A DNA stretch of 39,093 nt from the sequence record AY264775.1. One strand, 5' to 3'. This stretch comes from Escherichia phage T7. Under the pieces are notes generated by a model. The model was not told the DNA's origin. It did not search any database and saw nothing but the letters and a program-made list of their open reading frames with translations. Shown here one piece after another: positions 1-39,093 of the stretch. How positions within the stretch are numbered: position 1 is the stretch's first letter; the number at the start of each line of letters is the position of its first letter. Made by a program: the position numbers and the translations under genes.

Positions 1-136
1 TCCCCCCTAGGGGGTACCTAAAGCCCAGCCAATCATCTAAAGTCAACCTTCGGTTGACCTTGAGGGTTCCCTAAGGGTTGGGGATGACCCTTGGGTTTGT
101 CTTTGGGTGTTACTTTGAGTGTTTCTCTGTGTCCCT
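1..136. repeat. Left terminal direct repeat (partial; window starts about 24 nt inside the T7 TR)
   Basis: 1..136 matches 38958..39093 at the other end of the window apart from 3 mismatches; sequence is the T7 TR. Confidence 0.9.
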
Positions 137-145
137 ATCTGTTAC

Positions 146-320
146 AGTCTCCTAAAGTATCCTCCTAAAGTCACCTCTTAACGTCCATCCTAAAGCCAAC
201 ACCTAAAGCCAACACCTAAAGACCCATCAAGTCAACGCCTATCTTAAAGTTTAAACATAAAGACCAGACCTAAAGACCAAACCTAAAGACACTACATAAA
301 GACCAGACCTAAAGACGCCT
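146..320. repeat. Left-end array of imperfect CCTAAAG-type short repeats (T7 concatemer-processing/packaging region)
   Basis: Repeated cctaaag / acctaaag / cataaag units read directly in sequence. Confidence 0.8.
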
Positions 321-363
321 TGTTGTTAACCATAAAGGGATAACCTTTAATCATTGTCTTTAT

Positions 364-386
364 TAATACAACTCACTATAAGGAGA
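364..386 (+). promoter_or_regulatory. T7 RNAP promoter phiOL
   Basis: taatacaactcactataaggaga, close match to 23-bp T7 promoter consensus. Confidence 0.8.
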
Positions 387-437
387 GACAACTTAAAGAG
401 ACTTAAAAGATTAATTTAAAATTTATCAAAAAAAGTA

Positions 438-474
438 TTGACTTAAAGTCTAACCTATAGGATACTTACAGCCA
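438..474 (+). promoter_or_regulatory. Host sigma70 early promoter A1
   Basis: -35 ttgact (438-443), 17-bp spacer, -10 gatact (461-466); position matches T7 A1. Confidence 0.85.
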
Positions 475-564
475 TCGAGAGGGACACGGCGAATAACCAT
501 CCCAATCGACACCGGGGTCAACCGAATAAATAGACAGCCTGATAAGTCGCACGAAAAACAGGTA

Positions 565-602
565 TTGACAACATGAAGTAACATGCAGTAAGATACAAAT
601 CG
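565..602 (+). promoter_or_regulatory. Host sigma70 early promoter A2
   Basis: -35 ttgaca (565-570), -10 taagat (589-594). Confidence 0.8.
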
Positions 603-689
603 CTAGGTAACATTAGCAGCGTCAACCGGGCGCACAGTGCCTTCTAGGTGACTTAAGCGCACCACGGCACATAAGGTGAAACAAAACAG

Positions 690-726
690 TTGACAACATG
701 AAGTAAACACGGTACGATGTACCACA
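690..726 (+). promoter_or_regulatory. Host sigma70 early promoter A3
   Basis: -35 ttgaca (690-695), 17-bp spacer, -10 tacgat (713-718). Confidence 0.8.
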
Positions 727-814
727 TGAAACGACAGTGAGTTACCACACTGAAAGGTGATGCGGTCTAACGAAACCTGACCTAAGACGCTCTTTAACAA
801 TCTGGTAAATAGCT

Positions 815-872
815 CTTGAGTGCATGACTAGCGGATAACTCAAGGATATCGCAAGGTGCCCTTTATGATATT
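815..872 (+). promoter_or_regulatory. RNase III processing site R0.3 (approximate)
   Basis: ctcaagg...ccctttatgat hairpin motif upstream of gene 0.3, same family as the other T7 RNase III sites in the window. Confidence 0.5.
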
Positions 873-900
873 CACTAATAACTGCACGAGGTAACACAAG

Positions 901-1254
901 ATGGCTATGTCTAACATGACTTACAACAACGTTTTCAACCACGCTTACGAAATGCTGAAAGAAAATATCCGTTATGATGACATCCGTGACACTGATGACC
1001 TGCACGATGCTATTCACATGACTGCCGATAATGCAGTTCCGCACTACTACGCTGACATCTTTAGCGTAATGGCAAGTGAGGGCATTGACCTTGAGTTCGA
1101 AGACTCTGGTCTGATGCCTAACACTAAGGACGTAATCCGCATCCTGCAAGCGCGTATCTATGAGCAATTAACGATTGACCTCTGGGAAGACGCAGAAGAC
1201 TTGCTCAATGAATACTTGGAGGAAGTCGAGGAGTACGAGGAGGAGGAAGAGTAA
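901..1254 (+). CDS. 0.3: Ocr, DNA-mimic anti-restriction protein (gp0.3)
   Basis: 117-aa ORF, acidic C-terminus, recognisable Ocr sequence. Confidence 0.95.
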
Positions 1255-1409
1255 TGTCTACTACCAACGTGCAATACGGTCTGACCGCTCAAACTGTATT
1301 TTTCTATAGCGACATGGTGCGCTGTGGCTTTAACTGGTCACTCGCAATGGCACAGCTCAAAGAACTGTACGAAAACAACAAGGCAATAGCTTTAGAATCT
1401 GCTGAGTGA
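1254..1409 (+). CDS. 0.4: gp0.4 (small early protein, reported FtsZ inhibitor)
   Basis: 51-aa [13 protein letters not shown]...; start overlaps the 0.3 stop (TAATG). Confidence 0.8.
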   Translation: MSTTNVQYGLTAQTVFFYSDMVRCGFNWSLAMAQLKELYENNKAIALESAE

Positions 1410-1410
1410 T

Positions 1411-1452
1411 AGACTCAAGGTCGCTCCTAGCGAGTGGCCTTTATGATTATCA
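1411..1452 (+). promoter_or_regulatory. RNase III site R0.5 (approximate)
   Basis: actcaaggtcgctcctagcgagtggcctttatgatt hairpin motif. Confidence 0.5.
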
Positions 1453-1471
1453 CTTTACTTATGAGGAAGTA

Positions 1472-1615
1472 ATGTATATGCTTACTATCGGTCTACTCAC
1501 CGTTTTAGATCTAGCTGTAGGTGCATCCTTTGGGAAGGCTTTAGGTGTAGCTGTAGGTTCCTACTTTACCGCTTGCATCATCATAGAAATCATCAAAGGG
1601 GCACTACGCAAATGA
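1472..1615 (+). CDS. 0.5: gp0.5, small hydrophobic early protein
   Basis: 47-aa [15 protein letters not shown]... preceded by gaggaag SD; the longer track ORF 1406..1615 begins inside the RNase III site. Confidence 0.75.
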
Positions 1616-2256
1616 TGAAGCACTACGTTATGCCAATCCACACGTCCAACGGGACAACCGTATGTACACCTGATGGGTTCGCAATGAAACAACGAATCGA
1701 ACGCCTTAAGCGTGAACTCCGCATTAACCGCAAGTTCTTTGAGGGCATCGCCTCATTCGACATGCATAGCGGGAACATCATGTTCTCAAATGGAGACGTA
1801 CCATACATCACCAACCCGGTATCATTCTCGCAGAAGAAAGATGGTGGCGCATTCAGCATCGACCCTGAGGAACTCATCAAGGAAGTCGAGGAAGTCGCAC
1901 GACAGAAAGAAATTGACCGCGCTAAGGCCCGTAAAGAACGTCACGAGGGGCGCTTAGAGGCACGCAGATTCAAACGTCGCAACCGCAAGGCACGTAAAGC
2001 ACACAAAGCTAAGCGCGAAAGAATGCTTGCTGCGTGGCGATGGGCTGAACGTCAAGAACGGCGTAACCATGAGGTAGCTGTAGATGTACTAAGAAGAACC
2101 AATAACGCTATGCTCTGGGTCAACATGTTCTCTGGGGACTTTAAGGCGCTTGAGAAACGAATCGCGCTGCACTGGCGTAATGCTGACCGGATGGCTATCG
2201 CTAATGGTCTTACGCTCAACATTGATAAGCAACTTGACGTAATGTTAATGGACTGA
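1612..2256 (+). CDS. 0.6/0.7: In-frame fusion: N-terminal ~41 aa of gp0.6 joined to the C-terminal ~173 aa of gp0.7 (host-transcription shutoff part; protein kinase domain deleted)
   Basis: ORF starts [14 protein letters not shown] (gp0.6) and continues ...RINRK|[17 protein letters not shown]... (gp0.7 C-terminal region); length accounting against T7 indicates ~820 bp missing here. Confidence 0.8.
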
Positions 2257-2261
2257 TAGTC

Positions 2262-2312
2262 TTATCTTACAGGTCATTTGCGGGTGGCCTGAATAGGTAC
2301 GATTTACTAACT
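2262..2312 (+). promoter_or_regulatory. RNase III site R1 (approximate)
   Basis: Hairpin-forming leader upstream of gene 1 at the T7 R1 position. Confidence 0.45.
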
Positions 2313-2326
2313 GAAAGAGGCACTAA

Positions 2327-4978
2327 ATGAACACGATTAACATTGCTAAGAACGACTTCTCTGACATCGAACTGGCTGCTATCCCGTTCAACACTCTGGC
2401 TGACCATTACGGTGAGCGTTTAGCTCGCGAACAGTTGGCTCTTGAACATGAGTCTTACGAGATGGGTGAAGCACGCTTCCGCAAGATGTTTGAGCGTCAA
2501 CTTAAAGCTGGTGAGGTTGCGGATAACGCTGCCGCCAAGCCTCTCATCACTACCCTACTCCCTAAGATGATTGCACGCATCAACGACTGGTTTGAGGAAG
2601 TGAAAGCTAAGCGCGGCAAGCGTCCGACAGCCTTCCAGTTTCTGCAAGAAATCAAGCCGGAAGCCGTAGCGTACATCACCATTAAAACCACTCTGGCTTG
2701 CCTAACCAGTGCTGACAATATAACCGTTCAGGCTGTAGCAAGCGCAATCGGTCGGGCCATTGAGGACGAGGCTCGCTTCGGTCGTATCCGTGACCTTGAA
2801 GCTAAGCACTTCAAGAAAAACGTTGAGGAACAACTCAACAAGCGCGTAGGGCACGTCTACAAGAAAGCATTTATGCAAGTTGTCGAGGCTGACATGCTCT
2901 CTAAGGGTCTACTCGGTGGCGAGGCGTGGTCTTCGTGGCATAAGGAAGACTCTATTCATGTAGGAGTACGCTGCATCGAGATGCTCATTGAGTCAACCGG
3001 AATGGTTAGCTTACACCGCCAAAATGCTGGCGTAGTAGGTCAAGACTCTGAGACTATCGAACTCGCACCTGAATACGCTGAGGCTATCGCAACCCGTGCA
3101 GGTGCGCTGGCTGGCATTTCTCCAATGTTCCAACCTTGCGTAATTCCTTCTAAGCCGTGGACTGGCATTACTGGTGGTGGCTATTGGGCTAACGGTCGTC
3201 GTCCTCTGGCGCTGGTGCGTACTCACAGTAAGAAAGCACTGATGCGCTACGAAAACGTTTACATGCCTGAGGTGTACAAAGCGATTAACATTGCGCAAAA
3301 CACCGCATGGAAAATCAACAAGAAAGTCCTAGCGGTCGCCAACGTAATTACCAAGTGGAAGCATTGTCCGGTCGAGGACATCCCTGCGATTGAGCGTGAA
3401 GAACTCCCGATGAAACCGAAAGACATCGACATGAATCCTGAGGCTCTCACCGCGTGGAAACGTGCTGCCGCTGCTGTGTACCGCAAGGACAAGGCTCGCA
3501 AATCTCGCCGTATCAACCTTGAGTTCATGCTTGAGCAAGCCAATAAGTTTGCTAACCATAAGGCCATCTGGTTCCCTTACAACATGGACTGGCGCGGTCG
3601 TGTTTACGCTGTGTCAATGTTCAACCCGCAAGGTAACGATATGACCAAAGGACTGCTTACGCTGGCGAAAGGTAAACCAATCGGTAAGGAAGGTTACTAC
3701 TGGCTGAAAATCCACGGTGCAAACTGTGCGGGTGTCGATAAGGTTCCGTTCCCTGAGCGCATCAAGTTCATTGAGGAAAACCACGAGAACATCATGGCTT
3801 GTGCTAAGTCTCCACTGGAGAACACTTGGTGGGCTGAGCAAAATTCTCCGTTCTGCTTCCTTGCGTTCTGCTTTGAGTACGCTGGAGTACAGCACCACGG
3901 CCTGAGCTATAACTGCTCCCTTCCGCTGGCGTTTGACGGGTCTTGCTCTGGCATCCAGCACTTCTCCGCGATGCTCCGAGATGAGGTAGGTGGTCGCGCG
4001 GTTAACTTGCTTCCTAGTGAAACCGTTCAGGACATCTACGGGATTGTTGCTAAAAAAGTCAACGAGATTCTACAAGCAGACGCAATCAATGGGACTGATA
4101 ACGAAGTAGTTACCGTGACCGATGAGAACACTGGTGAAATCTCTGAGAAAATCAAACTGGGCACTAAGGCACTGGCTGGTCAATGGCTGGCTTACGGTGT
4201 TACTCGCAGTGTGACTAAGCGTTCAGTCATGACGCTGGCTTACGGGTCCAAAGAGTTCGGCTTCCGTCAACAAGTGCTAGAAGATACCATTCAGCCAGCT
4301 ATTGATTCCGGCAAGGGTCTGATGTTCACTCAGCCGAATCAGGCTGCTGGATACATGGCTAAGCTGATTTGGGAATCTGTGAGCGTGACGGTGGTAGCTG
4401 CGGTTGAAGCAATGAACTGGCTTAAGTCTGCTGCTAAGCTGCTGGCTGCTGAGGTCAAAGATAAGAAGACTGGAGAGATTCTTCGCAAGCGTTGCGCTGT
4501 GCATTGGGTAACTCCTGATGGTTTCCCTGTGTGGCAGGAATACAAGAAGCCTATTCAGACGCGCTTGAACCTGATGTTCCTCGGTCAGTTCCGCTTACAG
4601 CCTACCATTAATACCAACAAAGATAGCGAGATTGATGCACACAAACAGGAGTCTGGTATCGCTCCTAACTTTGTACACAGTCAAGACGGTAGCCATCTTC
4701 GTAAGACTGTAGTGTGGGCACACGAGAAGTACGGAATCGAATCTTTTGCACTGATTCACGACTCCTTCGGTACCATTCCGGCTGACGCTGCGAACCTGTT
4801 CAAAGCAGTGCGCGAAACTATGGTTGACACATATGAGTCTTGTGATGTACTGGCTGATTTCTACGACCAGTTCGCTGACCAGTTGCACGAGTCTCAATTG
4901 GACAAAATGCCAGCACTTCCGGCTAAAGGTAACTTGAACCTCCGTGACATCTTAGAGTCGGACTTCGCGTTCGCGTAA
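2327..4978 (+). CDS. 1: T7 RNA polymerase (gp1)
   Basis: 883-aa ORF, essentially identical to canonical T7 RNAP apart from a handful of substitutions. Confidence 0.99.
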   Translation: MNTINIAKNDFSDIELAAIPFNTLADHYGERLAREQLALEHESYEMGEARFRKMFERQLKAGEVADNAAAKPLITTLLPKMIARINDWFEEVKAKRGKRPTAFQFLQEIKPEAVAYITIKTTLACLTSADNITVQAVASAIGRAIEDEARFGRIRDLEAKHFKKNVEEQLNKRVGHVYKKAFMQVVEADMLSKGLLGGEAWSSWHKEDSIHVGVRCIEMLIESTGMVSLHRQNAGVVGQDSETIELAPEYAEAIATRAGALAGISPMFQPCVIPSKPWTGITGGGYWANGRRPLALVRTHSKKALMRYENVYMPEVYKAINIAQNTAWKINKKVLAVANVITKWKHCPVEDIPAIEREELPMKPKDIDMNPEALTAWKRAAAAVYRKDKARKSRRINLEFMLEQANKFANHKAIWFPYNMDWRGRVYAVSMFNPQGNDMTKGLLTLAKGKPIGKEGYYWLKIHGANCAGVDKVPFPERIKFIEENHENIMACAKSPLENTWWAEQNSPFCFLAFCFEYAGVQHHGLSYNCSLPLAFDGSCSGIQHFSAMLRDEVGGRAVNLLPSETVQDIYGIVAKKVNEILQADAINGTDNEVVTVTDENTGEISEKIKLGTKALAGQWLAYGVTRSVTKRSVMTLAYGSKEFGFRQQVLEDTIQPAIDSGKGLMFTQPNQAAGYMAKLIWESVSVTVVAAVEAMNWLKSAAKLLAAEVKDKKTGEILRKRCAVHWVTPDGFPVWQEYKKPIQTRLNLMFLGQFRLQPTINTNKDSEIDAHKQESGIAPNFVHSQDGSHLRKTVVWAHEKYGIESFALIHDSFGTIPADAANLFKAVRETMVDTYESCDVLADFYDQFADQLHESQLDKMPALPAKGNLNLRDILESDFAFA

Positions 4979-4986
4979 CGCCAAAT

Positions 4987-5009
4987 CAATACGACTCACT
5001 ATAGAGGAA
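4987..5009 (+). promoter_or_regulatory. T7 promoter phi1.1A
   Basis: caatacgactcactatagaggaa. Confidence 0.85.
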
Positions 5010-5010
5010 C

Positions 5011-5050
5011 AAACTCAAGGTCATTCGCAAAAATGGCCTTTATGATTGAT
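5011..5050 (+). promoter_or_regulatory. RNase III site R1.1 (approximate)
   Basis: actcaaggtcattcgcaaaaatggcctttatgattg motif. Confidence 0.5.
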
Positions 5051-5061
5051 CTTCTTCCGGT

Positions 5062-5084
5062 TAATACGACTCACTATAGGAGAA
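5062..5084 (+). promoter_or_regulatory. T7 promoter phi1.1B
   Basis: taatacgactcactataggagaa. Confidence 0.9.
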
Positions 5085-5160
5085 CCTTAAGGTTTAACTT
5101 TAAGACCCTTAAGTGTTAATTAGAGATTTAAATTAAAGAATTACTAAGAGAGGACTTTAA
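5085..5160. other. AT-rich region downstream of phi1.1A/B, the position of the T7 primary origin of replication
   Basis: AT-rich stretch ttaaggtttaactttaagaccc...aaattaaagaattactaag; assignment by position in the T7 map. Confidence 0.5.
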
Positions 5161-5162
5161 GT

Positions 5163-5291
5163 ATGCGTAACTTCGAAAAGATGATCAAACGTTCTAACCG
5201 TAATGCTCGTGACTTCGAGGTAACCAAAGGTCGCAAGTTGAATAAGACTAAGCGTGACCGCTCTCACAAGCGTAGCTGGGAGAGTCAGTAA
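5163..5291 (+). CDS. 1.1: gp1.1, small basic protein
   Basis: 42-aa ORF MRNFEKMIKRSNRNARDFEV... Confidence 0.8.
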   Translation: MRNFEKMIKRSNRNARDFEVTKGRKLNKTKRDRSHKRSWESQ

Positions 5292-5292
5292 G

Positions 5293-5550
5293 ATGGGACG
5301 TTTATATAGTGGTAATCTGGCAGCATTCAAGGCAGCAACAAACAAGCTGTTCCAGTTAGACTTAGCGGTCATTTATGATGACTGGTATGATGTCTATACA
5401 AGAAAAGATTGCATACGGTTACGTATTGAGGACAGGAGTGGAAACCTGATTGATACTAACACCTTCTACCACCACGACGAGGACGTTCTGTTCAATATGT
5501 GTACTGATTGGTTGAACCATATGTATGACCAGTTGAAGGACTGGAAGTAA
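5293..5550 (+). CDS. 1.2: gp1.2, inhibitor of host dGTPase (Dgt)
   Basis: 85-aa ORF MGRLYSGNLAAFKAATNKLF... Confidence 0.85.
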   Translation: MGRLYSGNLAAFKAATNKLFQLDLAVIYDDWYDVYTRKDCIRLRIEDRSGNLIDTNTFYHHDEDVLFNMCTDWLNHMYDQLKDWK

Positions 5551-5570
5551 TACGACTCAGTATAGGGACA
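5548..5570 (+). promoter_or_regulatory. T7 promoter phi1.3
   Basis: taatacgactcagtatagggaca. Confidence 0.85.
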
Positions 5571-5572
5571 AT

Positions 5573-5612
5573 GCTTAAGGTCGCTCTCTAGGAGTGGCCT
5601 TAGTCATTTAAC
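5573..5612 (+). promoter_or_regulatory. RNase III site R1.3 (approximate)
   Basis: cttaaggtcgctctctaggagtggccttagtcatt motif. Confidence 0.5.
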
Positions 5613-5630
5613 CAATAGGAAATAAACATT

Positions 5631-6710
5631 ATGATGAACATTAAGACTAACCCGTTTAAAGCCGTGTCTTTCGTAGAGTCTGCCATTAAGAAGGCTCTGG
5701 ATAACGCTGGGTATCTTATCGCTGAAATCAAGTACAATGATGTACGCGGGAACATCTGCGTAGACAATACTGCTAACAGTTACTGGCTCTCTCGTGTATC
5801 TAAAACGATTCCGGCACTGGAGCACTTAAACGGGTTTGATGTTCGTTGGAAGCGTTTACTGAACGATGATCGTTGCTTCTACAAAGATGGCTTTATGCTT
5901 GATGGGGAACTCATGGTCAAGGGCGTAAACTTTAATACAGGGTCCGGTCTACTGCGTACCAAATGGACTGACACGAAGAACCAAGAGTTCCATGAAGAGT
6001 TATTCGTTGAACCAATCCGTAAGAAAGATAAAGTTCCCTTTAAGCTGCACACTGAACACCTTCACATAAAACTGTACGCTATCCTCCCGCTGCACATCGT
6101 GGAGTCTGGAAAAGACTGTGATGTCATGACGTTGCTCATGCAGGAACACGTTAAGAACATGCTGCCTCTGCTACAAGAATATTTTCCTGAAATCGAATGG
6201 CAAGCGGCTGAATCTTACGAGGTCTACGATATGGTAGAACTACAGCAACTGTACGAGCAGAAGCGAGCAGAAGGCCATGAGGGTCTCATTGTGAAAGACC
6301 CGATGTGTATCTATAAGCGCGGTAAAAAATCTGGCTGGTGGAAAATGAAACCTGAGAACGAAGCTGACGGTATCATTCAGGGTCTGATATGGGGTATAAA
6401 AGGTCTGGCTAATGAAGGTAAAGTGATTGGTTTTGAGGTGCTTCTTGAGAATGGTCGTTTAGTTAACGCCACGAATATTTCTCGTGCCTTAATGGATGAG
6501 TTCACTGAGACAGTAAAAGAGGCCACTCTAAGTCAATGGGGATTCTTTAGCCCATACGGTATTGGCGACAACGATGCTTGTACTATTAACCCTTACGATG
6601 GCTGGGCGTGTCAAATTAGCTACATGGAGGAAACACCTGATGGCTCTTTGCGGCACCCATCGTTCGTAATGTTCCGTGGCACTGAGGACAACCCTCAAGA
6701 GAAAATGTAA
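5631..6710 (+). CDS. 1.3: ATP-dependent DNA ligase (gp1.3)
   Basis: 359-aa ORF, T7 ligase. Confidence 0.95.
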   Translation: MMNIKTNPFKAVSFVESAIKKALDNAGYLIAEIKYNDVRGNICVDNTANSYWLSRVSKTIPALEHLNGFDVRWKRLLNDDRCFYKDGFMLDGELMVKGVNFNTGSGLLRTKWTDTKNQEFHEELFVEPIRKKDKVPFKLHTEHLHIKLYAILPLHIVESGKDCDVMTLLMQEHVKNMLPLLQEYFPEIEWQAAESYEVYDMVELQQLYEQKRAEGHEGLIVKDPMCIYKRGKKSGWWKMKPENEADGIIQGLIWGIKGLANEGKVIGFEVLLENGRLVNATNISRALMDEFTETVKEATLSQWGFFSPYGIGDNDACTINPYDGWACQISYMEETPDGSLRHPSFVMFRGTEDNPQEKM

Positions 6711-6715
6711 TCACA

Positions 6716-6742
6716 CTGGCTCACCTTCGGGTGGGCTTTTCT
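6716..6742 (+). terminator. Early terminator TE (intrinsic, for host RNAP)
   Basis: GC hairpin ggctcaccttcgggtgggc followed by ttttctg. Confidence 0.8.
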
Positions 6743-6763
6743 GCGTTTATAAGGAGACACTTT

Positions 6764-6919
6764 ATGTTTAAGAAGGTTGGTAAATTCCTTGCGGCTTTGG
6801 CAGCTATCCTGACGCTTGCGTATATTCTTGCAGTATACCTTCAAGTAGCACTAGTAGTAATTGGCGCTTGTTATTTAGCGACAGTGTGTGCTTGCGTGTG
6901 GAGTATAGTTAACTGGTAA
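6764..6919 (+). CDS. 1.4: gp1.4, small hydrophobic protein
   Basis: 51-aa ORF MFKKVGKFLAALAAILTLAY... Confidence 0.75.
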   Translation: MFKKVGKFLAALAAILTLAYILAVYLQVALVVIGACYLATVCACVWSIVNW

Positions 6920-6939
6920 TACGACTCACTAAAAGAGGT
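6917..6939 (+). promoter_or_regulatory. T7 promoter phi1.5 (variant: A at +1)
   Basis: taatacgactcactaaa|agaggt; every other class II promoter in the window has G at +1. Confidence 0.8.
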
Positions 6940-6946
6940 ACACACC

Positions 6947-7039
6947 ATGATGTACTTAATGCCATTACTCATCGTCATTGTAGGATGCCTTGCGCTCTAC
7001 TGTAGCGATGATGATGATATGCCAAATGGTCACGCTTAA
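6947..7039 (+). CDS. 1.5: gp1.5 (30 codons here; contains a GAT x4 run)
   Basis: ORF MMYLMPLLIVIVGCLALYCSDDDDMPNGHA. Confidence 0.7.
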   Translation: MMYLMPLLIVIVGCLALYCSDDDDMPNGHA

Positions 7040-7059
7040 TACGACTCACTAAAGGAGAC
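7037..7059 (+). promoter_or_regulatory. T7 promoter phi1.6
   Basis: taatacgactcactaaaggagac. Confidence 0.9.
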
Positions 7060-7064
7060 ACTAT

Positions 7065-7325
7065 ATGTTTCGACTTCATTACAACAAAAGCGTTAAGAAT
7101 TTCACGATTCGCCGTGCTGACCGTTCAATCGTATGTGCGAGCGAGCGCCGAGCTAAGATACCTCTTATTGGTAACACAGTTCCTTTGGCACCGAACGTCC
7201 ACATCATTATCACCCGTGGTGACTTTGAAAAAGCAATAGACAAGAAACGTCCGGTTCTTAGTGTGGCAATGACCCGCTTCCCGTTCGTCCGTCTGTTACT
7301 CAAACGAATCAAGGAGGTGTTCTGA
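7065..7325 (+). CDS. 1.6: gp1.6
   Basis: 86-aa ORF. Confidence 0.85.
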
Positions 7326-7904
7326 TGGGACTGTTAGATGGTGAAGTCTGGGAAAAAAACCCGCCAGTACAAGCAACTGGATGTATAGCTTGCTTAGAGA
7401 AAGATGACCGTTATCCACACATCTGTAACAAAGGAGCTAACGATATGACTGAACGTGAACAAGAGATGATCATTAAGTTGATAGACAATAATGAAGGTCG
7501 CCCAAATGATTTGAATGGCTGCGGTATTCTCTGCTCCAATGTCCCTTGCCACTTCTGCCCCACAAATAACGATCAAAAGATAACTTTAGGTGAAATCCGA
7601 GCGATGGACCCACGTAAACCACATCTGAATAAACCTGAGGTAACTCCTACAGATGACCAGCCTTCCGCTGAGACAATCGAAGGTGTCACTAAGCCTTCCC
7701 ACTACATGCTGTTTGACGACATTGAGGCTATCGAAGTGATTGCTCGTTCAATGACCGTTGAGCAGTTCAAGGGATACTGCTTCGGTAACATCTTAAAGTA
7801 CAGACTACGTGCTGGTAAGAAGTCAGAGTTAGCGTACTTAGAGAAAGACCTAGCGAAAGCAGACTTCTATAAAGAACTCTTTGAGAAACATAAGGATAAA
7901 TGTT

Positions 7905-7912
<8 letters not shown>
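7325..7912 (+). CDS. 1.7: gp1.7 nucleotide kinase (195 aa here)
   Basis: 195-aa ORF starting at the ATG that overlaps the 1.6 stop. Confidence 0.85.
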
Positions 7913-8245
<333 letters not shown>

Positions 8246-8248
<3 letters not shown>

Positions 8249-8268
8249 TACGACTCACTATTAGGGAA
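8246..8268 (+). promoter_or_regulatory. T7 promoter phi2.5 (A-initiating)
   Basis: taatacgactcactattagggaa. Confidence 0.85.
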
Positions 8269-8313
8269 GACTCCCTCTGAGAAACCAAACGAAACCTAAA
8301 GGAGATTAACATT

Positions 8314-9012
8314 ATGGCTAAGAAGATTTTCACCTCTGCGCTGGGTACCGCTGAACCTTACGCTTACATCGCCAAGCCGGACTACGGTAACGAAGAGCGT
8401 GGCTTTGGAAACCCTCGTGGTGTCTATAAAGTTGACCTGACTATTCCCAACAAAGACCCGCGCTGCCAGCGTATGGTCGATGAAATCGTGAAGTGTCACG
8501 AAGAGGCTTATGTTGCTGCCGTTGAGGAATACGAAGCTAATCCACCTGCTGTAGCTCGTGGTAAGAAACCGCTGAAACCGTATGAGGGTGACATGCCGTT
8601 CTTCGATAACGGTGACGGTACGACTACTTTTAAGTTCAAATGCTACGCGTCTTTCCAAGACAAGAAGACCAAAGAGACCAAGCGCATCAATCTGGTTGTG
8701 GTTGACTCAAAAGGTAAGAAGATGGAAGACGTTCCGATTATCGGTGGTGGCTCTAAGCTGAAAGTTAAATATTCTCTGGTTCCATACAAGTGGAACACTG
8801 CTGTAGGTGCGAGCGTTAAGCTGCAACTGGAATCCGTGATGCTGGTCGAACTGGCTACCTTTGGTGGCGGTGAAGACGATTGGGCTGACGAAGTTGAAGA
8901 GAACGGCTATGTTGCCTCTGGTTCTGCCAAAGCGAGCAAACCACGCGACGAAGAAAGCTGGGACGAAGACGACGAAGAGTCCGAGGAAGCAGACGAAGAC
9001 GGAGACTTCTAA
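8314..9012 (+). CDS. 2.5: Single-stranded DNA-binding protein (gp2.5)
   Basis: 232-aa ORF with acidic C-terminal tail ...DEESEEADEDGDF. Confidence 0.95.
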   Translation: MAKKIFTSALGTAEPYAYIAKPDYGNEERGFGNPRGVYKVDLTIPNKDPRCQRMVDEIVKCHEEAYVAAVEEYEANPPAVARGKKPLKPYEGDMPFFDNGDGTTTFKFKCYASFQDKKTKETKRINLVVVDSKGKKMEDVPIIGGGSKLKVKYSLVPYKWNTAVGASVKLQLESVMLVELATFGGGEDDWADEVEENGYVASGSAKASKPRDEESWDEDDEESEEADEDGDF

Positions 9013-9432
9013 GTGGAACTGCGGGAGAAAATCCTTGAGCGAATCAAGGTGACTTCCTCTGGGTGTTGGGAGTGGCAGAGCGCTACGAACAATAAAGGGT
9101 ACGGGCAGGTGTGGTGCAACAATACCGGAAAAGTTGTCTACTGTCATCGCGTAATGTCTAATGCTCCGAAAGGTTCTACCGTCCTGCACTCCTGTGATAA
9201 TCCATTATGTTGTAACCCTGAACATCTATCCATAGGAACTCCAAAAGAGAACTCCATTGACATGGTAAATAAGGGTCGCTCACACAAGGGGTATAAACTT
9301 TCAGACGAAGACGTAATGGCAATCATGGAGTCCAGCGAGTCCAATGTATCCTTAGCTCGCACCTATGGTGTCTCCCAACAGATTATTTGTGATATACGCA
9401 AAAGGAGACGACATGGTAGGTTACGGCGTTAA
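9013..9432 (+). CDS. 2.8: gp2.8, HNH endonuclease-like protein
   Basis: 139-aa ORF in frame from a GTG at 9013; Cys/His-rich HNH-like motif region. Confidence 0.8.
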   Translation: MELREKILERIKVTSSGCWEWQSATNNKGYGQVWCNNTGKVVYCHRVMSNAPKGSTVLHSCDNPLCCNPEHLSIGTPKENSIDMVNKGRSHKGYKLSDEDVMAIMESSESNVSLARTYGVSQQIICDIRKRRRHGRLRR

Positions 9433-9862
9433 AGGAATCCGAAAGGTTGGAGCGTTTCGCTCTGGCCTAGAGGACAAGGTTTCAAAGCAGTTGGAATCAA
9501 AAGGTATTAAATTCGAGTATGAAGAGTGGAAAGTGCCTTATGTAATTCCGGCGAGCAATCACACTTACACTCCAGACTTCTTACTTCCAAACGGTATATT
9601 CGTTGAGACAAAGGGTCTGTGGGAAAGCGATGATAGAAAGAAACACTTATTAATTAGGGAGCAGCACCCCGAACTAGACATCCGTATTGTCTTCTCAAGC
9701 TCACGTACTAAGTTATACAAAGGTTCTCCAACGTCTTATGGAGAGTTCTGCGAAAAACATGGTATTAAGTTCGCTGATAAACTGATACCTGCTGAGTGGA
9801 TAAAGGAACCCAAGAAGGAGGTCTCCTTTGATAGATTAAAAAGGAAAGGAGGAAAGAAATAA
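9413..9862 (+). CDS. 3: Endonuclease I, Holliday-junction resolvase (gp3)
   Basis: 149-aa ORF MVGYGVKGIRKVGAFRSGLEDKV... Confidence 0.95.
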   Translation: MVGYGVKGIRKVGAFRSGLEDKVSKQLESKGIKFEYEEWKVPYVIPASNHTYTPDFLLPNGIFVETKGLWESDDRKKHLLIREQHPELDIRIVFSSSRTKLYKGSPTSYGEFCEKHGIKFADKLIPAEWIKEPKKEVSFDRLKRKGGKK

Positions 9863-10317
9863 TGGCTCGTGTACAGTTTAAACAACGTGAATCTACTGAC
9901 GCAATCTTTGTTCACTGCTCGGCTACCAAGCCAAGTCAGAATGTTGGTGTCCGTGAGATTCGCCAGTGGCACAAAGAGCAGGGTTGGCTCGATGTGGGAT
10001 ACCACTTTATCATCAAGCGAGACGGTACTGTGGAGGCAGGACGAGATGAGATGGTTGTAGGCTCTCACGCTAAGGGTTACAATCACAACTCTATCGGCGT
10101 CTGCCTTGTTGGTGGTATCGACGATAAAGGTAAGTTCGACGCTAACTTTACGCCAGCCCAAATGCAATCCCTTCGCTCACTGCTTGTCACATTGCTGGCT
10201 AAGTACGAAGGCGCTGTGCTTCGCGCCCATCATGAGGTGGCGCCGAAGGCTTGCCCTTCGTTCGACCTTAAGCGTTGGTGGGAGAAGAACGAACTGGTCA
10301 CTTCTGATCGTGGATAA
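9862..10317 (+). CDS. 3.5: Lysozyme, N-acetylmuramoyl-L-alanine amidase and RNAP inhibitor (gp3.5)
   Basis: 151-aa ORF MARVQFKQRESTDAIFVHCSATKPSQNVGV... Confidence 0.97.
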   Translation: MARVQFKQRESTDAIFVHCSATKPSQNVGVREIRQWHKEQGWLDVGYHFIIKRDGTVEAGRDEMVVGSHAKGYNHNSIGVCLVGGIDDKGKFDANFTPAQMQSLRSLLVTLLAKYEGAVLRAHHEVAPKACPSFDLKRWWEKNELVTSDRG

Positions 10318-10318
10318 T

Positions 10319-10341
10319 TAATTGAACTCACTAAAGGGAGA
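10319..10341 (+). promoter_or_regulatory. T7 promoter phi3.8
   Basis: taattgaactcactaaagggaga. Confidence 0.85.
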
Positions 10342-10380
10342 CCACAGCGGTTTCCCTTTGTTCGCATTGGAGGTCAAATA

Positions 10381-12479
<2,099 letters not shown>

Positions 12480-12482
<3 letters not shown>

Positions 12483-12502
12483 TACGACTCACTAAAGGAG
12501 AC
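12480..12502 (+). promoter_or_regulatory. T7 promoter phi4.3
   Basis: taatacgactcactaaaggagac. Confidence 0.9.
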
Positions 12503-12507
12503 ACACC

Positions 12508-12720
12508 ATGTTCAAACTGATTAAGAAGTTAGGCCAACTGCTGGTTCGTATGTACAACGTGGAAGCCAAGCGACTGAACGATGAGGCTCGTAAAGAGGCC
12601 ACACAGTCACGCGCTCTGGCGATTCGCTCCAACGAACTGGCTGACAGTGCATCCACTAAAGTTACCGAGGCTGCCCGTGTGGCAAACCAAGCTCAACAGC
12701 TTTCCAAATTCTTTGAGTAA
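12508..12720 (+). CDS. 4.3: gp4.3
   Basis: 70-aa ORF. Confidence 0.8.
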   Translation: MFKLIKKLGQLLVRMYNVEAKRLNDEARKEATQSRALAIRSNELADSASTKVTEAARVANQAQQLSKFFE

Positions 12721-12739
12721 TCAAACAGAAGAAACCATT

Positions 12740-13009
12740 ATGTCTAACGTAGCTGAAACTATCCGTCTATCCGATACAGCTGACCAGTGGAACCGTCGAG
12801 TCCACATCAACGTTCGCAACGGTAAGGCGACTATGGTTTACCGCTGGAAGGACTCTAAGTCTTCTAAGAATCACACTCAGCGTATGACGTTGACAGATGA
12901 GCAAGCACTGCGTCTGGTCAATGCGCTTACCAAAGCTGCCGTGACAGCAATTCATGAAGCTGGTCGCGTCAATGAAGCTATGGCTATCCTCGACAAGATT
13001 GATAACTAA
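12740..13009 (+). CDS. 4.5: gp4.5
   Basis: 89-aa ORF MSNVAETIRLSDTADQW... Confidence 0.85.
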   Translation: MSNVAETIRLSDTADQWNRRVHINVRNGKATMVYRWKDSKSSKNHTQRMTLTDEQALRLVNALTKAAVTAIHEAGRVNEAMAILDKIDN

Positions 13010-13013
13010 GAGT

Positions 13014-13050
13014 GGTATTCTCAAGGTCGCCAAAGTGGTGGCCTTCATGA
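13014..13050 (+). promoter_or_regulatory. RNase III site R4.7 (approximate)
   Basis: tctcaaggtcgccaaagtggtggccttcatgaat motif. Confidence 0.5.
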
Positions 13051-13053
13051 ATA

Positions 13054-13076
13054 CTATTCGACTCACTATAGGAGAT
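13054..13076 (+). promoter_or_regulatory. T7 promoter phi4.7
   Basis: ctattcgactcactataggagat. Confidence 0.85.
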
Positions 13077-13082
13077 ATTACC

Positions 13083-13490
13083 ATGCGTGACCCTAAAGTT
13101 ATCCAAGCAGAAATCGCTAAACTGGAAGTTGAACTGGAGGACGTTAAGTACCATGAAGCTAAGACTCGCTCCGCTGTTCACATCTTGAAAAACTTAGGCT
13201 GGACTTGGACAAGACAGACTGGCTGAAAGAAACCAGAAGTTACCAAGTTGAGTCATAAGGTGTTCGATAAGGACACTATGACCCACATCAAGGCTGGTGA
13301 TTGGGTTAAGGTTGACATGGGAATTGTTGGTGGATACGACTACGTCCGCTCAGTTAGTGACAAATATGCACAAATGTCATACATCACAGATGTTACTCCA
13401 CGCGGTGCAATCGTTACCGATAAGACCAACATGATTCACACAGATTTCTTGACAGTTGTTTCATATGAAGAGATTGTTAAGTCACGATAA
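13083..13490 (+). pseudogene. 4.7: gp4.7 reading frame interrupted by an in-frame TGA at 13224-13226 (codon 48 of 135)
   Basis: ATG at 13083 after phi4.7 and an SD; same frame continues to the stop at 13488-13490; the track splits it into ORFs 12954..13226 and 13248..13490 in one frame. Confidence 0.8.
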
Positions 13491-13508
13491 TCAATAGGAG
13501 AAATCAAT

Positions 13509-15623
13509 ATGATCGTTTCTGACATCGAAGCTAACGCCCTCTTAGAGAGCGTCACTAAGTTCCACTGCGGGGTTATCTACGACTACTCCACCGCTGAGTA
13601 CGTAAGCTACCGTCCGAGTGACTTCGGTGCGTATCTGGATGCGCTGGAAGCCGAGGTTGCACGAGGCGGTCTTATTGTGTTCCACAACGGTCACAAGTAT
13701 GACGTTCCTGCATTGACCAAACTGGCAAAGTTGCAATTGAACCGAGAGTTCCACCTTCCTCGTGAGAACTGTATTGACACCCTTGTGTTGTCACGTTTGA
13801 TTCATTCCAACCTCAAGGACACCGATATGAGTCTTCTGCGTTCCGGCAAATTGCCCGGAAAACGCTTTGGGTCTCACACTTTGGAGGCGTGGGGTTATCG
13901 CTTAGGCGAGATGAAGGGTGAATACAAAGACGACTTTAAGCGTATGCTTGAAGAGCAGGGTGAAGAATACGTTGACGGAATGGAGTGGTGGAACTTCAAC
14001 GAAGAGATGATGGACTATAACGTTCAGGACGTTGTGGTAACTAAAGCTCTTCTTGAGAAGCTACTCTCTGACAAACATTACTTCCCTCCTGAGATTGACT
14101 TTACGGACATAGGATACACTACGTTCTGGTCAGAATCCCTTGAGGCCGTTGACATTGAACATCGTGCTGCATGGCTGCTCGCTAAACAAGAGCGCAACGG
14201 GTTCCCGTTTGACACAAAAGCAATCGAAGAGTTGTACGTAGAGTTAGCTTCTCGCCGCTCTGAGTTGCTCCGTAAATTGACCGAAACGTTCGGCTCGTGG
14301 TATCAGCCTAAAGGTGGCACTGAGATGTTCTGCCATCCGCGAACAGATAAGCCACTACCTAAATACCCTCGCATTAAGACACCTAAAGTTGGTGGTATCT
14401 TTAAGAAGCCTAAGAACAAGGCACAGCGAGAAGGCCGTGAGCCTTGCGAACTTGATACCCGCGAGTACGTTGCTGGTGCTCCTTATACCCCAGTTGAACA
14501 TGTTGTGTTTAACCCTTCGTCTCGTGACCACATTCAGAAGAAACTCCAAGAGGCTGGGTGGGTCCCGACCAAGTACACCGATAAGGGTGCTCCTGTGGTG
14601 GACGATGAGGTACTCGAAGGAGTACGTGTAGATGACCCTGAGAAGCAAGCCGCTATCGACCTCATTAAAGAGTACTTGATGATTCAGAAGCGAATCGGAC
14701 AGTCTGCTGAGGGAGACAAAGCATGGCTTCGTTATGTTGCTGAGGATGGTAAGATTCATGGTTCTGTTAACCCTAATGGAGCAGTTACGGGTCGTGCGAC
14801 CCATGCGTTCCCAAACCTTGCGCAAATTCCGAGTGTACGTTCTCCTTATGGAGAGCAGTGTCGCGCTGCTTTTGGCGCTGAGCACCATTTGGATGGGATA
14901 ACTGGTAAGCCTTGGGTTCAGGCTGGCATCGACGCATCCGGTCTTGAGCTACGCTGCTTGGCTCACTTCATGGCTCGCTTTGATAACGGCGAGTACGCTC
15001 ACGAGATTCTTAACGGCGACATCCACACTAAGAACCAGATAGCTGCTGAACTACCTACCCGAGATAACGCTAAGACATTCATCTATGGGTTCCTCTATGG
15101 TGCTGGTGATGAGAAGATTGGACAGATTGTTGGTGCTGGTAAAGAGCGCGGTAAGGAACTCAAGAAGAAATTCCTTAAGAACACCCCCGCGATTGCAGCA
15201 CTCCGCGAGTCTATCCAACAGACACTTGTCGAGTCCTTTCAATGGGTAGCTGGTGAGCAACAAGTCAAGTGGAAACGCCGCTGGATTAAAGGTCTGGATG
15301 GTCGTAAGATACACGTTCGTAGTCCTCACGCTGCCTTGAATACCCTACTGCAATCTGCTGGTGCTCTCATCTGCAAACTGTGGATTATCAAGACCGAAGA
15401 GATGCTCGTAGAGAAAGGCTTGAAGCATGGCTGGGATGGGGACTTTGCGTACATGGCATGGGTACATGATGAAATCCAAGTAGGCTGCCGTACCGAAGAG
15501 ATTGCTCAGGTGGTCATTGAGACCGCACAAGAAGCGATGCGCTGGGTTGGAGATCACTGGAACTTCCGGTGTCTTCTGGATACCGAAGGTAAGATGGGTC
15601 TTAATTGGGCGATTTGCCACTGA
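13509..15623 (+). CDS. 5: DNA polymerase (gp5)
   Basis: 704-aa ORF, T7 DNA polymerase including the thioredoxin-binding region. Confidence 0.98.
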
Positions 15624-15638
15624 TACAGGAGGCTACTC

Positions 15639-15995
15639 ATGAACGAAAGACACTTAACAGGTGCTGCTTCTGAAATGCTAGTAGCCTACAAATTTACCAA
15701 AGCTGGGTACACTGTCTATTACTCTATGCTGACTCAGAGTAAAGAGGACTTGGTTGTATGTAAGGATGGTAAATTTAGTAAGGTTCAGGTTAAAACAGCT
15801 ACAACGGTTCAAACCAACACAGGAGATGCCAAGCAGGTTAGGCTAGGTGAATGCGGTAGGTCCGAATATAAGGATGGAGACTTTGACATTCTTGCAGTTG
15901 TGGTTGACGAAGATGTGCTTATTTTCACATGGGACGAAGTAAAAGGTAAGACATCCATGTGTGTCGGCAAGAGAAACAAAGGCATAAAACTATAG
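15639..15995 (+). CDS. 5.3: gp5.3
   Basis: 118-aa ORF. Confidence 0.85.
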   Translation: MNERHLTGAASEMLVAYKFTKAGYTVYYSMLTQSKEDLVVCKDGKFSKVQVKTATTVQTNTGDAKQVRLGECGRSEYKDGDFDILAVVVDEDVLIFTWDEVKGKTSMCVGKRNKGIKL

Positions 15996-16006
15996 GAGAA
16001 ATTATT

Positions 16007-16306
16007 ATGGCTATGACAAAGAAATTTAAAGTGTCCTTCGACGTTACCGCAAAGATGTCGTCTAACGTTCAGACAATCTTAGAGAAAGATATGCTGCATC
16101 TATGTAAGCAGGTCGGCTCAAGTGCGATTGTCCCCAATGGTAAACAGAAGGAAATGATTGTCCAGTTTCTGACACACGGTATGGAAGGATTGATGACATT
16201 CGTAGTACGTACATCATTTCGTGAGGCCATTAAGGACATGCACGAAGAGTATGCAGATAAGGACTCTTTCAAACAATCTCCTGCAACAGTACGGGAGGTG
16301 TTCTGA
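16007..16306 (+). CDS. 5.5: gp5.5, H-NS-binding protein
   Basis: 99-aa ORF MAMTKKFKVSFDVTAKMSSNVQTILEKDMLHL... Confidence 0.9.
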   Translation: MAMTKKFKVSFDVTAKMSSNVQTILEKDMLHLCKQVGSSAIVPNGKQKEMIVQFLTHGMEGLMTFVVRTSFREAIKDMHEEYADKDSFKQSPATVREVF

Positions 16307-16515
16307 TGTCTGACTATCTGAAAGTGCTGCAAGCAATCAAAAGTTGCCCTAAGACTTTCCAGTCCAACTATGTACGGAACAATGCGAGCCTCGTAGCGGA
16401 GGCCGCTTCCCGTGGTCACATCTCGTGCCTGACTACTAATGGACGTAACGGTGGCGCTTGAGAAATCACTGCTTCCGATATTCGCTTTCTGAAACGAATG
16501 AGAGGATGTGTCTAA
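16306..16515 (+). pseudogene. 5.7: gp5.7 (inhibitor of sigma-S RNA polymerase) interrupted by an in-frame TGA at 16459-16461 (codon 52 of 69)
   Basis: MSDYLKVLQAIKSCPKTFQSNYVRNNASLVAEAASRGHISCLTTNGRNGGA*EITASDIRFLKRMRGCV*. Confidence 0.8.
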
Positions 16516-16673
16516 TGTCTCGTGACCTTGTGACTATTCTACGCGATGTGTGAAACGATATACAGGGCTACATCGACTCTCTGGAACGTGAGAACGATAG
16601 CCTTAAGAATCAACTAATGGAAGCTGACGAATACGTAGCGGAACTAGAGGAGAAACTTAATGGCACTTCTTGA
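16515..16673 (+). pseudogene. 5.9: gp5.9 (RecBCD inhibitor) interrupted by an in-frame TGA at 16551-16553 (codon 13 of 52)
   Basis: MSRDLVTILRDV*NDIQGYIDSLERENDSLKNQLMEADEYVAELEEKLNGTS*. Confidence 0.85.
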
Positions 16674-17562
16674 CCTTAAACAATTCTATGAGTTACGTGA
16701 AGGCTGCGACGACAAGAGTATCCTTGTGATGGACGGCGACTGGCTGGTCTTCCAAGCTATGAGTGCTGCTGAGTTTGATGCCTCTTGGGAGGAAGAGATT
16801 TGGCACCGATGCTGTGACCACGCTAAGGCCCGTCAGATTCTTGAGGATTCCATTAAGTCCTACGAGACCCGTAAGAAGGCTTGGGCAGGTGCTCCAATTG
16901 TCCTTGCGTTCACCGATAGTGTTAACTGGCGTAAAGAACTGGTTGACCCGAACTATAAGACTAACCGTAAGGCCGTGAAGAAACCTGTAGGGTACTTTGA
17001 GTTCCTTGATGCTCTCTTTGAGCGCGAAGAGTTCTATTGCATCCGTGAGCCTATGCTTGAGGGTGATGACGTTATGGGAGTTATTGCTTCCAATCCGTCT
17101 GCCTTCGGTGCTCGTAAGGCTGTAATCATCTCTTGCGATAAGGACTTTAAGACCATTCCTAACTGTGACTTCCTGTGGTGTACCACTGGTAACATCCTGA
17201 TTCAGACCGAAGAGTCCGCTGACTGGTGGCACCTTTTCCAGACCATCAAGGGTGACATCACTGATGGTTACTCAGGGATTGCTGGATGGGGTGATACCGC
17301 CGAGGACTTCTTGAATAACCCGTTCATAATCGAGCCTAAAACGTCTGTGCTTAAGTCCGGTAAGAACAAAGGCCAAGAGGTTACTAAATGGATTAAACGC
17401 GATCCTGAGCCTCATGAGACGCTTTGGGACTGCATTAAGTCCATTGGCGCGAAGGCTGGTATGACCGAAGAGGATATTATCAAGCAGGGCCAAATGGCTC
17501 GAATTCTACGGTTCAACGAGTACAACTTTATTGACAAGGAGATTTACCTGTGGAGACCGTAG
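16660..17562 (+). CDS. 6: 5'-3' exonuclease (gp6)
   Basis: 300-aa ORF. Confidence 0.97.
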   Translation: MALLDLKQFYELREGCDDKSILVMDGDWLVFQAMSAAEFDASWEEEIWHRCCDHAKARQILEDSIKSYETRKKAWAGAPIVLAFTDSVNWRKELVDPNYKTNRKAVKKPVGYFEFLDALFEREEFYCIREPMLEGDDVMGVIASNPSAFGARKAVIISCDKDFKTIPNCDFLWCTTGNILIQTEESADWWHLFQTIKGDITDGYSGIAGWGDTAEDFLNNPFIIEPKTSVLKSGKNKGQEVTKWIKRDPEPHETLWDCIKSIGAKAGMTEEDIIKQGQMARILRFNEYNFIDKEIYLWRP

Positions 17563-17663
17563 CGTATATTGGTCTGGGTCTTTGTGTTCTCGGAGTGTGC
17601 CTCATTTCGTGGGGCCTTTGGGACTTAGTCAGAATAATCAAGTCGTTACACGACACTAAGTGA
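17550..17663 (+). CDS. 6.3: gp6.3 (37 aa)
   Basis: Frame from GTG at 17550: VETVAYIGLGLCVLGVCLISWGLWDLVRIIKSLHDTK. Confidence 0.55.
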   Translation: METVAYIGLGLCVLGVCLISWGLWDLVRIIKSLHDTK

Positions 17664-17722
17664 TAAACTCAAGGTCCCTAAATTAATACGACTCACTATA
17701 GGGAGATAGGGGCCTTTACGAT
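17656..17722 (+). promoter_or_regulatory. RNase III site R6.5 (approximate; overlaps phi6.5)
   Basis: aactcaaggtccc ... ggggcctttacgattatt motif flanking the promoter. Confidence 0.5.
17684..17706 (+). promoter_or_regulatory. T7 promoter phi6.5 (class III, consensus)
   Basis: taatacgactcactatagggaga. Confidence 0.95.
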
Positions 17723-17760
17723 TATTACTTTAAGATTTAACTCTAAGAGGAATCTTTATT

Positions 17761-18015
17761 ATGTTAACACCTATTAACCAATTACTTAAGAACCCTAACG
17801 ATATTCCAGATGTACCTCGTGCAACCGCTGAGTATCTACAGGTTCGATTCAACTATGCGTACCTCGAAGCGTCTGGTCATATAGGACTTATGCGTGCTAA
17901 TGATTGTAGTGAGGCCCACATCTTGGGTTTCATTCAGGGCCTACAATATGCCTCTAACGTCATTGACGAGATTGAGTTACGCAAGGAACAACTAAGAAAT
18001 GATGAGGAGAATTGA
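17761..18015 (+). CDS. 6.5: gp6.5
   Basis: 84-aa ORF. Confidence 0.85.
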
Positions 18016-18019
18016 CACT

Positions 18020-18286
18020 ATGTGTTTCTCACCGAAAATTAAAACTCCGAAGATGGATACCAATCAGATTCGAGCCGTTGAGCCAACGCCTCTGACCCAA
18101 GAAGTGTCAAGCGTGGAGTTCGGTGGGTCTTCTGATGAGACGGATACCGAGGGCACCGAAGTGTCTGGACGCAAAGGCCTCAAGGTCGAACGTGATGATT
18201 CCGTAACGAAGTCTAAAGCCAGCGGCAATGGCTCCGCTCGTATGAAATCTTCCATCCGTAAGTCCGCATTTGGAGGTAAGAAGTGA
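18020..18286 (+). CDS. 6.7: gp6.7, virion protein
   Basis: 88-aa ORF MCFSPKIKTPKMDTNQIRAV... Confidence 0.85.
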   Translation: MCFSPKIKTPKMDTNQIRAVEPTPLTQEVSSVEFGGSSDETDTEGTEVSGRKGLKVERDDSVTKSKASGNGSARMKSSIRKSAFGGKK

Positions 18287-18687
18287 TGTCTGAGTTCACA
18301 TGTGTGGAGGCTAAGAGTCGCTTCCGTGCAATCCGGTGGACTGTGGAACACCTTGGGTTGCCTAAAGGATTCGAAGAACACTTTGTGGGCTACAGCCTCT
18401 ACGTAGACGAAGTGATGGACATGTTTGGTTGCCGTGAAGAGTACATTCTGGACTCTACCGGAAAACATGTAGCGTACTTCGCGTGGTGCGTAAGCTGTGA
18501 CATTCACCACAAAGGAGACATTCTGGATGTAACATCCGTTGTCATTAATCCTGAGGCAGACTCTAAGGGCTTACAGCGATTCCTAGCGAAACGCTTTAAG
18601 TACCTTGCGGAACTCCACGATTGCGATTGGGTGTCTCGTTGTAAACATGAAAGCGAGACAATGCGTGTATACTTTAAGGAGGTATAA
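18286..18687 (+). CDS. 7: gp7, host-range protein
   Basis: 133-aa ORF MSEFTCVEAKSRFRAIRW... Confidence 0.85.
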   Translation: MSEFTCVEAKSRFRAIRWTVEHLGLPKGFEEHFVGYSLYVDEVMDMFGCREEYILDSTGKHVAYFAWCVSCDIHHKGDILDVTSVVINPEADSKGLQRFLAKRFKYLAELHDCDWVSRCKHESETMRVYFKEV

Positions 18688-18690
18688 GTT

Positions 18691-18990
18691 ATGGATAAGA
18701 AAGTTAAGAAGGCCGTGAAGAAAGTCGCCAAGTTCGTTAAGAAAGTCGTTAAGGAAGGGGCTCGTCCGGTTAAACAGGTTGCTGGCGGTCTAGCTGGTCT
18801 GGCTGGTGGTACTGGTGAAGCACAGATGGTGAAAGTACCACAAGCTGCCGCACAGATTGTTGACGTACCTGAGAAAGAGGTTTCCACTGAGGACGAAGCA
18901 CAGACAGAAAGCGGACGCAAGAAAGCTCGTGCTGGCGGTAAGAAATCCTTGAGTGTAGCCCGTAGCTCCGGTAGCGGTATCAACATTTAA
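18691..18990 (+). CDS. 7.3: gp7.3, tail-associated virion protein
   Basis: 99-aa Lys/Ala-rich ORF. Confidence 0.85.
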   Translation: MDKKVKKAVKKVAKFVKKVVKEGARPVKQVAGGLAGLAGGTGEAQMVKVPQAAAQIVDVPEKEVSTEDEAQTESGRKKARAGGKKSLSVARSSGSGINI

Positions 18991-19003
18991 TCAAGAGGTT
19001 ATC

Positions 19004-19396
19004 GTGGAAGACTGCATCGAATGGGCCGGAGGTGTCAACTCTAAGGGTTATGATCGTAAGTGGGTTAATGGTAAACTTGTGACTCCACATAGGCACATCT
19101 GTGAGGAGACATATGATCCAGTTCCAACAGGAATTGTGGTGATGCATATCTGCGATAACCCTAGGTGCTATAACATAAAGCACCTTACGCTTGGAACTCC
19201 AAAGAATAATTCCGAGGACATGGTTACCAAAGGTAGACAGGCTAAAGGAGAGGAACTAAGCAAGAAACTTACAGAGTCAGACGTTCTCGCTATACGCTCT
19301 TCAACCTTAAGCCACCGCTCCTTAGGAGAACTGTATGGAGTCAGTCAATCAACCATAACGCGAATACTACAGCGTAAAACATGGAGACACATTTAA
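19004..19396 (+). CDS. 7.7: gp7.7, HNH endonuclease-like protein
   Basis: 130-aa ORF with HNH-like Cys/His motif resembling gp2.8. Confidence 0.85.
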   Translation: MEDCIEWAGGVNSKGYDRKWVNGKLVTPHRHICEETYDPVPTGIVVMHICDNPRCYNIKHLTLGTPKNNSEDMVTKGRQAKGEELSKKLTESDVLAIRSSTLSHRSLGELYGVSQSTITRILQRKTWRHI

Positions 19397-21006
19397 TGGC
19401 TGAGAAACGAACAGGACTTGCAGAGGATGGCGCAAAGTCTGTCTATGAGCGTTTAAAGAACGACCGTGCTCCCTATGAGACACGCGCTCAGAATTGCGCT
19501 CAATATACCATCCCATCATTGTTCCCTAAGGACTCCGATAACGCCTCTACAGATTATCAAACTCCGTGGCAAGCCGTGGGCGCTCGTGGTCTGAACAATC
19601 TAGCCTCTAAGCTCATGCTGGCTCTATTCCCTATGCAGACTTGGATGCGACTTACTATATCTGAATATGAAGCAAAGCAGTTACTGAGCGACCCCGATGG
19701 ACTCGCTAAGGTCGATGAGGGCCTCTCGATGGTAGAGCGTATCATCATGAACTACATTGAGTCTAACAGTTACCGCGTGACTCTCTTTGAGGCTCTCAAA
19801 CAGTTAGTCGTAGCTGGTAACGTCCTGCTGTACCTACCGGAACCGGAAGGGTCAAACTATAATCCCATGAAGCTGTACCGATTGTCTTCTTATGTGGTCC
19901 AACGAGACGCATTCGGCAACGTTCTGCAAATGGTGACTCGTGACCAGATAGCTTTTGGTGCTCTCCCTGAGGACATCCGTAAGGCTGTAGAAGGTCAAGG
20001 TGGTGAGAAGAAAGCTGATGAGACAATCGACGTATACACTCACATCTATCTGGATGAGGACTCAGGTGAATACCTCCGATACGAAGAGGTCGAGGGTATG
20101 GAAGTCCAAGGCTCCGATGGAACTTATCCTAAAGAGGCTTGCCCATACATCCCGATTCGGATGGTCAGACTAGATGGTGAATCCTACGGTCGTTCGTACA
20201 TTGAGGAATACTTAGGTGACTTACGGTCCCTTGAAAATCTCCAAGAGGCTATCGTCAAGATGTCCATGATTAGCTCTAAGGTTATCGGCTTAGTGAATCC
20301 TGCTGGTATCACCCAGCCACGCCGACTGACCAAAGCTCAGACTGGTGACTTCGTTACTGGTCGTCCAGAAGACATCTCGTTCCTCCAACTGGAGAAGCAA
20401 GCAGACTTTACTGTAGCTAAAGCCGTAAGTGACGCTATCGAGGCTCGTCTTTCGTTTGCCTTTATGTTGAACTCTGCGGTTCAGCGTACAGGTGAACGTG
20501 TGACCGCCGAAGAGATTCGGTATGTAGCTTCTGAACTTGAAGATACTTTAGGTGGTGTCTACTCTATCCTTTCTCAAGAATTACAATTGCCTCTGGTACG
20601 AGTGCTCTTGAAGCAACTACAAGCCACGCAACAGATTCCTGAGTTACCTAAGGAAGCCGTAGAGCCAACCATTAGTACAGGTCTGGAAGCAATTGGTCGA
20701 GGACAAGACCTTGATAAGCTGGAGCGGTGTGTCACTGCGTGGGCTGCACTGGCACCTATGCGGGACGACCCTGATATTAACCTTGCGATGATTAAGTTAC
20801 GTATTGCCAACGCTATCGGTATTGACACTTCTGGTATTCTACTCACCGAAGAACAGAAGCAACAGAAGATGGTCCAACAGTCTATGCAAATGGGTATGGA
20901 TAATGGTGCTGCTGCGCTGGCTCAAGGTATGGCTGCACAAGCTACAGCTTCACCTGAGGCTATGGCTGCTGCCGCTGATTCCGTAGGTTTACAGCCGGGA
21001 ATTTAA
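19396..21006 (+). CDS. 8: Portal (head-tail connector) protein gp8
   Basis: 536-aa frame starting MAEKRTGLAEDGAKSVYERL... Confidence 0.97.
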   Translation: MAEKRTGLAEDGAKSVYERLKNDRAPYETRAQNCAQYTIPSLFPKDSDNASTDYQTPWQAVGARGLNNLASKLMLALFPMQTWMRLTISEYEAKQLLSDPDGLAKVDEGLSMVERIIMNYIESNSYRVTLFEALKQLVVAGNVLLYLPEPEGSNYNPMKLYRLSSYVVQRDAFGNVLQMVTRDQIAFGALPEDIRKAVEGQGGEKKADETIDVYTHIYLDEDSGEYLRYEEVEGMEVQGSDGTYPKEACPYIPIRMVRLDGESYGRSYIEEYLGDLRSLENLQEAIVKMSMISSKVIGLVNPAGITQPRRLTKAQTGDFVTGRPEDISFLQLEKQADFTVAKAVSDAIEARLSFAFMLNSAVQRTGERVTAEEIRYVASELEDTLGGVYSILSQELQLPLVRVLLKQLQATQQIPELPKEAVEPTISTGLEAIGRGQDLDKLERCVTAWAALAPMRDDPDINLAMIKLRIANAIGIDTSGILLTEEQKQQKMVQQSMQMGMDNGAAALAQGMAAQATASPEAMAAAADSVGLQPGI

Positions 21007-21026
21007 TACGACTCACTATAGGGAGA
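21004..21026 (+). promoter_or_regulatory. T7 promoter phi9 (class III)
   Basis: taatacgactcactatagggaga. Confidence 0.95.
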
Positions 21027-21105
21027 CCTCATCTTTGAAATGAGCGATGACAAGAGGTTGGAGTCCTCGGTCTTCCTGTAGTTCAACTTTAAGGAGACAA
21101 TAATA

Positions 21106-22029
21106 ATGGCTGAATCTAATGCAGACGTATATGCATCTTTTGGCGTGAACTCCGCTGTGATGTCTGGTGGTTCCGTTGAGAAACATGAGCAGAACATGCT
21201 GGCTCTTGATGTTGCTGCCCGTGATGGCGATGATGCAATCGAGTTAGCGTCAGACGAAGTGGAAACAGAACGTGACCTGTATGACAACTCTGACCCGTTC
21301 GGTCAAGAGGATGACGAAGGCCGCATTCAGGTTCGTATCGGTGATGGCTCTGAGCCGACCGATGTGAACACTGGAGAAGAAGGCGTTGAGGGCACCGAAG
21401 GTTCCGAAGAGTTTACCCCACTGGGCGAGACTCCAGAAGAACTGGTAGCTGCCTCTGAGCAACTTGGTGAGCACGAAGAGGGCTTCCAAGAGATGATTAA
21501 CATTGCTGCTGAGCGTGGCATGAGTGTCGAGACCATTGAGGCTATCCAGCGTGAGTACGAGGAGAACGAAGAGTTGTCCGCCGAGTCCTACGCTAAGTTG
21601 GCTGAAATTGGCTACACGAAGGCTTTCATTGACTCGTATATCCGTGGTCAAGAAGCTCTGGTGAAGCAGTATGTAAACAGTGTCATTGAGTACGCTGGTG
21701 GTCGTGAACGTTTTGATGCACTGTATAACCACCTTGAGACGCACAACCCTGAGGCTGCACAGTCGCTGGATAATGCGTTGACCAATCGTGACTTAGCGAC
21801 CGTTAAGGCTATCATCAACTTGGCTGATGAATCTCGCGTTAAGGCGTTCGGTCGTAAGCCAACTCGTAGTGTGACTAATCGTGCTATTCCGGCTAAACCT
21901 CAGGTTATCAAGTGTGAAGGCTTTGCGGACCGTAGCGAGATGATTAAAGCTATGAGTGATCCTCGGTATCGCACAGATGCCAACTATCGTCGTCAAGTCG
22001 AACAGAAAGTAATCGATTCGAACTTCTGA
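21106..22029 (+). CDS. 9: Capsid assembly scaffolding protein gp9
   Basis: 307-aa acidic ORF. Confidence 0.97.
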   Translation: MAESNADVYASFGVNSAVMSGGSVEKHEQNMLALDVAARDGDDAIELASDEVETERDLYDNSDPFGQEDDEGRIQVRIGDGSEPTDVNTGEEGVEGTEGSEEFTPLGETPEELVAASEQLGEHEEGFQEMINIAAERGMSVETIEAIQREYEENEELSAESYAKLAEIGYTKAFIDSYIRGQEALVKQYVNSVIEYAGGRERFDALYNHLETHNPEAAQSLDNALTNRDLATVKAIINLADESRVKAFGRKPTRSVTNRAIPAKPQVIKCEGFADRSEMIKAMSDPRYRTDANYRRQVEQKVIDSNF

Positions 22030-22042
22030 TAGACTTCGAAAT

Positions 22043-22065
22043 TAATACGACTCACTATAGGGAGA
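22043..22065 (+). promoter_or_regulatory. T7 promoter phi10 (class III)
   Basis: taatacgactcactatagggaga followed by the gene 10 leader familiar from pET vectors. Confidence 0.98.
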
Positions 22066-22100
22066 CCACAACGGTTTCCCTCTAGAAATAATTTTGTTTA

Positions 22101-22122
22101 ACTTTAAGAAGGAAATATACAT
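22101..22122 (+). promoter_or_regulatory. Gene 10 translation initiation region with altered Shine-Dalgarno (aaggaa instead of aaggag)
   Basis: tttaagaaggaaatatacat ATG; the canonical T7 gene 10 leader is tttaagaaggagatatacat. Confidence 0.85.
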
Positions 22123-23160
22123 ATGGCTAGCATGACTGGTGGACAGCAAATGGGTACTAATCAAGGTAAAGGTGTAGTTGCTGCTGGAGATAAACTGGCG
22201 TTGTTCTTGAAGATATTTGGCGGTGAAGTCCTGACTGCGTTCGCTCGTACCTCCGTGACCACTTCTCGCCACATGGTACGTTCCATCTCCAGCGGTAAAT
22301 CCGCTCAGTTCCCTGTTCTGGGTCGCACTCAGGCAGCGTATCTGGCTCCGGGCGAGAACCTCGACGATAAACGTAAGGACATCAAACACACCGAGAAGGT
22401 AATCACCATTGACGGTCTCCTGACGGCTGACGTTCTGATTTATGATATTGAGGACGCGATGAACCACTACGACGTTCGCTCTGAGTATACCTCTCAGTTG
22501 GGTGAATCTCTGGCGATGGCTGCGGATGGTGCGGTTCTGGCTGAGATTGCCGGTCTGTGTAACGTGGAAAGCAAATATAATGAGAACATCGAGGGCTTAG
22601 GTACTGCTACCGTAATTGAGATCACTCAGAACAAGACCGCACTTACCGACCAAGTTGTGCTGGGTAAGGAGATTATTGCGGCTCTGACTAAGGCTCGTGC
22701 GACTCTGACCAAGAACTATGTTCCGGCTGCTGACCGTGTGTTCTACTGTGACCCAGATAGCTACTCTGCGATTCTGGCAGCACTGATGCCGAACGCAGCA
22801 AACTACGCTGCTCTGATTGACCCTGAGAAGGGTTCTATCCGCAACGTTATGGGCTTTGAGGTTGTAGAAGTTCCGCACCTCACCGCTGGTGGTGCTGGTA
22901 TTGCTCGTGAGGGCACTACTGGTCAGAAGCACGTCTTCCCTGCCAATAAAGGTGAGGGTAATGTCAAGGTTGCTAAGGACAACGTTATCGGCCTGTTCAT
23001 GCACCGCTCTGCGGTAGGTACTGTTAAGCTGCGTGACTTGGCTCTGGAGCGCGCTCGCCGTGCTAACTTCCAAGCGGACCAGATTATCGCTAAGTACGCA
23101 ATGGGTCACGGTGGTCTTCGCCCAGAAGCTGCTGGTGCAGTGGTTTTCAAAGTGGAGTAA
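22123..23160 (+). CDS. 10A: Major capsid protein gp10A
   Basis: 345-aa ORF beginning MASMTGGQQMG (T7-tag). Confidence 0.99.
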   Translation: MASMTGGQQMGTNQGKGVVAAGDKLALFLKIFGGEVLTAFARTSVTTSRHMVRSISSGKSAQFPVLGRTQAAYLAPGENLDDKRKDIKHTEKVITIDGLLTADVLIYDIEDAMNHYDVRSEYTSQLGESLAMAADGAVLAEIAGLCNVESKYNENIEGLGTATVIEITQNKTALTDQVVLGKEIIAALTKARATLTKNYVPAADRVFYCDPDSYSAILAALMPNAANYAALIDPEKGSIRNVMGFEVVEVPHLTAGGAGIAREGTTGQKHVFPANKGEGNVKVAKDNVIGLFMHRSAVGTVKLRDLALERARRANFQADQIIAKYAMGHGGLRPEAAGAVVFKVE

Positions 23161-23318
23161 TGCTGGGGGTGGCCTCAACGGTCGCTGCTAGTCCCGAAGA
23201 GGCGAGTGTTACTTCAACAGAAGAAACCTTAACGCCAGCACAGGAGGCCGCACGCACCCGCGCTGCTAACAAAGCCTGAAAGGAAGCTGAGTTGGCTGCT
23301 GTCACCGCTGAGCAATAA
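22123..23318 (+). CDS. 10B: Minor capsid protein gp10B (frameshift product); the -1 frame extension carries a premature TGA at 23277-23279
   Basis: -1 frame after the shift reads ...EAARTRAANKA*KEAELAAVTAEQ*. Confidence 0.75.
23142..23150 (+). other. Programmed -1 ribosomal frameshift region of gene 10 (produces 10B)
   Basis: ggttttcaa slippery stretch just before the 10A stop; the -1 frame continues toward 23318. Confidence 0.7.
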
Positions 23319-23366
23319 CTAGCATAACCCCTTGGGGCCTCTAAACGGGTCTTGAGGGGTTTTTTG
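23319..23366 (+). terminator. Tphi terminator for T7 RNAP
   Basis: ctagcataaccccttggggcctctaaacgggtcttgaggggttttttg, the canonical T7 terminator. Confidence 0.98.
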
Positions 23367-23383
23367 CTGAAAGGAGGAACTAT

Positions 23384-23974
23384 ATGCGCTCATACGATAT
23401 GAACGTTGAGACTGCTGCTGAGTTATCAGCTGTGAACGACATTTTGGCGTCTATCGGTGAACCTCCGGTATCAACGCTGGAAGGTGACACTAACGCAGAT
23501 GCAGCGAACGCTCGGCGTATTCTCAACAAGATTAACCGACAGATTCAATCTCGTGGATGGACGTTCAACATTGAGGAAGGCATAACGCTACTACCTGATG
23601 TTTACTCCAACCTGATTGTATACAGTGACGACTATTTATCCCTAATGTCTACTTCCGGTCAATCCATCTACGTTAACCGAGGTGGCTATGTGTATGACCG
23701 AACGAATCAATCAGACCGCTTTGACTCTGGTATTACTGTGAACATTATTCGTCTCCGCGACTACGATGAGATGCCTGAGTGCTTCCGTTACTGGATTGTC
23801 ACCAAGGCTTCTCGTCAGTTCAACAACCGATTCTTTGGGGCACCGGAAGTAGAGGGTGTACTTCAAGAAGAGGAAGATGAGGCTAGACGTCTCTGCATGG
23901 AGTATGAGATGGACTACGGTGGGTACAATATGCTGGATGGAGATGCGTTCACTTCTGGTCTACTGACTCGCTAA
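23384..23974 (+). CDS. 11: Tail tubular (gatekeeper) protein gp11
   Basis: 196-aa ORF. Confidence 0.95.
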
Positions 23975-23997
23975 CATTAATAAATAAGGAGGCTCTA

Positions 23998-26382
23998 ATG
24001 GCACTCATTAGCCAATCAATCAAGAACTTGAAGGGTGGTATCAGCCAACAGCCTGACATCCTTCGTTATCCAGACCAAGGGTCACGCCAAGTTAACGGTT
24101 GGTCTTCGGAGACCGAGGGCCTCCAAAAGCGTCCACCTCTTGTTTTCTTAAATACACTTGGAGACAACGGTGCGTTAGGTCAAGCTCCGTACATCCACCT
24201 GATTAACCGAGATGAGCACGAACAGTATTACGCTGTGTTCACTGGTAGCGGAATCCGAGTGTTCGACCTTTCTGGTAACGAGAAGCAAGTTAGGTATCCT
24301 AACGGTTCCAACTACATCAAGACCGCTAATCCACGTAACGACCTGCGAATGGTTACTGTAGCAGACTATACGTTCATCGTTAACCGTAACATTGTTGCAC
24401 AGAAGAACACAAAGTCTGTCAACTTACCGAATTACAACCCTAATCAAGACGGATTGATTAACGTTCGTGGTGGTCAGTATGGTAGGGAACTAATTGTACA
24501 CATTAACGGTAAAGACGTTGCGAAGTATAAAATACCAGATGGTAGTCAACCTGAACACGTAAACAATACGGATGCCCAATGGTTAGCTGAAGAGTTAGCC
24601 AAGCAGATGCGCACTAACTTGTCTGATTGGACTGTAAATGTAGGGCAAGGGTTCATTCATGTGACCGCACCTAGTGGTCAACAGATTGACTCCTTCACGA
24701 CTAAAGATGGCTACGCAGACCAATTGATTAACCCTGTGACCCACTACGCTCAGTCGTTCTCTAAGCTGCCACCTAATGCTCCTAACGGCTACATGGTGAA
24801 AATCGTAGGGGACGCTTCTAAGTCTGCCGACCAGTATTACGTTCGGTATGACGCTGAGCGGAAAGTTTGGACTGAGACTTTAGGTTGGAACACTGAGGAC
24901 CAAGTTCTATGGGAAACCATGCCACACGCTCTTGTGCGAGCCGCTGACGGTAATTTCGACTTCAAGTGGCTTGAGTGGTCTCCTAAGTCTTGTGGTGACG
25001 TTGACACCAATCCTTGGCCTTCTTTTGTTGGTTCAAGTATTAACGATGTGTTCTTCTTCCGTAACCGCTTAGGATTCCTTAGTGGGGAGAACATCATATT
25101 GAGTCGTACAGCCAAATACTTCAACTTCTACCCTGCGTCCATTGCGAACCTTAGTGATGACGACCCTATAGACGTAGCTGTGAGTACCAACCGAATAGCA
25201 ATCCTTAAGTACGCCGTTCCGTTCTCAGAAGAGTTACTCATCTGGTCCGATGAAGCACAATTCGTCTTGACTGCCTCGGGTACTCTCACATCTAAGTCGG
25301 TTGAGTTGAACCTAACGACCCAGTTTGACGTACAGGACCGAGCGAGACCTTTTGGGATTGGACGTAATGTCTACTTTGCTAGTCCGAGGTCCAGCTTCAC
25401 GTCCATCCACAGGTACTACGCTGTGCAGGATGTCAGTTCCGTTAAGAATGCTGAGGACATTACATCACACGTTCCTAACTACATCCCTAATGGTGTGTTC
25501 AGTATTTGCGGAAGTGGTACGGAAAACTTCTGTTCGGTACTATCTCACGGGAACCCTAGTAAAATCTTCATGTACAAATTCCTGTACCTGAACGAAGAGT
25601 TAAGGCAACAGTCGTGGTCTCATTGGGACTTTGGGGAAAACGTACAGGTTCTAGCTTGTCAGAGTATCAGCTCAGATATGTATGTGGTTCTTCGTAATGA
25701 GTTCAATACGTTTCTAGCTAGAATCTCTTTCACTAAGAACGCCATTGACTTACAGGGAGAACCCTATCGTGCCTTTATGGACATGAAGATTCGATACACG
25801 ATTCCTAGTGGAACATACAACGATGACACATTCACTACCTCTATTCATATTCCAACAATTTATGGTGCAAACTTCGGGAGGGGCAAAATCACTGTATTGG
25901 AGCCTGATGGTAAGATAACCGTGTTTGAGCAACCTACGGCTGGGTGGAATAGCGACCCTTGGCTGAGACTCAGCGGTAACTTGGAGGGACGCATGGTGTA
26001 CATTGGGTTCAACATTAACTTCGTATATGAGTTCTCTAAGTTTCTCATCAAGCAGACTGCCGACGACGGGTCTACTTCCACGGAAGACATTGGGCGCTTA
26101 CAGTTACGCCGAGCGTGGATTAACTACGAGAACTCTGGTACGTTTGACATTTATGTTGAGAACCAATCGTCTAACTGGAAGTACACAATGGCTGGTGCCC
26201 GATTAGGCTCTAACACTCTGAGGGCTGGGAGACTGAACTTAGGGACCGGACAATATCGATTTCCTGTGGTTGGTAACGCCAAGTTCAACACTGTATACAT
26301 CTTGTCAGATGAGACTACCCCTCTGAACATCATTGGGTGTGGCTGGGAAGGTAACTACTTACGGAGAAGTTCCGGTATTTAA
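23998..26382 (+). CDS. 12: Tail tubular (nozzle) protein gp12
   Basis: 794-aa ORF. Confidence 0.95.
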   Translation: MALISQSIKNLKGGISQQPDILRYPDQGSRQVNGWSSETEGLQKRPPLVFLNTLGDNGALGQAPYIHLINRDEHEQYYAVFTGSGIRVFDLSGNEKQVRYPNGSNYIKTANPRNDLRMVTVADYTFIVNRNIVAQKNTKSVNLPNYNPNQDGLINVRGGQYGRELIVHINGKDVAKYKIPDGSQPEHVNNTDAQWLAEELAKQMRTNLSDWTVNVGQGFIHVTAPSGQQIDSFTTKDGYADQLINPVTHYAQSFSKLPPNAPNGYMVKIVGDASKSADQYYVRYDAERKVWTETLGWNTEDQVLWETMPHALVRAADGNFDFKWLEWSPKSCGDVDTNPWPSFVGSSINDVFFFRNRLGFLSGENIILSRTAKYFNFYPASIANLSDDDPIDVAVSTNRIAILKYAVPFSEELLIWSDEAQFVLTASGTLTSKSVELNLTTQFDVQDRARPFGIGRNVYFASPRSSFTSIHRYYAVQDVSSVKNAEDITSHVPNYIPNGVFSICGSGTENFCSVLSHGNPSKIFMYKFLYLNEELRQQSWSHWDFGENVQVLACQSISSDMYVVLRNEFNTFLARISFTKNAIDLQGEPYRAFMDMKIRYTIPSGTYNDDTFTTSIHIPTIYGANFGRGKITVLEPDGKITVFEQPTAGWNSDPWLRLSGNLEGRMVYIGFNINFVYEFSKFLIKQTADDGSTSTEDIGRLQLRRAWINYENSGTFDIYVENQSSNWKYTMAGARLGSNTLRAGRLNLGTGQYRFPVVGNAKFNTVYILSDETTPLNIIGCGWEGNYLRRSSGI

Positions 26383-26412
26383 TTAAATATTCTCCCTGTG
26401 GTGGCTCGAAAT

Positions 26413-26435
26413 TAATACGACTCACTATAGGGAGA
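26413..26435 (+). promoter_or_regulatory. T7 promoter phi13 (class III)
   Basis: taatacgactcactatagggaga. Confidence 0.95.
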
Positions 26436-26462
26436 ACAATACGACTACGGGAGAGTTTTCTT

Positions 26463-26879
26463 ATGATGACTATAAGACCTACTAAAAGTACAGACTTTGA
26501 GGTATTCACTCCGACTCATCATGACATTCTTGAAGCTAAGGCTGCTGGTATTGAGCCGAGTTTCCCTGATGCTTCCGAATGTGTCACGTTGAGCCTCTAT
26601 GGGTTCCCTCTAGCTATCGGTGGTAACTGCGGGGACCAGTGCTGGTTCGTTACAAGCGACCAAGTGTGGCGACTTAGTGGAAAGGCTAAGCGAAAGTTCC
26701 GTAAGTTAATCATGGAGTATCGCGATAAGATGCTTGAGAAGTATGATACTCTTTGGAATTACGTATGGGTAGGTAATACGTCCCACATTCGTTTCCTCAA
26801 GACTATCGGTGCGGTATTCCATGAAGAGTACACACGAGATGGTCAATTTCAGTTATTTACAATCACGAAAGGAGGATAA
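26463..26879 (+). CDS. 13: gp13, internal virion protein
   Basis: 138-aa ORF. Confidence 0.9.
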   Translation: MMTIRPTKSTDFEVFTPTHHDILEAKAAGIEPSFPDASECVTLSLYGFPLAIGGNCGDQCWFVTSDQVWRLSGKAKRKFRKLIMEYRDKMLEKYDTLWNYVWVGNTSHIRFLKTIGAVFHEEYTRDGQFQLFTITKGG

Positions 26880-26883
26880 CCAT

Positions 26884-27474
26884 ATGTGTTGGGCAGCCGC
26901 AATACCTATCGCTATATCTGGCGCTCAGGCTATCAGTGGTCAGAACACTCAAGCCAAAATGATTGCCGTTCAGACCGCTGCTGGTCGTCGTCAAGCTATG
27001 GAAATCATGAGGCAGACGAACATCCAGAATGCTGACCTATCGTTGCAAGCTCGAAGTAAACTTGAGAAAGCGTCCGCCGAGTTGACCTCACAGAACATGC
27101 AGAAGGTCCAAGCTATTGGGTCTATCCGAGCGGCTATCGGAGAAAGTATGCTTGAAGGTTCCTCAATGGACCGTATTAAGCGAGTCACAGAAGGACAGTT
27201 CATTCGGGAAGCCAATATGGTAACTGAGAACTATCGCCGTGACTACCAAGCAATCTTCGTACAGCAACTTGGTGGTACTCAAAGTGCTGCAAGTCAGATT
27301 GACGAAATCTATAAGAGCGAACAGAAACAGAAGAGTAAGCTACAGATGGTTCTGGACCCACTGGCTATCATGGGGTCTTCCGCTGCGAGTGCTTACGCAT
27401 CCGATGCGTTCGACTCTAAGTTCACAACTAAGGCACCTATTGTTGCCGCTAAAGGAACCAAGACGGGGAGGTAA
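26884..27474 (+). CDS. 14: Internal core protein gp14
   Basis: 196-aa frame starting MCWAAAIPIAISGAQ... Confidence 0.9.
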   Translation: MCWAAAIPIAISGAQAISGQNTQAKMIAVQTAAGRRQAMEIMRQTNIQNADLSLQARSKLEKASAELTSQNMQKVQAIGSIRAAIGESMLEGSSMDRIKRVTEGQFIREANMVTENYRRDYQAIFVQQLGGTQSAASQIDEIYKSEQKQKSKLQMVLDPLAIMGSSAASAYASDAFDSKFTTKAPIVAAKGTKTGR

Positions 27475-27480
27475 TGAGCT

Positions 27481-29724
27481 ATGAGTAAAATTGAATCTGC
27501 TCTTCAAGCGACACAACCGGGACTCTCTCGGTTACGTGGTGGTGCTGGAGGTATGGGCTATCGTGCAGCAACCACTCAGACCGAACAGCCAAGGTCAAGC
27601 CTATTGGACATCATTGGTCGGTTCGCTAAGGCTGGTGCCGATATGTATACCGCTAAGGAGCAACGAGCACGAGACCTAGCTGATGAACGCTCTAACGAGA
27701 TTATCCGTAAGCTGACCCCTGAGCAACGTCGAGAAGCTCTCAACAACGGGACCCTTCTGTATCAGGATGACCCATACGCTATGGAAGCACTCCGAGTCAA
27801 GACTGGTCGTAACGCTGCGTATCTTGTGGACGATGACGTTATGCAAAAGATAAAAGAGGGTGTCTTCCGTACTCGCGAAGAGATGGAAAAGTATCGCCAT
27901 AGTCGCCTTCAAAAAGGCGCTAAGGCATACGCTGAGCAGTTCGGCATCGACCCTGAGGACGTTGATTATCAGCGTGGTTTCAACGAGGACATTACCGAGC
28001 GTAACATCTCGCTGTATGGTGCGCATGATAACTTCTTGAGCCAGCAAGCTCAGAAGGGCGCTATCATGAACAGCCGAGTGGAACTCAACGGTGTCCTTCA
28101 AGACCCTGATATGCTGCGTCGTCCAGATTCTGCTGACTTCTTTGAGAAGTATATCGACAACGGTCTGGTTACTGGCGCAATCCCATCTGATGCTCAAGCC
28201 ACACAGCTTATAAGCCAAGCGTTCAGTGACGCTTCTAGCCGTGCTGGTGGTGCTGACTTCCTGATGCGAGTCGGTGACAAGAAGGTAACACTTAACGGAG
28301 CCACTACGACTTACCGAGAGTTGATTGGTGAGGAACAGTGGAACGCTCTCATGGTCACAGCACAACGTTCTCAGTTTGAGACTGACGCGAAGCTGAACGA
28401 GCAGTATCGCTTGAAGATTAATTCTGCGCTGAACCAAGAGGACCCAAGGACAGCTTGGGAGATGCTTCAAGGTATCAAGGCTGAACTAGATAAGGTCCAA
28501 CCTGATGAGCAGATGACACCACAACGTGAGTGGCTAATCTCCGCACAGGAACAAGTTCAGAATCAGATGAATGCATGGACGAAAGCTCAGGCTAAGGCTC
28601 TGGACGATTCCATGAAATCAATGAACAAACTTGACGTAATCGACAAGCAATTCCAGAAGCGAATCAACGGTGAGTGGGTCTCAACGGATTTTAAGGATAT
28701 GCCAGTCAACGAGAACACTGGTGAGTTCAAACATAGCGATATGGTTAACTACGCCAATAAGAAGCTCGCTGAGATTGACAGTATGGACATTCCAGACGGT
28801 GCCAAGGATGCTATGAAGTTGAAGTACCTTCAAGCGGACTCTAAGGACGGAGCATTTCGTACAGCCATCGGAACCATGGTCACTGACGCTGGTCAAGAGT
28901 GGTCTGCCGCTGTGATTAACGGTAAGTTACCAGAACGAACCCCAGCTATGGATGCTTTGCGCAGAATTCGCAATGCTGACCCTCAGTTGATTGCTGCGCT
29001 ATACCCAGACCAAGCTGAGCTATTCCTGACGATGGACATGATGGACAAGCAGAGTATTGACCCTCAGGTTATTCTTGATGCCGACCGACTGACTGTTAAG
29101 CGGTCCAAAGAGCAACGCTTTGAGGATGATAAAGCATTCGAGTCTGCACTGAATGCATCTAAGGCTCCTGAGATTGCCCGTATGCCAGCGTCACTGCGCG
29201 AATCTGCACGTAAGATTTATGACTCCGTTAAGTATCGCTCGGGGAACGAAAGCATGGCTATGGAGCAGATGACCAAGTTCCTTAAGGAATCTACCTACAC
29301 GTTCACTGGTGATGATGTTGACGGTGATACCGTTGGTGTGATTCCTAAGAATATGATGCAGGTTAACTCTGACCCGAAATCATGGGAGCAAGGTCGGGAT
29401 ATTCTGGAGGAAGCACGTAAGAAAATCATTGCGAGCAACCCTTGGATAACCAATAAGCAACTGACCATGTATTCTCAAGGTGACTCCATTTACCTTATGG
29501 ACACCACAGGTCAAGTCAGAGTCCGATACGACAAAGAGTTACTCTCGAAGGTCTGGAATGAGAACCAGAAGAAACTCGAAGAGAAAGCTTGTGAGAAGGC
29601 TCTGGCTGATGTGAACAAGCGAGCACCTATAGTTGCCGCTACGAAGGCCCGTGAAGCTGCTGCTAAACGAGTCCGAGAGAAACGTAAACAGACTCCTAAG
29701 TTCATCTACGAACGTAAGGAGTAA
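27481..29724 (+). CDS. 15: Internal core protein gp15
   Basis: 747-aa ORF. Confidence 0.95.
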   Translation: MSKIESALQATQPGLSRLRGGAGGMGYRAATTQTEQPRSSLLDIIGRFAKAGADMYTAKEQRARDLADERSNEIIRKLTPEQRREALNNGTLLYQDDPYAMEALRVKTGRNAAYLVDDDVMQKIKEGVFRTREEMEKYRHSRLQKGAKAYAEQFGIDPEDVDYQRGFNEDITERNISLYGAHDNFLSQQAQKGAIMNSRVELNGVLQDPDMLRRPDSADFFEKYIDNGLVTGAIPSDAQATQLISQAFSDASSRAGGADFLMRVGDKKVTLNGATTTYRELIGEEQWNALMVTAQRSQFETDAKLNEQYRLKINSALNQEDPRTAWEMLQGIKAELDKVQPDEQMTPQREWLISAQEQVQNQMNAWTKAQAKALDDSMKSMNKLDVIDKQFQKRINGEWVSTDFKDMPVNENTGEFKHSDMVNYANKKLAEIDSMDIPDGAKDAMKLKYLQADSKDGAFRTAIGTMVTDAGQEWSAAVINGKLPERTPAMDALRRIRNADPQLIAALYPDQAELFLTMDMMDKQSIDPQVILDADRLTVKRSKEQRFEDDKAFESALNASKAPEIARMPASLRESARKIYDSVKYRSGNESMAMEQMTKFLKESTYTFTGDDVDGDTVGVIPKNMMQVNSDPKSWEQGRDILEEARKKIIASNPWITNKQLTMYSQGDSIYLMDTTGQVRVRYDKELLSKVWNENQKKLEEKACEKALADVNKRAPIVAATKAREAAAKRVREKRKQTPKFIYERKE

Positions 29725-29750
29725 CTAAAGGCTACATAAGGAGGCCCTAA

Positions 29751-32700
29751 ATGGATAAGTACGATAAGAACGTACCAAGTGATTATGATGGTCTGTTCCA
29801 AAAGGCTGCTGATGCCAACGGGGTCTCTTATGACCTTTTACGTAAAATCGCTTGGACAGAATCACGATTTGTGCATACAGCAAAATCTAAGACTGGACCA
29901 TTAGGCATGATGCAATTTACCAAGGCAACCGCTAAGGCCCTCGGTCTGCGAGTTACCGATGGTCCAGACGATGACCGACTGAACCCTGAGTTAGCTATTA
30001 ATGCTGCCGCTAAGCAACTTGCAGGTCTGGTAGAGAAATTTGATGGCGATGAACTCAAAGCTGCCCTTGCGTACAACCAAGGCGAAGGACGCTTGGGTAA
30101 TCCACAACTTGAGGCGTACTCTAAGGGAGACTTCGCATCAATCTCTGAGGAGGGACGTAACTACATGCGTAACCTTCTGGATGTTGTTAAGTCACCTATG
30201 GCTGGACAGTTGGAAACTTTTGGTGGCATAACCCCAAAGGGTAAAGGCATTCCGGCTGAGGTAGGATTGGCTGGAATTGGTCACAAGCAGAAAGTAACAC
30301 AGGAACTTCCTGAGTCCACAAGTTTTGACGTTAAGGGTATCGAACAGGAGGCTACGGCGAAACCATTCGCCAAGGACTTTTGGGAGACCCACGGAGAAAC
30401 ACTTGACGAGTACAACAGTCGTTCAACCTTTTTCGGATTCAAAAATGCTGCCGAAGCTGAACTCTCCAACTCAGTCGCTGGGATGGCTTTCCGTGCTGGT
30501 CGTCTCGATAATGGTTTTGATGTGTTTAAAGATTCCATTACGCCGACTCGCTGGAACTCTCACATCTGGACTCCAGAGGAGTTAGAGAAGATTCGAACAG
30601 AGGTTAAGAACCTTGCGTACATCAACGTTGTAACTGGTGGTTCCCCTGAGAACCTCGATGACCTCATTAAATTGGCTAACGAGAACTTTGAGAATGACTC
30701 CCGCGCTGCCGAGGCTGGCCTAGGTGCCAAACTGAGTGCTGGTATTATTGGTGCTGGTGTGGACCCGCTTAGCTATGTTCCTATGGTCGGTGTCACTGGT
30801 AAGGGCTTTAAGTTAATCAATAAGGCTCTTGTAGTTGGTGCCGAAAGTGCTGCTCTGAACGTTGCATCCGAAGGTCTCCGTACCTCCGTAGCTGGTGGTG
30901 ACGCAGACTATGCGGGTGCTGTCTTAGGTGGCTTTGTGTTTGGCGCAGGCATGTCTGCAATCAGTGACGCTGTAGCTGCTGGACTGAAACGCAATAAACC
31001 AGAAGCTGAGTTCGACAATGAGTTCATCGGTCCTATGATGCGATTGGAAGCCCGTGAGACAGCACGAAACGCCAACTCTGCGGACCTCTCTCGGATGAAC
31101 ACTGAGAATATGAAGTTTGAAGGTGAACATAATGGTGTCCCTTATGAGGACTTACCAACAGAGAGAGGTGCCGTGGTGTTACATGATGGCTCCGTTCTAA
31201 GTGCAAGCAACCCAATCAACCCTAAGACTCTAAAAGAGTTCTCCGAGGTTGACCCTGAGAAGGCTGCACGAGGAATCAAACTGGCTGGGTTCACCGAGAT
31301 TGGCTTGAAGACCTTGGGGTCTGACGATACTGACATCCGTAGAGTGGCTATCGACCTCGTTCGCTCTCCTACTGGTATGCAGTCTGGTGCCTCAGGTAAG
31401 TTCGGTGCAACAGCTTCTGACATCCATGAGAGACTTCATGGTACTGACCAGCGTACTTATAATGATTTGTACAAAGCAATGTCTGACGCTATGAAAGACC
31501 CTGAGTTCTCTACTGGCGGCGTTAAGATGTCCCGTGAAGAAATTCGATACACTATCTACCGTAGAGCGGCACTAGCTATTGAGCGTCCAGAACTACAGAA
31601 GGCACTTACTCCGTCTGAGAGAATCGTTATGGACATCATTAAGCGTCACTTTGACACCAAGCGTGAACTTATGGAAAACCCAGCAATATTCGGTAACACA
31701 AAGGCTGTGAGTATCTTCCCTGAGAGTCGCCACAAAGGTACTTACGTTCCTCACGTATATGATCGTCATGCCAAGGCGCTGATGATTCAACGCTACGGTG
31801 CCGAAGGTTTGCAGGAAGGGATTGCCCGCTCATGGATGAACAGCTACGTCTCCAGACCTGAGGTCAAGGCCAGAGTCGATGAGATGCTTAAGGAATTACA
31901 CGGGGTGAAGGAAGTAACACCAGAGATGGTAGAGAAGTACGCTATGGATAAGGCTTATGGTATCTCCCACTCAGACCAGTTCACCAACAGTTCCATAATA
32001 GAAGAGAACATTGAGGGCTTAGTAGGTATCGAGAATAACTCATTCCTTGAGGCACGTAACTTGTTTGATTCGGACCTATCCATCACTATGCCAGACGGAC
32101 AGCAATTCTCAGTGAATGACCTAAGGGACTTCGATATGTTCCGCATCATGCCAGCGTATGACCGCCGTGTCAATGGTGACATCGCCATCATGGGGTCTAC
32201 TGGTAAAACCACTAAGGAACTTAAGGATGAGATTTTGACTCTCAAAGCAAAAGCTGAGGGAGACGGTAAGAAGACTGGCGAGGTACATGCTTTAATGGAT
32301 ACCGTTAAGATTCTTACTGGTCGTGCTAGACGCAATCAGGACACTGTGTGGGAAACCTCACTGCGTGCCATCAATGACCTAGGGTTCTTCGCTAAGAACG
32401 CCTACATGGGTGCTCAGAACATTACGGAGATTGCTGGGATGATTGTCACTGGTAACGTTCGTGCTCTAGGGCATGGTATCCCAATTCTGCGTGATACACT
32501 CTACAAGTCTAAACCAGTTTCAGCTAAGGAACTCAAGGAACTCCATGCGTCTCTGTTCGGGAAGGAGGTGGACCAGTTGATTCGGCCTAAACGTGCTGAC
32601 ATTGTGCAGCGCCTAAGGGAAGCAACTGATACCGGACCTGCCGTGGCGAACATCGTAGGGACCTTGAAGTATTCAACACAGGAACTGGCTGCTCGCTCTC

Positions 32701-33707
32701 CGTGGACTAAGCTACTGAACGGAACCACTAACTACCTTCTGGATGCTGCGCGTCAAGGTATGCTTGGGGATGTTATTAGTGCCACCCTAACAGGTAAGAC
32801 TACCCGCTGGGAGAAAGAAGGCTTCCTTCGTGGTGCCTCCGTAACTCCTGAGCAGATGGCTGGCATCAAGTCTCTCATCAAGGAACATATGGTACGCGGT
32901 GAGAACGGGAAGTTTACCGTTAAGGACAAGCAAGCGTTCTCTATGGACCCACGGGCTATGGACTTATGGAGATTGGCTGACAAGGTAGCTGATGAGGCAA
33001 TGCTGCGTCCACATAAGGTGTCCTTACAGGATTCCCATGCGTTCGGAGCACTAGGTAAGATGGTTATGCAGTTTAAGTCTTTCACTATCAAGTCCCTTAA
33101 CTCTAAGTTTCTGCGAACCTTCTATGATGGATACAAGAACAACCGAGCGATTGACGCTGCGCTGAGCATCATCACCTCTATGGGTCTCGCTGGTGGTTTC
33201 TATGCTATGGCTGCACACGTCAAAGCATACGCTCTGCCTAAGGAGAAACGTAAGGAGTACTTGGAGCGTGCACTGAACCCAACCATGATTGCCCACGCTG
33301 CGTTATCTCGTAGTTCTCAATTGGGTGCTCCTTTGGCTATGGTTGACCTAGTTGGTGGTGTTTTAGGGTTCGAGTCCTCCAAGATGGCTCGCTCTACGAT
33401 TCTACCTAAGGATACCGTGAAGGAACGTGACCCAAACAAACCGTACACCTCTAGAGAGGTAATGGGCGCTATGGGTTCAAACCTTCTGGAACAGATGCCT
33501 TCGGCTGGCTTTGTGGCTAACGTAGGGGCTACCTTAATGAATGCTGCTGGCGTGGTCAATTCACCTAATAAAGCAACCGAGCAGGACTTCATGACTGGTC
33601 TTATGAACTCCACAAAAGAGTTAGTACCGAACGACCCATTGACTCAACAGCTTGTGTTGAAGATTTATGAGGCGAACGGTGTTAACTTGAGGGAGCGTAG
33701 GAAATAA
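29751..33707 (+). CDS. 16: Internal core protein gp16 with N-terminal lytic transglycosylase domain
   Basis: 1318-aa ORF; N-terminal region ...TESRFVHTAKSKTGPLGMMQFT... resembles the SLT motif. Confidence 0.95.
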   Translation: MDKYDKNVPSDYDGLFQKAADANGVSYDLLRKIAWTESRFVHTAKSKTGPLGMMQFTKATAKALGLRVTDGPDDDRLNPELAINAAAKQLAGLVEKFDGDELKAALAYNQGEGRLGNPQLEAYSKGDFASISEEGRNYMRNLLDVVKSPMAGQLETFGGITPKGKGIPAEVGLAGIGHKQKVTQELPESTSFDVKGIEQEATAKPFAKDFWETHGETLDEYNSRSTFFGFKNAAEAELSNSVAGMAFRAGRLDNGFDVFKDSITPTRWNSHIWTPEELEKIRTEVKNLAYINVVTGGSPENLDDLIKLANENFENDSRAAEAGLGAKLSAGIIGAGVDPLSYVPMVGVTGKGFKLINKALVVGAESAALNVASEGLRTSVAGGDADYAGAVLGGFVFGAGMSAISDAVAAGLKRNKPEAEFDNEFIGPMMRLEARETARNANSADLSRMNTENMKFEGEHNGVPYEDLPTERGAVVLHDGSVLSASNPINPKTLKEFSEVDPEKAARGIKLAGFTEIGLKTLGSDDTDIRRVAIDLVRSPTGMQSGASGKFGATASDIHERLHGTDQRTYNDLYKAMSDAMKDPEFSTGGVKMSREEIRYTIYRRAALAIERPELQKALTPSERIVMDIIKRHFDTKRELMENPAIFGNTKAVSIFPESRHKGTYVPHVYDRHAKALMIQRYGAEGLQEGIARSWMNSYVSRPEVKARVDEMLKELHGVKEVTPEMVEKYAMDKAYGISHSDQFTNSSIIEENIEGLVGIENNSFLEARNLFDSDLSITMPDGQQFSVNDLRDFDMFRIMPAYDRRVNGDIAIMGSTGKTTKELKDEILTLKAKAEGDGKKTGEVHALMDTVKILTGRARRNQDTVWETSLRAINDLGFFAKNAYMGAQNITEIAGMIVTGNVRALGHGIPILRDTLYKSKPVSAKELKELHASLFGKEVDQLIRPKRADIVQRLREATDTGPAVANIVGTLKYSTQELAARSPWTKLLNGTTNYLLDAARQGMLGDVISATLTGKTTRWEKEGFLRGASVTPEQMAGIKSLIKEHMVRGENGKFTVKDKQAFSMDPRAMDLWRLADKVADEAMLRPHKVSLQDSHAFGALGKMVMQFKSFTIKSLNSKFLRTFYDGYKNNRAIDAALSIITSMGLAGGFYAMAAHVKAYALPKEKRKEYLERALNPTMIAHAALSRSSQLGAPLAMVDLVGGVLGFESSKMARSTILPKDTVKERDPNKPYTSREVMGAMGSNLLEQMPSAGFVANVGATLMNAAGVVNSPNKATEQDFMTGLMNSTKELVPNDPLTQQLVLKIYEANGVNLRERRK

Positions 33708-33727
33708 TACGACTCACTATAGGGAGA
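33705..33727 (+). promoter_or_regulatory. T7 promoter phi17 (class III)
   Basis: taatacgactcactatagggaga. Confidence 0.95.
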
Positions 33728-33779
33728 GGCGAAATAATCTTCTCCCTGTAGTCTCTTAGATTTACTTTAAGGAGGTCAA

Positions 33780-35441
33780 ATGGCTAACGTAATTAAAACC
33801 GTTTTGACTTACCAGTTAGATGGCTCCAATCGTGATTTTAATATCCCGTTTGAGTATCTAGCCCGTAAGTTCGTAGTGGTAACTCTTATTGGTGTAGACC
33901 GAAAGGTCCTTACGATTAATACAGACTATCGCTTTGTTACACGTACTACTATCTCTCTGACAAAGGCTTGGGGTCCAGCCGATGGTTACACGACCATCGA
34001 GTTACGTCGAGTAACCTCCACTACCGATCGATTGGTTGACTTTACGGATGGTTCAATCCTCCGCGCGTATGACCTTAACGTCGCTCAGATTCAAACGATG
34101 CACGTAGCGGAAGAGGCCCGTGACCTCACTACGGATACTATCGGTGTCAATAACGATGGTCACTTGGATGCTCGTGGTCGTCGAATTGTGAACCTAGCGA
34201 ACGCCGTGGATGACCGCGATGTTGTTCCGTTTGGTCAACTAAAGACCATGAACCAGAACTCATGGCAAGCACGTAATGAAGCCTTACAGTTCCGTAATGA
34301 GGCTGAAACTTTCAGAAACCAAGCGGAGGGCTTTAAGAACGAGTCCAGTACCAACGCTACGAACACAAAGCAGTGGCGCGATGAGACCAAGGGTTTCCGA
34401 GACGAAGCCAAGTGGTTCAAGAATACGGCTGGTCAATACGCTACATCTGCTGGGAACTCTGCTTCCGCTGCGCATCAATTTGAGGTAAACGCTGAGAACT
34501 CTGCCACAGCATCCGCTAACTCTGCTCATTTGGCAGAACAGCAAGCAGACCGTGCGGAACGTGAGGCAGACAAGCTGGAAAATTACAATGAATTGGCTGG
34601 TGCAATTGATAAGGTAGATGGAACCAATGTGTACTGGAAAGGAAATATTCACGCTAACGGGCGCCTTTACATGACCACAAACGGTTTTGACTGTGGCCAG
34701 TATCAACAGTTCTTTGGTGGTGTCACTAATCGTTACTCTGTCATGGAGTGGGGAGATGAGAACGGATGGCTGATGTATGTTCAACGTAGAGAGTGGACAA
34801 CAGCGATAGGCGGTAACATCCAGTTAGTAGTAAACGGACAGATCATCACTCAAGGTGGAGCCATGACCGGTCAGCTAAAATTGCAGAATGGGCATGTTCT
34901 TCAATTAGAGTCCGCATCCGACAAGGCGCACTATATTCTATCTAAAGATGGTAACAGGAATAACTGGTACATTGGTAGAGGGTCAGATAACAACAATGAC
35001 TGTACCTTCCACTCCTATGTACATGGTACGACCTTAACACTCAAGCAGAACTATGCAGTAGTTAACAAACACTTCCACGTAGGTCAGGCCGTTGTGGCCA
35101 CTGATGGTAATATTCAAGGTACTAAGTGGGGAGGTAAATGGCTGGATGCTTACCTACGTGACAGCTTCGTTGCGAAGTCCAAGACGTGGACTCAGGTGTG
35201 GTCTGGTAGAGCTGGCGGTGGGGTAAGTGTGACTGTTTCACAGGATCTCCGCTTCCGCAATATCTGGATTAAGTGTGCCAACAACTCTTGGAACTTCTGC
35301 CGTACTGGCCCCGATGGAACCTACTTCATAGCCTCTGATGGTGGATGGTTACGATTCCAAATACACTCCAACGGTCTCGGATTCAAGAATATTGCAGACA
35401 GTCGTTCAGTACCTAATGCAATCATGGTGGAGAACGAGTAA
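33780..35441 (+). CDS. 17: Tail fiber protein gp17
   Basis: 553-aa ORF MANVIKTVLTYQLDGSNRDF... Confidence 0.97.
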   Translation: MANVIKTVLTYQLDGSNRDFNIPFEYLARKFVVVTLIGVDRKVLTINTDYRFVTRTTISLTKAWGPADGYTTIELRRVTSTTDRLVDFTDGSILRAYDLNVAQIQTMHVAEEARDLTTDTIGVNNDGHLDARGRRIVNLANAVDDRDVVPFGQLKTMNQNSWQARNEALQFRNEAETFRNQAEGFKNESSTNATNTKQWRDETKGFRDEAKWFKNTAGQYATSAGNSASAAHQFEVNAENSATASANSAHLAEQQADRAEREADKLENYNELAGAIDKVDGTNVYWKGNIHANGRLYMTTNGFDCGQYQQFFGGVTNRYSVMEWGDENGWLMYVQRREWTTAIGGNIQLVVNGQIITQGGAMTGQLKLQNGHVLQLESASDKAHYILSKDGNRNNWYIGRGSDNNNDCTFHSYVHGTTLTLKQNYAVVNKHFHVGQAVVATDGNIQGTKWGGKWLDAYLRDSFVAKSKTWTQVWSGRAGGGVSVTVSQDLRFRNIWIKCANNSWNFCRTGPDGTYFIASDGGWLRFQIHSNGLGFKNIADSRSVPNAIMVENE

Positions 35442-35499
35442 TTGGTAAATCACAAGGAAAGACGTGTAGTCCACGGATGGACTCTCAAGGAGGTACAAG

Positions 35500-35703
35500 G
35501 TGCTATCATTAGACTTTAACAACGAATTGATTAAGGCTGCTCCAGTTGTTGGGATGGGTGTAGCAGATGTTAGTGCTCGACTGTTCTTTGGGTTAAGCCT
35601 TAACGAATGGTTCTACGCTGCTGCTATCGCCTACACAGTGGTTCAGATTGGTGCCAAGGTAGTCGATAAGATGATTGACTGGAAGAAAGCTAATAAGGAG
35701 TGA
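35500..35703 (+). CDS. 17.5: Holin gp17.5
   Basis: 67-aa ORF with a hydrophobic segment; in-frame start is a GTG after aaggaggt SD. Confidence 0.85.
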   Translation: MLSLDFNNELIKAAPVVGMGVADVSARLFFGLSLNEWFYAAAIAYTVVQIGAKVVDKMIDWKKANKE

Positions 35704-35708
35704 TATGT

Positions 35709-35978
35709 ATGGAAAAGGATAAGAGCCTTATTACATTCTTAGAGATGTTGGACACTGCGATGGCTCAGCGTATGCTTGCGGATCTTTCGGACCATGAGCG
35801 TCGCTCTCCGCAACTCTATAATGCTATTAACAAACTGTTAGACCGCCACAAGTTCCAGATTAGTAAGTTGCAGCCGGATGTTCACATCTTAGGTGGCCTT
35901 GCTGGTGCTCTTGAAGAGTACAAAGAGAAAGTCGGTGATAACGGTCTTACGGATGATGATATTTACACATTACAGTGA
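35709..35978 (+). CDS. 18: Terminase small subunit gp18
   Basis: 89-aa frame MEKDKSLITFLEMLDTAMAQ... Confidence 0.9.
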   Translation: MEKDKSLITFLEMLDTAMAQRMLADLSDHERRSPQLYNAINKLLDRHKFQISKLQPDVHILGGLAGALEEYKEKVGDNGLTDDDIYTLQ

Positions 35979-35982
35979 TATA

Positions 35983-36025
35983 TTCAAGGCCACTACAGAT
36001 AGTGGTCTTTATGGATGTCATTGTC
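35983..36025 (+). promoter_or_regulatory. RNase III site R18.5 (approximate)
   Basis: tattcaaggccactacagatagtggtctttatggatg hairpin. Confidence 0.5.
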
Positions 36026-36072
36026 TATACGAGATGCTCCTACGTGAAATCTGAAAGTTAACGGAAGGCATT

Positions 36073-36504
36073 ATGCTAGAATTTTTACGTAAGCTAATCC
36101 TTTGGGTTCTCGCTGGGATGCTATTCGGGTTAGGATGGCATCTAGGGTCAGACTCAATGGACGCTAAATGGAAACAGGAGGTACACAATGAGTACGTTAA
36201 GAGAGTTGAGGCTGCGAAGAGCACTCAAAGAGCAATCGATGCGGTATCTGCTAAGTATCAAGAAGACCTTGCCGCGTTGGAAGGGAGCACTGATAGGATT
36301 ATTTCTGATTTGCGTAGCGACAATAAGCGGTTGCGCGTCAGAGTCAAAACTACCGGAACCTTCGATGGTCAGTGTGGATTCGAGCCTGATGGTCGAGCCG
36401 AACTTGACGACCGAGATGTTAAACGTATTCTCGCAGTGACCCAGAAGGGTGACGCATGGATTCGTGCGTTACAGGATATTATTCGTGAACTGCAACGTAA
36501 GTAG
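36073..36504 (+). CDS. 18.5: gp18.5, Rz-like inner-membrane spanin
   Basis: 143-aa ORF with N-terminal transmembrane segment. Confidence 0.9.
   Translation: MLEFLRKLILWVLAGMLFGLGWHLGSDSMDAKWKQEVHNEYVKRVEAAKSTQRAIDAVSAKYQEDLAALEGSTDRIISDLRSDNKRLRVRVKTTGTFDGQCGFEPDGRAELDDRDVKRILAVTQKGDAWIRALQDIIRELQRK
36188..36439 (+). CDS. 18.7: gp18.7, Rz1-like outer-membrane spanin embedded in the +1 frame of 18.5
   Basis: 83-aa ORF entirely within 18.5, contains a lipobox-like ...ISGCAS. Confidence 0.75.
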   Translation: MSTLRELRLRRALKEQSMRYLLSIKKTLPRWKGALIGLFLICVATISGCASESKLPEPSMVSVDSSLMVEPNLTTEMLNVFSQ

Positions 36505-36525
36505 GAAATCAAGTAAGGAGGCAAT

Positions 36526-38286
36526 GTGTCTACTCAATCCAATCGTAATGCGCTCGTAGTGGCGCAACTGAAAGGAGACTTCGTGGCGTTCCTATTCGTC
36601 TTATGGAAGGCGCTAAACCTACCGGTGCCCACTAAGTGTCAGATTGACATGGCTAAGGTGCTGGCGAATGGAGACAACAAGAAGTTCATCTTACAGGCTT
36701 TCCGTGGTATCGGTAAGTCGTTCATCACATGTGCGTTCGTTGTGTGGTCCTTATGGAGAGACCCTCAGTTGAAGATACTTATCGTATCAGCCTCTAAGGA
36801 GCGTGCAGACGCTAACTCCATCTTTATTAAGAACATCATTGACCTGCTGCCATTCCTATCTGAGTTAAAGCCAAGACCCGGACAGCGTGACTCGGTAATC
36901 AGCTTTGATGTAGGCCCAGCCAATCCTGACCACTCTCCTAGTGTGAAATCAGTAGGTATCACTGGTCAGTTAACTGGTAGTCGTGCTGACATTATCATTG
37001 CGGATGACGTTGAGATTCCGTCTAACAGCGCAACTATGGGTGCCCGTGAGAAGCTATGGACTCTGGTTCAGGAGTTCGCTGCGTTACTTAAACCGCTGCC
37101 TTCCTCTCGCGTTATCTACCTTGGTACACCTCAGACAGAGATGACTCTCTATAAGGAACTTGAGGATAACCGTGGGTACACAACCATTATCTGGCCTGCT
37201 CTGTACCCAAGGACACGTGAAGAGAACCTCTATTACTCACAGCGTCTTGCTCCTATGTTACGCGCTGAGTACGATGAGAACCCTGAGGCACTTGCTGGGA
37301 CTCCAACAGACCCAGTGCGCTTTGACCGTGATGACCTGCGCGAGCGTGAGTTGGAATACGGTAAGGCTGGCTTTACGCTACAGTTCATGCTTAACCCTAA
37401 CCTTAGTGATGCCGAGAAGTACCCGCTGAGGCTTCGTGACGCTATCGTAGCGGCCTTAGACTTAGAGAAGGCCCCAATGCATTACCAGTGGCTTCCGAAC
37501 CGTCAGAACATCATTGAGGACCTTCCTAACGTTGGCCTTAAGGGTGATGATCTGCATACGTACCACGATTGTTCCAACAACTTAGGTCAGTATCAACAGA
37601 AGATTCTGGTCATTGACCCTAGTGGTCGCGGTAAGGACGAAACAGGTTACGCTGTGCTGTACACACTGAACGGTTACATCTACCTTATGGAAGCTGGAGG
37701 TTTCCGTGATGGCTACTCCGATAAGACCCTTGAGTTACTCGCTAAGAAGGCAAAGCAATGGGGAATCCAGACGGTTGTCTACGAGAGTAACTTCGGTGAC
37801 GGTATGTTCGGTAAGGTATTCAGTCCTATCCTTCTTAAACACCACAACTGTGCGATGGAAGAGATTCGTGCCCGTGATATGAAAGAGATGCGTATTTGCG
37901 ATACCCTTGAGCCAGTCATGCAGACTCACCGCCTTGTAATTCGTGATGAGGTCATTAGGGCCGACTACCAGTCCGCTCGTGACGTAGACGGTAAGCATGA
38001 CGTTAAGTACTCGTTGTTCTACCAGATGACCCGTATCACTCGTGAGAAAGGCGCTCTGGCTCATGATGACCGATTGGATGCCCTTGCGTTAGGCATTGAG
38101 TATCTCCGTGAGTCCATGCAGTTGGATTCCGTTAAGGTCGAGGGTGAAGTACTTGCTGACTTCCTTGAGGAACACATGGTGCGTCCTACGGTTGCTGCTA
38201 CGCATATCATTGAGATGTCTGTGGGAGGAGTTGATGTGTACTCTGAGGACGATGAGGGTTACAGTACGTCTTTCATTGAGTGGTGA
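36526..38286 (+). CDS. 19: Terminase large subunit gp19
   Basis: 586-aa ORF; the in-frame start at 36526 is GTG after aaggagg. Confidence 0.97.
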
Positions 38287-38367
38287 TTTATGCATTAGGA
38301 CTGCATAGGGATGCACTATAGACCACGGATGGTCAGTTCTTTAAGTTACTGAAAAGACACGATAAAT

Positions 38368-38390
38368 TAATACGACTCACTATAGGGAGA
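38368..38390 (+). promoter_or_regulatory. T7 promoter phiOR (class III)
   Basis: taatacgactcactatagggaga. Confidence 0.95.
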
Positions 38391-38544
38391 GGAGGGACGA
38401 AAGGTTACTATATAGATACTGAATGAATACTTATAGAGTGCATAAAGTATGCATAATGGTGTACCTAGAGTGACCTCTAAGAATGGTGATTATATTGTAT
38501 TAGTATCACCTTAACTTAAGGACCAACATAAAGGGAGGTGACTC

Positions 38545-38694
38545 ATGTTCCGCTTATTGTTGAACCTACTGCGGCATAGAGTCACCTACCGATTTCTTGT
38601 GGTACTTTGTGCTGCCCTTGGGTACGCATCTCTTACTGGAGACCTCAGTTCACTGGAGTCTGTCGTTTGCTCTATACTCACTTGTAGCGATTAG
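38545..38694 (+). CDS. 19.5: gp19.5
   Basis: 49-aa ORF MFRLLLNLLRHRVTYRFLVVLCAALGYASLTGDLSSLESVVCSILTCSD. Confidence 0.7.
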   Translation: MFRLLLNLLRHRVTYRFLVVLCAALGYASLTGDLSSLESVVCSILTCSD

Positions 38695-38699
38695 GGTCT

Positions 38700-38933
38700 T
38701 CCTGACCGATTGATGGCTCACCGAGGGATTCAGCGGTATGATTGCATCACACCACTTCATCCCTATAGAGTCAAGTCCTAAGGTATACCCATAAAGAGTC
38801 TCTAATGGTCTATCCTAAGGTCTATACCTAAAGATAGGCCATCCTATCAGTGTCACCTAAAGAGGGTCTTAGAGAGGGCCTATGGAGTTCCTATAGGGTC
38901 CTTTAAAATATACCATAAAAATCTGAGTGACTA
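38700..38933. repeat. Right-end short-repeat region preceding the terminal repeat
   Basis: Repeated cctaaag / cataaag / cctatag-like units. Confidence 0.6.
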
Positions 38934-39093
38934 TCTCACAGTGTACGGACTTAAAGTTCCCCCATAGGGGGTACCTAAAGCCCAGCCAATCATCTAAAGT
39001 CAACCTTCGGTTGACCTTGAGGGTTCCCTAAGGGTTGGGGATGACCCTTGGGTTTGTCTTTGGGTGTTACTTTGAGTGTCTCTCTGTGTCCCA
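38934..39093. repeat. Right terminal direct repeat (full copy)
   Basis: Begins tctcacagtgtacgga...; 38958..39093 is the counterpart of window 1..136. Confidence 0.9.

What the first reader, a model, noticed from the sequence alone, without database searches (positions are those of the whole stretch)
1..39093. Genome-wide G:C->A:T transition signature: a heavily mutated T7 lineage
Wherever I can recall the wild-type sequence confidently, the window differs by a G->A or C->T change on the + strand. Examples: the gene 1 leader ctgGaag->ctgAaag (2314); RNAP codons giving T132I, V273I, P275S, D310N, E365K, S397N, D506N and V609I (numbering from window coordinates) plus many silent changes such as atCgct->atTgct; the gene 10 Shine-Dalgarno; two C->T changes in the 10B tail; and TGG->TGA in 4.7, 5.7 and 5.9. 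I found no confident A->G or T->C change. A spot check of the first ~400 nt of gene 1 suggests roughly 1-2% divergence, which would extrapolate to several hundred substitutions. A one-directional spectrum of this kind is what an alkylating mutagen (nitrosoguanidine-type), hydroxylamine or cytosine deamination would produce, not natural divergence. All essential genes remain full length, implying selection during accumulation.
Basis: partly seen in the sequence, partly recalled or inferred. Interest (0 to 1): 0.85.

Follow-up and report, generated by a model that had tools for sequence, protein, structure and literature searches.

The report
Published nitrosoguanidine-mutagenised T7 laboratory line

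Summary
Against the submitters' own wild type (AY264774) the window has 416 substitutions in 39,090 aligned bases (1.06%). A natural relative (YpP-Y) shows a balanced spectrum: 30% G:C>A:T, 30% A:T>G:C, 40% transversions.

Mutated guanines are preceded by a purine in 80% of cases (background 51%), and the 3' base has no effect. This is the O6-methylguanine context of nitrosoguanidine-type methylating agents. It argues against hydroxylamine or APOBEC-like deamination.

Selection is visible. dN/dS is 0.51 in essential genes and 1.07 in dispensable ones. Nonsense mutations number 0 in essential genes (about 13 expected) and 3 in dispensable genes (4.7, 5.7, 5.9).

The window's gp1, gp5 and gp17 are exact matches to AAP33969, AAP33990 and AAP34009 on a 39,093-nt contig. 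Those numbers fall in the gap that AY264775 occupies. AY264776 (isolate K115) differs from the window by only 31 substitutions. The window is therefore the published "hundreds of mutations" T7 line, not a discovery. Novelty: already known. Interest: low.

The parts
1..39093 (.). Complete T7 genome (the record starts at T7 position 25). It has 416 substitutions against T7+, of which 390 are G:C>A:T, spread without clustering.
   Evidence: Alignment. Context analysis. Scan statistics show no clustering beyond chance. Exact protein matches on a 39,093-nt contig.
1728..1734 (+). Junction of an 821-bp deletion (T7+ 1759-2579). The single remaining copy of the 7-bp direct repeat CCGCAAG sits here. 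The deletion removes the 3' end of gene 0.6 and the kinase half of gene 0.7.
   Evidence: Line P has a different 819-bp deletion (2170-2988), so the loss of 0.7 is parallel and independent.
1612..2256 (+). In-frame fusion ORF of 214 aa: gp0.6A residues 1-41 joined to gp0.7 residues 187-359.
   Evidence: translation shown.
2314..2314 (+). G>A in the gene 1 leader (CTGGAAG to CTGAAAG).
2327..4978 (+). Gene 1 (T7 RNA polymerase), full length at 883 aa, with 8 amino-acid changes and 19 silent changes, all G:C>A:T.
   Evidence: Exact match to AAP33969.1.
7007..7009 (+). GAT triplet gain in gene 1.5, which adds one Asp.
7355..7356 (+). Site of a 3-bp loss in an A-rich run of gene 1.7, which removes one Glu.
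13083..13490 (+). Gene 4.7, inactivated by W48* (TGG>TGA at 13226), with 8 further missense changes.
   Evidence: The descendant record K115 annotates this stretch only as 'similar to gene 4.7'.
16306..16515 (+). Gene 5.7, inactivated by W52* (TGG>TGA at 16461).
   Evidence: The region is later deleted in K115.
16515..16673 (+). Gene 5.9, inactivated by W13* (TGG>TGA at 16553).
   Evidence: The region is later deleted in K115.
22114..22114 (+). G>A in the gene 10 Shine-Dalgarno sequence (AAGGAG to AAGGAA).
23277..23302 (+). Two C>T changes (23277 and 23302) in the gene 10B frameshift tail.
1..136 (.). Left terminal repeat (TR positions 25-160). It has C>T at TR 60, 138 and 147, and A>C at TR 31.
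38934..39093 (.). Right terminal repeat. It has C>T at TR 18, 60 and 138. TR 147 is wild type here, and the final base reads A.

Best explanation
The window is the genome of a laboratory-evolved phage T7 line, almost certainly 'isolate K' (GenBank AY264775) of Bull, Badgett, Rokyta and Molineux 2003 (J Mol Evol 57:241).

From my recollection of that work, which I could not read here, the line was passaged many times in the presence of N-methyl-N'-nitro-N-nitrosoguanidine with repeated bottlenecks.

Inferred mechanism:
1. The mutagen methylates guanine at O6, preferentially where the guanine follows a purine.
2. O6-methylguanine pairs with thymine at replication, which gives G>A when the lesion is on the + strand and C>T when it is on the - strand.
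3. Bottlenecks fixed about 400 of these changes.
4. Selection for plaque formation removed nonsense changes and about half of the missense changes in essential genes. Dispensable genes drifted freely, and three of them acquired stop codons.
5. Separately, slippage or recombination between 7-bp direct repeats deleted the kinase half of gene 0.7.
For: Shown here:
- 390 of 416 substitutions are G:C>A:T.
- The fraction of guanines mutated depends on the 5' neighbour: G 3.84%, A 2.77%, C 1.04%, T 0.69% (chi-square p = 5e-32). The 3' neighbour has no effect (p = 0.39).
- The same context appears for G>A and for C>T, and in the independent line P.
- dN/dS is 0.51 in essential genes (p = 2e-8 against the mutational expectation) and 1.07 in dispensable genes. 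Nonsense changes number 0 against about 12.9 expected in essential genes (P = 2.6e-6) and 3 against about 5.2 in dispensable genes.
- A natural relative gives a balanced spectrum.
- Identity: gp1, gp5 and gp17 match AAP33969.1, AAP33990.1 and AAP34009.1 exactly, on a 39,093-nt contig. Those numbers lie between AAP33965, the last CDS of AY264774, and AAP34018, the first CDS of AY264776. AY264775 is absent from the searchable collection.
- K115 (AY264776) differs from the window by 31 substitutions plus extra deletions.
- AY264774 is the T7+ of Bull et al. 2003 (PMC2680503).
- Only 4 of the 20 new substitutions in K115 are G:C>A:T, so the bias is not a property of the phage itself.
- Nitrosoguanidine mutagenesis of T7 is reported to be dominated by GC>AT (PMC6042481).

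From established knowledge: the 5'-purine-G preference of MNNG (Burns, Gordon and Glickman 1987) and the C>T at NpCpY pattern of COSMIC SBS11.
Against: - The primary paper is not held. The mutagen, the passage scheme and the name 'isolate K' for AY264775 therefore rest on my recollection and on the names of sibling records (K115, P, P82).
- The nucleotide record AY264775 could not be compared directly.
- About 6% of the changes are not G:C>A:T. Nine of those 26 are shared with line P, so they may be differences in the ancestral stock or parallel adaptive changes rather than mutagen hits.
- Other SN1 methylating agents, such as MNU, would give the same signature. Sequence alone cannot name the compound.
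Confidence: 0.93

Rival explanations
1. The phage was treated with hydroxylamine or bisulfite, which modify cytosine chemically. These agents also give G:C>A:T.
For: The spectrum alone is compatible. Hydroxylamine mutagenesis of T7 is also reported to be dominated by GC>AT (PMC6042481).
Against: There is a strong dependence on the base 5' of the mutated G, which is the base 3' of the mutated C (80% against a 51% background, p = 5e-32). That dependence is the hallmark of O6-G methylation and, to my knowledge, is not expected for cytosine-specific chemistry. The record belongs to a submission that I recall as nitrosoguanidine work.
Confidence: 0.03
2. An enzyme deaminated cytosines: an APOBEC/AID-like deaminase, a base editor, or transcription-associated deamination of the non-transcribed strand.
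For: C>T and G>A dominate. At synonymous sites C>T on the coding strand is somewhat over-represented: the G>A share is 32.5% against 42% expected.
Against: The base 5' of the mutated C, which is the base 3' of the mutated G, has no effect (p = 0.39). There is therefore no TC, CC or WRC motif. Both strands are hit about equally per site (1.97% of G, 2.16% of C). There are no strand-coordinated clusters beyond chance.
Confidence: 0.01
3. The differences reflect natural divergence of a wild T7 relative, or a heritable mutator DNA polymerase (gene 5) allele.
For: Gene 5 carries 10 missense changes. One of them, G15095T, is shared with line P.
Against: Natural divergence from T7 is balanced: 30% G:C>A:T, 30% A:T>G:C and 40% transversions. 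The descendant K115 keeps the window's gene 5 changes (none is among the changes lost in K115), yet only 4 of its 20 new substitutions are G:C>A:T. In P to P82 the figure is 11 of about 24. So the bias stopped while the polymerase stayed. Two of K115's 20 new substitutions, T14406G and C15020A, do lie in gene 5, so a later suppressor of a mutator allele is not strictly excluded. The genome is also a deposited laboratory isolate.
Confidence: 0.02
4. The changes are a sequencing or DNA-damage artefact, such as deaminated template.
For: Damage artefacts are typically C>T and G>A.
Against: K115 retains 388 of the window's 416 substitutions. Its record was at least partly re-read, because it differs from the window at several sites, including reversions to wild type. 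The changes show purifying selection: dN/dS is 0.51 in essential genes and none of them has a nonsense change. The context is that of alkylation, not of deamination.
Confidence: 0.005

Closest known systems
T7 isolate K115 (GenBank AY264776)
   Same: It carries 388 of the window's 416 substitutions and the same 3-bp indels in genes 1.5 and 1.7. It differs from the window by only 31 substitutions.
   Different: K115 has a larger early-region deletion (T7+ 1502-3092) and a 654-bp deletion that removes genes 5.5 to 5.9. It has 20 new substitutions that are mostly not G:C>A:T, and 3 G:C>A:T changes back to wild type (plus two non-G:C>A:T sites near the left end that read wild type). It is the descendant, not the same genome.
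T7 isolate P and P82 (AY264777, AY264778)
   Same: They come from the same submission and have the same spectrum (286 of 307 changes G:C>A:T), the same 5'-purine context and a parallel loss of gene 0.7.
   Different: P is an independent line. It shares only 25 substitutions with the window. Sixteen of these are G:C>A:T, against about 8 expected by chance (P = 0.0045). Its deletion has different end points, and different dispensable genes are inactivated.
SN1 methylating-agent signature (MNNG or MNU in E. coli lacI; temozolomide, COSMIC SBS11)
   Same: G:C>A:T makes up more than 90% of changes. The mutated G is preceded by a purine, with GG favoured over AG and both over YG. Both strands are affected and indels are few.
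   Different: The window shows a fixed, selection-filtered set accumulated over many passages in a phage, not a single-exposure spectrum. Missense and nonsense changes in essential genes have been removed.
T7 grown at high nitrosoguanidine dose (Springman et al. 2010, as cited in PMC6042481 and PMC8923235)
   Same: Same phage, same laboratory tradition, and a GC>AT-dominated spectrum.
   Different: That was a later experiment with large populations, designed to test lethal mutagenesis. It is not the source of this record.

Membership tests
GenBank AY264775 (T7 'isolate K', Bull et al. 2003) | Encoded proteins are identical to those deposited under that record, and the contig has the same length. 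| tested here: met
   gp1, gp5 and gp17 match AAP33969.1, AAP33990.1 and AAP34009.1 exactly, each on one contig of 39,093 nt, which is the window length. The numbers lie between AAP33965 (AY264774) and AAP34018 (AY264776).
GenBank AY264775 (T7 'isolate K', Bull et al. 2003) | Nucleotide-for-nucleotide identity with the record. | not testable with these tools
   AY264775 is not in the phage collection, and the look-up of encoding contigs has no entry for the protein.
GenBank AY264775 (T7 'isolate K', Bull et al. 2003) | It is the immediate ancestor of K115. | tested here: met
   There are 31 substitution differences. K115 keeps 388 of the 416 changes and adds deletions.
GenBank AY264775 (T7 'isolate K', Bull et al. 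2003) | A history of passage in nitrosoguanidine with bottlenecks. | not testable with these tools
   The paper is not held. Only its title, citation and the link to AY264774 were confirmed. The protocol is from my memory.
SN1 methylating-agent (MNNG-type) mutational signature | G:C>A:T transitions dominate overwhelmingly. | tested here: met
   390 of 416 changes, or 93.8%. Among changes private to this line the figure is 374 of 391, or 95.7%.
SN1 methylating-agent (MNNG-type) mutational signature | The mutated G is preferentially preceded by a purine (5'-RG), and the 3' base has no effect. | tested here: met
   Fraction mutated by 5' neighbour: G 3.84%, A 2.77%, C 1.04%, T 0.69% (p = 5e-32). 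The 3' neighbour gives p = 0.39. The result is replicated in line P.
SN1 methylating-agent (MNNG-type) mutational signature | Both strands are hit and show the same context. | tested here: met
   1.97% of G and 2.16% of C are mutated. 84% of G>A changes and 75% of C>T changes lie in the purine context, against a 51% background.
Hydroxylamine or bisulfite cytosine modification | G:C>A:T changes without the 5'-RG neighbour dependence. This expectation is from general knowledge. | tested here: not met
   The neighbour dependence is strong. The spectrum alone cannot discriminate between the agents.
APOBEC/AID-type enzymatic deamination | A motif 5' of the mutated C (TC, CC or WRC), often with strand-coordinated clusters. 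| tested here: not met
   The base 5' of the mutated C has no effect (p = 0.39). Clusters and same-strand runs do not exceed chance.
Natural Teseptimavirus divergence | A roughly balanced transition spectrum with a substantial share of transversions. | tested here: not met
   T7 against YpP-Y gives 29.7% G:C>A:T, 30.3% A:T>G:C and 40% transversions. The window over the same 14 kb gives 91.6% G:C>A:T.

The most novel reading that the evidence does not exclude
In both independent lines, changes in the terminal repeat up to position 138 occur in both the left and the right copy. Changes at TR 147 (this window) and TR 157 (line P) occur only in the left copy, and that difference persists in the descendants K115 and P82. 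If this were real rather than technical, the innermost 14 to 22 bp of the T7 'repeat' would not be homogenised between genome ends. That would conflict with the model in which a single junction copy is duplicated during concatemer processing. A technical cause is far more likely: the last roughly 22 nt of the right end were probably derived from a primer or not read independently. In support of that, the records start at TR 20-25, and the final base reads A in both K and P.
Probability: 0.04. Interest if true: 0.4.

Novelty: already known. Interest (0 to 1): 0.08.

Why it matters
As a discovery it does not matter. The genome, its hundreds of mutations and their origin were the subject of a 2003 paper, and the sequence has been public since then.

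It is a useful positive control for the scan, because a reader with no tools correctly diagnosed a chemical-mutagen signature and the action of selection from raw sequence.

The quantitative picture obtained here is a clean reference for what an alkylation-driven, bottlenecked phage genome looks like:
- 94% of changes are G:C>A:T.
- 80% of mutated G sit in the 5'-RG context.
- dN/dS is 0.51 in essential genes and 1.07 in dispensable genes.
- No essential gene has a nonsense change.

Tried and rejected
- **Mutation clustering or MNNG 'comutation'.** The 7 G>A changes within 122 bp of gene 4.7 looked like a cluster. Scan statistics at 60 to 500 bp and the longest same-strand run are all within chance (P = 0.35 to 0.58). 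The runs test is only marginal (z = -2.1).
- **Left-right gradient in strand bias.** The G>A share is 56% in the left half and 43% in the right half (p = 0.0096). This is explained by composition. Synonymous sites are C>T-rich and the right half is more constrained. Within synonymous sites, left against right gives p = 0.37.
- **Protection of T7 promoters.** There are no changes at -17 to -1 in any of the 17 promoters, but only 1.46 were expected (P = 0.23). This is not evidence of selection.
- **Literature.** The DOI of Bull et al. 2003, PMC1462109 and PMC3457771 are not held. The one library paper found on MNNG context (PMC10114081) reports a human-cell spectrum rich in T>C, so it is not a suitable reference.
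- **Natural control.** I recalled EU734172 as phage 13a. It is EcoDS1 and too divergent, so I replaced it with YpP-Y.
- **Record name.** The look-up of encoding contigs gave no record for gp1.


Full report
**What the window is.** Megablast of the first 25 kb finds phage T7 at 98.8% identity over its full length. I fetched NC_001604, the Bull-laboratory wild type AY264774 (T7+), and the sibling records AY264776 (isolate K115), AY264777 (isolate P) and AY264778 (isolate P82). AY264775 is missing from the collection.

**Checking the observation.** A six-way MAFFT alignment gives 416 substitutions between T7+ and the window in 39,090 aligned positions, which is 1.06%.
- They are 199 G>A, 191 C>T, 9 A>G, 4 T>C and 13 transversions, so 93.8% are G:C>A:T.
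- The transition asymmetry is 390:13 (p about 1e-97).
The leader has G>A at w2314. The eight RNA polymerase substitutions are T132I, V273I, P275S, D310N, E365K, S397N, D506N and V609I, alongside 19 silent changes. The gene 10 Shine-Dalgarno sequence has G>A at w22114. The 10B tail has C>T at w23277 and w23302. TGG>TGA stops occur in gene 4.7 (W48*), gene 5.7 (W52*) and gene 5.9 (W13*).
- Its statement that there are no A>G or T>C changes is slightly too strong. There are 13, plus 13 transversions.
- As a control for natural divergence I aligned 14 kb of T7 with Yersinia phage YpP-Y. The result was 29.7% G:C>A:T, 30.3% A:T>G:C and 40% transversions. The window over the same region gives 91.6% G:C>A:T.

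**Which agent.** The share of guanines mutated depends strongly on the 5' neighbour: G 3.84%, A 2.77%, C 1.04%, T 0.69% (chi-square p = 5e-32). It does not depend on the 3' neighbour (p = 0.39).
- In all, 80% of mutated G follow a purine, against 51% of all G.
- The same holds separately for G>A (84%) and C>T (75%), and in the independent line P.
- From established knowledge, 5'-purine-G is the context preference of O6-guanine methylation by MNNG and related SN1 agents (Burns, Gordon and Glickman 1987; COSMIC SBS11).
- An APOBEC/AID-type deaminase would instead show a motif 5' of the mutated C, which is the base 3' of the G. None is seen.
- Hydroxylamine also gives GC>AT in T7 (PMC6042481), but I do not expect it to show this neighbour rule.
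- Per-site rates on the two strands are nearly equal: 1.97% of G and 2.16% of C.
- The mutations are not clustered beyond chance.

**Selection.** I computed expected synonymous, missense and nonsense opportunities for G:C>A:T changes, weighted by context, for each T7 gene. The split into essential and dispensable genes is my own, from general knowledge of T7 genetics; it was not taken from a tool or a cited table.
- In essential genes there are 119 missense and 123 synonymous changes and no nonsense change, giving dN/dS of 0.51 (p = 2e-8 against the mutational expectation).
- In dispensable genes there are 84 missense, 43 synonymous and 3 nonsense changes, giving dN/dS of 1.07 (p = 0.93).
- About 12.9 nonsense changes would be expected in essential genes under neutrality, and none is seen (P = 2.6e-6).
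- Direct translation shows that every essential ORF keeps its wild-type length. Only genes 0.6A, 0.7, 1.5, 1.7, 4.7, 5.7 and 5.9 differ.

**Other changes.**
- An 821-bp deletion (T7+ 1759-2579) lies between two copies of CCGCAAG. It fuses gp0.6A residues 1-41 in frame to gp0.7 residues 187-359.
- Line P lost gene 0.7 through a different 819-bp deletion. Early-region deletions recur in laboratory T7 (PMC8923235).
- A GAT triplet was gained in gene 1.5 and three bases were lost from an A-rich run in gene 1.7.

**Identity of the record.** The window's gp1, gp5 and gp17 are exact matches to NCBI proteins AAP33969.1, AAP33990.1 and AAP34009.1, each on a single contig of 39,093 nt, which is the window length.
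- These numbers fall between AAP33965, the last protein of AY264774, and AAP34018, the first protein of AY264776. That is the gap AY264775 would occupy.
- K115 differs from the window by 31 substitutions and keeps 388 of its 416 changes. It has further deletions that remove, among other things, the already inactivated genes 5.7 and 5.9.
- AY264774 is stated to be the T7+ of Bull et al. 2003 (PMC2680503). [quoted passage not shown]
- The paper itself is not held. That the line was propagated in nitrosoguanidine with bottlenecks, and that K and P are tips of the 1992 Hillis et al. experimental phylogeny (T7 passaged 'in the presence of a mutagen', PMC2491900), is my recollection and was not tested here.

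**Rival explanations.**
- A heritable mutator polymerase is unlikely. The 20 new substitutions in K115 include only 4 G:C>A:T, although the window's gene 5 changes are still present.
- A sequencing or damage artefact is excluded. The changes are inherited by K115, whose record differs from the window at sites that show it was at least partly re-read, and they carry a selection signature.

**Side observations.**
- K and P share 25 identical substitutions. Sixteen are G:C>A:T, against about 8 expected by chance (P = 0.0045). Nine are of other types, which suggests some shared stock differences or parallel changes.
- Terminal-repeat changes up to TR 138 are present in both repeat copies. TR 147 (K) and TR 157 (P) are changed only in the left copy, and the same is true in the descendants. 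The likeliest reason is that the last roughly 22 nt of the right end were not read independently.
- A left-right difference in the G>A share is explained by the mix of synonymous and missense changes.

**Verdict.** The object is a deposited, published laboratory genome, so its novelty is 'already known' and its interest is low.

Noticed in passing
window 1-136 and 38934-39093: The terminal-repeat copies differ at TR 147 (left T at w123, right C). Line P shows the same pattern at TR 157. Both differences persist in the descendants K115 and P82, whereas changes at TR 138 or lower are in both copies. The window's two other left-right differences do not persist in K115: TR 31 (w7) reads wild-type A there, and K115's record ends before TR 160. 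The final base reads A in both K and P, which looks like a run-off or primer artefact. The most likely cause is technical: the right-end 22 nt or so were not read independently.
   Followed up: partly
window 1612-2256: The 821-bp deletion between CCGCAAG repeats creates an in-frame ORF of 214 aa. It joins the first 41 residues of gp0.6A to the C-terminal 173 residues of gp0.7, so the kinase half is lost and the C-terminal half is kept. Line P removed a different part of gene 0.7.
   Followed up: partly
window 7007-7009 and 7355/7356: Two in-frame 3-bp slippage events in dispensable genes. A GAT triplet gain in gene 1.5 turns DDD into DDDD. A 3-bp loss in an A-rich run of gene 1.7 removes one Glu. 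Both are inherited by K115.
   Followed up: yes
whole window, synonymous sites: At synonymous sites, pooled over lines K and P, G>A on the + strand is 32.5% of G:C>A:T changes against 42% expected from context-weighted opportunities. The deficit is significant in the right half (p = 0.002). This could be a mild strand asymmetry in lesion formation or repair, or selection on codons. It remains unexplained.
   Followed up: partly
T7+ coordinates 11062-11063, 15095, 19572, 30720, 36165, 36390, 36463 (window 10217-10218, 14250, 18727, 29875, 35320, 35545, 35618): Eight internal changes that are not G:C>A:T are identical in the independent lines K and P, including an adjacent GT>TG in gene 3.5. The ninth shared change of this kind is the terminal-base T>A noted above. 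They are probably differences between the ancestral stock and T7+, or parallel adaptive changes, rather than mutagen hits.
   Followed up: no
window 6934 (phi1.5 position +1); +5 of phi1.1A and of phi4c: The initiating G of promoter phi1.5 is changed to A, and two other T7 promoters are changed at +5. None of the 17 promoters is changed at -17 to -1, but only 1.46 changes were expected there, so this is not significant.
   Followed up: yes
window 13323-13444 (gene 4.7, downstream of W48*): Seven G>A changes on the same strand lie within 122 bp of an already inactivated gene. This looked like a hypermutation cluster, but it is within chance for 390 mutations (scan statistic P = 0.35).
   Followed up: yes

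What the first reader, a model, noticed from the sequence alone, without database searches (positions are those of the whole stretch)
1..136. Left and right terminal-repeat copies are not identical
Comparing 1..136 with 38958..39093 gives three mismatches: position 7 (c) versus 38964 (a); position 123 (t) versus 39080 (c); position 136 (t) versus 39093 (a). T7 terminal repeats are regenerated from a single copy at each concatemer junction during packaging, so they should be identical within one genome. Two of the three are not G:C->A:T changes and sit at the extreme ends, which suggests assembly or end-sequencing artefacts; the third fits the signature and may reflect population heterogeneity. 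Both copies share aatcaTctaaag, where T7 has aatcaCctaaag as I recall.
Basis: seen in the sequence. Interest (0 to 1): 0.4.

Follow-up and report, generated by a model that had tools for sequence, protein, structure and literature searches.

The report
T7 end-repeat mismatches are sequencing artefacts
The window is a heavily mutagenised laboratory phage T7 genome, and the three differences between its two terminal-repeat copies most likely come from how the ends were sequenced in 2003, so the finding is ordinary.

Summary
Window 1..136 and 38958..39093 match at 133 of 136 positions, and the mismatches are exactly those reported.

The window is a complete GenBank record of phage T7, almost certainly AY264775. 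It is from a nitrosoguanidine mutation-accumulation line, with 415 substitutions, 94% of them G:C>A:T.

The repeat is the known 160-bp T7 terminal redundancy. The right copy is complete (38934..39093).

Three sibling records from the same submission settle most of the question:
- **Position 7 (A>C)** is absent from the direct descendant K115. It is the only A>C in the genome and follows a C5 run in a hairpin, so it is a likely base-call error.
- **The terminal A at 39093** recurs in an independent line (P), so it is a technical artefact.
- **Position 123 (C>T)** is a real mutation. The same pattern (left mutant, right wild-type) persists in K115. An analogous case occurs in P and P82 at repeat position 157.

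Both persistent asymmetries lie in the last 14 nt of the right end. All four repeat mutations further in are present in both copies. This argues against population heterogeneity. It favours a right terminus that was not read from the phage, probably wild-type PCR-primer sequence. Interest is low.

The parts
1..136 (+). Left copy of the T7 terminal repeat, truncated. It corresponds to T7 nt 25-160; the first 24 nt of the repeat are missing from the record.
   Evidence: Window 1 aligns to T7 nt 25. The sibling records start at T7 nt 25, 24 and 20.
38934..39093 (+). Right copy of the T7 terminal repeat, full length (160 nt). It differs from wild type at repeat positions 18, 60, 138 and 160.
   Evidence: Aligned to AY264774 nt 1-160 and 39779-39938.
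38934..38957 (+). The 24 nt of the repeat (T7 nt 1-24) present only in the right copy. It carries C>T at 38951 (repeat position 18), which cannot be compared with the left copy.
7..7 (+). Mismatch 1: C here, A (wild type) at 38964. Probable base-call error. It is the only A>C in the genome, it is the first loop base after a C5 run, it lies 7 nt from the record start, and it is absent from the descendant K115.
2..14 (+). CCCCC-NTA-GGGGG hairpin inside the repeat (5 G:C pairs, about -4.7 kcal/mol as DNA). The same element lies at 38959..38971 in the right copy.
36..36 (+). C>T at repeat position 60, present in both copies (also 38993). A genuine mutation that has been homogenised between the copies.
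114..114 (+). C>T at repeat position 138, present in both copies (also 39071). A genuine mutation that has been homogenised between the copies.
123..123 (+). Mismatch 2: T here (C>T at repeat position 147), C (wild type) at 39080. A real, inherited mutation in the left copy, also present in the left copy of K115.
39072..39092 (+). Repeat positions 139-159 of the right copy, wild type in all four sibling records. Inferred not to have been read from the phage template, probably wild-type PCR-primer sequence. This would hide the mutation at position 147 (39080).
   Evidence: Inference: left-mutant/right-wild-type asymmetries occur only at positions 147 and 157, while position 138 is mutant in both copies.
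39093..39093 (+). Mismatch 3: terminal A where T7 and the left copy (136) have T. A technical end artefact, probably a non-templated A added after a template that ended at repeat position 159.
   Evidence: The same terminal A is present in the independent isolate P. P82 stops at position 159 and K115 at 155.
137..143 (+). ATCTGTT, the class II T7 RNA polymerase pause/termination signal of the concatemer junction, immediately to the right of the left repeat. It is intact.
   Evidence: Position. [quoted passage not shown]

Best explanation
The window is the complete GenBank record of a mutagenised laboratory T7 isolate, and its ends are the well-known 160-bp T7 terminal redundancy. The three left/right differences belong to the Sanger-era record, not to the phage.

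1. Position 7 (A>C) is a base-call error in poor sequence at the very start of the record. It sits in the loop of a G:C hairpin, right after a C5 run.

2. Position 123 (C>T, repeat position 147) is a genuine G:C>A:T mutation, and the phage most likely carries it in both repeat copies. The right copy reads wild type because the last stretch of the right end was not read from phage template. That stretch is at least 14 nt (it includes position 147) and at most 22 nt (position 138 is mutant in both copies). It was most probably contributed by a wild-type PCR primer whose 5' end lies at repeat position 159. Filling in from the reference is a less likely alternative.

3. The final A (39093) is the non-templated A that Taq-type polymerases add after that template end.

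The missing first 24 nt of the left copy have the same technical origin (primer site or unread end).

Shown: the coordinates, the identity with T7, the mutation spectrum, inheritance or non-inheritance in K115, and recurrence in P and P82. Inferred: the primer or run-off mechanism.
For: The window is T7. It is colinear with AY264774 and NC_001604, with 415 substitutions, of which 390 are G:C>A:T. Its gp1 and gp17 are AAP33969.1 and AAP34009.1 on a 39093-nt contig. Those accessions fall between the protein ranges of AY264774 and AY264776. The lab's wild type AY264774 is attributed to Bull et al. 2003, and the lab sequences with ABI BigDye from PCR products or viral DNA (PMC2680503).

K115 shares 386 of the 415 substitutions and is therefore a descendant. 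P and P82 form an independent line, sharing only 23-24 substitutions with the window.

Terminal-repeat table:
- The left copy of K115 lacks the A>C at repeat position 31.
- K115 repeats the state left T / right C at position 147.
- P and P82 both have left T / right C at position 157.
- The right copy of P also ends in A, P82 stops at 159, and K115 stops at 155.
- All four records lack the first 19-24 nt of the left copy.

All four repeat mutations lying between positions 25 and 138 (K line: 60 and 138; P line: 34 and 82) are present in both copies. Homogenisation therefore works in these lines. The only exceptions are the two sites in the last 14 nt. The chance of that placement and orientation is about 0.003.

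A toy model of single-copy junctions shows left and right frequencies equalising after one generation, with asymmetric genomes halving each generation.

A>C occurs only once among the 415 changes. Three of the eight window substitutions that K115 covers but does not carry lie in window 1-340, which points to a weak left-end read.

Two other evolved T7 records with altered repeats carry every change in both copies.
Against: I could not read the Methods of the source paper, so the PCR-primer explanation is inferred and not documented.

The treatment of the two ends is inconsistent. If primer sequence was excluded at the left, it is unclear why it was kept at the right. That requires an extra assumption, for example that only forward reads were used.

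If the right end was read by run-off directly on virion DNA, the wild-type C at 39080 would be a real observation and the asymmetry would need another explanation.

The numbers are small: two asymmetric sites against four symmetric ones (Fisher p = 0.067). K115 could in principle have reverted the change at position 7.
Confidence: 0.75

Rival explanations
1. Population heterogeneity, the first reader's idea for position 123. The stock was polymorphic at repeat position 147, or the founding virion had different left and right alleles. The base-caller then happened to pick T at the left end and C at the right.
For: The change is C>T, the mutagen's signature. The line was mutagenised, so new mutations in a single repeat copy must arise. 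Genomes with unlike copies are a legitimate transient product of the concatemer model: 25% per orientation after one generation.
Against: The same asymmetric call is found in the independently sequenced descendant K115. An analogous asymmetry occurs in P and P82 at another site, always with the left copy mutant and the right wild type, and always within 14 nt of the right terminus. Left and right allele frequencies equalise in one generation and asymmetric genomes decay twofold per generation. K115 differs from the window by about 37 substitutions outside its extra deletions, plus those two large deletions, so many generations separate them.
Confidence: 0.08
2. The asymmetry is real and stable. 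In these phages the last 14 nt or more of the mature right end are not copied from the same junction template as the inner end of the left repeat.
For: The pattern is persistent and orientation-consistent in two independent lines and their descendants.
Against: No step of the accepted T7 maturation scheme provides a separate template. That scheme has one repeat per concatemer junction, duplicated at packaging (established knowledge; context in PMC3276506). Repeat mutations at positions 34, 60, 82 and 138 are homogenised normally. The terminal base itself is plainly artefactual in the same reads, since the same A appears in K and P.
Confidence: 0.03
3. The left copy is the wrong one: T at 123 is a systematic Sanger miscall, and the right copy (C) is correct.
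For: The left end of the window record has several calls not confirmed in K115.
Against: T at repeat position 147 is reproduced in the left copy of K115 but not in P or P82. Conversely, T at position 157 is seen in P and P82 but not in K or K115. A context-driven miscall would appear in all four records. The calls are lineage-specific and inherited, as real mutations are.
Confidence: 0.04
4. The physical left end of these phages really starts at T7 nt 20-25, so the repeat has genuinely shortened to about 136 nt.
For: All four evolved records start at nt 20-25.
Against: The start differs between the parent P (nt 24) and its descendant P82 (nt 20), and the same truncation appears in two independent lines. 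That is the behaviour of read trimming, not of a terminase cut site. The right copies keep nt 1-24 intact apart from one transition.
Confidence: 0.03

Closest known systems
Phage T7 160-bp terminal redundancy (direct terminal repeat), as in NC_001604 / V01146 / AY264774
   Same: It has the same sequence, position and orientation. The right copy is 156/160 identical to wild type and the left copy 132/136. ATCTGTT, the concatemer-junction pause signal of wild-type T7, abuts the left copy unchanged.
   Different: In this record the left copy lacks nt 1-24 and the copies differ at 3 positions. The reference records have two exact 160-nt copies.
Sibling records AY264776 (isolate K115), AY264777 (isolate P), AY264778 (isolate P82)
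   Same: They come from the same submission and show the same end treatment. The left copy starts at T7 nt 20-25. The right copy ends at repeat position 155-160, with a terminal A in P. Left-mutant/right-wild-type asymmetry is confined to the last 14 nt.
   Different: K115 lacks the position-7 change and has two further deletions. The P line carries different repeat mutations (positions 34, 82, 157).
Later evolved T7 records with altered repeats (MZ375285 clone T7_270L, OL964748 clone T7_1t1)
   Same: They are laboratory-evolved T7 genomes with mutations inside the terminal repeat.
   Different: Every repeat change (hairpin indels, an 8-bp deletion) is present in both copies and both copies are full length. 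This identity may be partly imposed by the assembly method.

Membership tests
T7-type short direct terminal repeat (terminal redundancy) | The same sequence in direct orientation at both ends of the linear genome | tested here: met
   1..136 against 38958..39093 is 133/136 identical, and it is the only long direct repeat in the window.
T7-type short direct terminal repeat (terminal redundancy) | Homology and colinearity with the 160-bp repeat of T7 | tested here: met
   The right copy 38934..39093 aligns to T7 nt 1-160, and the left copy to nt 25-160.
T7-type short direct terminal repeat (terminal redundancy) | The two copies are identical in sequence and length | tested here: not met
   There are 3 mismatches and a 24-nt shortfall at the left. 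Comparison with the sibling records attributes this to the record and not to the phage, but that attribution is an inference.
T7-type short direct terminal repeat (terminal redundancy) | The record ends coincide with the physical ends of the virion DNA | not testable with these tools
   No reads or chromatograms are available. By comparison with T7, the left record end falls 24 nt short of the T7 terminus.
T7-type short direct terminal repeat (terminal redundancy) | A concatemer-junction processing signal (class II pause ATCTGTT) immediately to the right of the repeat | tested here: met
   ATCTGTT lies at window 137..143. The signal is described in 10.1101/2021.01.11.426313.
Mutagen-derived T7 mutation-accumulation line (Bull et al. 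2003 submission AY264774-AY264778) | A T7 backbone with hundreds of substitutions dominated by G:C>A:T | tested here: met
   415 substitutions, 390 of them G:C>A:T, split evenly by strand (199 G>A, 191 C>T). This spectrum is described for nitrosoguanidine-treated T7 in PMC6042481.
Mutagen-derived T7 mutation-accumulation line (Bull et al. 2003 submission AY264774-AY264778) | Protein accessions and genealogy that place it in that submission | tested here: met
   AAP33969.1 and AAP34009.1 are on a 39093-nt contig. They lie between AAP33965 (AY264774) and AAP34018 (AY264776). 386 of 415 substitutions are shared with K115. The accession AY264775 itself is inferred: it is absent from the collection.

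The most novel reading that the evidence does not exclude
The left-mutant/right-wild-type asymmetry at the extreme right terminus is real and heritable. It is seen at repeat position 147 in K and K115 and at position 157 in P and P82. If real, the last 14 nt or so of the mature T7 right end would be generated from a template other than the concatemer-junction repeat copy that gives rise to the neighbouring genome's left end. That would contradict the accepted repeat-duplication scheme.
Probability: 0.03. Interest if true: 0.6.

Novelty: not a real feature. Interest (0 to 1): 0.08.

Why it matters
It matters mainly as a data-quality note. The ends of AY264775 and its sibling records should not be used as evidence about T7 terminal-repeat evolution, repeat length or terminase cut sites. 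The left 24 nt are missing, the first few bases are unreliable, and the last 14-22 nt of the right end probably do not report the phage's own sequence.

There is one useful positive result. The four repeat mutations that can be judged (positions 34, 60, 82 and 138, in two independent lines) are all present in both copies. This is a small but clean illustration of concerted evolution of the T7 terminal redundancy through single-copy concatemer junctions.

Tried and rejected
1. I first guessed that the genome came from Springman et al. 2010 (Genetics). I rejected this because the protein accessions place it in the 2003 AY2647xx submission.

2. I considered GU071091 as a possible ancestor. I rejected it because it is an unrelated record with EPTG_ locus tags and a single repeat copy.

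3. I looked for any record sharing the 811-bp deletion junction and found none.

4. I tried to read the source papers for the sequencing strategy: PMC2815918, DOI 10.1534/genetics.109.108803, PMC317279 and PMID 14629033. None is held. Only a later paper from the same lab gives its general method.

5. I searched the paper library for the putative end-primer sequences and found nothing from this lab.

6. I folded the hairpin with A and with C in the loop. The stability is the same (-4.7 kcal/mol), so the position-7 change has no structural rationale.

7. I considered a systematic miscall in the left copy. I rejected it because the calls are lineage-specific.

Full report
**Observation**

Window 1..136 and 38958..39093 agree at 133 of 136 positions. 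The mismatches are 7(C)/38964(A), 123(T)/39080(C) and 136(T)/39093(A). No other register aligns the ends (next best 43%). The repeat finder reports this as the only long direct repeat in the window. This is far beyond chance.

**What the sequence is**

The window is phage T7. Its first 3 kb match more than 100 T7 records at about 98.5% identity, and window base 1 aligns to T7 nt 25, not nt 1.

Against the wild type AY264774 (39,938 bp, exact 160-bp repeats) the window is colinear with the following differences:
- an 811-bp deletion between two CCGCAAG repeats in genes 0.6/0.7;
- a 3-nt insertion and a 3-nt deletion;
- 415 substitutions, of which 390 (94%) are G:C>A:T, with 199 G>A and 191 C>T.

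This is the spectrum reported for nitrosoguanidine-treated T7 (PMC6042481).

An exact-sequence look-up identifies the window's gp1 and gp17 as AAP33969.1 and AAP34009.1 on a 39,093-nt contig. These accessions lie between the last protein of AY264774 (AAP33965) and the first of AY264776 (AAP34018). The window is therefore the whole of AY264775 by inference; that accession is absent from the searchable collection. AY264774 is attributed to Bull et al. 2003. [quoted passage not shown] Bull 2015 cites the 2003 work among studies that fix random mutations through serial extreme bottlenecks (PMC4811365).

**Anatomy of the ends**

The repeat is the canonical 160-bp T7 terminal redundancy. The right copy is complete (38934..39093). 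The left copy (1..136) lacks repeat positions 1-24.

Relative to wild type:
- both copies carry C>T at repeat positions 60 (36/38993) and 138 (114/39071);
- the right copy carries C>T at position 18 (38951), which the left copy does not cover;
- the left copy alone has A>C at position 31 (window 7) and C>T at position 147 (window 123);
- the right copy alone ends in A instead of T.

A five-G:C-pair hairpin (CCCCC-NTA-GGGGG, about -4.7 kcal/mol) lies at 2..14 and 38959..38971, and window 7 is its first loop base. ATCTGTT lies immediately right of the left copy at 137..143 and is intact. This is the class II T7 RNA polymerase pause signal of the concatemer junction.

**The decisive comparison: sibling records**

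Three records from the same submission are available:
- AY264776 (isolate K115) shares 386 of the window's 415 substitutions, so it is a descendant.
- AY264777 (isolate P) and AY264778 (isolate P82) share 300 substitutions with each other but only 22-24 with the K line, so they form an independent line.

Lining up all eight repeat copies gives five results:
1. All four records lack the beginning of the left copy. They start at T7 nt 25, 25, 24 and 20. This is a systematic property of the submission, and the start even differs between P and its descendant P82.
2. The A>C at window 7 is absent from the left copy of K115. It is the only A>C among 415 changes and follows a C5 run. Three of the eight window substitutions that K115 covers but does not carry lie in window 1-340. 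That points to a poor read at the left end.
3. The terminal A recurs in the right copy of isolate P, an independent line. P82 stops at position 159 and K115 at 155. An identical T>A transversion at the last base in two lines is not credible as mutation. A template ending at position 159 followed by a non-templated A explains all four endings.
4. The asymmetry at position 147 (left T, right C) is reproduced in K115. P and P82 show an analogous asymmetry at position 157 (left T, right C).
5. Every repeat mutation lying between positions 25 and 138 is present in both copies (positions 60 and 138 in K; 34 and 82 in P).

**Mechanistic reasoning**

In the accepted T7 scheme, adjacent genomes in a concatemer share one repeat copy. 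That copy is duplicated at packaging, so one junction supplies the right repeat of one genome and the left repeat of the next. [quoted passage not shown]

The two repeats of one virion come from two different junctions. The population consequence is nevertheless strong. After one growth cycle, the allele frequency at left ends equals that at right ends.

A toy simulation started from 100% left-mutant/right-wild-type genomes gives 0.50/0.50 after one generation. Asymmetric genomes of that orientation fall to 25%, 13%, 6% and so on, reaching 0.06% by generation 10. Persistent, orientation-consistent asymmetry from K to K115 and from P to P82 therefore cannot be a transient polymorphism and has no mechanism in T7 biology.

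Homogenisation does operate in these very lines, since 4 of 4 internal repeat mutations are symmetric. Both exceptions fall within the last 14 nt of the right end and both have the mutant base at the left. By chance that has a probability of about 0.003. Fisher's test on the 4/0 against 0/2 split gives only p = 0.067 because the counts are small.

The simplest reading is that the last stretch of the right end was not read from phage template. The stretch is at least 14 nt and at most 22 nt, because position 138 is mutant in both copies. Wild-type sequence from a terminal PCR primer ending at position 159, followed by the polymerase's extra A, accounts for four things:
- the wild-type C at 39080;
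- the wild-type C at position 157 in P and P82;
- the terminal A in K and P;
- the stop at position 159 in P82.

A left primer over nt 1 to about 19-24, with reads starting just after it, would equally explain the missing left bases and the error seven bases in. This mechanism is an inference. I could not obtain the paper's Methods, and a search for the primer sequences found nothing from this lab.

**Rivals**

- *Population heterogeneity* is disfavoured for the reasons given above.
- *A systematic miscall in the left copy* is excluded. The T at position 147 is specific to the K line and the T at position 157 to the P line, and each is inherited.
- *A genuinely shortened repeat* is unlikely. 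The record start varies between a parent and its descendant, and the right copies retain nt 1-24.
- *A real, stable asymmetry* would overturn the repeat-duplication model. I give it about 3%.

**Comparison with other records**

The reference T7 records have two exact 160-nt copies. Two later evolved T7 genomes with altered repeats (MZ375285, OL964748) carry every change in both copies, although modern assembly practice may enforce that.

**Verdict**

The three mismatches are best explained as artefacts of how the ends of a 2003 Sanger record were obtained. One of them conceals a real C>T repeat mutation that the phage most likely carries at both ends. Interest is low.

Noticed in passing
window 1728-1734 (junction); T7 nt ~1759-2569 deleted: An 811-bp deletion removes the end of gene 0.6 and the first half of gene 0.7 (protein kinase). 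It arose between two 7-bp direct repeats (CCGCAAG). The independent P line has a different 0.7 deletion (T7 ~2181-2988), and K115 enlarges the K-line deletion to span T7 ~1505-3085. Loss of the early region is therefore recurrent.
   Followed up: partly
window 13083-13490 (gene 4.7), 16306-16515 (gene 5.7), 16515-16673 (gene 5.9): Premature stop codons are present in three non-essential genes (at aa 48, 52 and 13). The descendant K115 later deleted T7 ~16850-17486, which removes genes 5.5-5.9, and its record annotates gene 4.7 only as 'similar to'.
   Followed up: partly
window 7007-7009 and 7356: There is an in-frame 3-nt insertion (GAT) in gene 1.5 and an in-frame 3-nt deletion in gene 1.7. 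These are the only small indels besides the alignment ambiguity at the deletion junction.
   Followed up: no
window 1-340 (T7 nt 31, 304, 362): Three of the eight window substitutions that the descendant K115 covers but does not carry cluster in the first 340 nt, and two of them are transversions. This suggests the left-end read of this record is of lower quality than the rest. Reversion is the alternative.
   Followed up: partly
whole window vs L006 (AY264777): The independent K and P lines share 24 identical substitutions. Random overlap of G:C>A:T changes would give roughly 6 (my own estimate). Possible causes are mutagen hotspots, parallel selection, a shared early history, or differences between the real ancestor and AY264774.
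   Followed up: no
window 17-314 and 38827-38980: The heptamer CCTAAAG occurs 22 times against 4 expected. Twelve copies are packed into the ~300 nt at the left end and ~270 nt at the right end, all on the + strand. The shared C>T at repeat position 60 (window 36 and 38993) changes the base just upstream of the CTAAAG core in one degenerate (ACCTAAAG) copy of this repeat.
   Followed up: no
L010 (MZ375285 nt 1-220) and L012 (OL964748 nt 1-220): Other laboratory-evolved T7 clones have a mutated concatemer-junction pause motif (CTCTGTT and ACCTGTT instead of ATCTGTT). They also have indels in the CCCCC/GGGGG hairpin of the repeat, and one has an 8-bp deletion inside the repeat, in both copies.
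   Followed up: no
whole window: Across the T7 reading frames that map without a length change there are about 198 amino-acid changes and about 168 silent changes; overlapping frames are counted twice. G>A (199) and C>T (191) are almost equal, so the mutagen shows no strand bias.
   Followed up: no

Follow-up and report, generated by a model that had tools for sequence, protein, structure and literature searches.

An 820-bp Deletion at a 7-bp Direct Repeat Fuses Genes 0.6A and 0.7 in the Genome of a Bacteriophage T7 Isolate

Introduction

The Escherichia phage T7 genome in sequence record AY264775.1 carries, left of gene 1, one open reading frame that begins as gene 0.6 and ends as gene 0.7. 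Is this frame a new gene that has been kept for what it encodes, or the incidental remains of a deletion? The window analyzed here is the whole stretch (39,093 nucleotides; one strand, 5′ to 3′). Positions are those of the window unless T7 is named, and the T7 reference is NC_001604, with which flank offsets were compared directly.

The product of gene 0.7 has a kinase (PK) domain at residues 1 to 242 and a shutoff (SO) domain at residues 243 to 359 (PMC13645617), matching the N-terminal kinase and C-terminal shutoff functions assumed in an earlier note on this DNA. Substitution G76F renders gp0.7 catalytically dead, and the Asp of a DFG-like DPV motif (residues 213 to 215) coordinates Mg-ATP (PMC13645617). 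The SO domain binds DNA, is highly toxic, and is insoluble without DNA; it has been reported to inhibit host transcription alone, with no need of the kinase, and to affect some defence systems independently of the kinase (PMC13645617). In the same work, partial 0.7 mutants outdid the full deletion in fitness on some strains, and T7K was reported as a broad anti-defence kinase that the SO domain directs to DNA-bound proteins (PMC13645617). For gp0.6, the reported target is MreB (PMC6965359).

Deletions in the early region have been described as common when T7 is grown in rich medium (PMC6042481, PMC6009699), and one reached fixation in T7 adapting to a laboratory host (PMC8923235); the earlier note's remark that such deletions are frequent in laboratory T7 thus accords with published descriptions. 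Deletions in genes 4.5 to 4.7 share 7 to 9 bp of homology (PMC8923235). Cunningham et al. 1997, as summarized in PMC5850294, reported 9 deletions and 11 nonsense mutations with nitrosoguanidine.

Genome background

The first 3,000 positions of the window read as the T7 left end. In a megablast search of 50,697 phage records, the best match of the window was T7 (two pieces, 98.4 to 98.6% identity); over its whole length, the window is 98.3 to 99.0% identical to T7. Substitutions relative to NC_001604 number 414, among them 390 G:C>A:T changes (94%; 199 G>A and 191 C>T) and 11 transversions. A spectrum dominated by G:C>A:T is that expected of the alkylating mutagen nitrosoguanidine. Judged by this spectrum, the divergence is a mutagen signature (of an alkylating agent such as nitrosoguanidine) and not natural divergence. 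Synonymous sites of essential genes give a neutral G:C>A:T rate of 2.6% per G/C site, and the same genes hold 114 non-synonymous and 117 synonymous changes against a neutral non-synonymous fraction of 0.64 (p = 3e-6), a strong depletion of non-synonymous changes.

A GenBank series from one study comprises AY264774 (T7+), AY264776 (K115), AY264777 (P), and AY264778 (P82), and a few N bases occur in sibling records of this series. The window genome is most likely, from its sequence, isolate K of a University of Texas experimental-evolution series, which we take to be the T7 lineages that Hillis, Bull, Molineux, and colleagues propagated with nitrosoguanidine.

Deletion breakpoints

Window positions 1 to 1734 match T7 25 to 1758 without a gap (offset, 24), and positions from 1728 onward match T7 from 2572 onward (offset, 844; 533 of 540 positions identical, versus about 130 at adjacent offsets). 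Exactly 820 bp are deleted, with a placement that is ambiguous over 7 bp (T7 1752 to 2571 through T7 1759 to 2578), and the remaining genome is collinear with T7 except for one 3-bp gain and one 3-bp loss. The direct repeat CCGCAAG stands in T7 at 1752 to 1758 and again at 2572 to 2578; a single copy is left in the window (positions 1728 to 1734, plus strand), and both T7 flanks match across these 7 bases. The earlier note had proposed, from constant offsets of 24 and 844, that about 820 bp were missing and that the junction lay around 1728 to 1740 on a shared CCGCAAG. Alignment with T7 across the interval bears out the offsets, makes the loss exact, and narrows the junction to the repeat itself, so that the breakpoints and their 7-bp microhomology are defined, the interval is shortened relative to T7, and the 0.6/0.7 chimera stands.

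Junctions that keep one copy of a direct repeat arise classically by slipped-strand or short-homology recombination. There are four occurrences of CCGCAAG in T7 1434 to 3170, and of some 1.5 million pairs of positions in this interval, 163 share a 7-mer. For two breakpoints placed at random, 7 shared bases would be expected only once in roughly 10^4 cases, and the 7-bp homology at the junction is not a chance feature. With 163 such pairs, deletion substrates are plentiful in this interval, and the CCGCAAG event is therefore one of many possible.

The deletion removed codons 42 to 53 of the 53 codons of 0.6A, the 0.6B extension (to T7 1972), the ribosome-binding site and start codon of gene 0.7, and gp0.7 residues 1 to 186. 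Both the full-length 53-amino-acid gp0.6A and the frameshifted 0.6B extension are consequently absent, and gp0.6 is truncated to residues 1 to 41. Placed at T7 1759 to 2578, the deletion stays within 0.6A through 0.7, which are non-essential and lie left of gene 1, and includes no annotated promoter. A promoter and terminator scan of positions 1300 to 2400 found nothing, so no obvious signal was created by the junction.

A megablast search with the junction (positions 1640 to 1830) found the same join in none of the phage records, K115 having lost this stretch by deletion. With the fusion protein as the tblastn query, 861 phage records matched, with at least 80% query coverage in 297 of them; among the full-coverage matches listed, none encodes the chimera in one piece, and it is always split into two pieces that span at least 1.2 kb. 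The MZ3752xx T7 records were considered as candidates for parallel deletions; the one inspected, MZ375237, is an engineered clone without 0.4 to 0.6 and with an intact kinase.

Reading frame and domain content

Gene 0.5, intact with A11V, G13D, and G39E, lies just upstream in the same early-gene block (positions 1472 to 1615, plus strand; T7 1496 to 1639, offset 24), and its stop codon overlaps the start of the fusion in an ATGA (positions 1612 to 1615, plus strand). The chimeric open reading frame runs on the plus strand from an ATG at 1612 to a TGA at 2254 to 2256 and encodes 214 amino acids; a program-made list gave a 227-codon open frame at 1573 to 2256, within which 1612 is the start equivalent to the T7 ATG. 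This start codon is the native start of gene 0.6, with an AAAGGGG ribosome-binding region upstream.

Compared with the T7 proteins, the translation consists of gp0.6A residues 1 to 41 (ending in RINRK) followed in the same frame by gp0.7 residues 187 to 359, with a predicted mass of 25.2 kDa and a pI of 10.3 (from composition). The 0.6A-derived part (codons 1 to 41; positions 1612 to 1734, plus strand) is ungapped relative to T7 1636 to 1758 and has A15T as its sole substitution. The junction repeat codes for R40-K41 of gp0.6A, which correspond to R185-K186 in gp0.7. It is followed by what remains of the gp0.7 kinase domain (residues 187 to 242; positions 1735 to 1902, plus strand) and by the complete SO, or DNA-binding, domain (residues 243 to 359; positions 1903 to 2253, plus strand), as delimited by the T7 alignment and published domain limits (PMC13645617). 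Gene 0.7 is in frame +1 relative to 0.6A (2021 − 1636 = 385) and 820 = 1 mod 3, so the two genes are joined in frame. PHROGs returned a family for each part: residues 1 to 52 match phrog_8393 (gp0.6 family; E, 7e-24), and residues 38 to 213 match phrog_2828 (serine-threonine kinase; positions 184 to 365 of 366; E, 3.5e-56). The in-frame gp0.6-gp0.7 chimera described in the earlier note is thereby confirmed. Pfam gave no model above noise for gp0.7 or for the fusion, and a PDB sequence search returned no relative of the protein.

The fusion keeps 173 of the 359 residues of gp0.7 (48%), rather than the C-terminal third that had been estimated. Missing from the PK domain is 77%, including the ATP-binding N-lobe and the region with G76. 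A kinase-negative product is predicted, because residues 1 to 186 are gone, among them G76, whose change to Phe is by itself catalytically fatal. The further claim that the kinase domain is lacking holds for residues 1 to 186 and fails for residues 187 to 242, which remain with a DMHSGN loop (DxHxxN-type; residues 195 to 200, positions 1759 to 1776) and with the autophosphorylation sites that lie in this segment. Its DPV motif (positions 1813 to 1821) reads NPV through D213N, a G>A change at 1813.

All 117 residues of the SO domain are present, and 113 are identical to the wild type; residues 243 to 305, which include the basic helix, are unchanged, and the four substitutions are G306R, E327K, A355V, and G359D. 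An AlphaFold2 (AF2) single-sequence model (no alignment) has a long helix at about fusion residues 90 to 150 (pLDDT, at least 90) and pLDDT below 50 at residues 1 to 26 and 35 to 81, which together take in most of the leader from 0.6A and of the kinase remnant. As weak evidence, the model fits an N-terminal part that is unfolded and an SO helix that is intact. For annotation, the labels “protein kinase” and “intact 0.6A” are unsuitable for 1612 to 2256; we suggest gp0.6A′::′gp0.7 deletion chimera, predicted kinase-dead, SO domain kept.

Related isolates

K115 (AY264776) has all 27 of the window-specific gene 1 substitutions, plus one of its own, and shares flanking substitutions with the window, whereas isolate P has only 2 of the window-specific gene 1 substitutions in common. 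The window is therefore the parent of K115 or a near-identical sibling of that parent. K115 differs in lacking genes 5.3 to 5.9 and in a further deletion of 770 bp (window positions 1481 to 2250), which takes gene 0.5 and the entire fusion. This second deletion lies between the imperfect repeats GTAATGTATATG and GTAATGTTAATG (window positions 1469 to 1480 and 2239 to 2250; about 1469 to 1486 in K115). A C>T change in the window at 2240 (A355V) raises the homology from 5 to 7 bases, so the next deletion may owe its substrate to a mutagen-induced change at this position.

Isolates P and P82 (AY264777, AY264778), from an independent mutagenized lineage, resemble the window in having an in-frame deletion (819 bp) that destroys the kinase. 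Theirs differs in being internal to gene 0.7 (T7 2169 to 2987; about 2145 to 2150 in the isolates), at the imperfect repeat AGGC(A/G)CTTGAG; about 49 residues of gp0.7 are kept at the N-terminal end and about 37 at the C-terminal end, most of the SO domain is gone, and 0.6A is intact. By sequence comparison, this is a parallel kinase loss in a second lineage. The window, K115, and P together illustrate how short repeats mediate deletions in the early region of T7 and that gene 0.7 can be dispensed with on laboratory hosts.

Early-region deletions among the classical T7 deletion mutants (Studier 1973; Studier et al. 1979) are likewise said to form between short direct repeats. The fusion deletion shares with those mutants, and with the parallel deletions that nitrosoguanidine treatment gave (Cunningham et al. 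1997), its place among the non-essential genes to the left of gene 1, the removal of 0.7 function, the viability of the phage, and a spontaneous origin in laboratory passage (PMC6042481, PMC6009699, PMC5850294); what sets it apart are the exact breakpoints (T7 1759 to 2578) and the in-frame 0.6A::0.7 chimera. It is a typical laboratory deletion of a kind already known, in a genome from a published series.

Engineered alleles of gene 0.7 include G76F (kinase-dead, SO+), delta-SO (kinase+, SO−), and delta-0.7 (PMC13645617). The fusion resembles G76F in being predicted kinase-negative with the SO domain kept. It differs in losing the kinase by removal of residues 1 to 186 rather than by a point mutation and in carrying 41 residues of gp0.6A as a foreign leader, together with four substitutions in the SO domain.

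Origin of the fusion

The substitutions observed in what is left of 0.7 number 5 non-synonymous, 1 synonymous, and 0 nonsense, against a neutral expectation of 4.4, 2.2, and 0.39, respectively. There is no sign of constraint, and the counts fit the neutral expectation, a weak test with 6 changes (Fisher p = 0.21); some of these substitutions may be older than the deletion. Two features were considered as evidence of selection and rejected: the open frame, since the probability of no stop under neutrality is 0.64 to 0.68, and the in-frame join, for which the chance is one in three anyway. That the frame is still open and the basic helix unchanged is equally expected of a retained function.

The strongest argument on this question is that K115 deleted the entire open reading frame, and because of this and of the neutral pattern in the remnant we regard the fusion as an incidental by-product. 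We give a probability of about 0.85 to the reading that the window is a mutagenized laboratory T7 in which a single 820-bp repeat-mediated deletion left the chimera as a by-product rather than as a selected new gene. A laboratory T7 lineage would have been propagated under nitrosoguanidine-type mutagenesis, and recombination or replication slippage between the CCGCAAG copies in 0.6A and 0.7 would have removed the 820 bp in one event. The in-frame join would yield a 25-kDa basic protein if translated from the 0.6 start. In effect this would be a loss-of-function deletion of 0.7 with the chimeric frame as a side product, and the whole fusion was later deleted in K115.

Unlikely, in our estimation, is the opposite reading, that the fusion is a functional “shutoff-only” protein kept as advantageous. 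It draws on the presence of the entire SO domain (residues 243 to 359) with residues 243 to 305 unchanged, on two of the four SO substitutions adding positive charge, on a frame open from the native 0.6 start codon, and on the long AF2 helix; the SO domain by itself is reported to inhibit host transcription, and partial mutants were fitter than the full deletion on some strains (PMC13645617). Yet a descendant, K115, discarded the whole fusion, the independent deletion in P also took most of the SO domain, and this domain is highly toxic and insoluble without DNA (PMC13645617), while the substitution pattern in the remnant, the open frame, and a join that one in three random deletions would leave in frame all match what chance would give.

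If expressed, the fusion may still have residual SO activity, with its start codon, the region upstream of it, and its SO domain all intact; retained shutoff, as proposed in the earlier note, is plausible. That the chimera is made from the 0.6 start and retains SO DNA binding and host shutoff, as a naturally arisen kinase-minus/shutoff-plus allele, we consider a tentative proposal, somewhat less probable than its negation. If true, it would be a ready-made separation-of-function allele of 0.7, with a potency possibly altered by G306R and E327K. In view of the reported anti-defence role of T7K, such an allele could be a handy reagent; G76F and similar engineered alleles already exist.

A junction found in no second record searched, in a series where sibling records have a few N bases, could stem from an error of assembly or sequencing in the deposited genome, but this is very improbable given a clean one-copy direct-repeat join with perfectly matching flanks on both sides, a length of 39,093 that agrees with the offsets throughout, and comparable real deletions in the same region of sibling lineages. 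Scarcely credible, even though the 0.3 to 0.7 region varies among natural Teseptimavirus relatives, is a native arrangement, without any deletion, in which a T7-like phage from nature has a short 0.6/0.7-like gene, in view of flanks about 98 to 99% identical to T7, differences that are 94% G:C>A:T, substitutions common to sibling laboratory isolates, and the division of the chimera into two pieces spanning at least 1.2 kb in all the full-coverage tblastn matches listed.

Other sequence changes

The only other indels are a GAT gained at positions 7007 to 7009 (an extra Asp in gene 1.5) and 3 bp lost after 7355, one codon early in gene 1.7; because the two cancel, downstream positions keep the offset of 844. 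Three Trp codons have become stop codons, all by G>A, in the non-essential genes 4.7 (W48*, 13224 to 13226), 5.7 (W52*, 16459 to 16461), and 5.9 (W13*, 16551 to 16553), and gene 4.7 has 8 more non-synonymous changes.

Two Shine-Dalgarno sequences carry a G>A change that is kept in K115, that of gene 0.5 at position 1467 (GAGGGAG>GAGGAAG) and that of gene 1 at position 2313 (CTGGAAGAGG>CTGAAAGAGG). Gene 0.3 (ocr; positions 901 to 1254) is intact, with the non-synonymous changes D13N, A41T, D74N, and D115E, three of which remove or alter acidic residues of this DNA mimic.

The record starts 24 bases into the left terminal repeat of T7 and stops about 1 base before the right end, so its ends are slightly incomplete. 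Its terminal repeats (positions 1 to 136 and 38934 to 39092) differ from the wild type at 4 and 3 positions, respectively.

Follow-up and report, generated by a model that had tools for sequence, protein, structure and literature searches.

The promoter phi1.5 lies at its conserved position in the analysed DNA, with gene 1.4 on one side and gene 1.5 on the other, downstream of TE, the terminator for E. coli RNA polymerase. The DNA, referred to here as the window, is the whole stretch of 39,093 nucleotides of Escherichia phage T7 in record AY264775.1. The features at the locus are listed below.

6764..6919, plus strand: gene 1.4, whose stop codon TAA (6917-6919) is also the first three bases of phi1.5 (ORF list and annotation).
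6917..6939, plus strand: T7 class II promoter phi1.5, from -17 to +6, aligned to NC_001604 7761-7783.
6934, plus strand: +1 base of phi1.5, A for wild-type G (G7778A), in a 5'-AG context (whole-genome alignment).
6935..6939, plus strand: residual Shine-Dalgarno sequence of gene 1.5, GAGGT (predicted duplex with 16S rRNA).
6947..7039, plus strand: gene 1.5, 30 codons, with its ATG at 6947 (ORF list, alignment gaps and per-gene comparison).
7037..7059, plus strand: promoter phi1.6, unmutated, TAATACGACTCACTAAA/GGAGAC, where the slash, here and below, precedes +1 (sequence read and alignment).

Read directly, positions 6917-6939 are TAATACGACTCACTAAA/AGAGGT, with -17 at 6917, -1 at 6933 and an A as the +1 base at 6934. 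We aligned the window with the T7 reference NC_001604, with AY264774, the wild type of the laboratory behind the series, and with AY264776 (K115), AY264777 (isolate P) and AY264778 (P82). In this whole-genome alignment, window position 6934 corresponds to reference position 7778, the annotated start of phi1.5 (feature 'T7 promoter phi1.5' in NC_001604). The column holds A in the window and K115, and G in NC_001604, AY264774, P and P82. The preliminary description had read A instead of G at the start of phi1.5. This reading is confirmed at 6934, and the reference promoter, in which an A would have spoken against it, has G. The G at +1 that marks phi1.5 as a GTP-initiated promoter is therefore missing from the window. 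Wild-type phi1.5 in NC_001604 has the same sequence from -17 to -1 (TAATACGACTCACTAAA) and the same +2 to +6, overlaps the stop codon of gene 1.4 and the ribosome-binding site (RBS) of gene 1.5 in the same way, and differs from the window by the single base at +1. In total, 22 of the 23 positions agree, including the GAC specificity triplet at -11 to -9 and the AT-rich bases at -4 to -1. Since gene 1.4 ends at 6917-6919, the +1 base itself is intergenic. Scanning the window with the 23-mer T7 promoter consensus gave 9 matches at up to 3 mismatches against 0 expected, with class II variants besides. Therefore phi1.5 is no chance match, and the full set of T7 promoters marks the window as a T7 genome. 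The alignment identifies the A-bearing element as a mutant allele of phi1.5 and not as another element.

The promoters with which phi1.5 had been compared start with G as claimed: phi1.6 reads CACTAAA/GGAGACA, phi3.8 CACTAAA/GGGAGAC, phi4c CACTAAA/GAGAAAG and phi4.3 CACTAAA/GGAGACA. The nearest intact one is phi1.6, 120 bp downstream of phi1.5. The preliminary description had also named phi2.5 as the only promoter that naturally starts with A. The A start of phi2.5 stands, whereas its uniqueness does not, because the annotated +1 of phiOL (window 381; TATA/AGGAGAG) is likewise A, in the window as in the reference. Going by these annotated starts, two natural T7 promoters, phi2.5 and phiOL, have A at +1. 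Like mutant phi1.5, both phi2.5 (TATT/AGGGAA) and phiOL (TATA/AGGAGA) carry G at +2 after the A at +1. In addition, phiOL shares the A at -1 with the mutant promoter, whereas phi2.5 has T there. The initial transcribed sequences differ, with AGG in phi2.5 and phiOL and AGA in mutant phi1.5 (TAAA/AGA). Mutant phi1.5 therefore has neither the AGG start nor the naturally conserved A that characterize the phi2.5/phiOL type of A-initiating promoter. Its A appears to be a recent, mutagen-induced change, whereas the A of phi2.5 and phiOL is a conserved feature.

The A allele is narrowly distributed. Searched with 34 nt that have the A at their centre and cannot seed on the G allele, 50,697 phage records yielded no carrier beyond K115. 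Among natural sequences that match GACTCACTAAANGAGGTACAC, the +1 base is G in all 17, namely 12 IMG/VR stretches from 11 different contigs and five metagenome contigs, and these matches span several upstream contexts. In nature the +1 G is thus conserved, and only the laboratory lineage has the A. That none of the 17 natural relatives sampled departs from G implies that purifying selection acts on this base in nature.

Genome-wide, the window differs from NC_001604 by 414 substitutions, comprising 199 G>A, 191 C>T and 24 others, so that G:C>A:T transitions make up 390 of 414 (94%). The G>A rate depends strongly on the 5' neighbour, being 3.2% where it is a purine and 0.84% where it is a pyrimidine (odds ratio 3.9, P = 5e-33). 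Isolate P shares this 5'-purine bias. In the 5'-AG context, to which the +1 G of phi1.5 belongs, the mutation rate is 2.8%. A 5'-purine bias of this kind is typical of nitrosoguanidine. In T7 treated with this agent, G:C>A:T transitions dominate (PMC6042481; PMC5850294). The window shows both the dominance of these transitions and the preference for G after a purine, the signature of an alkylating agent of the nitrosoguanidine type. This spectrum identifies the window as a heavily mutagenised laboratory lineage of T7 and not a natural variant.

The closest record to the window is K115, which has the same A allele and lies 31 substitutions away across the genome; a 701-bp query around the site (6600-7300) matches K115 at 100% identity and wild-type T7 records at 97.6%. 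K115 differs from the window by about 1.4 kb of extra deletions (in the 0.5-0.7 and 5.3-5.9 regions), by five sites that are mutated in the window and wild type in K115, and by about 20 changes of its own. The window is separated from P and P82 by 665-680 substitutions, and P and P82 from the wild type by 305-320; P and P82 are an independent lineage. We presume that the window very probably represents isolate K from the Bull/Molineux series of mutation-accumulation lines. K115 would then be a later derivative of the window lineage, and both would trace back to the work on mutation accumulation by Bull et al. 2003 (J Mol Evol 57:241), which a passage in PMC4811365 cites as an example of the fixation of random mutations by bottlenecks.

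The window carries further lesions of various kinds. Through an 820-bp deletion (window junction 1734; reference 1759-2578), gene 0.6 has lost its end and gene 0.7, for the protein kinase, its first half, and gene 1.7 has an in-frame 3-nt deletion at window 7355. Premature stops interrupt gene 4.7 (13083-13490) at codon 48 of 136, gene 5.7 (16306-16515) at codon 52 of 70 and gene 5.9 (16515-16673) at codon 13 of 53. The 5.3-5.9 region has since been lost altogether in the derived isolate K115. Closer to phi1.5, a C>T change at window 6737 (reference 7581) lies seven bases upstream of the annotated terminator TE (GGGC followed by CTTTCTGCG), and it may weaken the termination of early transcripts at TE. 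In the terminal repeat, C>T changes occur in both copies at 36/38993 and 114/39071, as would be expected from the way in which the repeat is regenerated; at 123, a further C>T change affects the left copy alone. The left end of the window lacks the first 24 nt of T7, and odd transversions are found at 7 and 39093, which suggests lower sequence quality at the window ends.

The preliminary description had treated the phi1.5 change as a singular oddity. It is instead one of 390 G:C>A:T transitions, and its occurrence is expected by chance. The genome-wide rate is 390 in 18,926, or 2.06% per G:C site, and the 17 promoters contain 150 G:C sites between -17 and +6. Three promoter changes are observed in this interval, against 3.1 expected at a uniform rate and 3.4 expected at context-specific rates. 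They are the +1 change in phi1.5 and G>A changes at +5 of phi1.1A (5008) and of phi4c (11831). We tested the window promoter changes for depletion, as under purifying selection, and for excess, as under positive selection, and neither was significant. Fifteen promoters have G at +1, each time in the 5'-AG context; for this set, 0.42 G>A changes at +1 are expected, and one or more would occur with a probability of 0.35. The start-site change in phi1.5 is thus ordinary, and no commoner than chance predicts.

The promoter changes in isolate P are G>A at +1 and +5 of phi3.8, at +2 of phi9 and at +3 of phi2.5, together with C>T at -9 and -5 of phi10, which is a strong promoter. The excess of promoter changes in P is marginal (P = 0.046 for -17 to +6) and, given the multiple tests, was not counted as meaningful. 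In phi3.8 of isolate P, the same type of event as in phi1.5, a +1 G>A change in a class II promoter of the CACTAAA/G form, occurred in an independent mutagenised line; it differs from the phi1.5 event in affecting another promoter and in being accompanied by a second change at +5. Promoter changes of this sort are routine in these genomes.

The +1 base of phi1.5 is also the first G of the Shine-Dalgarno sequence of gene 1.5, which changes from AAGGAGGT in the wild type to AAAGAGGT. The preliminary description had suggested that the same base weakens this element, and the predicted pairing agrees. The match to the 3' end of 16S rRNA shrinks from 8 bp to 5 bp, leaving GAGGU, and the predicted pairing energy changes from -13.0 to -7.2 kcal/mol for read-through RNA and from -10.7 to -7.2 kcal/mol for RNA initiated at the promoter. 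Gene 1.5 is annotated as hypothetical in the reference. Its product in the window differs from that of T7 by an extra Asp in a DDD run, due to an in-frame 3-nt insertion at 7007-7009, and by His>Tyr and Asp>Asn substitutions, and the TAA that terminates the gene doubles as the first three bases of phi1.6. Weakening of an RBS is not peculiar to gene 1.5. Across the genome, 18 of 53 genes are altered between -20 and -4, and in 10 of the 18 the predicted pairing is weaker by 1 kcal/mol or more, among them gene 10, whose RBS (window 22114) changes from AAGGAG to AAGGAA. The Shine-Dalgarno sequences of genes 1.3, 4.5, 7.7, 13 and 18.5 are also weakened by G>A changes (5621, 12729, 18994, 26454 and 36065). 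Purine-rich RBSs and initially transcribed regions contain many of the 5'-purine-G sites that the mutagen favours.

In read-through RNA, positions 6880-6889 (GUGUGUGCUU) are predicted to pair with 6937-6946 (AGGUACACAC), sequestering the gene 1.5 RBS. The upstream arm would be missing from RNA initiated at phi1.5, and most natural relatives lack it or have another sequence in its place. We considered disruption of this RNA structure as an effect of the +1 change and dropped it, as the +1 base lies outside the main stem and the upstream arm is not conserved. The predicted pairing is probably incidental.

Taken together, we regard it as very likely that the A at +1 is a random G:C>A:T passenger mutation in a lineage that carries hundreds of alkylating-mutagen mutations, fixed by drift or hitch-hiking and not by selection. 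An alkylating mutagen would have led to the accumulation of hundreds of mutations in a laboratory T7 lineage; the +1 G of phi1.5 would have been mutated as one of the favoured 5'-purine-G sites, and fixation would have followed by drift or hitch-hiking. The A could also be an error of sequencing or assembly at 6934, and the ends of the window, with 24 nt missing and transversions at 7 and 39093, do point to likely quality problems. Position 6934, however, is internal and far from these ends, the type and context of the change match those of the 389 other transitions, and K115, a descendant that was deposited separately, has the A as well, all of which make an error highly improbable. That the window might represent a wild relative of T7 with a phi1.5 that starts with A we consider extremely improbable. 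The sequence itself, with a gene 1.5 product that differs from that of T7 at three residues, might suggest such a polymorphism, but a set of 414 differences in which G:C>A:T accounts for 94% and favours G after a purine so strongly does not resemble natural divergence. Furthermore, the A is otherwise carried by K115 alone, a laboratory isolate, and G is found in all 12 viral-contig and all five metagenome matches to the flanking pattern.

An adaptive or compensatory origin, in which the A was selected for lower or retimed output of phi1.5 and gene 1.5, or for initiation with ATP in place of GTP, we also consider very unlikely. K115 retains the A allele while five other mutated sites have returned to wild type, a +1 G>A change arose again in phi3.8 of the independent P line, and phi1.5 has responded to selection in other T7 experiments (PMC6171733). 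On the other hand, the parallel event affects a different promoter, and P and P82 retain G at phi1.5. The number of changes is in line with the neutral expectation, with a probability of 0.35 for at least one +1 change, the mutation sits in an ordinary mutagen context, and 17 of 17 natural relatives keep G. The retention of the A in K115 fits near-neutrality, and a benefit is also compatible with it. More specifically, it is very unlikely that the G>A change was kept as a useful, selected regulatory change that made phi1.5 an ATP-initiated promoter, rather than as a passenger. If this were true, ATP-initiated phi1.5 might tie early class II transcription to the ATP pool, permit 5' ends with adenosine cofactors of the NAD type, or down-tune gene 1.5.

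As a passenger, the mutation may still affect transcription. That T7 RNA polymerase favours G at +1 and +2, as the preliminary description had stated, agrees with the literature on its GTP or GG start (PMC3950665; PMC11617373). The polymerase reads the initiating GTP through R425/R632 and H784 (PMC11617373), and because this recognition is specific, the A allele of phi1.5 should start less efficiently. Replacement of the +1 G leads to 5' heterogeneity, and AGA starts from phi2.5 show about 7% heterogeneity (PMC3683919). Mutant phi1.5 would thus be expected to initiate at a lower level, from ATP at +1 (AGA) and/or from GTP at +2, with more heterogeneous 5' ends. A search by terms in Komura et al. 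2018 (PMC5937735) returned nothing on the +1 position.

The fitness cost of the +1 A is probably small, because phi1.5 is a weak class II promoter, read-through from upstream is expected, phi1.6 follows 120 bp downstream and gene 1.5 has only 30 codons. The promoters phi1.1A, phi1.1B and phi1.3 lie upstream of phi1.5, and transcripts from all three are expected to read through it. The strength of phi1.5 has been modelled as 0.01 of that of phi10 (PMC6938266). In T7 evolved with a polymerase of altered specificity, phi1.5 was the sole promoter changed in all four lines (PMC6171733), so a weakened phi1.5 could carry a real cost. Given these changes in evolved lines, and natural relatives that keep G, a small cost is plausible.

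The allele itself is known already. It is present in GenBank in K115, it belongs to a published and deliberately mutagenised T7 lineage, and it affects a very well-characterised promoter. As these lineages show, T7 tolerates promoter and RBS mutations of this kind. They provide a ready collection of viable T7 point mutants in promoters and RBSs, including the +1 changes in phi1.5 and phi3.8, the +2 change in phi9 and the change in the gene 10 RBS.

Follow-up and report, generated by a model that had tools for sequence, protein, structure and literature searches.

In the phage T7 line deposited as AY264775, the whole record of which (39,093 nucleotides, hereafter designated the window) was analyzed, gene 4.7 was found to be interrupted by an in-frame opal codon, TGA, at 13224–13226, in place of the TGG that encodes Trp48 in wild-type T7. 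We consider it about 95% probable that this TGA is an induced G:C>A:T transition (Trp48 to opal), which was fixed by drift in a bottlenecked, mutagenized T7 line and which has made gene 4.7 a pseudogene. The stop is already on record, being a mutation in a published T7 line; AY264775 belongs to the series of Bull et al. (2003, J Mol Evol 57:241), in which, according to the passage of PMC4811365 that cites it, random mutations were fixed by serial extreme bottlenecks. Presumably, a chemical mutagen causing G:C>A:T transitions turned TGG into TGA at 13226, and drift through plaque bottlenecks would then have fixed the TGA in the AY264775 lineage. Translation directed by the intact phi4.7 promoter and Shine-Dalgarno sequence would end after 47 residues, and the product would be an N-terminal helix devoid of the conserved C-terminal beta-barrel, so that the function of gp4.7 is most likely lost. 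The phage probably tolerates the stop because its growth on laboratory E. coli does not require gp4.7.

The interrupted gene 4.7 and its surroundings

All coordinates are given as positions in AY264775 (T7, + strand), unless another genome is named. Gene 4.7, here a pseudogene, occupies 13083–13490 (+) and carries 11 substitutions relative to the laboratory wild type T7+. As described in the first-pass annotation, its ATG at 13083 lies behind promoter phi4.7 and a Shine-Dalgarno sequence; the T7 promoter-like sequence CTATTCGACTCACTATAGGAGAT and GGAG precede the ATG, and both the promoter and GGAG are identical to those of the wild type. The class II T7 promoter phi4.7 spans 13054–13076 (+), with its +1 at 13071, the position equivalent to 13915, at which NC_001604 places the phi4.7 promoter, and its sequence is identical across the T7 lines aligned. 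The Shine-Dalgarno GGAG, read from the sequence at 13071–13074 (+), is likewise the same in T7+. The frame starting at 13083 ends, also in agreement with the earlier description, with TAA at 13488–13490 (135 sense positions plus the stop), and its translation is open apart from the TGA at 13224–13226 (+), which is codon 48 (...WTWTRQTG*KKPEVTKL...).

The change from TGG (Trp) to TGA that had been proposed from the sequence alone was borne out by the alignment, in which codon 48 is TGG in both NC_001604 and T7+ (AY264774) and TGA in AY264775. Reference T7 has no TGA at this codon, and the gene annotated in NC_001604 does not start downstream of it but at the same ATG, its interval being equal to 13083–13490. 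Only the position of the altered base required correction, because it had been given as 13225, whereas the G>A change is at 13226, the third codon position, in a 5'-GG context. When the region was searched by megablast, phage T7 records matched with 98.3% identity and AY264776 (line K115, see below) with 99.9% identity. Gene 4.7 itself is 97.3% identical to the wild type at the DNA level, with 11 differences in 408 bp; the changes relative to T7+ are A16V, K36K, W48*, L56L, V81I, G86D, G93D, V98M, G103D, A112T, and G121D, eight of which are missense. The missense changes spread over the gene fit a lack of purifying selection.

The residual ORF, consisting by translation of 47 codons and the opal stop (13083–13226, +), would encode only the N-terminal helix of the predicted structure described below and a portion of its beta-hairpin. 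The remainder of the gene, codons 49–135 (13227–13487, +), comprises the linker along with the SH3/KOW-like beta-barrel predicted at the C-terminus and would be left untranslated; seven missense substitutions and a synonymous one are located in it. Further downstream (13496–13511, +), the ribosome-binding site AGGAG of gene 5 (DNA polymerase) and its ATG at 13509 are unchanged relative to the wild type. Thus, there is no obvious sequence-level effect of the gene 4.7 stop on the essential gene 5, the expression of which is presumably unaffected.

Several structural changes were also observed elsewhere in the window. An 821-bp deletion at 1727/1728 (T7+ 1752–2572) has taken away the last part of gene 0.6 together with the first half of the protein kinase gene, 0.7. 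The 7-bp sequence CCGCAAG is present at both ends of the T7+ stretch deleted, which suggests that these short direct repeats may have given rise to the deletion through slippage or recombination. In the sister line P, a similarly sized deletion with other end points seems to be present, gene 0.6A being intact and gene 1 starting at 2330 there. Relative to T7+, an in-frame 3-bp insertion is found in gene 1.5 (~7007) and a 3-bp deletion, likewise in frame, in gene 1.7 (~7355), and K115 has both of them (93 bp for gene 1.5 and 588 bp for gene 1.7). The AY264775 sequence begins at T7+ base 25, so that the terminal repeat lacks its first 24 bases, and a few bases differ from T7+ at both extreme ends (1–60 and 39034–39093). 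Probably, the genome ends were not fully determined in this deposit.

Mutation spectrum and selective constraint

The substitutions in AY264775 were counted with the laboratory wild type T7+ (AY264774) as the reference. They amount to 416 in total (199 G>A, 191 C>T, and 26 others), 390 of which (94%) are G:C>A:T; the G to A signature with which the codon 48 change had been connected is thus found genome-wide. A purine is present on the 5' side of the mutated G in 312 of the 390 G:C>A:T changes (80%), and the per-site mutation rate varies with the 5' neighbor of G, being 3.8% after G, 2.7% after A, 1.0% after C, and 0.67% after T. Examined for a nitrosoguanidine-type signature, the genome shows both the excess of G:C>A:T changes (390/416) and the preference for a 5'-purine. 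Nitrosoguanidine has a classical preference for G preceded by a purine, and it was probably the mutagen of the AY264775 lineage.

The same context bias bears on the kind of stop codon formed. In a TGG codon, the 5' neighbor of the third-position G is G and that of the second-position G is T (5'-GG and 5'-TG contexts, respectively), and under the observed context rates TGG>TGA is ~5.6 times likelier than TGG>TAG; the C>T routes to stop codons (from CAG, CAA, and CGA) are also in unfavorable contexts. The stop in gene 4.7 is thus opal, not amber, because the mutagen prefers G after a purine. The premature stops in AY264775 number three, and all of them are TGG>TGA changes, at W48 of gene 4.7, at W52 of gene 5.7 (W52*, codon 52 at 16459–16461), and at W13 of gene 5.9 (W13*, codon 13 at 16551–16553). 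It was also observed that same-strand mutations (G>A or C>T) form runs that are slightly longer than expected (175 runs versus 196 ± 10 expected; P ~0.02), the longest run in AY264775 being 10, and that 9 of the 11 changes in gene 4.7 are G>A on the + strand. Such same-strand runs may reflect clustered alkylation damage.

At 973 sites in AY264775, a stop codon would result from a G:C>A:T change. The number of nonsense mutations expected is ~20 with a uniform rate and 12.3 with context-aware rates, as compared with the three observed (P ~3e-6 and 0.002, respectively), and all three surviving nonsense mutations are in small accessory genes. In the essential and structural genes, the ratio of nonsynonymous to synonymous changes (N:S) is 107:115, that is, 48% nonsynonymous versus a neutral expectation of ~66% (P = 5e-8). 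The ratio of 9:2 in gene 4.7 fits neutrality (P = 0.52) and differs from that in the essential genes (Fisher P = 0.034). Gene 4.7 has four TGG codons, and at the GG rate of 3.8% one or more of them would be changed to TGA with a probability of ~0.14; given the mutational load, a stop in this gene is therefore unremarkable. The mutational load together with a lack of constraint would suffice to account for the gene 4.7 stop. The idea that gene 4.7 is a mutation hot spot was rejected, since its 11 changes in 408 bp give P = 0.0018 when the gene is taken singly, but a 408-bp stretch with 11 or more changes arises somewhere in the genome in 89% of random placements.

Related lines and alternative explanations

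The descendant line K115 (AY264776) has 388 substitutions in common with AY264775, among them the TGA and the remaining ten changes in gene 4.7, so that the two copies of gene 4.7 are identical. K115 differs from AY264775 by 24 private differences (some of which are N calls) and has the wild-type base at five AY264775-specific sites. K115 also has additional deletions, one of which (~654 bp, from ~15988 on) has eliminated genes 5.3–5.9, including the other two genes with premature stops. In the K115 record, gene 4.7 is labelled only 'misc_feature: similar to gene 4.7'. The protein accessions of AY264775 (AAP33969.1 for gene 1, AAP33989 for gene 4.5, and AAP33990.1 for gene 5) leave none for gene 4.7, from which we infer that its depositors also gave gene 4.7 no CDS. 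The gene 1 and gene 5 numbers were obtained by exact matching of the two proteins, and they lie in the interval from AAP33965, with which AY264774 ends, to AAP34018, with which AY264776 begins.

In the sister line P (AY264777), gene 4.7 (13086–13493 of that record) is in frame and carries E18K, A25T, G39D, and E129K, among which G39D is a change at an invariant residue. In P82 (AY264778), which descends from P, gene 4.7 is also inactivated and has no CDS annotated, but the lesion differs from that in AY264775, being a 1-bp deletion in a CCC run at codon 3–4 (~13097). This frameshift is absent from the parent P and hence arose in later passages. The two independent inactivations, W48* and the P82 frameshift, indicate that gene 4.7 is dispensable under these conditions. 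Moreover, deletions over genes 4.5–4.7 arose in several heat-adapted T7 populations (PMC8923235), and in a study of T7 genome reduction gp4.3–4.7 were removable and a gp4.7-disrupted mutant 'gradually increased' during serial transfer (PMC9825161). Together with the retention of the stop in K115, these findings support the earlier statement that gene 4.7 is dispensable in the laboratory. Apart from the lesions in gene 4.7, the K and P lines have 24 differences from T7+ in common, several of which are transversions (e.g., at 2440, 4696, 10217–10218, and 35210–35691), and these point to a common ancestor stock that had already diverged before the split.

The repeated inactivation could also be taken to mean that the loss of gene 4.7 was positively selected, i.e., that a gp4.7 knock-out is advantageous in laboratory culture and the stop adaptive. 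In favor of this are the independent lesions in two lines (W48* in K and the –1 frameshift in P82), the recurrence of the 4.5–4.7 deletions in heat-adapted populations (PMC8923235), the gradual increase of the gp4.7-disrupted mutant (PMC9825161), and the fact that the stop was not reverted in K115, though five other sites there are at the wild-type base. However, drift fixes random mutations in an extreme-bottleneck design such as that outlined in the citing passage of PMC4811365, the chance of a TGG>TGA change in gene 4.7 is already ~0.14, and many further neutral-looking changes are found in the same gene; in addition, the deletions may have been favored for genome length or packaging and not for the loss of gp4.7 itself. 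Selection for the stop thus appears rather unlikely, and there is a similarly small chance that W48*, the P82 frameshift, and the 4.5–4.7 deletions are parallel adaptive knock-outs, with the loss of gp4.7 being mildly beneficial and the gene useful only in nature.

It is very improbable that the TGA is read through, or that translation restarts downstream of it, such that functional gp4.7 or its C-terminal domain is still made. Of the stop codons, UGA is the one most readily read through in E. coli K-12, where Trp-tRNA-Trp decodes it at a rate of ~2% at 37 °C (PMC10570021); insertion of Trp at the UGA would restore Trp48, and the base following the TGA is A. On the other hand, the stop is not conserved, codon 48 being TGG in T7, T7+, P, P82, and 17 of 18 natural relatives, and since the relatives examined have TGG, nothing here has evolved for recoding. 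Purifying selection on the extension was not found either, with seven missense and one synonymous substitution past the stop and a neutral-like N:S for the gene as a whole, and four of these seven missense changes are Gly>Asp, which argues against a functional downstream product, whether made by read-through or by restart. As for restart sites, the C>T change at 13248 makes an in-frame TTG seven codons past the stop, but initiation there is unlikely, with no Shine-Dalgarno sequence upstream. The near-invariant Met66 has an SD-like AAGGA upstream; this motif was rejected as the mark of an internal start, being a by-product of Lys-Asp codons that is absent in diverged relatives (e.g., L021–L024). 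A trace of full-length gp4.7 may possibly still be made by read-through; such a protein would carry all eight missense changes, including the four Gly>Asp replacements.

A sequencing or assembly error in the AY264775 record, with gene 4.7 in fact intact, is extremely improbable. AY264775 represents a single isolate sequenced in ~2003, and N calls occur elsewhere in the K115 sequence; nevertheless, the separately deposited K115 has the same base at codon 48 together with the ten other gene 4.7 changes, the depositors apparently left out the gene 4.7 CDS, and the change matches the mutational signature and the context bias exactly.

Conservation of gp4.7 and comparison with known systems

Trp48 is one of the 17–19 residues that are invariant in the alignments of 29 and 49 homologues of gp4.7, down to ~39% identity. 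At the DNA level, TGG was found at the equivalent of codon 48 in 17 of the 18 natural viral contigs containing a relative, the search motif not being found in the other one. An exact search of the viral contig collection with the TGA-bearing 38-mer gave no match, and a 61-base query matched only K115 at 100% in the phage collection. Wild-type gp4.7 (NP_041981) matches phrog_4023 (E = 3.8e-62), a family (PHROG 4023) that is annotated as of unknown function, and its 104 homologues in T7-like phages all have the precomputed Pfam assignment PF26857. In AY264775, as in wild-type T7, gene 4.7 lies between gene 4.5 and the DNA polymerase gene 5, behind phi4.7. The AY264775 gene shows the full-length similarity characteristic of the gp4.7 family (PHROG 4023/PF26857) and lacks the uninterrupted frame and Trp48, its codon 48 being TGA. 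Since the TGA replaces a residue that is invariant in 49 homologues, the AY264775 locus is a pseudogene of the gp4.7 family. Separately, C-terminally truncated forms of gp4.7 with divergent tails were seen in other public T7-like genomes (P0047, 92 aa; P0075, 74 aa; P0045, 80 aa), which suggests that frameshifts or truncations of gene 4.7 have occurred in other isolates too.

The structure of gp4.7 was considered on the basis of an AlphaFold2 model (mean pLDDT, 83.8) of P0008, a homologue with 90% identity. The model comprises a helix (residues 4–37), a hairpin (41–49), a low-confidence linker, a beta-barrel (74–126), and a short C-terminal helix, and it assigns Trp40 and Trp48 to the small hairpin region. 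Judged from this model, only the helix and an incomplete hairpin would remain when translation ends at codon 48, and the predicted C-terminal beta-barrel would be lost. In a Foldseek search against the PDB, the model resembled only generic KOW/SH3/Tudor-like barrels, weakly and with none at E ≤ 0.001, and a PDB sequence search with gp4.7 gave no match; the matches in BFVD were only to Gp4.7 or uncharacterised proteins of T7-like phages. Residues 31–61 (13173–13265), containing the conserved ILKNLGW...GW motif, gave a sub-threshold match to the Pfam profile HicA_toxin. Assignment of gp4.7 as a HicA-like toxin was rejected, because the match scored 13.6 bits against a cut-off of 27 (E = 0.074) and covered only profile positions 4–25 of 58. 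For T3 gp4.7, a possible role in DNA metabolism has been mentioned, on the grounds of homology with a DNA polymerase subunit of E. coli (PMC2696425); this link was not reproduced by the sequence and structure searches conducted here.

The gene 4.7 stop is one of ~400 mutations induced in a genome from a published evolution experiment, and it matters little beyond bookkeeping. It also provides clean genetic evidence that gp4.7, which is conserved in T7-like phages, is dispensable on laboratory E. coli, and it illustrates how the context bias of a mutagen (5'-GG) steers nonsense mutations to TGG>TGA. For annotation, we recommend that the AY264775 locus be labelled as a gene 4.7 pseudogene.

Compared with gene 4.7 of wild-type T7, the AY264775 copy has the same position, phi4.7 promoter, Shine-Dalgarno sequence, start, and terminal stop; the wild-type gene is uninterrupted, whereas the AY264775 copy contains the TGA at codon 48 and eight missense changes. 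The substitutions in AY264775 as a whole resemble the spectrum of alkylating agents of the MNNG type in E. coli and phages, being likewise mostly G:C>A:T with the mutated G following a purine.

What the first reader, a model, noticed from the sequence alone, without database searches (positions are those of the whole stretch)
13083..23318. All four premature stops are UGA, three at Trp codons, and all in dispensable frames
No essential gene (1, 2.5, 3, 3.5, 4, 5, 6, 8-19) carries a premature stop, whereas 4.7, 5.7, 5.9 and the 10B tail each carry one TGA. UGA is the leakiest stop codon in E. coli and is misread by tRNA-Trp, so for the three TGG->TGA alleles rare readthrough would regenerate the wild-type protein. 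The pattern fits mutational load under purifying selection, possibly with tolerance through readthrough or an opal-suppressing host. TGA is still used as a genuine stop elsewhere (for example genes 0.5 and 1.6), so this is not a code reassignment.
Basis: inference. Interest (0 to 1): 0.65.

Follow-up and report, generated by a model that had tools for sequence, protein, structure and literature searches.

The report
Mutagen-made UGA stops in lab T7
The four premature UGA stops are real, but they are the expected footprint of a chemical mutagen (nitrosoguanidine type) in a published, laboratory-mutagenised phage T7 genome, with lethal stops removed by selection, so this is an ordinary and already explained pattern.

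Summary
Against wild-type T7, the window has exactly four nonsense changes in 57 annotated frames, and all four are TGA. They are 4.7 W48, 5.7 W52 and 5.9 W13 (each TGG>TGA) and the 10B tail (CGA>TGA). No essential gene is hit.

The window is GenBank AY264775, a mutagenised T7 lineage from the Bull et al. 2003 series, which also includes isolates K115, P and P82. It carries 414 substitutions, of which 390 are G>A or C>T. There is a strong bias by the base 5' of the mutated G: GG 3.8%, AG 2.8%, CG 1.0%, TG 0.7%. This is the nitrosoguanidine signature.

Of the five one-step GC>AT routes to a stop codon, only TGG>TGA hits a G preceded by a purine. The context model therefore predicts about 70% TGA. 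It gives P(4/4 TGA) of about 0.24, against 0.016 for a flat spectrum. It expects 3.4 stops in dispensable genes (4 observed) and 9.2 in essential genes (0 observed).

The independent lineage P shows the same pattern: two stops, both TGG>TGA, in genes 0.4 and 4.2.

Readthrough or an opal-suppressing host is not needed. The hit genes accumulate missense changes at or above the neutral rate. K115 later deleted genes 5.5 to 5.9, and P82 frameshifted gene 4.7. The finding is of low interest and is already known.

The parts
13083..13490 (+). Gene 4.7 frame, 135 codons in wild type. Truncated to 47 aa by TGG>TGA at window 13224-13226 (W48). It also carries 8 missense and 2 synonymous changes.
   Evidence: The identical allele is present in AY264776 (K115), where the depositors annotate the stretch only as 'similar to gene 4.7'.
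16306..16515 (+). Gene 5.7 frame, 69 codons in wild type. Truncated to 51 aa by TGG>TGA at window 16459-16461 (W52).
   Evidence: The region is deleted in descendant K115 (ref 16832-17485).
16515..16673 (+). Gene 5.9 frame (RecBCD inhibitor, 52 codons in wild type). Truncated to 12 aa by TGG>TGA at window 16551-16553 (W13).
   Evidence: The first 42 codons are deleted in K115.
23142..23148 (+). Gene 10 -1 frameshift slippery heptamer GGTTTTC, unchanged from wild type. 10B can therefore still be started.
   Evidence: sequence. One search shows no substitutions between ref 23950 and 24121.
23145..23318 (+). 10B frameshift tail, 57 codons in wild type. CGA>TGA at window 23277-23279 removes the last 13 aa, giving 385 aa instead of 398.
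   Evidence: The allele is retained in K115.

Best explanation
The window is a laboratory T7 lineage, GenBank AY264775 from the Bull et al. 2003 series. It was propagated under heavy chemical mutagenesis of the nitrosoguanidine (MNNG) type.

MNNG makes O6-methylguanine, which causes G:C>A:T transitions, preferentially at G preceded by a purine. There are five single-step GC>AT routes to a stop codon: TGG>TGA, TGG>TAG, CAG>TAG, CAA>TAA and CGA>TGA. Only TGG>TGA hits a G with a 5' purine (the second G of GG). The other four hit a G, on one strand or the other, that is preceded by T or C.

The mutagen therefore makes mostly UGA stops at Trp codons. Stops in essential genes are lethal and are removed by selection. 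Stops in genes that are dispensable in culture (4.7, 5.7, 5.9 and the 10B tail) are neutral or slightly favourable and become fixed. No readthrough, suppressor host or recoding is involved.

Shown here: the spectrum, the context bias, the expected and observed counts, the replication in lineage P, and the later loss of the same genes. Inferred: that the agent was MNNG and that the lineage went through bottlenecks. This rests on literature about this laboratory's T7 work and on my own recollection of the 2003 paper, which is not held in the library.
For: Identity of the window:
- gp5 and gp17 of the window are exact matches to NCBI AAP33990.1 and AAP34009.1, each on a single 39,093-bp contig. 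These accessions lie between the protein blocks of AY264774 and AY264776.
- AY264776 (K115) shares 384 of 414 substitutions with the window.
- AY264774 is the Bull et al. 2003 wild type (PMC2680503).

Spectrum:
- 390 of 414 substitutions are G>A or C>T.
- Rates by 5' neighbour are G 3.84%, A 2.77%, C 1.04% and T 0.69%, chi-square p=5e-32. The 3' neighbour has no effect, p=0.39.
- MNNG lesions and mutations favour G with a 5' purine (PMC11381349).
- This laboratory's T7 mutagenesis used nitrosoguanidine and gave GC>AT dominance (PMC6042481; PMC8923235).

Prediction against observation:
- Expected TGA fraction is 0.70.
- P(4/4 TGA) is 0.245.
- Expected stops in dispensable genes are 3.4, with 4 observed.
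- Expected stops in essential genes are 9.2, with 0 observed (P=1e-4).

Independent replicate:
- Lineage P shares only 22 substitutions with the window. It has two nonsense changes, both TGG>TGA, in dispensable genes 0.4 and 4.2.
- Joint probability of 6/6 TGA is 0.17 under the context model and 0.002 under a flat model.

No retained constraint:
- Missense observed/expected is 0.39 in essential genes, 1.04 in other dispensable genes and 1.58 in the four hit frames.
- K115 deletes ref 16832-17485, covering 5.5 to 5.9.
- P82 has a -1 frameshift at codon 4 of gene 4.7.
Against: There are only six nonsense events in total, so a modest extra filter favouring UGA over UAG or UAA cannot be excluded. 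The probability of seeing no TAG or TAA in dispensable genes is 0.36 for K and 0.71 for P, which is uninformative.

The context rates were estimated from fixed mutations in the same genome, so they include some selection. Rates from synonymous sites give the same conclusion, with a TGA fraction of 0.68 and P=0.21.

The mutagen's identity and the passage regime are not verifiable from the sequence, and the 2003 paper could not be read.

Three of the four stops are followed by A. From memory, this is a relatively leaky UGA context, but A follows 26 of 59 TGG codons in dispensable genes anyway.
Confidence: 0.88

Rival explanations
1. Readthrough-assisted tolerance. UGA stops are preferentially tolerated because Trp-tRNA(Trp) misreads UGA at a few percent, or because the host carried an opal suppressor. 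Enough full-length protein is then made, and selection as well as mutation enriches for UGA.
For: UGA readthrough by Trp-tRNA(Trp) is about 2% at 37 C in K-12 (PMC10570021). RF2 of K-12 is a weak terminator compared with RF2 of B strains (PMC5373646). Three of the four sites were Trp codons. All six stops in the two lineages are UGA.
Against: The mutational model alone predicts both the number and the type of stops. The hit frames carry missense changes at 1.58 times the neutral expectation, so no function is being conserved and readthrough would not give wild-type protein. K115 deletes 5.5 to 5.9 entirely, and P82 frameshifts 4.7 at codon 4. Twenty natural TGA terminators, including those of essential genes 4, 5, 9, 18 and 19, argue against growth on a strong opal suppressor.
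Confidence: 0.05
2. Adaptive knock-outs. At least some of the stops were fixed because losing the gene product is advantageous under laboratory passage, rather than being neutral load.
For: Gene 4.7 is inactivated independently by nonsense in K and by a frameshift in P82. The P82 frameshift arose in the later phase, when new changes are mostly not GC>AT. K115 deletes 5.5 to 5.9 during the same later phase. Deletions of genes 4.5 to 4.7 recur in other T7 evolution lines (PMC8923235). Parallel deletions and nonsense mutations in T7 are reported in the title of Cunningham et al. 1997 (cited).
Against: The observed number of stops in dispensable genes (4) matches the neutral expectation (3.4 to 6.6), so no excess needs explaining. 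Deletions may be favoured for genome length or replication time rather than for loss of the protein. This rival concerns why the stops were kept. It does not explain why they are all UGA.
Confidence: 0.15
3. Pure coincidence under an unbiased GC>AT spectrum, or sequencing or assembly error at these sites.
For: There are only four events. A small sample can look patterned.
Against: The flat model gives P=0.016 for K and 0.002 for K plus P, whereas the context bias is measured directly at p=5e-32. The 4.7 and 10B alleles are present in the separately deposited K115 genome.
Confidence: 0.02

Closest known systems
[quoted passage not shown]
   Same: The window's proteins match accessions that fall inside this submission block. 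Sister records K115, P and P82 share its mutations or its mutational spectrum. In those records the depositors demote the broken genes they marked to 'similar to gene X' features, or leave them out.
   Different: Nothing differs as far as I can test. The paper itself is not held, so I could not check whether the authors commented on the stop-codon type.
MNNG / SN1-alkylating-agent mutational signature (O6-methylguanine, GC>AT, 5'-purine preference)
   Same: 94% of substitutions are GC>AT. G preceded by a purine mutates 3.8 times more often than G preceded by a pyrimidine, and the 3' neighbour has no effect. The same lesion and mutation bias is described in PMC11381349.
   Different: The rates here come from fixed mutations after selection, not from raw mutagenesis, so absolute values are filtered. 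Rates at synonymous sites are higher, for example 6.7% at GG.
Near-cognate UGA readthrough by tRNA-Trp in E. coli K-12
   Same: Three stops are UGA at former Trp codons, so any leak would insert the original residue. The mechanism and a level of about 2% are given in PMC10570021.
   Different: Nothing in the sequence shows that the leak matters. The genes are decaying and are lost in descendants.
Cunningham et al. [quoted passage not shown]
   Same: It concerns the same phage and the same research group. Here too, early-region deletions arose independently in K (ref 1752-2571) and P (ref 2169-2987), and nonsense mutations lie in dispensable genes.
   Different: I know this paper only from its title and from citations. 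I could not compare the specific sites.

Membership tests
GenBank AY264775 (T7 isolate of the K lineage, Bull et al. 2003) | Exact identity of the encoded proteins and of the record length | tested here: met
   gp5 equals AAP33990.1 and gp17 equals AAP34009.1, each seen on one contig of 39,093 bp, which is the window length. These accessions lie between AAP33957 (AY264774) and AAP34018 (the first CDS of AY264776). AY264775 itself is absent from the searchable collection.
GenBank AY264775 (T7 isolate of the K lineage, Bull et al. 2003) | Shares derived mutations with isolate K115 | tested here: met
   384 of 414 substitutions are shared, along with both 3-nt indels. Gene 4.7 is 100% identical.
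MNNG-type alkylation mutational signature | Overwhelmingly G:C>A:T transitions, about equal on both strands | tested here: met
   199 G>A plus 191 C>T out of 414 substitutions. In lineage P, 286 of 304.
MNNG-type alkylation mutational signature | Preference for G with a 5' purine, with no 3'-neighbour effect | tested here: met
   In K, the 5' neighbour rates are G 3.84%, A 2.77%, C 1.04% and T 0.69% (p=5e-32), and the 3' neighbour gives p=0.39. In P they are 2.74%, 2.04%, 0.80% and 0.23%. Literature support is in PMC11381349.
MNNG-type alkylation mutational signature | Documented exposure of this lineage to the mutagen | not testable with these tools
   The 2003 paper is not held. Nitrosoguanidine use on T7 by the same laboratory is documented for other experiments. 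Its use on this particular lineage rests on my own recollection.
Functional or programmed stop-codon readthrough | The stop codon is conserved in relatives | tested here: not met
   Wild-type T7 and lineage P have TGG or CGA at all four sites.
Functional or programmed stop-codon readthrough | The coding sequence, including the part after the stop, remains under purifying selection | tested here: not met
   Missense observed/expected is 1.58 in the four frames against 0.39 in essential genes. The numbers are small: 14 observed against 8.8 expected.
Functional or programmed stop-codon readthrough | Full-length product detected | not testable with these tools
   This needs a western blot, mass spectrometry or a reporter fusion.
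UGA-to-Trp code reassignment (translation table 4 type) | In-frame TGA at conserved Trp positions of essential genes | tested here: not met
   There is no in-frame TGA in any essential gene. All 141 TGG codons in essential genes lack a nonsense change.
UGA-to-Trp code reassignment (translation table 4 type) | TGA is not used as a terminator | tested here: not met
   20 of 56 annotated frames end in TGA, unchanged from wild type, including genes 4, 5, 9, 18 and 19.

The most novel reading that the evidence does not exclude
Besides the mutagen's bias, there may be a real selective filter. On a K-12 host with its weak RF2, UGA stops in semi-dispensable phage genes would be less harmful than UAG or UAA stops, because a leak of about 2% through tRNA-Trp restores enough product. 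An example is gp5.9, which needs to titrate only a few RecBCD molecules. Mutagenised phage genomes would then be enriched for UGA beyond what the spectrum predicts.
Probability: 0.05. Interest if true: 0.3.

Novelty: already known. Interest (0 to 1): 0.08.

Why it matters
It matters little for biology. The window is a published, deliberately mutagenised laboratory genome, and the UGA-only pattern follows from textbook properties of alkylating mutagens plus purifying selection.

It is useful as a caution. A striking codon-level pattern (all stops UGA, all at Trp codons) can be produced entirely by a mutagen's nearest-neighbour preference. It should be tested against a context-aware mutational model before translational explanations such as readthrough or suppression are invoked.

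It also gives a clean quantitative picture of which T7 genes behave as neutral sequence in culture. Missense observed/expected is about 1.0 in the dispensable genes and 0.39 in the essential genes.

Tried and rejected
- Flat GC>AT model. It gives P(4/4 TGA)=0.016 and P(6/6)=0.002. I rejected it as the null model because the 5'-context bias is measured at p=5e-32.
- Cytosine-deamination-type spectra (APOBEC-like or hydroxylamine-like, driven by the base 5' of C). These were rejected because the base 3' of the mutated G, which is the complement of the base 5' of C, has no effect, p=0.39.
- Reading the primary papers. Springman et al. 2010 could not be retrieved by DOI or PMC id, and searches for Bull et al. 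2003 returned only papers that cite it. I used citing papers instead.
- AY264775 is not in the phage collection. Identity was established through exact protein look-up.
- A search for literature on the 'known phylogeny' of T7 with nitrosoguanidine gave nothing usable.
- Splitting the dispensable genes into 'hit' and 'not hit' gives 0 stops against 5.1 expected in the latter. I disregarded this because the split is post hoc. The pooled count of 4 against 3.4 to 6.6 is the valid comparison.
- Code reassignment was rejected.
- Technical note. Two loci fetched in parallel (L003, L004) were not exported to the script machine and had to be re-fetched as L005 and L006.
Full report
**1. What the window is**

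The finding region matches phage T7 at 99.0% identity over its full length. A whole-genome alignment to T7 NC_001604 gives the following differences:
- 414 substitutions;
- the first 24 reference bases missing;
- an 820-bp deletion, ref 1752-2571, running from the end of gene 0.6 into gene 0.7;
- two in-frame 3-nt indels.

Gene 4.7 of the window carries 11 changes relative to wild type, yet it is 100% identical to GenBank AY264776, 'T7 isolate K115'. The neighbouring records are AY264777 (isolate P) and AY264778 (isolate P82). AY264775 is absent from the searchable collection.

An exact-sequence look-up shows that the window's gp5 and gp17 are NCBI AAP33990.1 and AAP34009.1. Each occurs on a single contig of 39,093 bp, which is the window's length. 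These accessions sit between the protein blocks of AY264774 and AY264776, so the window is AY264775. [quoted passage not shown] That study is cited for fixing random mutations through serial bottlenecks (PMC4811365).

**2. Checking the observation**

Mapping every substitution onto 57 annotated T7 frames gives exactly four nonsense changes:
- 4.7 W48, TGG>TGA, window 13224-13226;
- 5.7 W52, TGG>TGA, window 16459-16461;
- 5.9 W13, TGG>TGA, window 16551-16553;
- codon 45 of the 57-codon 10B frameshift tail, CGA>TGA, window 23277-23279.

Direct translations confirm all four. The products are truncated to 47, 51, 12 and 385 aa, against 135, 69, 52 and 398 aa in wild type. The gene 10 slippery heptamer GGTTTTC (window 23142-23148) is intact.

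No other frame has a premature stop, essential or not. There is no TAG or TAA nonsense codon, no start codon is lost, and no natural stop codon is changed.

**3. Why the stops are all UGA**

Of the 414 substitutions, 199 are G>A and 191 are C>T. I collapsed the two strands and classified each mutated G by its neighbours.

| 5' neighbour of the mutated G | Rate |
|---|---|
| G | 3.84% |
| A | 2.77% |
| C | 1.04% |
| T | 0.69% |

The chi-square test on the 5' neighbour gives p=5e-32. The 3' neighbour has no effect (p=0.39). This is the signature of SN1 methylating agents such as MNNG. O6-methylguanine lesions and the resulting mutations arise preferentially at G flanked by a 5' purine (PMC11381349). 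The same laboratory's T7 mutagenesis with nitrosoguanidine gave GC>AT dominance (PMC6042481; PMC8923235).

Only five single GC>AT steps create a stop codon:
- TGG>TGA hits a G preceded by G, the most mutable context.
- TGG>TAG hits a G preceded by T.
- CAG>TAG and CAA>TAA are G>A on the other strand, at a G preceded by T.
- CGA>TGA is G>A on the other strand, at a G preceded by C.

I weighted the codon content of the dispensable genes by the measured context rates.

| Model for dispensable genes | Expected TGA fraction | P(4/4 TGA) |
|---|---|---|
| Flat GC>AT spectrum | 0.35 | 0.016 |
| 5'-context rates from this genome | 0.68-0.70 | 0.21-0.245 |

The expected number of stops in dispensable genes is 3.4 with whole-genome rates and 6.6 with synonymous-site rates. 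Four are observed. Both the type and the number of stops are what the mutagen predicts for neutrally evolving sequence.

**4. Why the stops are all in dispensable genes**

The same model expects 9.2 to 17.7 nonsense mutations in essential genes, and none is observed (P between 1e-4 and 2e-8). The chance that all four stops fall in dispensable frames without selection is 0.0055.

Context-corrected missense observed/expected ratios are as follows:

| Gene class | Missense observed/expected |
|---|---|
| Essential genes | 0.39 |
| Other dispensable genes | 1.04 |
| The four hit frames | 1.58 (14 observed, 8.8 expected) |

Purifying selection removes stops from essential genes, while the dispensable genes drift as neutral sequence.

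**5. Independent replication**

Isolate P has 304 substitutions, of which 286 are GC>AT. It shares only 22 substitutions with the window, and it has a different deletion in gene 0.7, ref 2169-2987. Its context bias is stronger still: GG 2.74%, AG 2.04%, CG 0.80%, TG 0.23%.

P has two nonsense mutations, 0.4 W28 and 4.2 W59. Both are TGG>TGA, and both lie in dispensable frames. With lineage-specific rates, P(2/2 TGA)=0.70. The joint probability of 6/6 TGA across both lineages is 0.17, against 0.002 under a flat spectrum. The joint probability that all six stops avoid essential genes by chance is 4e-4.

**6. The readthrough and suppressor idea**

Trp-tRNA(Trp) competes with RF2 at UGA and gives about 2% readthrough at 37 C in K-12 (PMC10570021). 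RF2 of K-12 terminates less well than RF2 of B strains (PMC5373646).

Nothing here requires it, however, and several results speak against it mattering:
- (a) The neutral mutational model already fits the data.
- (b) The hit genes carry further missense changes: 8 in 4.7, 4 in 5.7 and 1 in 5.9. Readthrough would therefore not restore wild-type protein, and there is no sign of retained constraint.
- (c) K115, which shares 384 of the window's 414 substitutions and carries 26 further changes, has deleted ref 16832-17485. This removes 5.5, 5.7 and most of 5.9, including both TGA alleles.
- (d) P82 acquired a -1 frameshift at codon 4 of gene 4.7, a complete null, in a phase whose new mutations are mostly not GC>AT.
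- (e) Deletions of genes 4.5 to 4.7 recur in unrelated T7 evolution lines (PMC8923235).
- (f) The 20 natural TGA terminators argue against growth on an efficient opal suppressor.

With six events, a weak extra filter against TAG and TAA cannot be excluded statistically. The probability of seeing none is 0.36 in K and 0.71 in P. I give this reading about 5%.

**7. A nuance: neutral load or adaptive loss**

Gene 4.7 is knocked out independently in two lineages, and the 5.5 to 5.9 block is deleted later. Some of these losses may therefore be mildly advantageous rather than strictly neutral. The stop count shows no excess over the neutral expectation, so this is not needed either. In any case it concerns why the stops were retained, not why they are UGA.

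**8. Comparison with known systems, and verdict**

The pattern is a textbook outcome of alkylating-agent mutagenesis plus purifying selection, in a published and deposited laboratory genome. In the sister records, the depositors demoted broken genes to 'similar to gene X' features (0.4 and 4.2 in P and P82, 4.7 in K115) or left them out (2.8 and 4.7 in P82). It is not programmed readthrough, because the stops are not conserved, there is no constraint, and the genes are lost in descendants. It is not a code change, because TGA remains a terminator and essential genes have no in-frame TGA.

- Observation: confirmed.
Load under purifying selection and no reassignment are right. Readthrough or a suppressor host is unnecessary. 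The actual cause, the mutagen's nearest-neighbour bias, was missed.
- Novelty: already known.
- Interest: low.

Noticed in passing
window 1727/1728 (junction; ref 1752-2571 missing): An 820-bp deletion runs from the end of gene 0.6A into gene 0.7, with a 7-bp microhomology (CCGCAAG) at the junction. Lineage P has an independent 819-bp deletion in gene 0.7 (ref 2169-2987, with junction homology around CTTGAG). K115 enlarges the deletion to ref 1502-3091. Early-region loss is therefore parallel.
   Followed up: partly
window 7007-7009 (gene 1.5) and after window 7355 (gene 1.7; ref 8197-8199): There are two in-frame 3-nt slippage events. One adds a GAT to a (GAT)3 run in gene 1.5. The other removes 3 nt from the A-rich run GAAAAAGAAAAC in gene 1.7. 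Both are also present in K115 and absent from P.
   Followed up: partly
L002 (K115) versus the window; ref 16832-17485 = window 15988-16641: K115 carries a 654-bp deletion that removes the end of 5.3, all of 5.5 and 5.7, and most of 5.9. The junction lies in a short repeat (ACTA(T)AGGAGAAAC, an RBS-like sequence). The genes that carry stops in the window are lost completely in K115.
   Followed up: yes
L006 (P82), ref 13935 (gene 4.7 codon 4) and ref 10247 (end of gene 2.8, 10 nt upstream of the gene 3 start): P82 gained two single-base deletions. One frameshifts gene 4.7 at codon 4. This is a parallel knock-out of the gene that carries the TGA in the window. The other shortens a G run in GGGAGG just upstream of the gene 3 ATG, so it may alter the gene 3 ribosome-binding site as well as the gene 2.8 C-terminus.
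   Followed up: partly
window 22636 (ref 23480, gene 10A) and window 27926 (ref 28770, gene 15): At two sites the window and K115 carry different derived bases: G>A against G>C at ref 23480, and T>C against T>A at ref 28770. A handful of the window's substitutions outside the deleted regions are wild type in K115 (ref 304, 7020, 27498). These look like re-mutation or reversion during fitness recovery.
   Followed up: no
whole window; for example window 14250 (ref 15094, gene 5), 18727 (ref 19571, gene 7.3), 29875 (ref 30719, gene 16), 35320/35545/35618 (ref 36164/36389/36462, genes 17 and 17.5): 22 substitutions are shared by the otherwise independent K and P lineages, and 6 of them are not GC>AT. 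They reflect either a shared early trunk of the experiment or parallel adaptive changes.
   Followed up: no
window 13157-13456 (ref 14001-14300, gene 4.7) and window 16439-16553 (ref 17283-17397, genes 5.7/5.9): These are the densest mutation clusters in the genome: 10 substitutions in 300 nt, and 7 in 115 nt. G>A and C>T changes also show mild strand-coordinated runs (175 runs against 196 expected, z=-2.1). This fits relaxed selection, possibly combined with multi-hit mutagenesis events.
   Followed up: partly
L005 (P), ref 13164: The P-lineage stop in gene 4.2 (W59 TGG>TGA) lies inside the overlapping essential gene 4, where the same base change is a tolerated missense change (E534K).
   Followed up: yes

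Follow-up and report, generated by a model that had tools for sequence, protein, structure and literature searches.

The window analysed here, which is the complete 39,093-nucleotide stretch deposited as Escherichia phage T7 record AY264775.1, carries gene 5.7 flanked by 5.5 and 5.9, with an ATGA overlap at its start and a TAATG overlap at its stop. The ATG of gene 5.7 (16306-16308) shares bases with the TGA of gene 5.5 (16304-16306), and its original TAA (16513-16515) shares bases with the ATG of gene 5.9 (16515-16517). The locus and its immediate neighbours comprise the following features.

16007-16306, + strand: gene 5.5 (H-NS inhibitor), intact though with three missense changes, and sharing a base of its TGA with the 5.7 ATG (ORF list, T7 alignment).
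16306-16515, + strand: gene 5.7 in its full original extent, with 69 codons and the original TAA, a pseudogene in this genome (aligned to NC_001604 17150-17359).
16306-16461, + strand: translatable ORF, which covers gp5.7 residues 1-51 and ends with the premature TGA (ORF list: 51 aa, MSDYLKVLQ...NGRNGGA).
16459-16461, + strand: premature opal codon, TGG to TGA, W52*, with G as the next base (T7 alignment).
16462-16515, + strand: orphaned tail, codons 53-69 plus the original TAA (T7 alignment and homologue alignment).
16515-16673, + strand: gene 5.9 (RecBCD inhibitor), with a W13* opal codon at 16551-16553; also a null allele (T7 alignment).

The preliminary description had placed the start of gene 5.7 at 16306, overlapping the 5.5 stop, and had read codon 52 as TGA (16459-16461); both statements agree with the sequence and the ORF list, and the first also with the T7 alignment. 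The TGG to TGA transition that it proposed was confirmed by alignment with T7 NC_001604, in which gene 5.7 is read in the frame claimed and codon 52 is TGG (17303-17305), encoding Trp rather than a stop. The 17-codon tail was indeed found in frame, ending at 16513-16515, and the anticipated loss of the C-terminal quarter corresponds to a product of 51 of 69 residues, with 26% of gp5.7 lost. Because codon 52 is TGA, the intact ORF of about 69 codons that includes W52 and helix α4 (F61, L62) is not present here, and, judged by its sequence, 5.7 in this genome is a disrupted allele of the gene rather than a functional member of Gp5.7.

Comparison of the locus with T7 showed identity at 204 of 210 nucleotides. 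The six nucleotide differences, against 2.2 expected (P=0.026), are a synonymous change at Y4, S45N, W52*, G58D, T59I, and G66R, and 64 of the 69 codons give the same residue as in T7. Three of the missense changes lie in the tail past the stop, one of them at the conserved G58. T7, isolate P, and isolate P82 all have TGG at codon 52, and the 26-mer bearing the TGA did not occur in IMG/VR, where the TGG version was present in four contigs.

Gp5.7 is a wHTH-like inhibitor of the host EσS and Eσ70 holoenzymes. The T7 protein matched PDB 5LGM (E=7e-43), which is the structure of T7 Gp5.7 (Tabib-Salazar et al. 2017 NAR, 2018 PNAS), and 1275 of 1282 phage records matched at least 80% of its length. 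Pfam yielded no family for either gp5.7 or gp4.7, and the family membership of both therefore rests on direct homology. When gp5.7 was aligned with its natural homologues, nine in all and as little as 46% identical, W52, F61, and L62 proved invariant; these homologues are annotated as 69 residues long, except for the protein of Vibrio phage ICP3 (65 residues). Gp5.7 has a compact, winged-helix-like α1-α2-α3-β1-β2-α4 fold with a core of four helices, and alanine scanning showed that more than 90% of its activity is lost when any one of six conserved residues, including W52, is replaced; the W52A protein loses structural integrity by NMR, and R60 and R64 contact DNA (PMC5569994). C68Y is among the 5.7 mutations that allow T7 to escape a dCTP-deaminase defence (bioRxiv 10.1101/2021.04.26.441389). 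The tail left untranslated here holds helix α4, F61/L62, R60/R64, C68, and probably the end of β2.

Translation of this allele would end at UGA-G and yield a 51-residue fragment lacking W52, helix α4, and the basic DNA-contact residues R60/R64, which is expected neither to fold nor to inhibit host RNA polymerase. Since W52 is invariant, since the W52A protein is inactive and unfolded, and since α4, R60/R64, and C68 are lost with the tail, the fragment is almost certainly unfolded and inactive, which would make the allele a null; the published W52A data likewise predict loss of binding to RNA polymerase and σS region 4 and of repression of the A1-A3 promoters. A hypomorphic or neomorphic allele, with a fragment that is partly or differently active, might be argued from the retention of α1-α3, β1, and the functional residues F18, R24, and L42 in residues 1-51, but we consider it very unlikely, given that W52A by itself abolishes activity and folding, that helix α4 is part of both the hydrophobic core and the basic patch, that C68Y and other point changes inactivate gp5.7, and that Gp5.7 is a single small compact domain. 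Compared with wild-type T7 5.7 (PDB 5LGM), the locus and its overlapping start and stop signals are alike, whereas here β2/α4 is untranslated and S45N, G58D, T59I, and G66R are added.

As a presumed null, the allele is predicted to be equivalent to the published gp5.7 deletion phage, which is viable, lyses its host at ~70 min versus ~50 min, and forms plaques that are ~30% smaller (PMC5569994). Phage without 5.7 is more clearly handicapped when σS accumulates (bioRxiv 10.1101/262279). A high-throughput knock-out study classed 5.7 and 5.9 as conditionally essential, less so in its UTI host strains, and placed 4.7 among the low-essentiality genes (PMC11482910). On growing E. coli, T7 is slowed only mildly by loss of gp5.7.

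The stop in gene 5.9, whose wild-type protein matched Pfam PF25708, is also a TGG to TGA change and lies 90 nt downstream of the 5.7 stop, so that two adjacent small genes are knocked out. The third and last nonsense change of the genome is located upstream, in gene 4.7.

13083-13490, + strand: gene 4.7, with a W48* opal codon at 13224-13226 (T7 alignment).

Gene 4.7 contains 11 differences from T7 in 408 nt, against 4.3 expected (P=0.005), with nine amino-acid changes. The excess of changes in 5.7 and 4.7, together with the missense changes past the 5.7 stop, is consistent with relaxed constraint. The record of isolate K115 calls its 4.7 merely 'similar to gene 4.7'. Gene 4.7 is also disrupted, independently, in isolate P82, in which the start region is altered and the annotation has been dropped.

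To place these stops in the context of the whole genome, we compared the window with T7. The alignment extends from T7 base 25 to base 39936 with ~99% identity and one gap of ~810 bp; at the very ends, the record lacks the outer bases of the 160-bp terminal repeats. The differences comprise 413 substitutions, two 3-bp indels, and the early-region deletion of ~810 bp, a single-base gap at 1728 being counted as the alignment edge of this deletion. The indels are an in-frame gain of GAT within the (GAT)n run of gene 1.5 (7007-7009) and an in-frame loss of 3 nt from an A-rich stretch early in gene 1.7 (~7356). With 199 G>A and 191 C>T changes, 390 of the 413 substitutions (94.4%) are G:C>A:T. The per-site rate of change of G depended on the preceding base, at 3.8% after G, 2.8% after A, 1.0% after C, and 0.7% after T, and RG sites were mutated about four times as often as YG sites (chi-square P=5e-32). 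In lacI mutation spectra, a 5'-purine-G bias is the signature of SN1 methylating agents, N-methyl-N'-nitro-N-nitrosoguanidine among them. A mutagen of the nitrosoguanidine type therefore probably induced the roughly 390 G:C>A:T transitions, including the 5.7 TGA, which would have arisen by O6-alkylation of the TGG codon at its last G, in a 5'-GG-3' hotspot context, and subsequent mispairing with T.

Only three annotated genes contain a premature stop, 4.7 (W48*), 5.7 (W52*), and 5.9 (W13*), and each of these is a TGG to TGA change at the second G of GG, the hottest context. In total, 188 of the 191 TGG codons of T7 are kept, and all 54 annotated stop codons, 19 of which are TGA, are unchanged. 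Suspected ATG>GTG start-codon changes in genes 2.8, 6.3, 7.7, 17.5, 19, and 19.2 were discarded, as reference T7 already has GTG at these starts.

The 5.7 TGA is a single-base difference from T7, and a base-calling or assembly error in a phage that really has TGG and an intact 5.7 would also account for it: K115, in which the region is deleted, gives no corroboration, and the Ns and odd transversions in the K115 record suggest imperfect sequencing within the series. However, the change is of the dominant mutation type in the hottest context, the 210 nt of 5.7 contain five more G:C>A:T changes, and the sibling records flag comparable pseudogenes (4.7 in K115, 0.4 and 4.2 in isolate P), so that we regard an error as highly improbable.

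We then asked how the substitutions are distributed between genes that T7 needs and genes that it does not, using the context-specific synonymous rate as the neutral expectation and a division into essential and non-essential genes that we assumed on the basis of T7 genetics, with 4.7, 5.7, and 5.9 taken as non-essential. Essential genes showed no nonsense changes against 14.5 expected (Poisson P=5e-7) and a missense observed/expected ratio of 0.46, whereas in non-essential genes three nonsense changes were seen where 4.2 were expected, and the missense ratio was 1.26. The T7 RNA-polymerase promoters were unchanged from -17 to -1 in 17 of 17 cases despite about 1% genome-wide divergence. Thus, purifying selection has acted strongly on those parts of the genome whose function the phage needs, dispensable parts are decaying neutrally, and the stop in 5.7 is what such decay would be expected to produce. 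In a wild genome such a stop would exceed chance; in one with 413 substitutions it is at the level of chance.

Several single changes were seen in regulatory elements. Among the T7 promoters, the only changes are G>A at +1 of φ1.5 (6917-6940) and one at +5 in each of φ1.1A (4987-5010) and φ4c (11810-11833). In addition, one C>T was seen in the early terminator TE, and one G>A upstream of the -35 element of promoter A3.

The same data bear on whether the UGA in 5.7 could be decoded, by programmed read-through, as Trp, or as selenocysteine, to give full-length gp5.7. UGA is the leakiest stop in E. coli and its near-cognate tRNA-Trp would restore the Trp, and the 5.7 tail is still in frame. We nevertheless consider such recoding extremely improbable. 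All 54 annotated stops, including the 19 TGA codons, still end genes; no in-frame TGA occurs in essential genes; and the retention of nearly all TGG codons runs against a shift in the meaning of UGA. The RNA 3' of the 5.7 UGA folds no better than shuffled sequences (MFE -8.8 kcal/mol, z=+0.48), Rfam gave no match, SECIS included, in 16200-16800, and the tail has gained missense changes, including that at G58. UGA is thus neither tolerated in essential genes nor unused as a terminator here, and it is not followed by a stable 3' structure at 5.7. E. coli tRNA-Trp does read UGA at a low level, and traces of a full-length, four-fold substituted gp5.7 could be produced by such misreading.

To investigate the origin of the genome, we compared it with its sibling records, AY264774 (wild-type T7+ stock), AY264776 ('T7 isolate K115'), AY264777 ('isolate P'), and AY264778 ('isolate P82'). 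We take the series AY264774-AY264778 to be that of Bull et al. 2003, from the Bull/Molineux experimental evolution work. Among the matches listed when 1.1-kb and 20-kb segments were compared with the phage collection, there were only ordinary T7 records, at ~99% identity. K115 showed 99.9% identity to the window and had 384 of the 413 substitutions in common with it, as well as the GAT insertion in 1.5, the 3-nt deletion in 1.7, and 4.7 W48*. Unlike the window, K115 lacks the segment 16005-16641, which contains 5.5, 5.7, and most of 5.9, and it also lacks 1481-2235, which enlarges the 0.6-0.7 deletion. The sequences at these deletions are as follows.

15988-16001, + strand: left copy of a short direct repeat, AACTATAGGAGAAA, in the gene 5.5 ribosome-binding region (K115 comparison).
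16642-16655, + strand: right copy of the short direct repeat, AACTAGAGGAGAAA, in the gene 6 ribosome-binding region (K115 comparison).
1728-1734, + strand: deletion junction with CCGCAAG microhomology (T7 alignment).

The 16005-16641 deletion of K115 thus lies between near-identical ribosome-binding-site repeats, and because K115 deleted it, the 5.5-5.9 region is dispensable for the lineage. The deletion at 1728-1734 in the window spans about 810-812 bp; gene 0.6 loses its 3' end by it, and the kinase gene 0.7 its 5' half. A deletion equal in size to this one appears to be present in isolates P and P82. About 30 further changes distinguish K115 from the window; these are mostly transversions (A>C, T>G), with several Ns, and at five sites the T7 base has been restored. 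Such a spectrum differs markedly from that of the earlier G:C>A:T phase and might stem from recovery passages without mutagen or from a sequence of poorer quality. From these comparisons, the window, in which 5.7 and 5.9 are still there as nonsense pseudogenes, most probably represents an earlier state and the parent of K115.

Isolate P represents a sister lineage that was mutagenised likewise but independently, with 301 substitutions, 95% of which are G:C>A:T; for P and P82 together, the ranges are 301-318 substitutions and 92-95% G:C>A:T. The nonsense changes of isolate P are only TGG>TGA and fall in the non-essential genes 0.4 (W28*) and 4.2 (W59*), and isolate P, unlike the window, kept 5.7 and 5.9 intact. 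The window and isolate P have 22 changes in common, gp5.7 S45N among them, and several of these, being other than G:C>A:T, probably represent stock differences from the reference. The window thus combines hundreds of substitutions dominated by G:C>A:T, the RG bias, and derived changes in common with K115, as a member of a nitrosoguanidine-mutagenised T7 series would. From the sequence and the sibling records we infer the identity of both the lineage and the mutagen.

Taken together, the 5.7 TGA is very probably a loss-of-function nonsense allele of a dispensable gene, produced by alkylating-mutagen G:C>A:T change in a bottlenecked laboratory T7 lineage. This would be lineage K of the Bull/Molineux/Hillis experiments, a laboratory T7 taken through serial bottlenecks, in which nonsense mutations in essential genes would have been purged. 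As a mildly deleterious null, the 5.7 allele could therefore be fixed at single-plaque bottlenecks under heavy mutagenesis, presumably by drift or hitch-hiking, and the dead 5.5-5.9 block would have been deleted later, in the descendant K115. In a passage of another paper (PMC4811365), Bull et al. 2003 is cited as a case of random mutations fixed through extreme bottlenecks.

The adjacent stops in 5.7 and 5.9, with about 0.1 nonsense hits expected in each gene, lie somewhat closer together than expected under a uniform model, and this is a point in favour of positive selection, rather than drift, for the knock-out of 5.7 (and 5.9) under the passage or mutagen conditions. The probability that at least two of the three stops fall in the 5.7/5.9 pair, worked out by hand from the expected counts, was ~0.006, rising to roughly 0.1 when corrected for about 25 adjacent pairs. 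K115 removed precisely the 5.5-5.9 region, and inactivation of 5.7 is favoured elsewhere, for example when T7 has to escape nucleotide-depletion defences. On the other hand, the total of non-essential nonsense changes (3 vs 4.2) and the missense ratio of about 1.26 are compatible with neutrality, growth of the gp5.7 deletion phage on ordinary E. coli is impaired rather than improved, and the sister lineage P has both genes intact. Deletions are moreover common in T7 passage lines and may be favoured just for genome shortening. We therefore consider selection for the knock-out unlikely and retain fixation of a mutagen-induced null at a bottleneck as the preferred explanation.

On this explanation the 5.7 stop is ordinary and already explained: a well-characterised gene has been disrupted here, and the feature is of no new kind. 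Its interest is mostly gone because Trp-to-opal changes are also found in 5.9 and 4.7, because 94% of the substitutions are G:C>A:T, and because the genome belongs to a deposited lineage that was mutagenised on purpose in the laboratory. Genes 5.7, 5.9, and 4.7 in this genome should be annotated as pseudogenes, and the genome should be seen as a mutagenised laboratory derivative of T7 and no natural variant. Its genome-wide pattern is a clean illustration of purifying selection, with little significance beyond annotation.

The combination of lesions can also be compared with mutants obtained under phage defence. T7 5.7 escape mutants were recovered from strains expressing dCTP deaminase or dGTPase (Tal et al., bioRxiv 10.1101/2021.04.26.441389); these lost 5.7 by point mutation, premature stop, or frameshift, some with a lesion in 0.7, and a 5.7 null together with a 0.7 lesion is the genotype that reportedly escapes these defences most fully. 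The window resembles them in having a 5.7 stop and a 0.7 deletion. Unlike those defence-selected mutants, however, its 5.7 lesion appears to come from random mutagenesis, with no sign of such a defence. A broader reading, in which the 5.7 and 5.9 knock-outs, the 0.7 deletion, and the later 5.5-5.9 deletion all reflect selection to shed modulators of host RNA polymerase and RecBCD during laboratory or mutagen passage, is unlikely in our view. If it were true, a by-product would be a 5.7-null and 0.7-null lineage that escapes dCTP deaminase and dGTPase and fails to trigger RADAR2. On hosts with nucleotide-depletion defences, phage without gp5.7 and gp0.7 is predicted to plate more efficiently than wild-type T7. 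Gp5.7 has also been reported as a trigger of RADAR2.

What the first reader, a model, noticed from the sequence alone, without database searches (positions are those of the whole stretch)
16551..16553. In-frame opal codon at codon 13 of gene 5.9 (RecBCD inhibitor)
Gene 5.9 (16515..16673) reads MSRDLVTILRDV*NDIQGYIDSLERENDSLKNQLMEADEYVAELEEKLNGTS. The acidic DNA-mimic region lies after the stop, so apart from readthrough this is effectively a null allele. Wild type has Trp here as far as I recall (RDVWNDIQGY), i.e. TGG->TGA.
Basis: partly seen in the sequence, partly recalled or inferred. Interest (0 to 1): 0.6.

Follow-up and report, generated by a model that had tools for sequence, protein, structure and literature searches.

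The report
Mutagen-induced stop codon in T7 gene 5.9
The stop codon is real and disables phage T7's small RecBCD-inhibitor gene, but it is one of about 400 chemically induced mutations in a published laboratory-mutagenised T7 line, so it is an ordinary, expected lesion and not a new biological feature.

Summary
Window 16551-16553 is TGA at codon 13 of T7 gene 5.9 (16515..16673). Wild-type T7 and seven relatives all have TGG (Trp) there, so the change is G>A at 16553.

The context explains it. The window differs from wild-type T7 (AY264774) by 416 substitutions. Of these, 390 are G>A or C>T, and 80% of the mutated G's follow a purine, which is an alkylating-mutagen signature. It shares 386 of the 416 with 'T7 isolate K115' (AY264776). 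It is therefore K115's ancestor, almost certainly isolate K (AY264775) from the mutagen-plus-bottleneck experiment of Bull et al. 2003.

Two other non-essential genes carry the same kind of lesion: 5.7 (W52) and 4.7 (W48). A mutation model weighted by sequence context predicts 2.9 nonsense hits in non-essential genes (3 seen) and 9.5 in essential genes (0 seen). The descendant K115 later deleted the whole 5.5-5.9 block.

The allele is a passenger loss-of-function mutation. It may be slightly leaky, because UGA readthrough inserts Trp, the wild-type residue. Gene 5.9 also carries P9L. This is already known and of low interest.

The parts
16515..16673 (+). T7 gene 5.9 (RecBCD/MukBEF inhibitor gp5.9), here a pseudogene or leaky null allele: two changes from wild type, P9L and W13opal
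   Evidence: Aligns to AY264774 17360-17518, annotated 'gene 5.9'.
16551..16553 (+). Premature opal codon TGA (wild type TGG, Trp13), G>A at 16553. The next base is A (TGA-A).
   Evidence: Trp13 is present in all 7 homologues aligned.
16539..16541 (+). Codon 9 CTA (Leu), wild type CCA (Pro), C>T at 16540. Any readthrough product would carry this second lesion.
   Evidence: Position 9 is P/S/T in relatives, never L.
16306..16515 (+). Gene 5.7, also truncated: TGG>TGA at codon 52 of 69 (window 16459-16461), plus 4 missense changes
13083..13490 (+). Gene 4.7, the third TGG>TGA nonsense in this genome (codon 48, window 13224-13226). K115 retains it, and its record labels the gene 'similar to gene 4.7'.
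16647..16662 (+). Gene 6 (exonuclease, essential) Shine-Dalgarno GAGGAG and ATG. They lie inside the 3' end of 5.9 and are unchanged from wild type, so gene 6 does not depend on 5.9 being translated.
   Evidence: Gene 6 ORF 16660..17562 is intact.
15988..16641 (+). 654-bp segment (last bases of 5.3, all of 5.5 and 5.7, first 127 nt of 5.9) that the descendant isolate K115 later deleted, by joining the two RBS repeats AACTAtAGGAGAAA and AACTAgAGGAGAAA

Best explanation
The TGA is a chemically induced G>A transition that turned Trp13 (TGG) of T7 gene 5.9 into an opal stop. It became fixed by drift as a neutral passenger in a laboratory T7 line. That line was propagated with an alkylating mutagen through single-plaque bottlenecks. 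It is lineage K of Bull, Badgett, Rokyta & Molineux 2003, and the window is almost certainly GenBank AY264775. Translation stops after a 12-residue peptide, so the coiled-coil DNA mimic that blocks RecBCD (and MukBEF) is not made, apart from a few per cent of readthrough. Gene 5.9 is dispensable on the laboratory host, so the lesion was tolerated. Gene 6 downstream has its own intact ribosome-binding site. Shown here: the mutation, its ancestral state, the mutational spectrum, the relationship to K115, the neutral pattern in non-essential genes, and the later deletion of the locus. Inferred: the identity of the mutagen, the accession, the loss of RecBCD inhibition in vivo, and the absence of a fitness cost.
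For: (1) TGA at 16551-16553, TGG in wild type. (2) 416 substitutions against AY264774, of which 199 are G>A and 191 are C>T. 80% of mutated G's have a 5' purine, against 51% of all G's (chi-square p = 1e-31). GC>AT dominance is what nitrosoguanidine produces in T7 (PMC6042481). (3) 386 of 416 substitutions are shared with AY264776 'isolate K115' and 23 more lie in regions K115 has deleted. AY264774-AY264778 form one series (wild type, K115, P, P82). AY264775 is the one accession missing from the collection, and every search counts one unlisted record at >=99% identity. AY264774 is attributed to Bull et al. 2003 (PMC2680503), and that study is cited as fixing random mutations by serial extreme bottlenecks (PMC4811365). 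(4) All three nonsense mutations in the window (4.7, 5.7, 5.9) and both in the independent P line (0.4, 4.2) are TGG>TGA in non-essential genes. The context-weighted model makes TGG>TGA the most likely nonsense type (7.2 of 12.4 expected). It predicts 2.9 nonsense hits in non-essential genes (3 observed) and 9.5 in essential genes (0 observed). (5) The missense:synonymous ratio is 75:41 = 1.83 in non-essential genes (1.84 expected) and 105:120 = 0.88 in essential genes (1.90 expected). (6) K115 deleted the 5.5-5.9 block entirely. (7) T7 escape mutants carrying gp5.9 L23P plate on recBCD+ E. coli (Millman et al. preprint). (8) Residues 1-49 form the functional coiled-coil dimer (PMC9836394).
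Against: I could not read the primary paper or record AY264775. The lineage assignment and the mutagen are therefore inferred from sister records, citing papers and the mutation spectrum. K115 has deleted this codon, so no second sequence confirms this particular base. The only support is the window itself plus the fit to the spectrum. The essential/non-essential split used comes from my own knowledge of T7 genetics (Dunn & Studier 1983, Molineux's reviews), not from a tool. 'Neutral' is a class-level inference. It does not exclude a small benefit or cost for this one allele.
Confidence: 0.88

Rival explanations
1. Leaky hypomorph, not a null. Trp-tRNA(Trp) reads UGA at a few per cent, which inserts the wild-type residue. 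Infected cells would then make a small amount of full-length gp5.9 carrying only P9L. That may be enough to titrate the few RecBCD molecules in a cell. The origin of the mutation is the same as in the best explanation; only the functional consequence differs.
For: UGA readthrough by Trp-tRNA(Trp) in competition with RF2 is about 2% at 37 C and about 4% at 25 C in E. coli K-12 reporters (PMC10570021). The stop is followed by A, whereas 19 of 21 natural T7 TGA terminators are followed by T or C. gp5.9 inhibits RecBCD with an IC50 of about 1.3 nM (PMC9836394). Position 9 is variable in relatives (P/S/T).
Against: gp5.9 works as a dimer, so activity should fall faster than monomer yield. The N-terminus contacts RecB and RecC, and altering it with a tag raised the IC50 about 18-fold, so P9L may itself be damaging. 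Leu is not seen at position 9 in any relative. K115 deleted the gene without apparent penalty. Readthrough at this particular site has not been measured.
Confidence: 0.12
2. Adaptive loss. Inactivating gp5.9 was positively selected in this line. Possible reasons are that gp5.9 is toxic (it also inhibits MukBEF), or that active host RecBCD helps a heavily alkylated phage genome.
For: gp5.9 expression is highly toxic to E. coli even in a recB deletion strain, through MukBEF (PMC7617805). The 5.5-5.9 block was subsequently deleted during the large-population recovery phase that produced K115. Loss-of-function in 5.9 is selected on hosts carrying retron Ec48.
Against: The independent P and P82 lines keep an intact, unmutated 5.9. 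The number of nonsense hits in non-essential genes equals the neutral expectation, and that class has a neutral missense:synonymous ratio. Single-plaque bottlenecks minimise selection (PMC4811365). Host toxicity matters little to a lytic phage with a short latent period. Deleting already dead genes is favoured simply because it shortens the genome.
Confidence: 0.05
3. Sequencing or assembly error in the deposited record. The phage actually has TGG.
For: This base cannot be cross-checked, because the only descendant sequence (K115) has deleted it.
Against: The change is the type (G>A) and context (second G of GG) favoured by the genome-wide spectrum. 386 of the window's 416 differences are independently confirmed in K115, so the record is generally reliable. 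The sister records mark their nonsense-bearing genes as 'similar to gene X' features and not as CDS, so the depositors recognised such stops as real.
Confidence: 0.03
4. Programmed recoding: TGA is decoded as an amino acid (Trp or Sec) in this phage-host system, so the gene is intact.
For: Only that the ancestral residue is Trp, the amino acid most often assigned to UGA in variant codes.
Against: No tRNA gene is found in the window. TGA terminates 21 of 56 annotated T7 genes. Wild type and all relatives have TGG at this codon. The three in-frame TGAs are all recent mutations in a laboratory line. The host is E. coli, which uses the standard code.
Confidence: 0.01

Closest known systems
T7 isolate K / K115 lineage of Bull, Badgett, Rokyta & Molineux 2003 (J Mol Evol 57:241; GenBank AY264774-AY264778)
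   Same: The window carries 386 of its 416 differences from wild type in common with K115 (AY264776). It has the same GC>AT spectrum as the sister P line, and its length (39,093 bp) fits the series.
   Different: Nothing found here differs. The window is the pre-recovery ancestor: it still has the 5.5-5.9 block and the 0.5-0.7 remnant that K115 later deleted. The accession itself (AY264775) could not be opened.
Wild-type T7 gp5.9 (UniProt P20406; PDB 8B1R), coiled-coil DNA-mimic inhibitor of RecBCD and MukBEF
   Same: Same locus, synteny (5.7-5.9-6), length and sequence. 50 of 52 codons are identical.
   Different: W13 is replaced by an opal stop and P9 by Leu. The coiled coil (residues ~13-49) and 11 of 13 acidic residues are not translated unless the stop is read through.
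T7 gene 5.9 loss-of-function escape mutants selected on retron Ec48 (Millman et al. 2020)
   Same: A viable T7 with impaired gp5.9 that grows on recBCD+ E. coli.
   Different: Those mutants are missense (L23P) and were positively selected by a defence system. This allele is a nonsense mutation that arose under mutagenesis and drift, with no evidence of selection.
Classical conditional-lethal nonsense mutants of T7 (Studier amber mutants)
   Same: A single-base nonsense mutation induced by a chemical mutagen.
   Different: Those are amber mutations in essential genes, kept on suppressor hosts. This one is opal, in a non-essential gene, and needs no suppressor (this comparison rests on my own knowledge).

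Membership tests
T7 gp5.9 RecBCD-inhibitor gene | Sequence homology and position between gene 5.7 and gene 6 of a T7-group genome | tested here: met
   98.8% nucleotide identity to T7 across 5.5-6. Aligns to AY264774 17360-17518, 'gene 5.9'. 185 phage records hold a homologue.
T7 gp5.9 RecBCD-inhibitor gene | Uninterrupted ORF of about 52 codons encoding the N-terminal strand plus the parallel coiled coil (residues 1-49 ordered in the complex) | tested here: not met
   Opal stop at codon 13. Structure description in PMC9836394. It is therefore a pseudogene or null allele of the family, not a functional member.
T7 gp5.9 RecBCD-inhibitor gene | Acidic contact residues D4, D11, D15, E36, D38/E39, E45 | tested here: inconclusive
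   All are still encoded, but only D4 and D11 lie upstream of the stop. The contact list is from Table 1 of PMC9836394.
T7 gp5.9 RecBCD-inhibitor gene | Inhibition of RecBCD DNA binding and ATP-dependent exonuclease activity | not testable with these tools
   Needs a biochemical assay or plating on hosts that sense RecBCD inhibition.
Mutagenised T7 lineage K (Bull et al. 2003) | Hundreds of substitutions relative to the laboratory wild type, dominated by GC>AT | tested here: met
   416 substitutions, 390 of them G>A or C>T, with a 5'-purine bias.
Mutagenised T7 lineage K (Bull et al. 2003) | Shares derived mutations with the deposited descendant K115 and not with lineage P | tested here: met
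   386 shared with K115, 25 with P. All gene 6 differences match K115 and not P.
Mutagenised T7 lineage K (Bull et al. 2003) | Identity to GenBank AY264775 | not testable with these tools
   The accession is absent from the collection. One unlisted >=99% record is counted.
Programmed stop-codon readthrough / recoding site | Stop codon conserved at that position in relatives | tested here: not met
   Wild type, the P line, T3, CICC 80001, vB_Yep_9, Vi06 and Tarrare all encode Trp.
Programmed stop-codon readthrough / recoding site | Dedicated suppressor tRNA, or reassigned TGA in the genome | tested here: not met
   No tRNA genes. TGA ends 21 of 56 T7 genes.
Programmed stop-codon readthrough / recoding site | Stimulatory downstream RNA structure | not tested
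   Not pursued. The downstream sequence is identical to wild type, where the codon is a sense codon, so a dedicated signal is implausible.

The most novel reading that the evidence does not exclude
The opal allele is a functional hypomorph and not a null. UGA followed by A is read through by Trp-tRNA(Trp) at a few per cent, which restores the wild-type residue. Because gp5.9 acts at nanomolar concentration against a target present at only a handful of copies per cell, isolate K would still neutralise RecBCD. That would show that TGG>TGA lesions in high-affinity stoichiometric inhibitors can be phenotypically silent.
Probability: 0.1. Interest if true: 0.25.

Novelty: already known. Interest (0 to 1): 0.08.

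Why it matters
It matters very little as a discovery. The sequence is a deposited product of a published mutation-accumulation experiment, and the lesion is what the mutagen's spectrum predicts for a dispensable gene. Its practical value is as an annotation point: gene 5.9, along with 5.7 and 4.7, should be treated as a pseudogene in this genome. It also adds modest support for the view that T7 does not need gp5.9, gp5.7 or gp4.7 on a standard laboratory host. If the strain still exists, it could serve as a ready-made 5.9-defective T7 for work on defence systems that sense RecBCD inhibition (retron Ec48, Gabija).

Tried and rejected
1. Direct retrieval of the window's own record (AY264775) failed: the accession is not in the collection. 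The primary paper (doi 10.1007/s00239-003-2470-1) is not held. Provenance had to be built from the sister records and citing papers.
2. My first five-way alignment of the 5.3-6.3 region was uninformative around 5.5-5.9, because K115 lacks that block and MAFFT forced a spurious alignment. I replaced it with a whole-genome alignment.
3. Local mutation clustering: 5.7+5.9 carry 8 substitutions in 368 nt, twice the genome mean (Poisson p = 0.046). Several other 400-nt windows carry 10-11, so this is not a notable hotspot.
4. Recoding or a suppressor tRNA: rejected.
5. In-frame reinitiation downstream of the stop: the only in-frame ATG is codon 35, which would give an 18-residue fragment. I judged this non-functional by inspecting the translation.
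6. Polar effect on gene 6: its Shine-Dalgarno and ATG are unchanged, so I did not pursue it.
7. Identity with T7 gene 5.9 is unambiguous at the nucleotide level, and a solved structure already exists.

Full report
OBSERVATION. Window 16515..16673 (+) translates as MSRDLVTILRDV*NDIQGYIDSLERENDSLKNQLMEADEYVAELEEKLNGTS*. The in-frame stop is TGA at 16551-16553, and the ORF list shows this frame closing at 16553.

WHAT THE LOCUS IS. The surrounding 801 bases match Escherichia phage T7 at 98.8% identity over genes 5.5, 5.7, 5.9 and 6. A 20-kb stretch of the window matches T7 at 99.0%. A whole-genome alignment puts the ORF opposite AY264774 17360-17518, annotated 'gene 5.9'. Wild type has TGG (Trp13) where the window has TGA, so the change is G>A at window 16553 = AY264774 17398. 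A second change, C>T at 16540, converts Pro9 (CCA) to Leu (CTA). Trp13 is present in wild-type T7, the sister line P, T3, CICC 80001, Yersinia phage vB_Yep_9, Salmonella phage Vi06 and the 52%-identical phage Tarrare.

WHY IT IS THERE. About 99% identity is unusually low for a T7 laboratory stock. Against AY264774 the window has 416 substitutions. Of these, 199 are G>A and 191 are C>T (94% together). It also has an 821-bp deletion in the 0.6-0.7 region and two 3-bp indels. The mutated G is preceded by a purine in 80% of cases, against 51% for all G's in the genome (chi-square p about 1e-31). The 3' neighbour shows no bias. GC>AT dominance is what the Bull laboratory reports for nitrosoguanidine or hydroxylamine mutagenesis of T7 (PMC6042481). 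From my own knowledge, the 5'-purine-G preference is characteristic of N-methyl-N'-nitro-N-nitrosoguanidine.

Of the 416 substitutions, 386 are shared with AY264776, 'T7 isolate K115'. A further 23 lie in segments K115 has deleted, and only 5 are back at the wild-type base. Only 25 are shared with AY264777, 'isolate P'. The accessions AY264774 (wild type), AY264776 (K115), AY264777 (P) and AY264778 (P82) form a series. AY264775 is the one missing from the collection, and every similarity search counted exactly one unlisted record at >=99% identity. AY264774 is attributed to Bull et al. [quoted passage not shown] That study is cited as fixing random mutations through series of extreme bottlenecks (PMC4811365). 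I infer that the window is isolate K of that study, the mutagenised and bottlenecked ancestor from which K115 was recovered. I could not read the primary paper.

IS THE STOP SPECIAL WITHIN THIS GENOME? No. A gene-by-gene comparison finds three premature stops in the window, all TGG>TGA: gene 4.7 W48 (13224-13226), gene 5.7 W52 (16459-16461) and gene 5.9 W13. The independent P line has two more, also TGG>TGA, in genes 0.4 and 4.2. P and P82 keep 5.9 intact.

I used the observed per-site G>A rates by 5' neighbour to model expected hits. TGG>TGA is by far the most probable route to a stop codon (7.2 of 12.4 expected nonsense events), because it hits the second G of a GG pair. The model predicts 2.9 nonsense mutations in genes I classed as non-essential (3 observed) and 9.5 in essential genes (0 observed). 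That classification comes from my own knowledge of T7 genetics. Missense:synonymous counts are 75:41 (1.83) in non-essential genes against 1.84 expected. In essential genes they are 105:120 (0.88) against 1.90 expected. So the non-essential class, including 5.9, evolved neutrally in this experiment, while essential genes were under purifying selection. The 5.7-5.9 stretch has twice the mean mutation density (8 in 368 nt, p = 0.046), but other windows are denser.

WHAT HAPPENED NEXT. K115 lacks window 15988-16641. That covers the last bases of 5.3, all of 5.5 and 5.7, and the first 127 nt of 5.9. The junction lies between two nearly identical ribosome-binding-site sequences, AACTAtAGGAGAAA before gene 5.5 and AACTAgAGGAGAAA before gene 6. 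Gene 6 therefore keeps its own initiation signals. The K115 and P records mark their nonsense-bearing genes as 'similar to gene 4.7', 'similar to gene 0.4' and 'similar to gene 4.2', not as CDS. The depositors thus already treated such genes as inactivated.

FUNCTIONAL CONSEQUENCE. gp5.9 is a 52-residue, highly acidic protein (pI 4.0). It forms a parallel coiled-coil dimer braced by a short N-terminal beta-sheet, with residues 1-49 ordered. It occupies the DNA-binding site of RecBCD, with ion pairs from D4, D11, D15, E36, D38/E39 and E45. Its IC50 is about 1.3 nM, and an N-terminal tag raises this about 18-fold (PMC9836394). It also binds MukE and blocks MukBEF loading, which makes it toxic to E. 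coli even without RecB (PMC7617805).

Stopping at codon 13 leaves a 12-residue peptide with 2 of the 13 acidic residues and no coiled coil, so the allele should be a loss of function. The only in-frame ATG downstream is codon 35, so reinitiation cannot rescue it. Gene 6's Shine-Dalgarno (16647-16652) and ATG (16660) are unchanged, so no polar effect is expected. T7 with impaired gp5.9 is viable: L23P escape mutants plate on recBCD+ E. coli (Millman et al. preprint).

One qualification applies. UGA is read through by Trp-tRNA(Trp) at about 2% (37 C) to 4% (25 C) in E. coli K-12 reporters (PMC10570021). That would insert the wild-type residue. The stop here is followed by A, a context used by only 1 of 21 natural T7 TGA terminators. 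A small amount of gp5.9(P9L) may therefore be made. Whether that is enough to matter is untested, and I rate it unlikely because of the dimer requirement, the added P9L change near the N-terminal contact region, and the later deletion of the gene.

ALTERNATIVES REJECTED. Recoding is excluded: the window has no tRNA genes, TGA is a normal terminator for 21 of 56 T7 genes, and the codon is TGG in every relative. Positive selection for loss is not supported: the P and P82 lines keep 5.9 intact, and the nonsense count matches the neutral expectation. A sequencing error cannot be formally excluded for this base, because K115 has deleted it. It is unlikely, since 386 of the window's differences are confirmed independently in K115 and the change fits the spectrum.

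VERDICT. But this is a routine mutagen-induced passenger nonsense mutation in a dispensable gene of a published, deposited laboratory T7 line. It is already known and of low interest.

Noticed in passing
window 16459-16461 (gene 5.7, 16306..16515): Gene 5.7 is also truncated by TGG>TGA at codon 52 of 69 and carries four missense changes. The adjacent genes 5.7 and 5.9 are therefore both inactivated.
   Followed up: yes
window 13224-13226 (gene 4.7, 13083..13490): A third TGG>TGA nonsense (W48), also followed by A. Gene 4.7 has 9 amino-acid differences in all. K115 retains the stop, and its record labels the gene 'similar to gene 4.7'.
   Followed up: yes
window 1734/1735 junction: An 821-bp deletion relative to wild type (AY264774 1759-2579) removes the 3' end of gene 0.6A and the 5' half of gene 0.7 (protein kinase / host shut-off). 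The independent P line has a different 819-bp deletion in the same region (AY264774 2170-2988), and K115 extends the loss by a further 770 bp. This looks like recurrent loss of the 0.5-0.7 region in laboratory passage.
   Followed up: partly
window 7007-7009 and after 7355: A 3-bp in-frame insertion in gene 1.5 and a 3-bp in-frame deletion in gene 1.7, both inherited by K115. These are the only small indels in a genome otherwise changed by base substitutions.
   Followed up: no
whole window; AY264774 coordinates such as 11062-11063, 15095, 19572, 19579, 30720, 36165, 36390, 36463: 25 substitutions are shared with the supposedly independent P line, against about 8 expected by chance under the context-weighted model. 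Ten of the 25 are not GC>AT changes, and the shared sites cluster in genes 7.3, 16, 17 and 17.5. They could be parallel adaptive changes, or differences between the real ancestor stock and AY264774. This is unresolved.
   Followed up: partly
window 15988-16002 and 16642-16656: Near-identical ribosome-binding-site repeats (AACTAtAGGAGAAA before gene 5.5, AACTAgAGGAGAAA before gene 6) are the exact endpoints of the 654-bp deletion seen in K115. This is a natural recombination substrate for losing the whole 5.5-5.9 block.
   Followed up: yes
whole window: All five nonsense mutations in the K and P lines are TGG>TGA. None is TGG>TAG, CAG>TAG, CAA>TAA or CGA>TGA. The strong 5'-purine (especially GG) bias of the mutagen explains most of this. 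Greater tolerance of leaky opal codons could also contribute, but I did not test that.
   Followed up: partly
window 1 and 39093 (genome ends): The window starts at AY264774 base 25 (P starts at base 24), and K115 lacks the last 5 bases. The deposited evolved genomes are slightly incomplete at the terminal repeats, probably a limit of sequencing primers and not biology.
   Followed up: no

Follow-up and report, generated by a model that had tools for sequence, protein, structure and literature searches.

A G>A transition in the gene 10 Shine–Dalgarno sequence of a laboratory-mutagenised bacteriophage T7 genome

The T7 genome deposited as AY264775.1 (39,093 nt; this whole stretch is referred to as the window) carries an A as the last base of the Shine–Dalgarno sequence of gene 10, which encodes the major capsid protein. 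This raises the question whether the base has really changed from wild type and, if so, whether the change is a harmful hit, has no effect or adjusts capsid synthesis. We consider it very likely that it is a random mutagen transition fixed in a mutation-accumulation line and behaves as a mildly deleterious passenger, not as an adaptation.

The base change and the gene 10 region

We aligned the window with wild-type T7 (NC_001604) and observed A at window position 22114 and G at the corresponding T7 position 22958. The gene 10 Shine–Dalgarno sequence is AAGGAA in the window versus AAGGAG in wild-type T7. A sequence-only reading of the window had proposed exactly this change, and the alignment bears it out: the reference leader reads AAGGAG and not GGAA. 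The substitution is the sole mismatch to NC_001604 across window positions 22025–22150 and the only difference from wild type in the region from −35 to +35 around the gene 10 start codon. The sequence of positions 22109–22125 is AAGGAAATATACATATG (with the longer stretch 22103–22125 being tttaagaaggaaatatacatatg), where the ATG occupies 22123–22125 and the mutated G is preceded by A, which places it in a 5′-purine-G context. The element is contiguously complementary to the 3′ tail of 16S rRNA (ACCUCCUUA) and is followed by a genuine start codon, as is required of a Shine–Dalgarno sequence; the spacer to the ATG is 8 nt (9 nt when counted from the last paired base) and lies within the ∼5 to 10 nt expected. 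The window matches the wild-type gene 10 leader (g10-L, the pET ribosome-binding site) without a difference from the phi10 promoter to the end of TTAACTTTA, a stretch that includes the 5′ stem-loop and the A/U tract, and again in the spacer ATATACAT and the ATG. The upstream enhancer had been expected to be intact, and this was found to be correct. The features of the region are listed in Table 1.

Table 1. Positions of the base change and of the elements in and around gene 10 (window coordinates)
Feature	Position	Strand	Basis
G>A transition (T7 22958), last base of the gene 10 Shine–Dalgarno sequence	22114..22114	+	alignment to NC_001604, K115, P and P82; mutation context
Gene 10 Shine–Dalgarno sequence, AAGGAA (wild type AAGGAG), 5 bp with the 16S 3′ tail left	22109..22114	+	coordinates; duplex energies
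A/U-rich translational enhancer (epsilon) TTAACTTTA of the gene 10 leader, unchanged	22098..22106	+	NC_001604 alignment; role in PMC8748333
Class III promoter phi10 (TAATACGACTCACTATAGGGAGA, +1 at 22060), unchanged	22043..22065	+	NC_001604 alignment
5′ stem-loop of the phi10 transcript (GGGAGACCACAACGGTTTCCC), unchanged	22060..22080	+	NC_001604 alignment; folding
T-phi terminator 3′ of gene 10, unchanged	23319..23366	+	comparison with wild type
Gene 10A, major capsid protein, start codon and context unchanged	22123..23160	+	protein identical to AAP34002.1
New TGA in the frameshifted gene 10B frame (C>T at 23277, T7 24121; CGA to TGA)	23277..23279	+	

No damage was observed in the window to the promoters phi9 and phi10, the terminator T-phi or the 10A/10B slip site, and we found no compensating cis changes in the promoters, the 5′ stem-loop, the first codons, the terminator or the frameshift site of either the window or its sister isolate K115 (described below). 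Of the cis-regulatory elements of gene 10 that we compared, only the Shine–Dalgarno sequence is changed. Elsewhere in the genome, the class II promoters phi1.1A, phi1.5 and phi4c (T7 +1 at 5848, 7778 and 12671) carry G>A changes within the transcribed positions +2 to +5, and no changes were observed in the six consensus class III/replication promoters (phi6.5, 9, 10, 13, 17 and OR).

The coding sequence of gene 10A contains 9 substitutions, with 6 missense codons (V31I, T167I, A172T, A179V, A194T and T260I) and 2 synonymous changes, and the resulting protein is identical to the GenBank entry AAP34002.1 (‘gene 10A [Escherichia phage T7]’). The new TGA in the 10B frame strips the last 13 residues from the minor capsid protein; it is common to the window and K115 and absent from the independent isolates P and P82. 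The sibling GenBank records of the window annotate gene 10A only, not 10B. At codon 172 of gene 10A (window 22636, T7 23480) three different bases were observed, namely G (Ala) in wild type, A (Thr) in the window and C (Pro) in K115, which could reflect a second-site or compensatory capsid change during recovery or else a sequencing discrepancy. K115 additionally carries R49H in gene 10A.

Mutational background and sister lines

The window is a near-complete T7 genome and differs from NC_001604 by 414 substitutions, an 820-bp deletion and two 3-bp indels. GC>AT transitions account for 390 of the 414 substitutions (94%; 199 G>A and 191 C>T), and 312 of these 390 (80%) are located at 5′-purine-G (odds ratio 3.9, p = 5e-33); in the hottest contexts, GGgG, GGgA and AGgA, ∼5% of the sites are mutated. 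A preference for GC>AT changes at purine-preceded G is the classical specificity of N-methyl-N′-nitro-N-nitrosoguanidine (MNNG). The change at 22114 is a GC>AT transition at a 5′-AG site and thereby matches the nitrosoguanidine type; with a mutagen-type substitution load across the whole genome, it is therefore ordinary. The sequence has already been published as that of a laboratory-mutagenised T7 genome, and the change at 22114 is one expected mutation among its hundreds.

The ratio omega (non-synonymous to synonymous GC>AT changes relative to the mutational expectation) was ∼0.99 in non-essential genes and ∼0.46 in essential/structural genes. This points to weak selection, so that only strongly harmful changes were filtered out. 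Three nonsense mutations were found in non-essential genes, namely 4.7 (T7 14070), 5.7 (17305) and 5.9 (17397), and no stop codons in essential/structural genes of the window. The 820-bp deletion at window position ∼1727 (T7 1752–2571) removes part of genes 0.6/0.7, and the two small indels preserve the reading frame, with 3 bp gained in gene 1.5 and 3 bp lost in gene 1.7 (T7 ∼7850 and ∼8197).

The closest relative of the window is T7 isolate K115 (AY264776), its sister in the deposit AY264774-8, with 384 of the 414 substitutions in common. K115 also has the gene 10 Shine–Dalgarno change and the 10B stop codon, and it shares the other Shine–Dalgarno hits as well, save that in gene 5.9, which is deleted. 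The two isolates differ in their deletions, which are larger or additional in K115 (T7 1502–3091 and 16832–17485), and in their private changes, with ∼24 private differences and some Ns in K115 compared to 5 private substitutions in the window. The five window substitutions that are wild type in K115 are located at T7 31, 304, 362, 7020 and 27498 (window 7, 280, 338, 6176 and 26654); they represent either sites that reverted in the course of recovery or changes confined to the K isolate that was sequenced. The isolates P (AY264777) and P82 (AY264778) represent an independent mutagenised line with the same GC>AT spectrum (302 and 319 substitutions) and with Shine–Dalgarno hits of their own in genes 0.4, 1.7, 11 and 19.5; their overlap with the window is limited to 23 substitutions, and their gene 10 Shine–Dalgarno sequence is wild type.

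We take the window to be the K line of a mutagenised series from the Bull laboratory, in keeping with the names of the sibling records (AY264776 to AY264778) and with the protein accession AAP34002.1, which closely precedes the AAP34018+ run of AY264776; K115 is presumably the line after fitness recovery. The transition at 22114 would have been introduced at random by the alkylating mutagen and fixed in this laboratory mutation-accumulation line. PMC2680503 gives AY264774 as the T7+ used by Bull et al. 2003; a later review by the same senior author cites that study for the fixation of random mutations via extreme bottlenecks (PMC4811365).

We also analyzed how often Shine–Dalgarno sites were hit genome-wide, with the influence of the 5′ neighbour on the mutation rate taken into account. 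On this basis, the gene 10 AAGGAG had a probability of ∼0.09 of a mutation in one or more of its three Gs. At the 57 T7 starts, mutation to A was observed for 13 Gs with a pairing partner in the anti-Shine–Dalgarno sequence, and these affect 11 genes (1.2, 1.3, 1.5, 3, 4.5, 5.9, 6.7, 7.7, 10, 13 and 18.5). The 13 hits in the K line compare with 6.6 to 7.0 expected (P ∼0.03), and in the P line 4 were observed versus 5.8 expected. Special targeting of Shine–Dalgarno sites was rejected as an explanation: the excess in K is marginal and not replicated in P, and we regard it as noise or as fine-scale mutagen context. Shine–Dalgarno sites are purine-rich and so are natural targets of this mutagen. 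Larger losses of pairing than in gene 10 were observed in gene 4.5 (−7.4 to −1.0 kcal/mol) and in gene 1.5 (−12.9 to −7.1 kcal/mol).

Pairing, folding and predicted translation

For the duplex between the Shine–Dalgarno sequence and the 16S tail, ViennaRNA calculations gave −8.8 kcal/mol and 6 bp for wild type and −5.7 kcal/mol and 5 bp for the window, a difference of ∼+3 kcal/mol. The shortened complementarity that had been read from the letters is thus confirmed. The net cofold binding, which includes mRNA unfolding, changes from −6.1 kcal/mol in wild type to −3.1 kcal/mol in the window. The minimum free energy of the mRNA (−8.1 versus −8.0) and the unpaired probability of the Shine–Dalgarno sequence hardly shift, and compensation via mRNA folding was ruled out, as folding is unchanged. 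Boltzmann scaling with 0.45 per kcal/mol, the constant of the Salis RBS calculator, predicts a roughly 4-fold lower initiation, a value that carries the imprecision of Boltzmann/thermodynamic initiation models.

The transition removes the 3′-terminal G:C pair of the 6-bp helix between the gene 10 leader (5′-AAGGAG-3′) and the 3′ tail of 16S rRNA. The 5 bp of AAGGA are left with an unaltered aligned distance to the AUG, and wild type is also matched in mRNA folding, in the A/U-rich enhancer, in both promoters and in the terminator. Recruitment of the 30S subunit to the capsid mRNA would then be moderately reduced, by up to ∼4-fold in the model and presumably by less in reality. At lower recruitment, the yield of capsid protein would be somewhat reduced and the burst smaller, while the phage remains viable.

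Published work on the gene 10 leader shows that up to 67% of expression is lost when its A/U-rich upstream elements are truncated, and that strengthening the Shine–Dalgarno sequence of the full-length leader (GGAGAT to GGAGGT) lowers reporter output by 20% (PMC8748333). In the literature we found no translation or fitness measurement of the AAGGAA variant, which is not among the 20 gene 10 RBS derivatives of PMC8748333, and no published comparison of AAGGAG with AAGGAA; both strings occur together in one unrelated paper, and a study of the Shine–Dalgarno landscape yielded no usable value.

Passenger mutation, neutrality or down-tuning

An adaptive change in capsid expression would be expected to recur in independent lines or in natural relatives. 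The mutant 40-mer occurs in 1 of 50,697 phage records (K115); the wild-type 40-mer is present in 101 records, including many of T7 evolved in the laboratory. The mutant 40-mer is absent from all plasmid records, and in a scan of viral contigs the mutant leader was not found, both matches carrying G; one match is a record of wild-type T7 length (39,937 bp) and the base of the other was read directly. The capsid-gene leader retains GGAG in all nine natural relatives examined, which comprise members of six Studiervirinae genera (Teseptimavirus, Teetrevirus, Helsettvirus, Berlinvirus, Kayfunavirus and Przondovirus) and one uncultured contig. Taken together, we observed no recurrence of the change in P, P82, the nine relatives, the phage records other than K115, the plasmid records or the viral contigs.

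What a real drop in gene 10 initiation would cost can be estimated from engineered phages. When the capsid protein of T7 was halved, burst size was halved and fitness fell from 43.2 to 35.7 doublings/h (PMC5592923); the amount of capsid limits burst size, and a fitness cost is therefore expected. Returns diminish when several attenuations of gene 10 expression are combined (PMC6068830). Such engineered attenuation, by codon deoptimisation or by phi9/phi10 knockouts, likewise lowers capsid output via gene 10 expression and provides the figures by which the amount of capsid is related to burst size and then to fitness (PMC5592923, PMC6068830). It differs from the change in the window in being designed and in acting on elongation or transcription, whereas in the window one base of the initiation site was altered by accident, with an effect that is predicted.

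If K115 is indeed a line after recovery, the retained A makes a large cost unlikely, since a one-step A>G reversion would have been selected. Probably the real cost is well below that of a ∼4-fold drop in translation, or capsid is not limiting in the crippled K background. A small cost in this background would fit the diminishing returns seen for combined gene 10 attenuations (PMC6068830).

One alternative to a mildly harmful passenger is effective neutrality, in which the A/U-rich enhancer, the unstructured initiation region and the abundant mRNA drive the leader and a 5-bp AAGGA serves as well as a 6-bp AAGGAG. We regard this as possible though doubtful. K115 shows no reversion here or at the other Shine–Dalgarno hits that it contains, mRNA accessibility is unchanged, and the enhancer and the upstream A/U tract, whose truncation is so costly (PMC8748333), are intact. 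However, a pairing loss of 3 kcal/mol is substantial in thermodynamic models, and the invariance of the G across six genera argues for some constraint in nature. A broader form of the same thought is that T7 translation is unusually robust to Shine–Dalgarno weakening, with the conserved capsid GGAG contributing little in the laboratory and initiation proceeding mainly via the A/U-rich enhancer and open mRNA structure. It is suggested by the loss of anti-Shine–Dalgarno pairing in 11 genes of a viable genome, including the most highly expressed late gene, while K115 reverted none of the hits in the window (gene 5.9 being deleted there); we hold this generalization to be rather unlikely.

Alternatively, the weaker Shine–Dalgarno sequence could have been selected to lower capsid synthesis, for example by rebalancing late proteins or by relieving ribosome competition in a damaged genome. 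Retention of the change in K115 would agree with such a down-tuning, as would the diminishing returns of combined attenuations (PMC6068830) and the 20% loss of reporter output with GGAGGT, by which the site does not simply follow ‘stronger is better’ (PMC8748333). On the other hand, the independent P/P82 line shows no parallel change, the variant is confined to K115 among the phage records and GGAG is conserved in all relatives sampled. Moreover, the change bears the exact mutagen signature and arrived together with ∼413 other substitutions, and T7 with impaired gene 10 expression gained gene 10 substitutions in the first codons, not in the Shine–Dalgarno sequence. Down-tuning as a selected or regulatory change is also disfavoured by the limitation of T7 burst size by capsid amount (PMC5592923), and we consider it very improbable. 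Where the sequence-only reading had offered ‘fitness-reducing hit or down-tuning’, the first part fits best and is plausible, and the second part is without support.

An error of sequencing or assembly in the deposited record is hardly credible: several Ns and odd transversions in the K115 record indicate that these sequences of 2003 are not flawless, but the A at 22114 is also present in the separately deposited K115, and it bears the dominant mutational signature.

The substitution at 22114 is thus probably an ordinary, mildly harmful passenger and not a regulatory feature. Taken alone it matters little, as a hit to be expected in a published mutation-accumulation genome. It nevertheless amounts to a natural experiment, in which a phage is viable despite the mutation of a conserved base in the gene 10 leader of pET vectors, the ribosome-binding site used most widely in bacteria. 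The presumed descendant K115 keeps the mutated base, whose fitness cost is thereby loosely limited from above, and the AAGGAA leader may serve as a slightly weaker variant for expression tuning.
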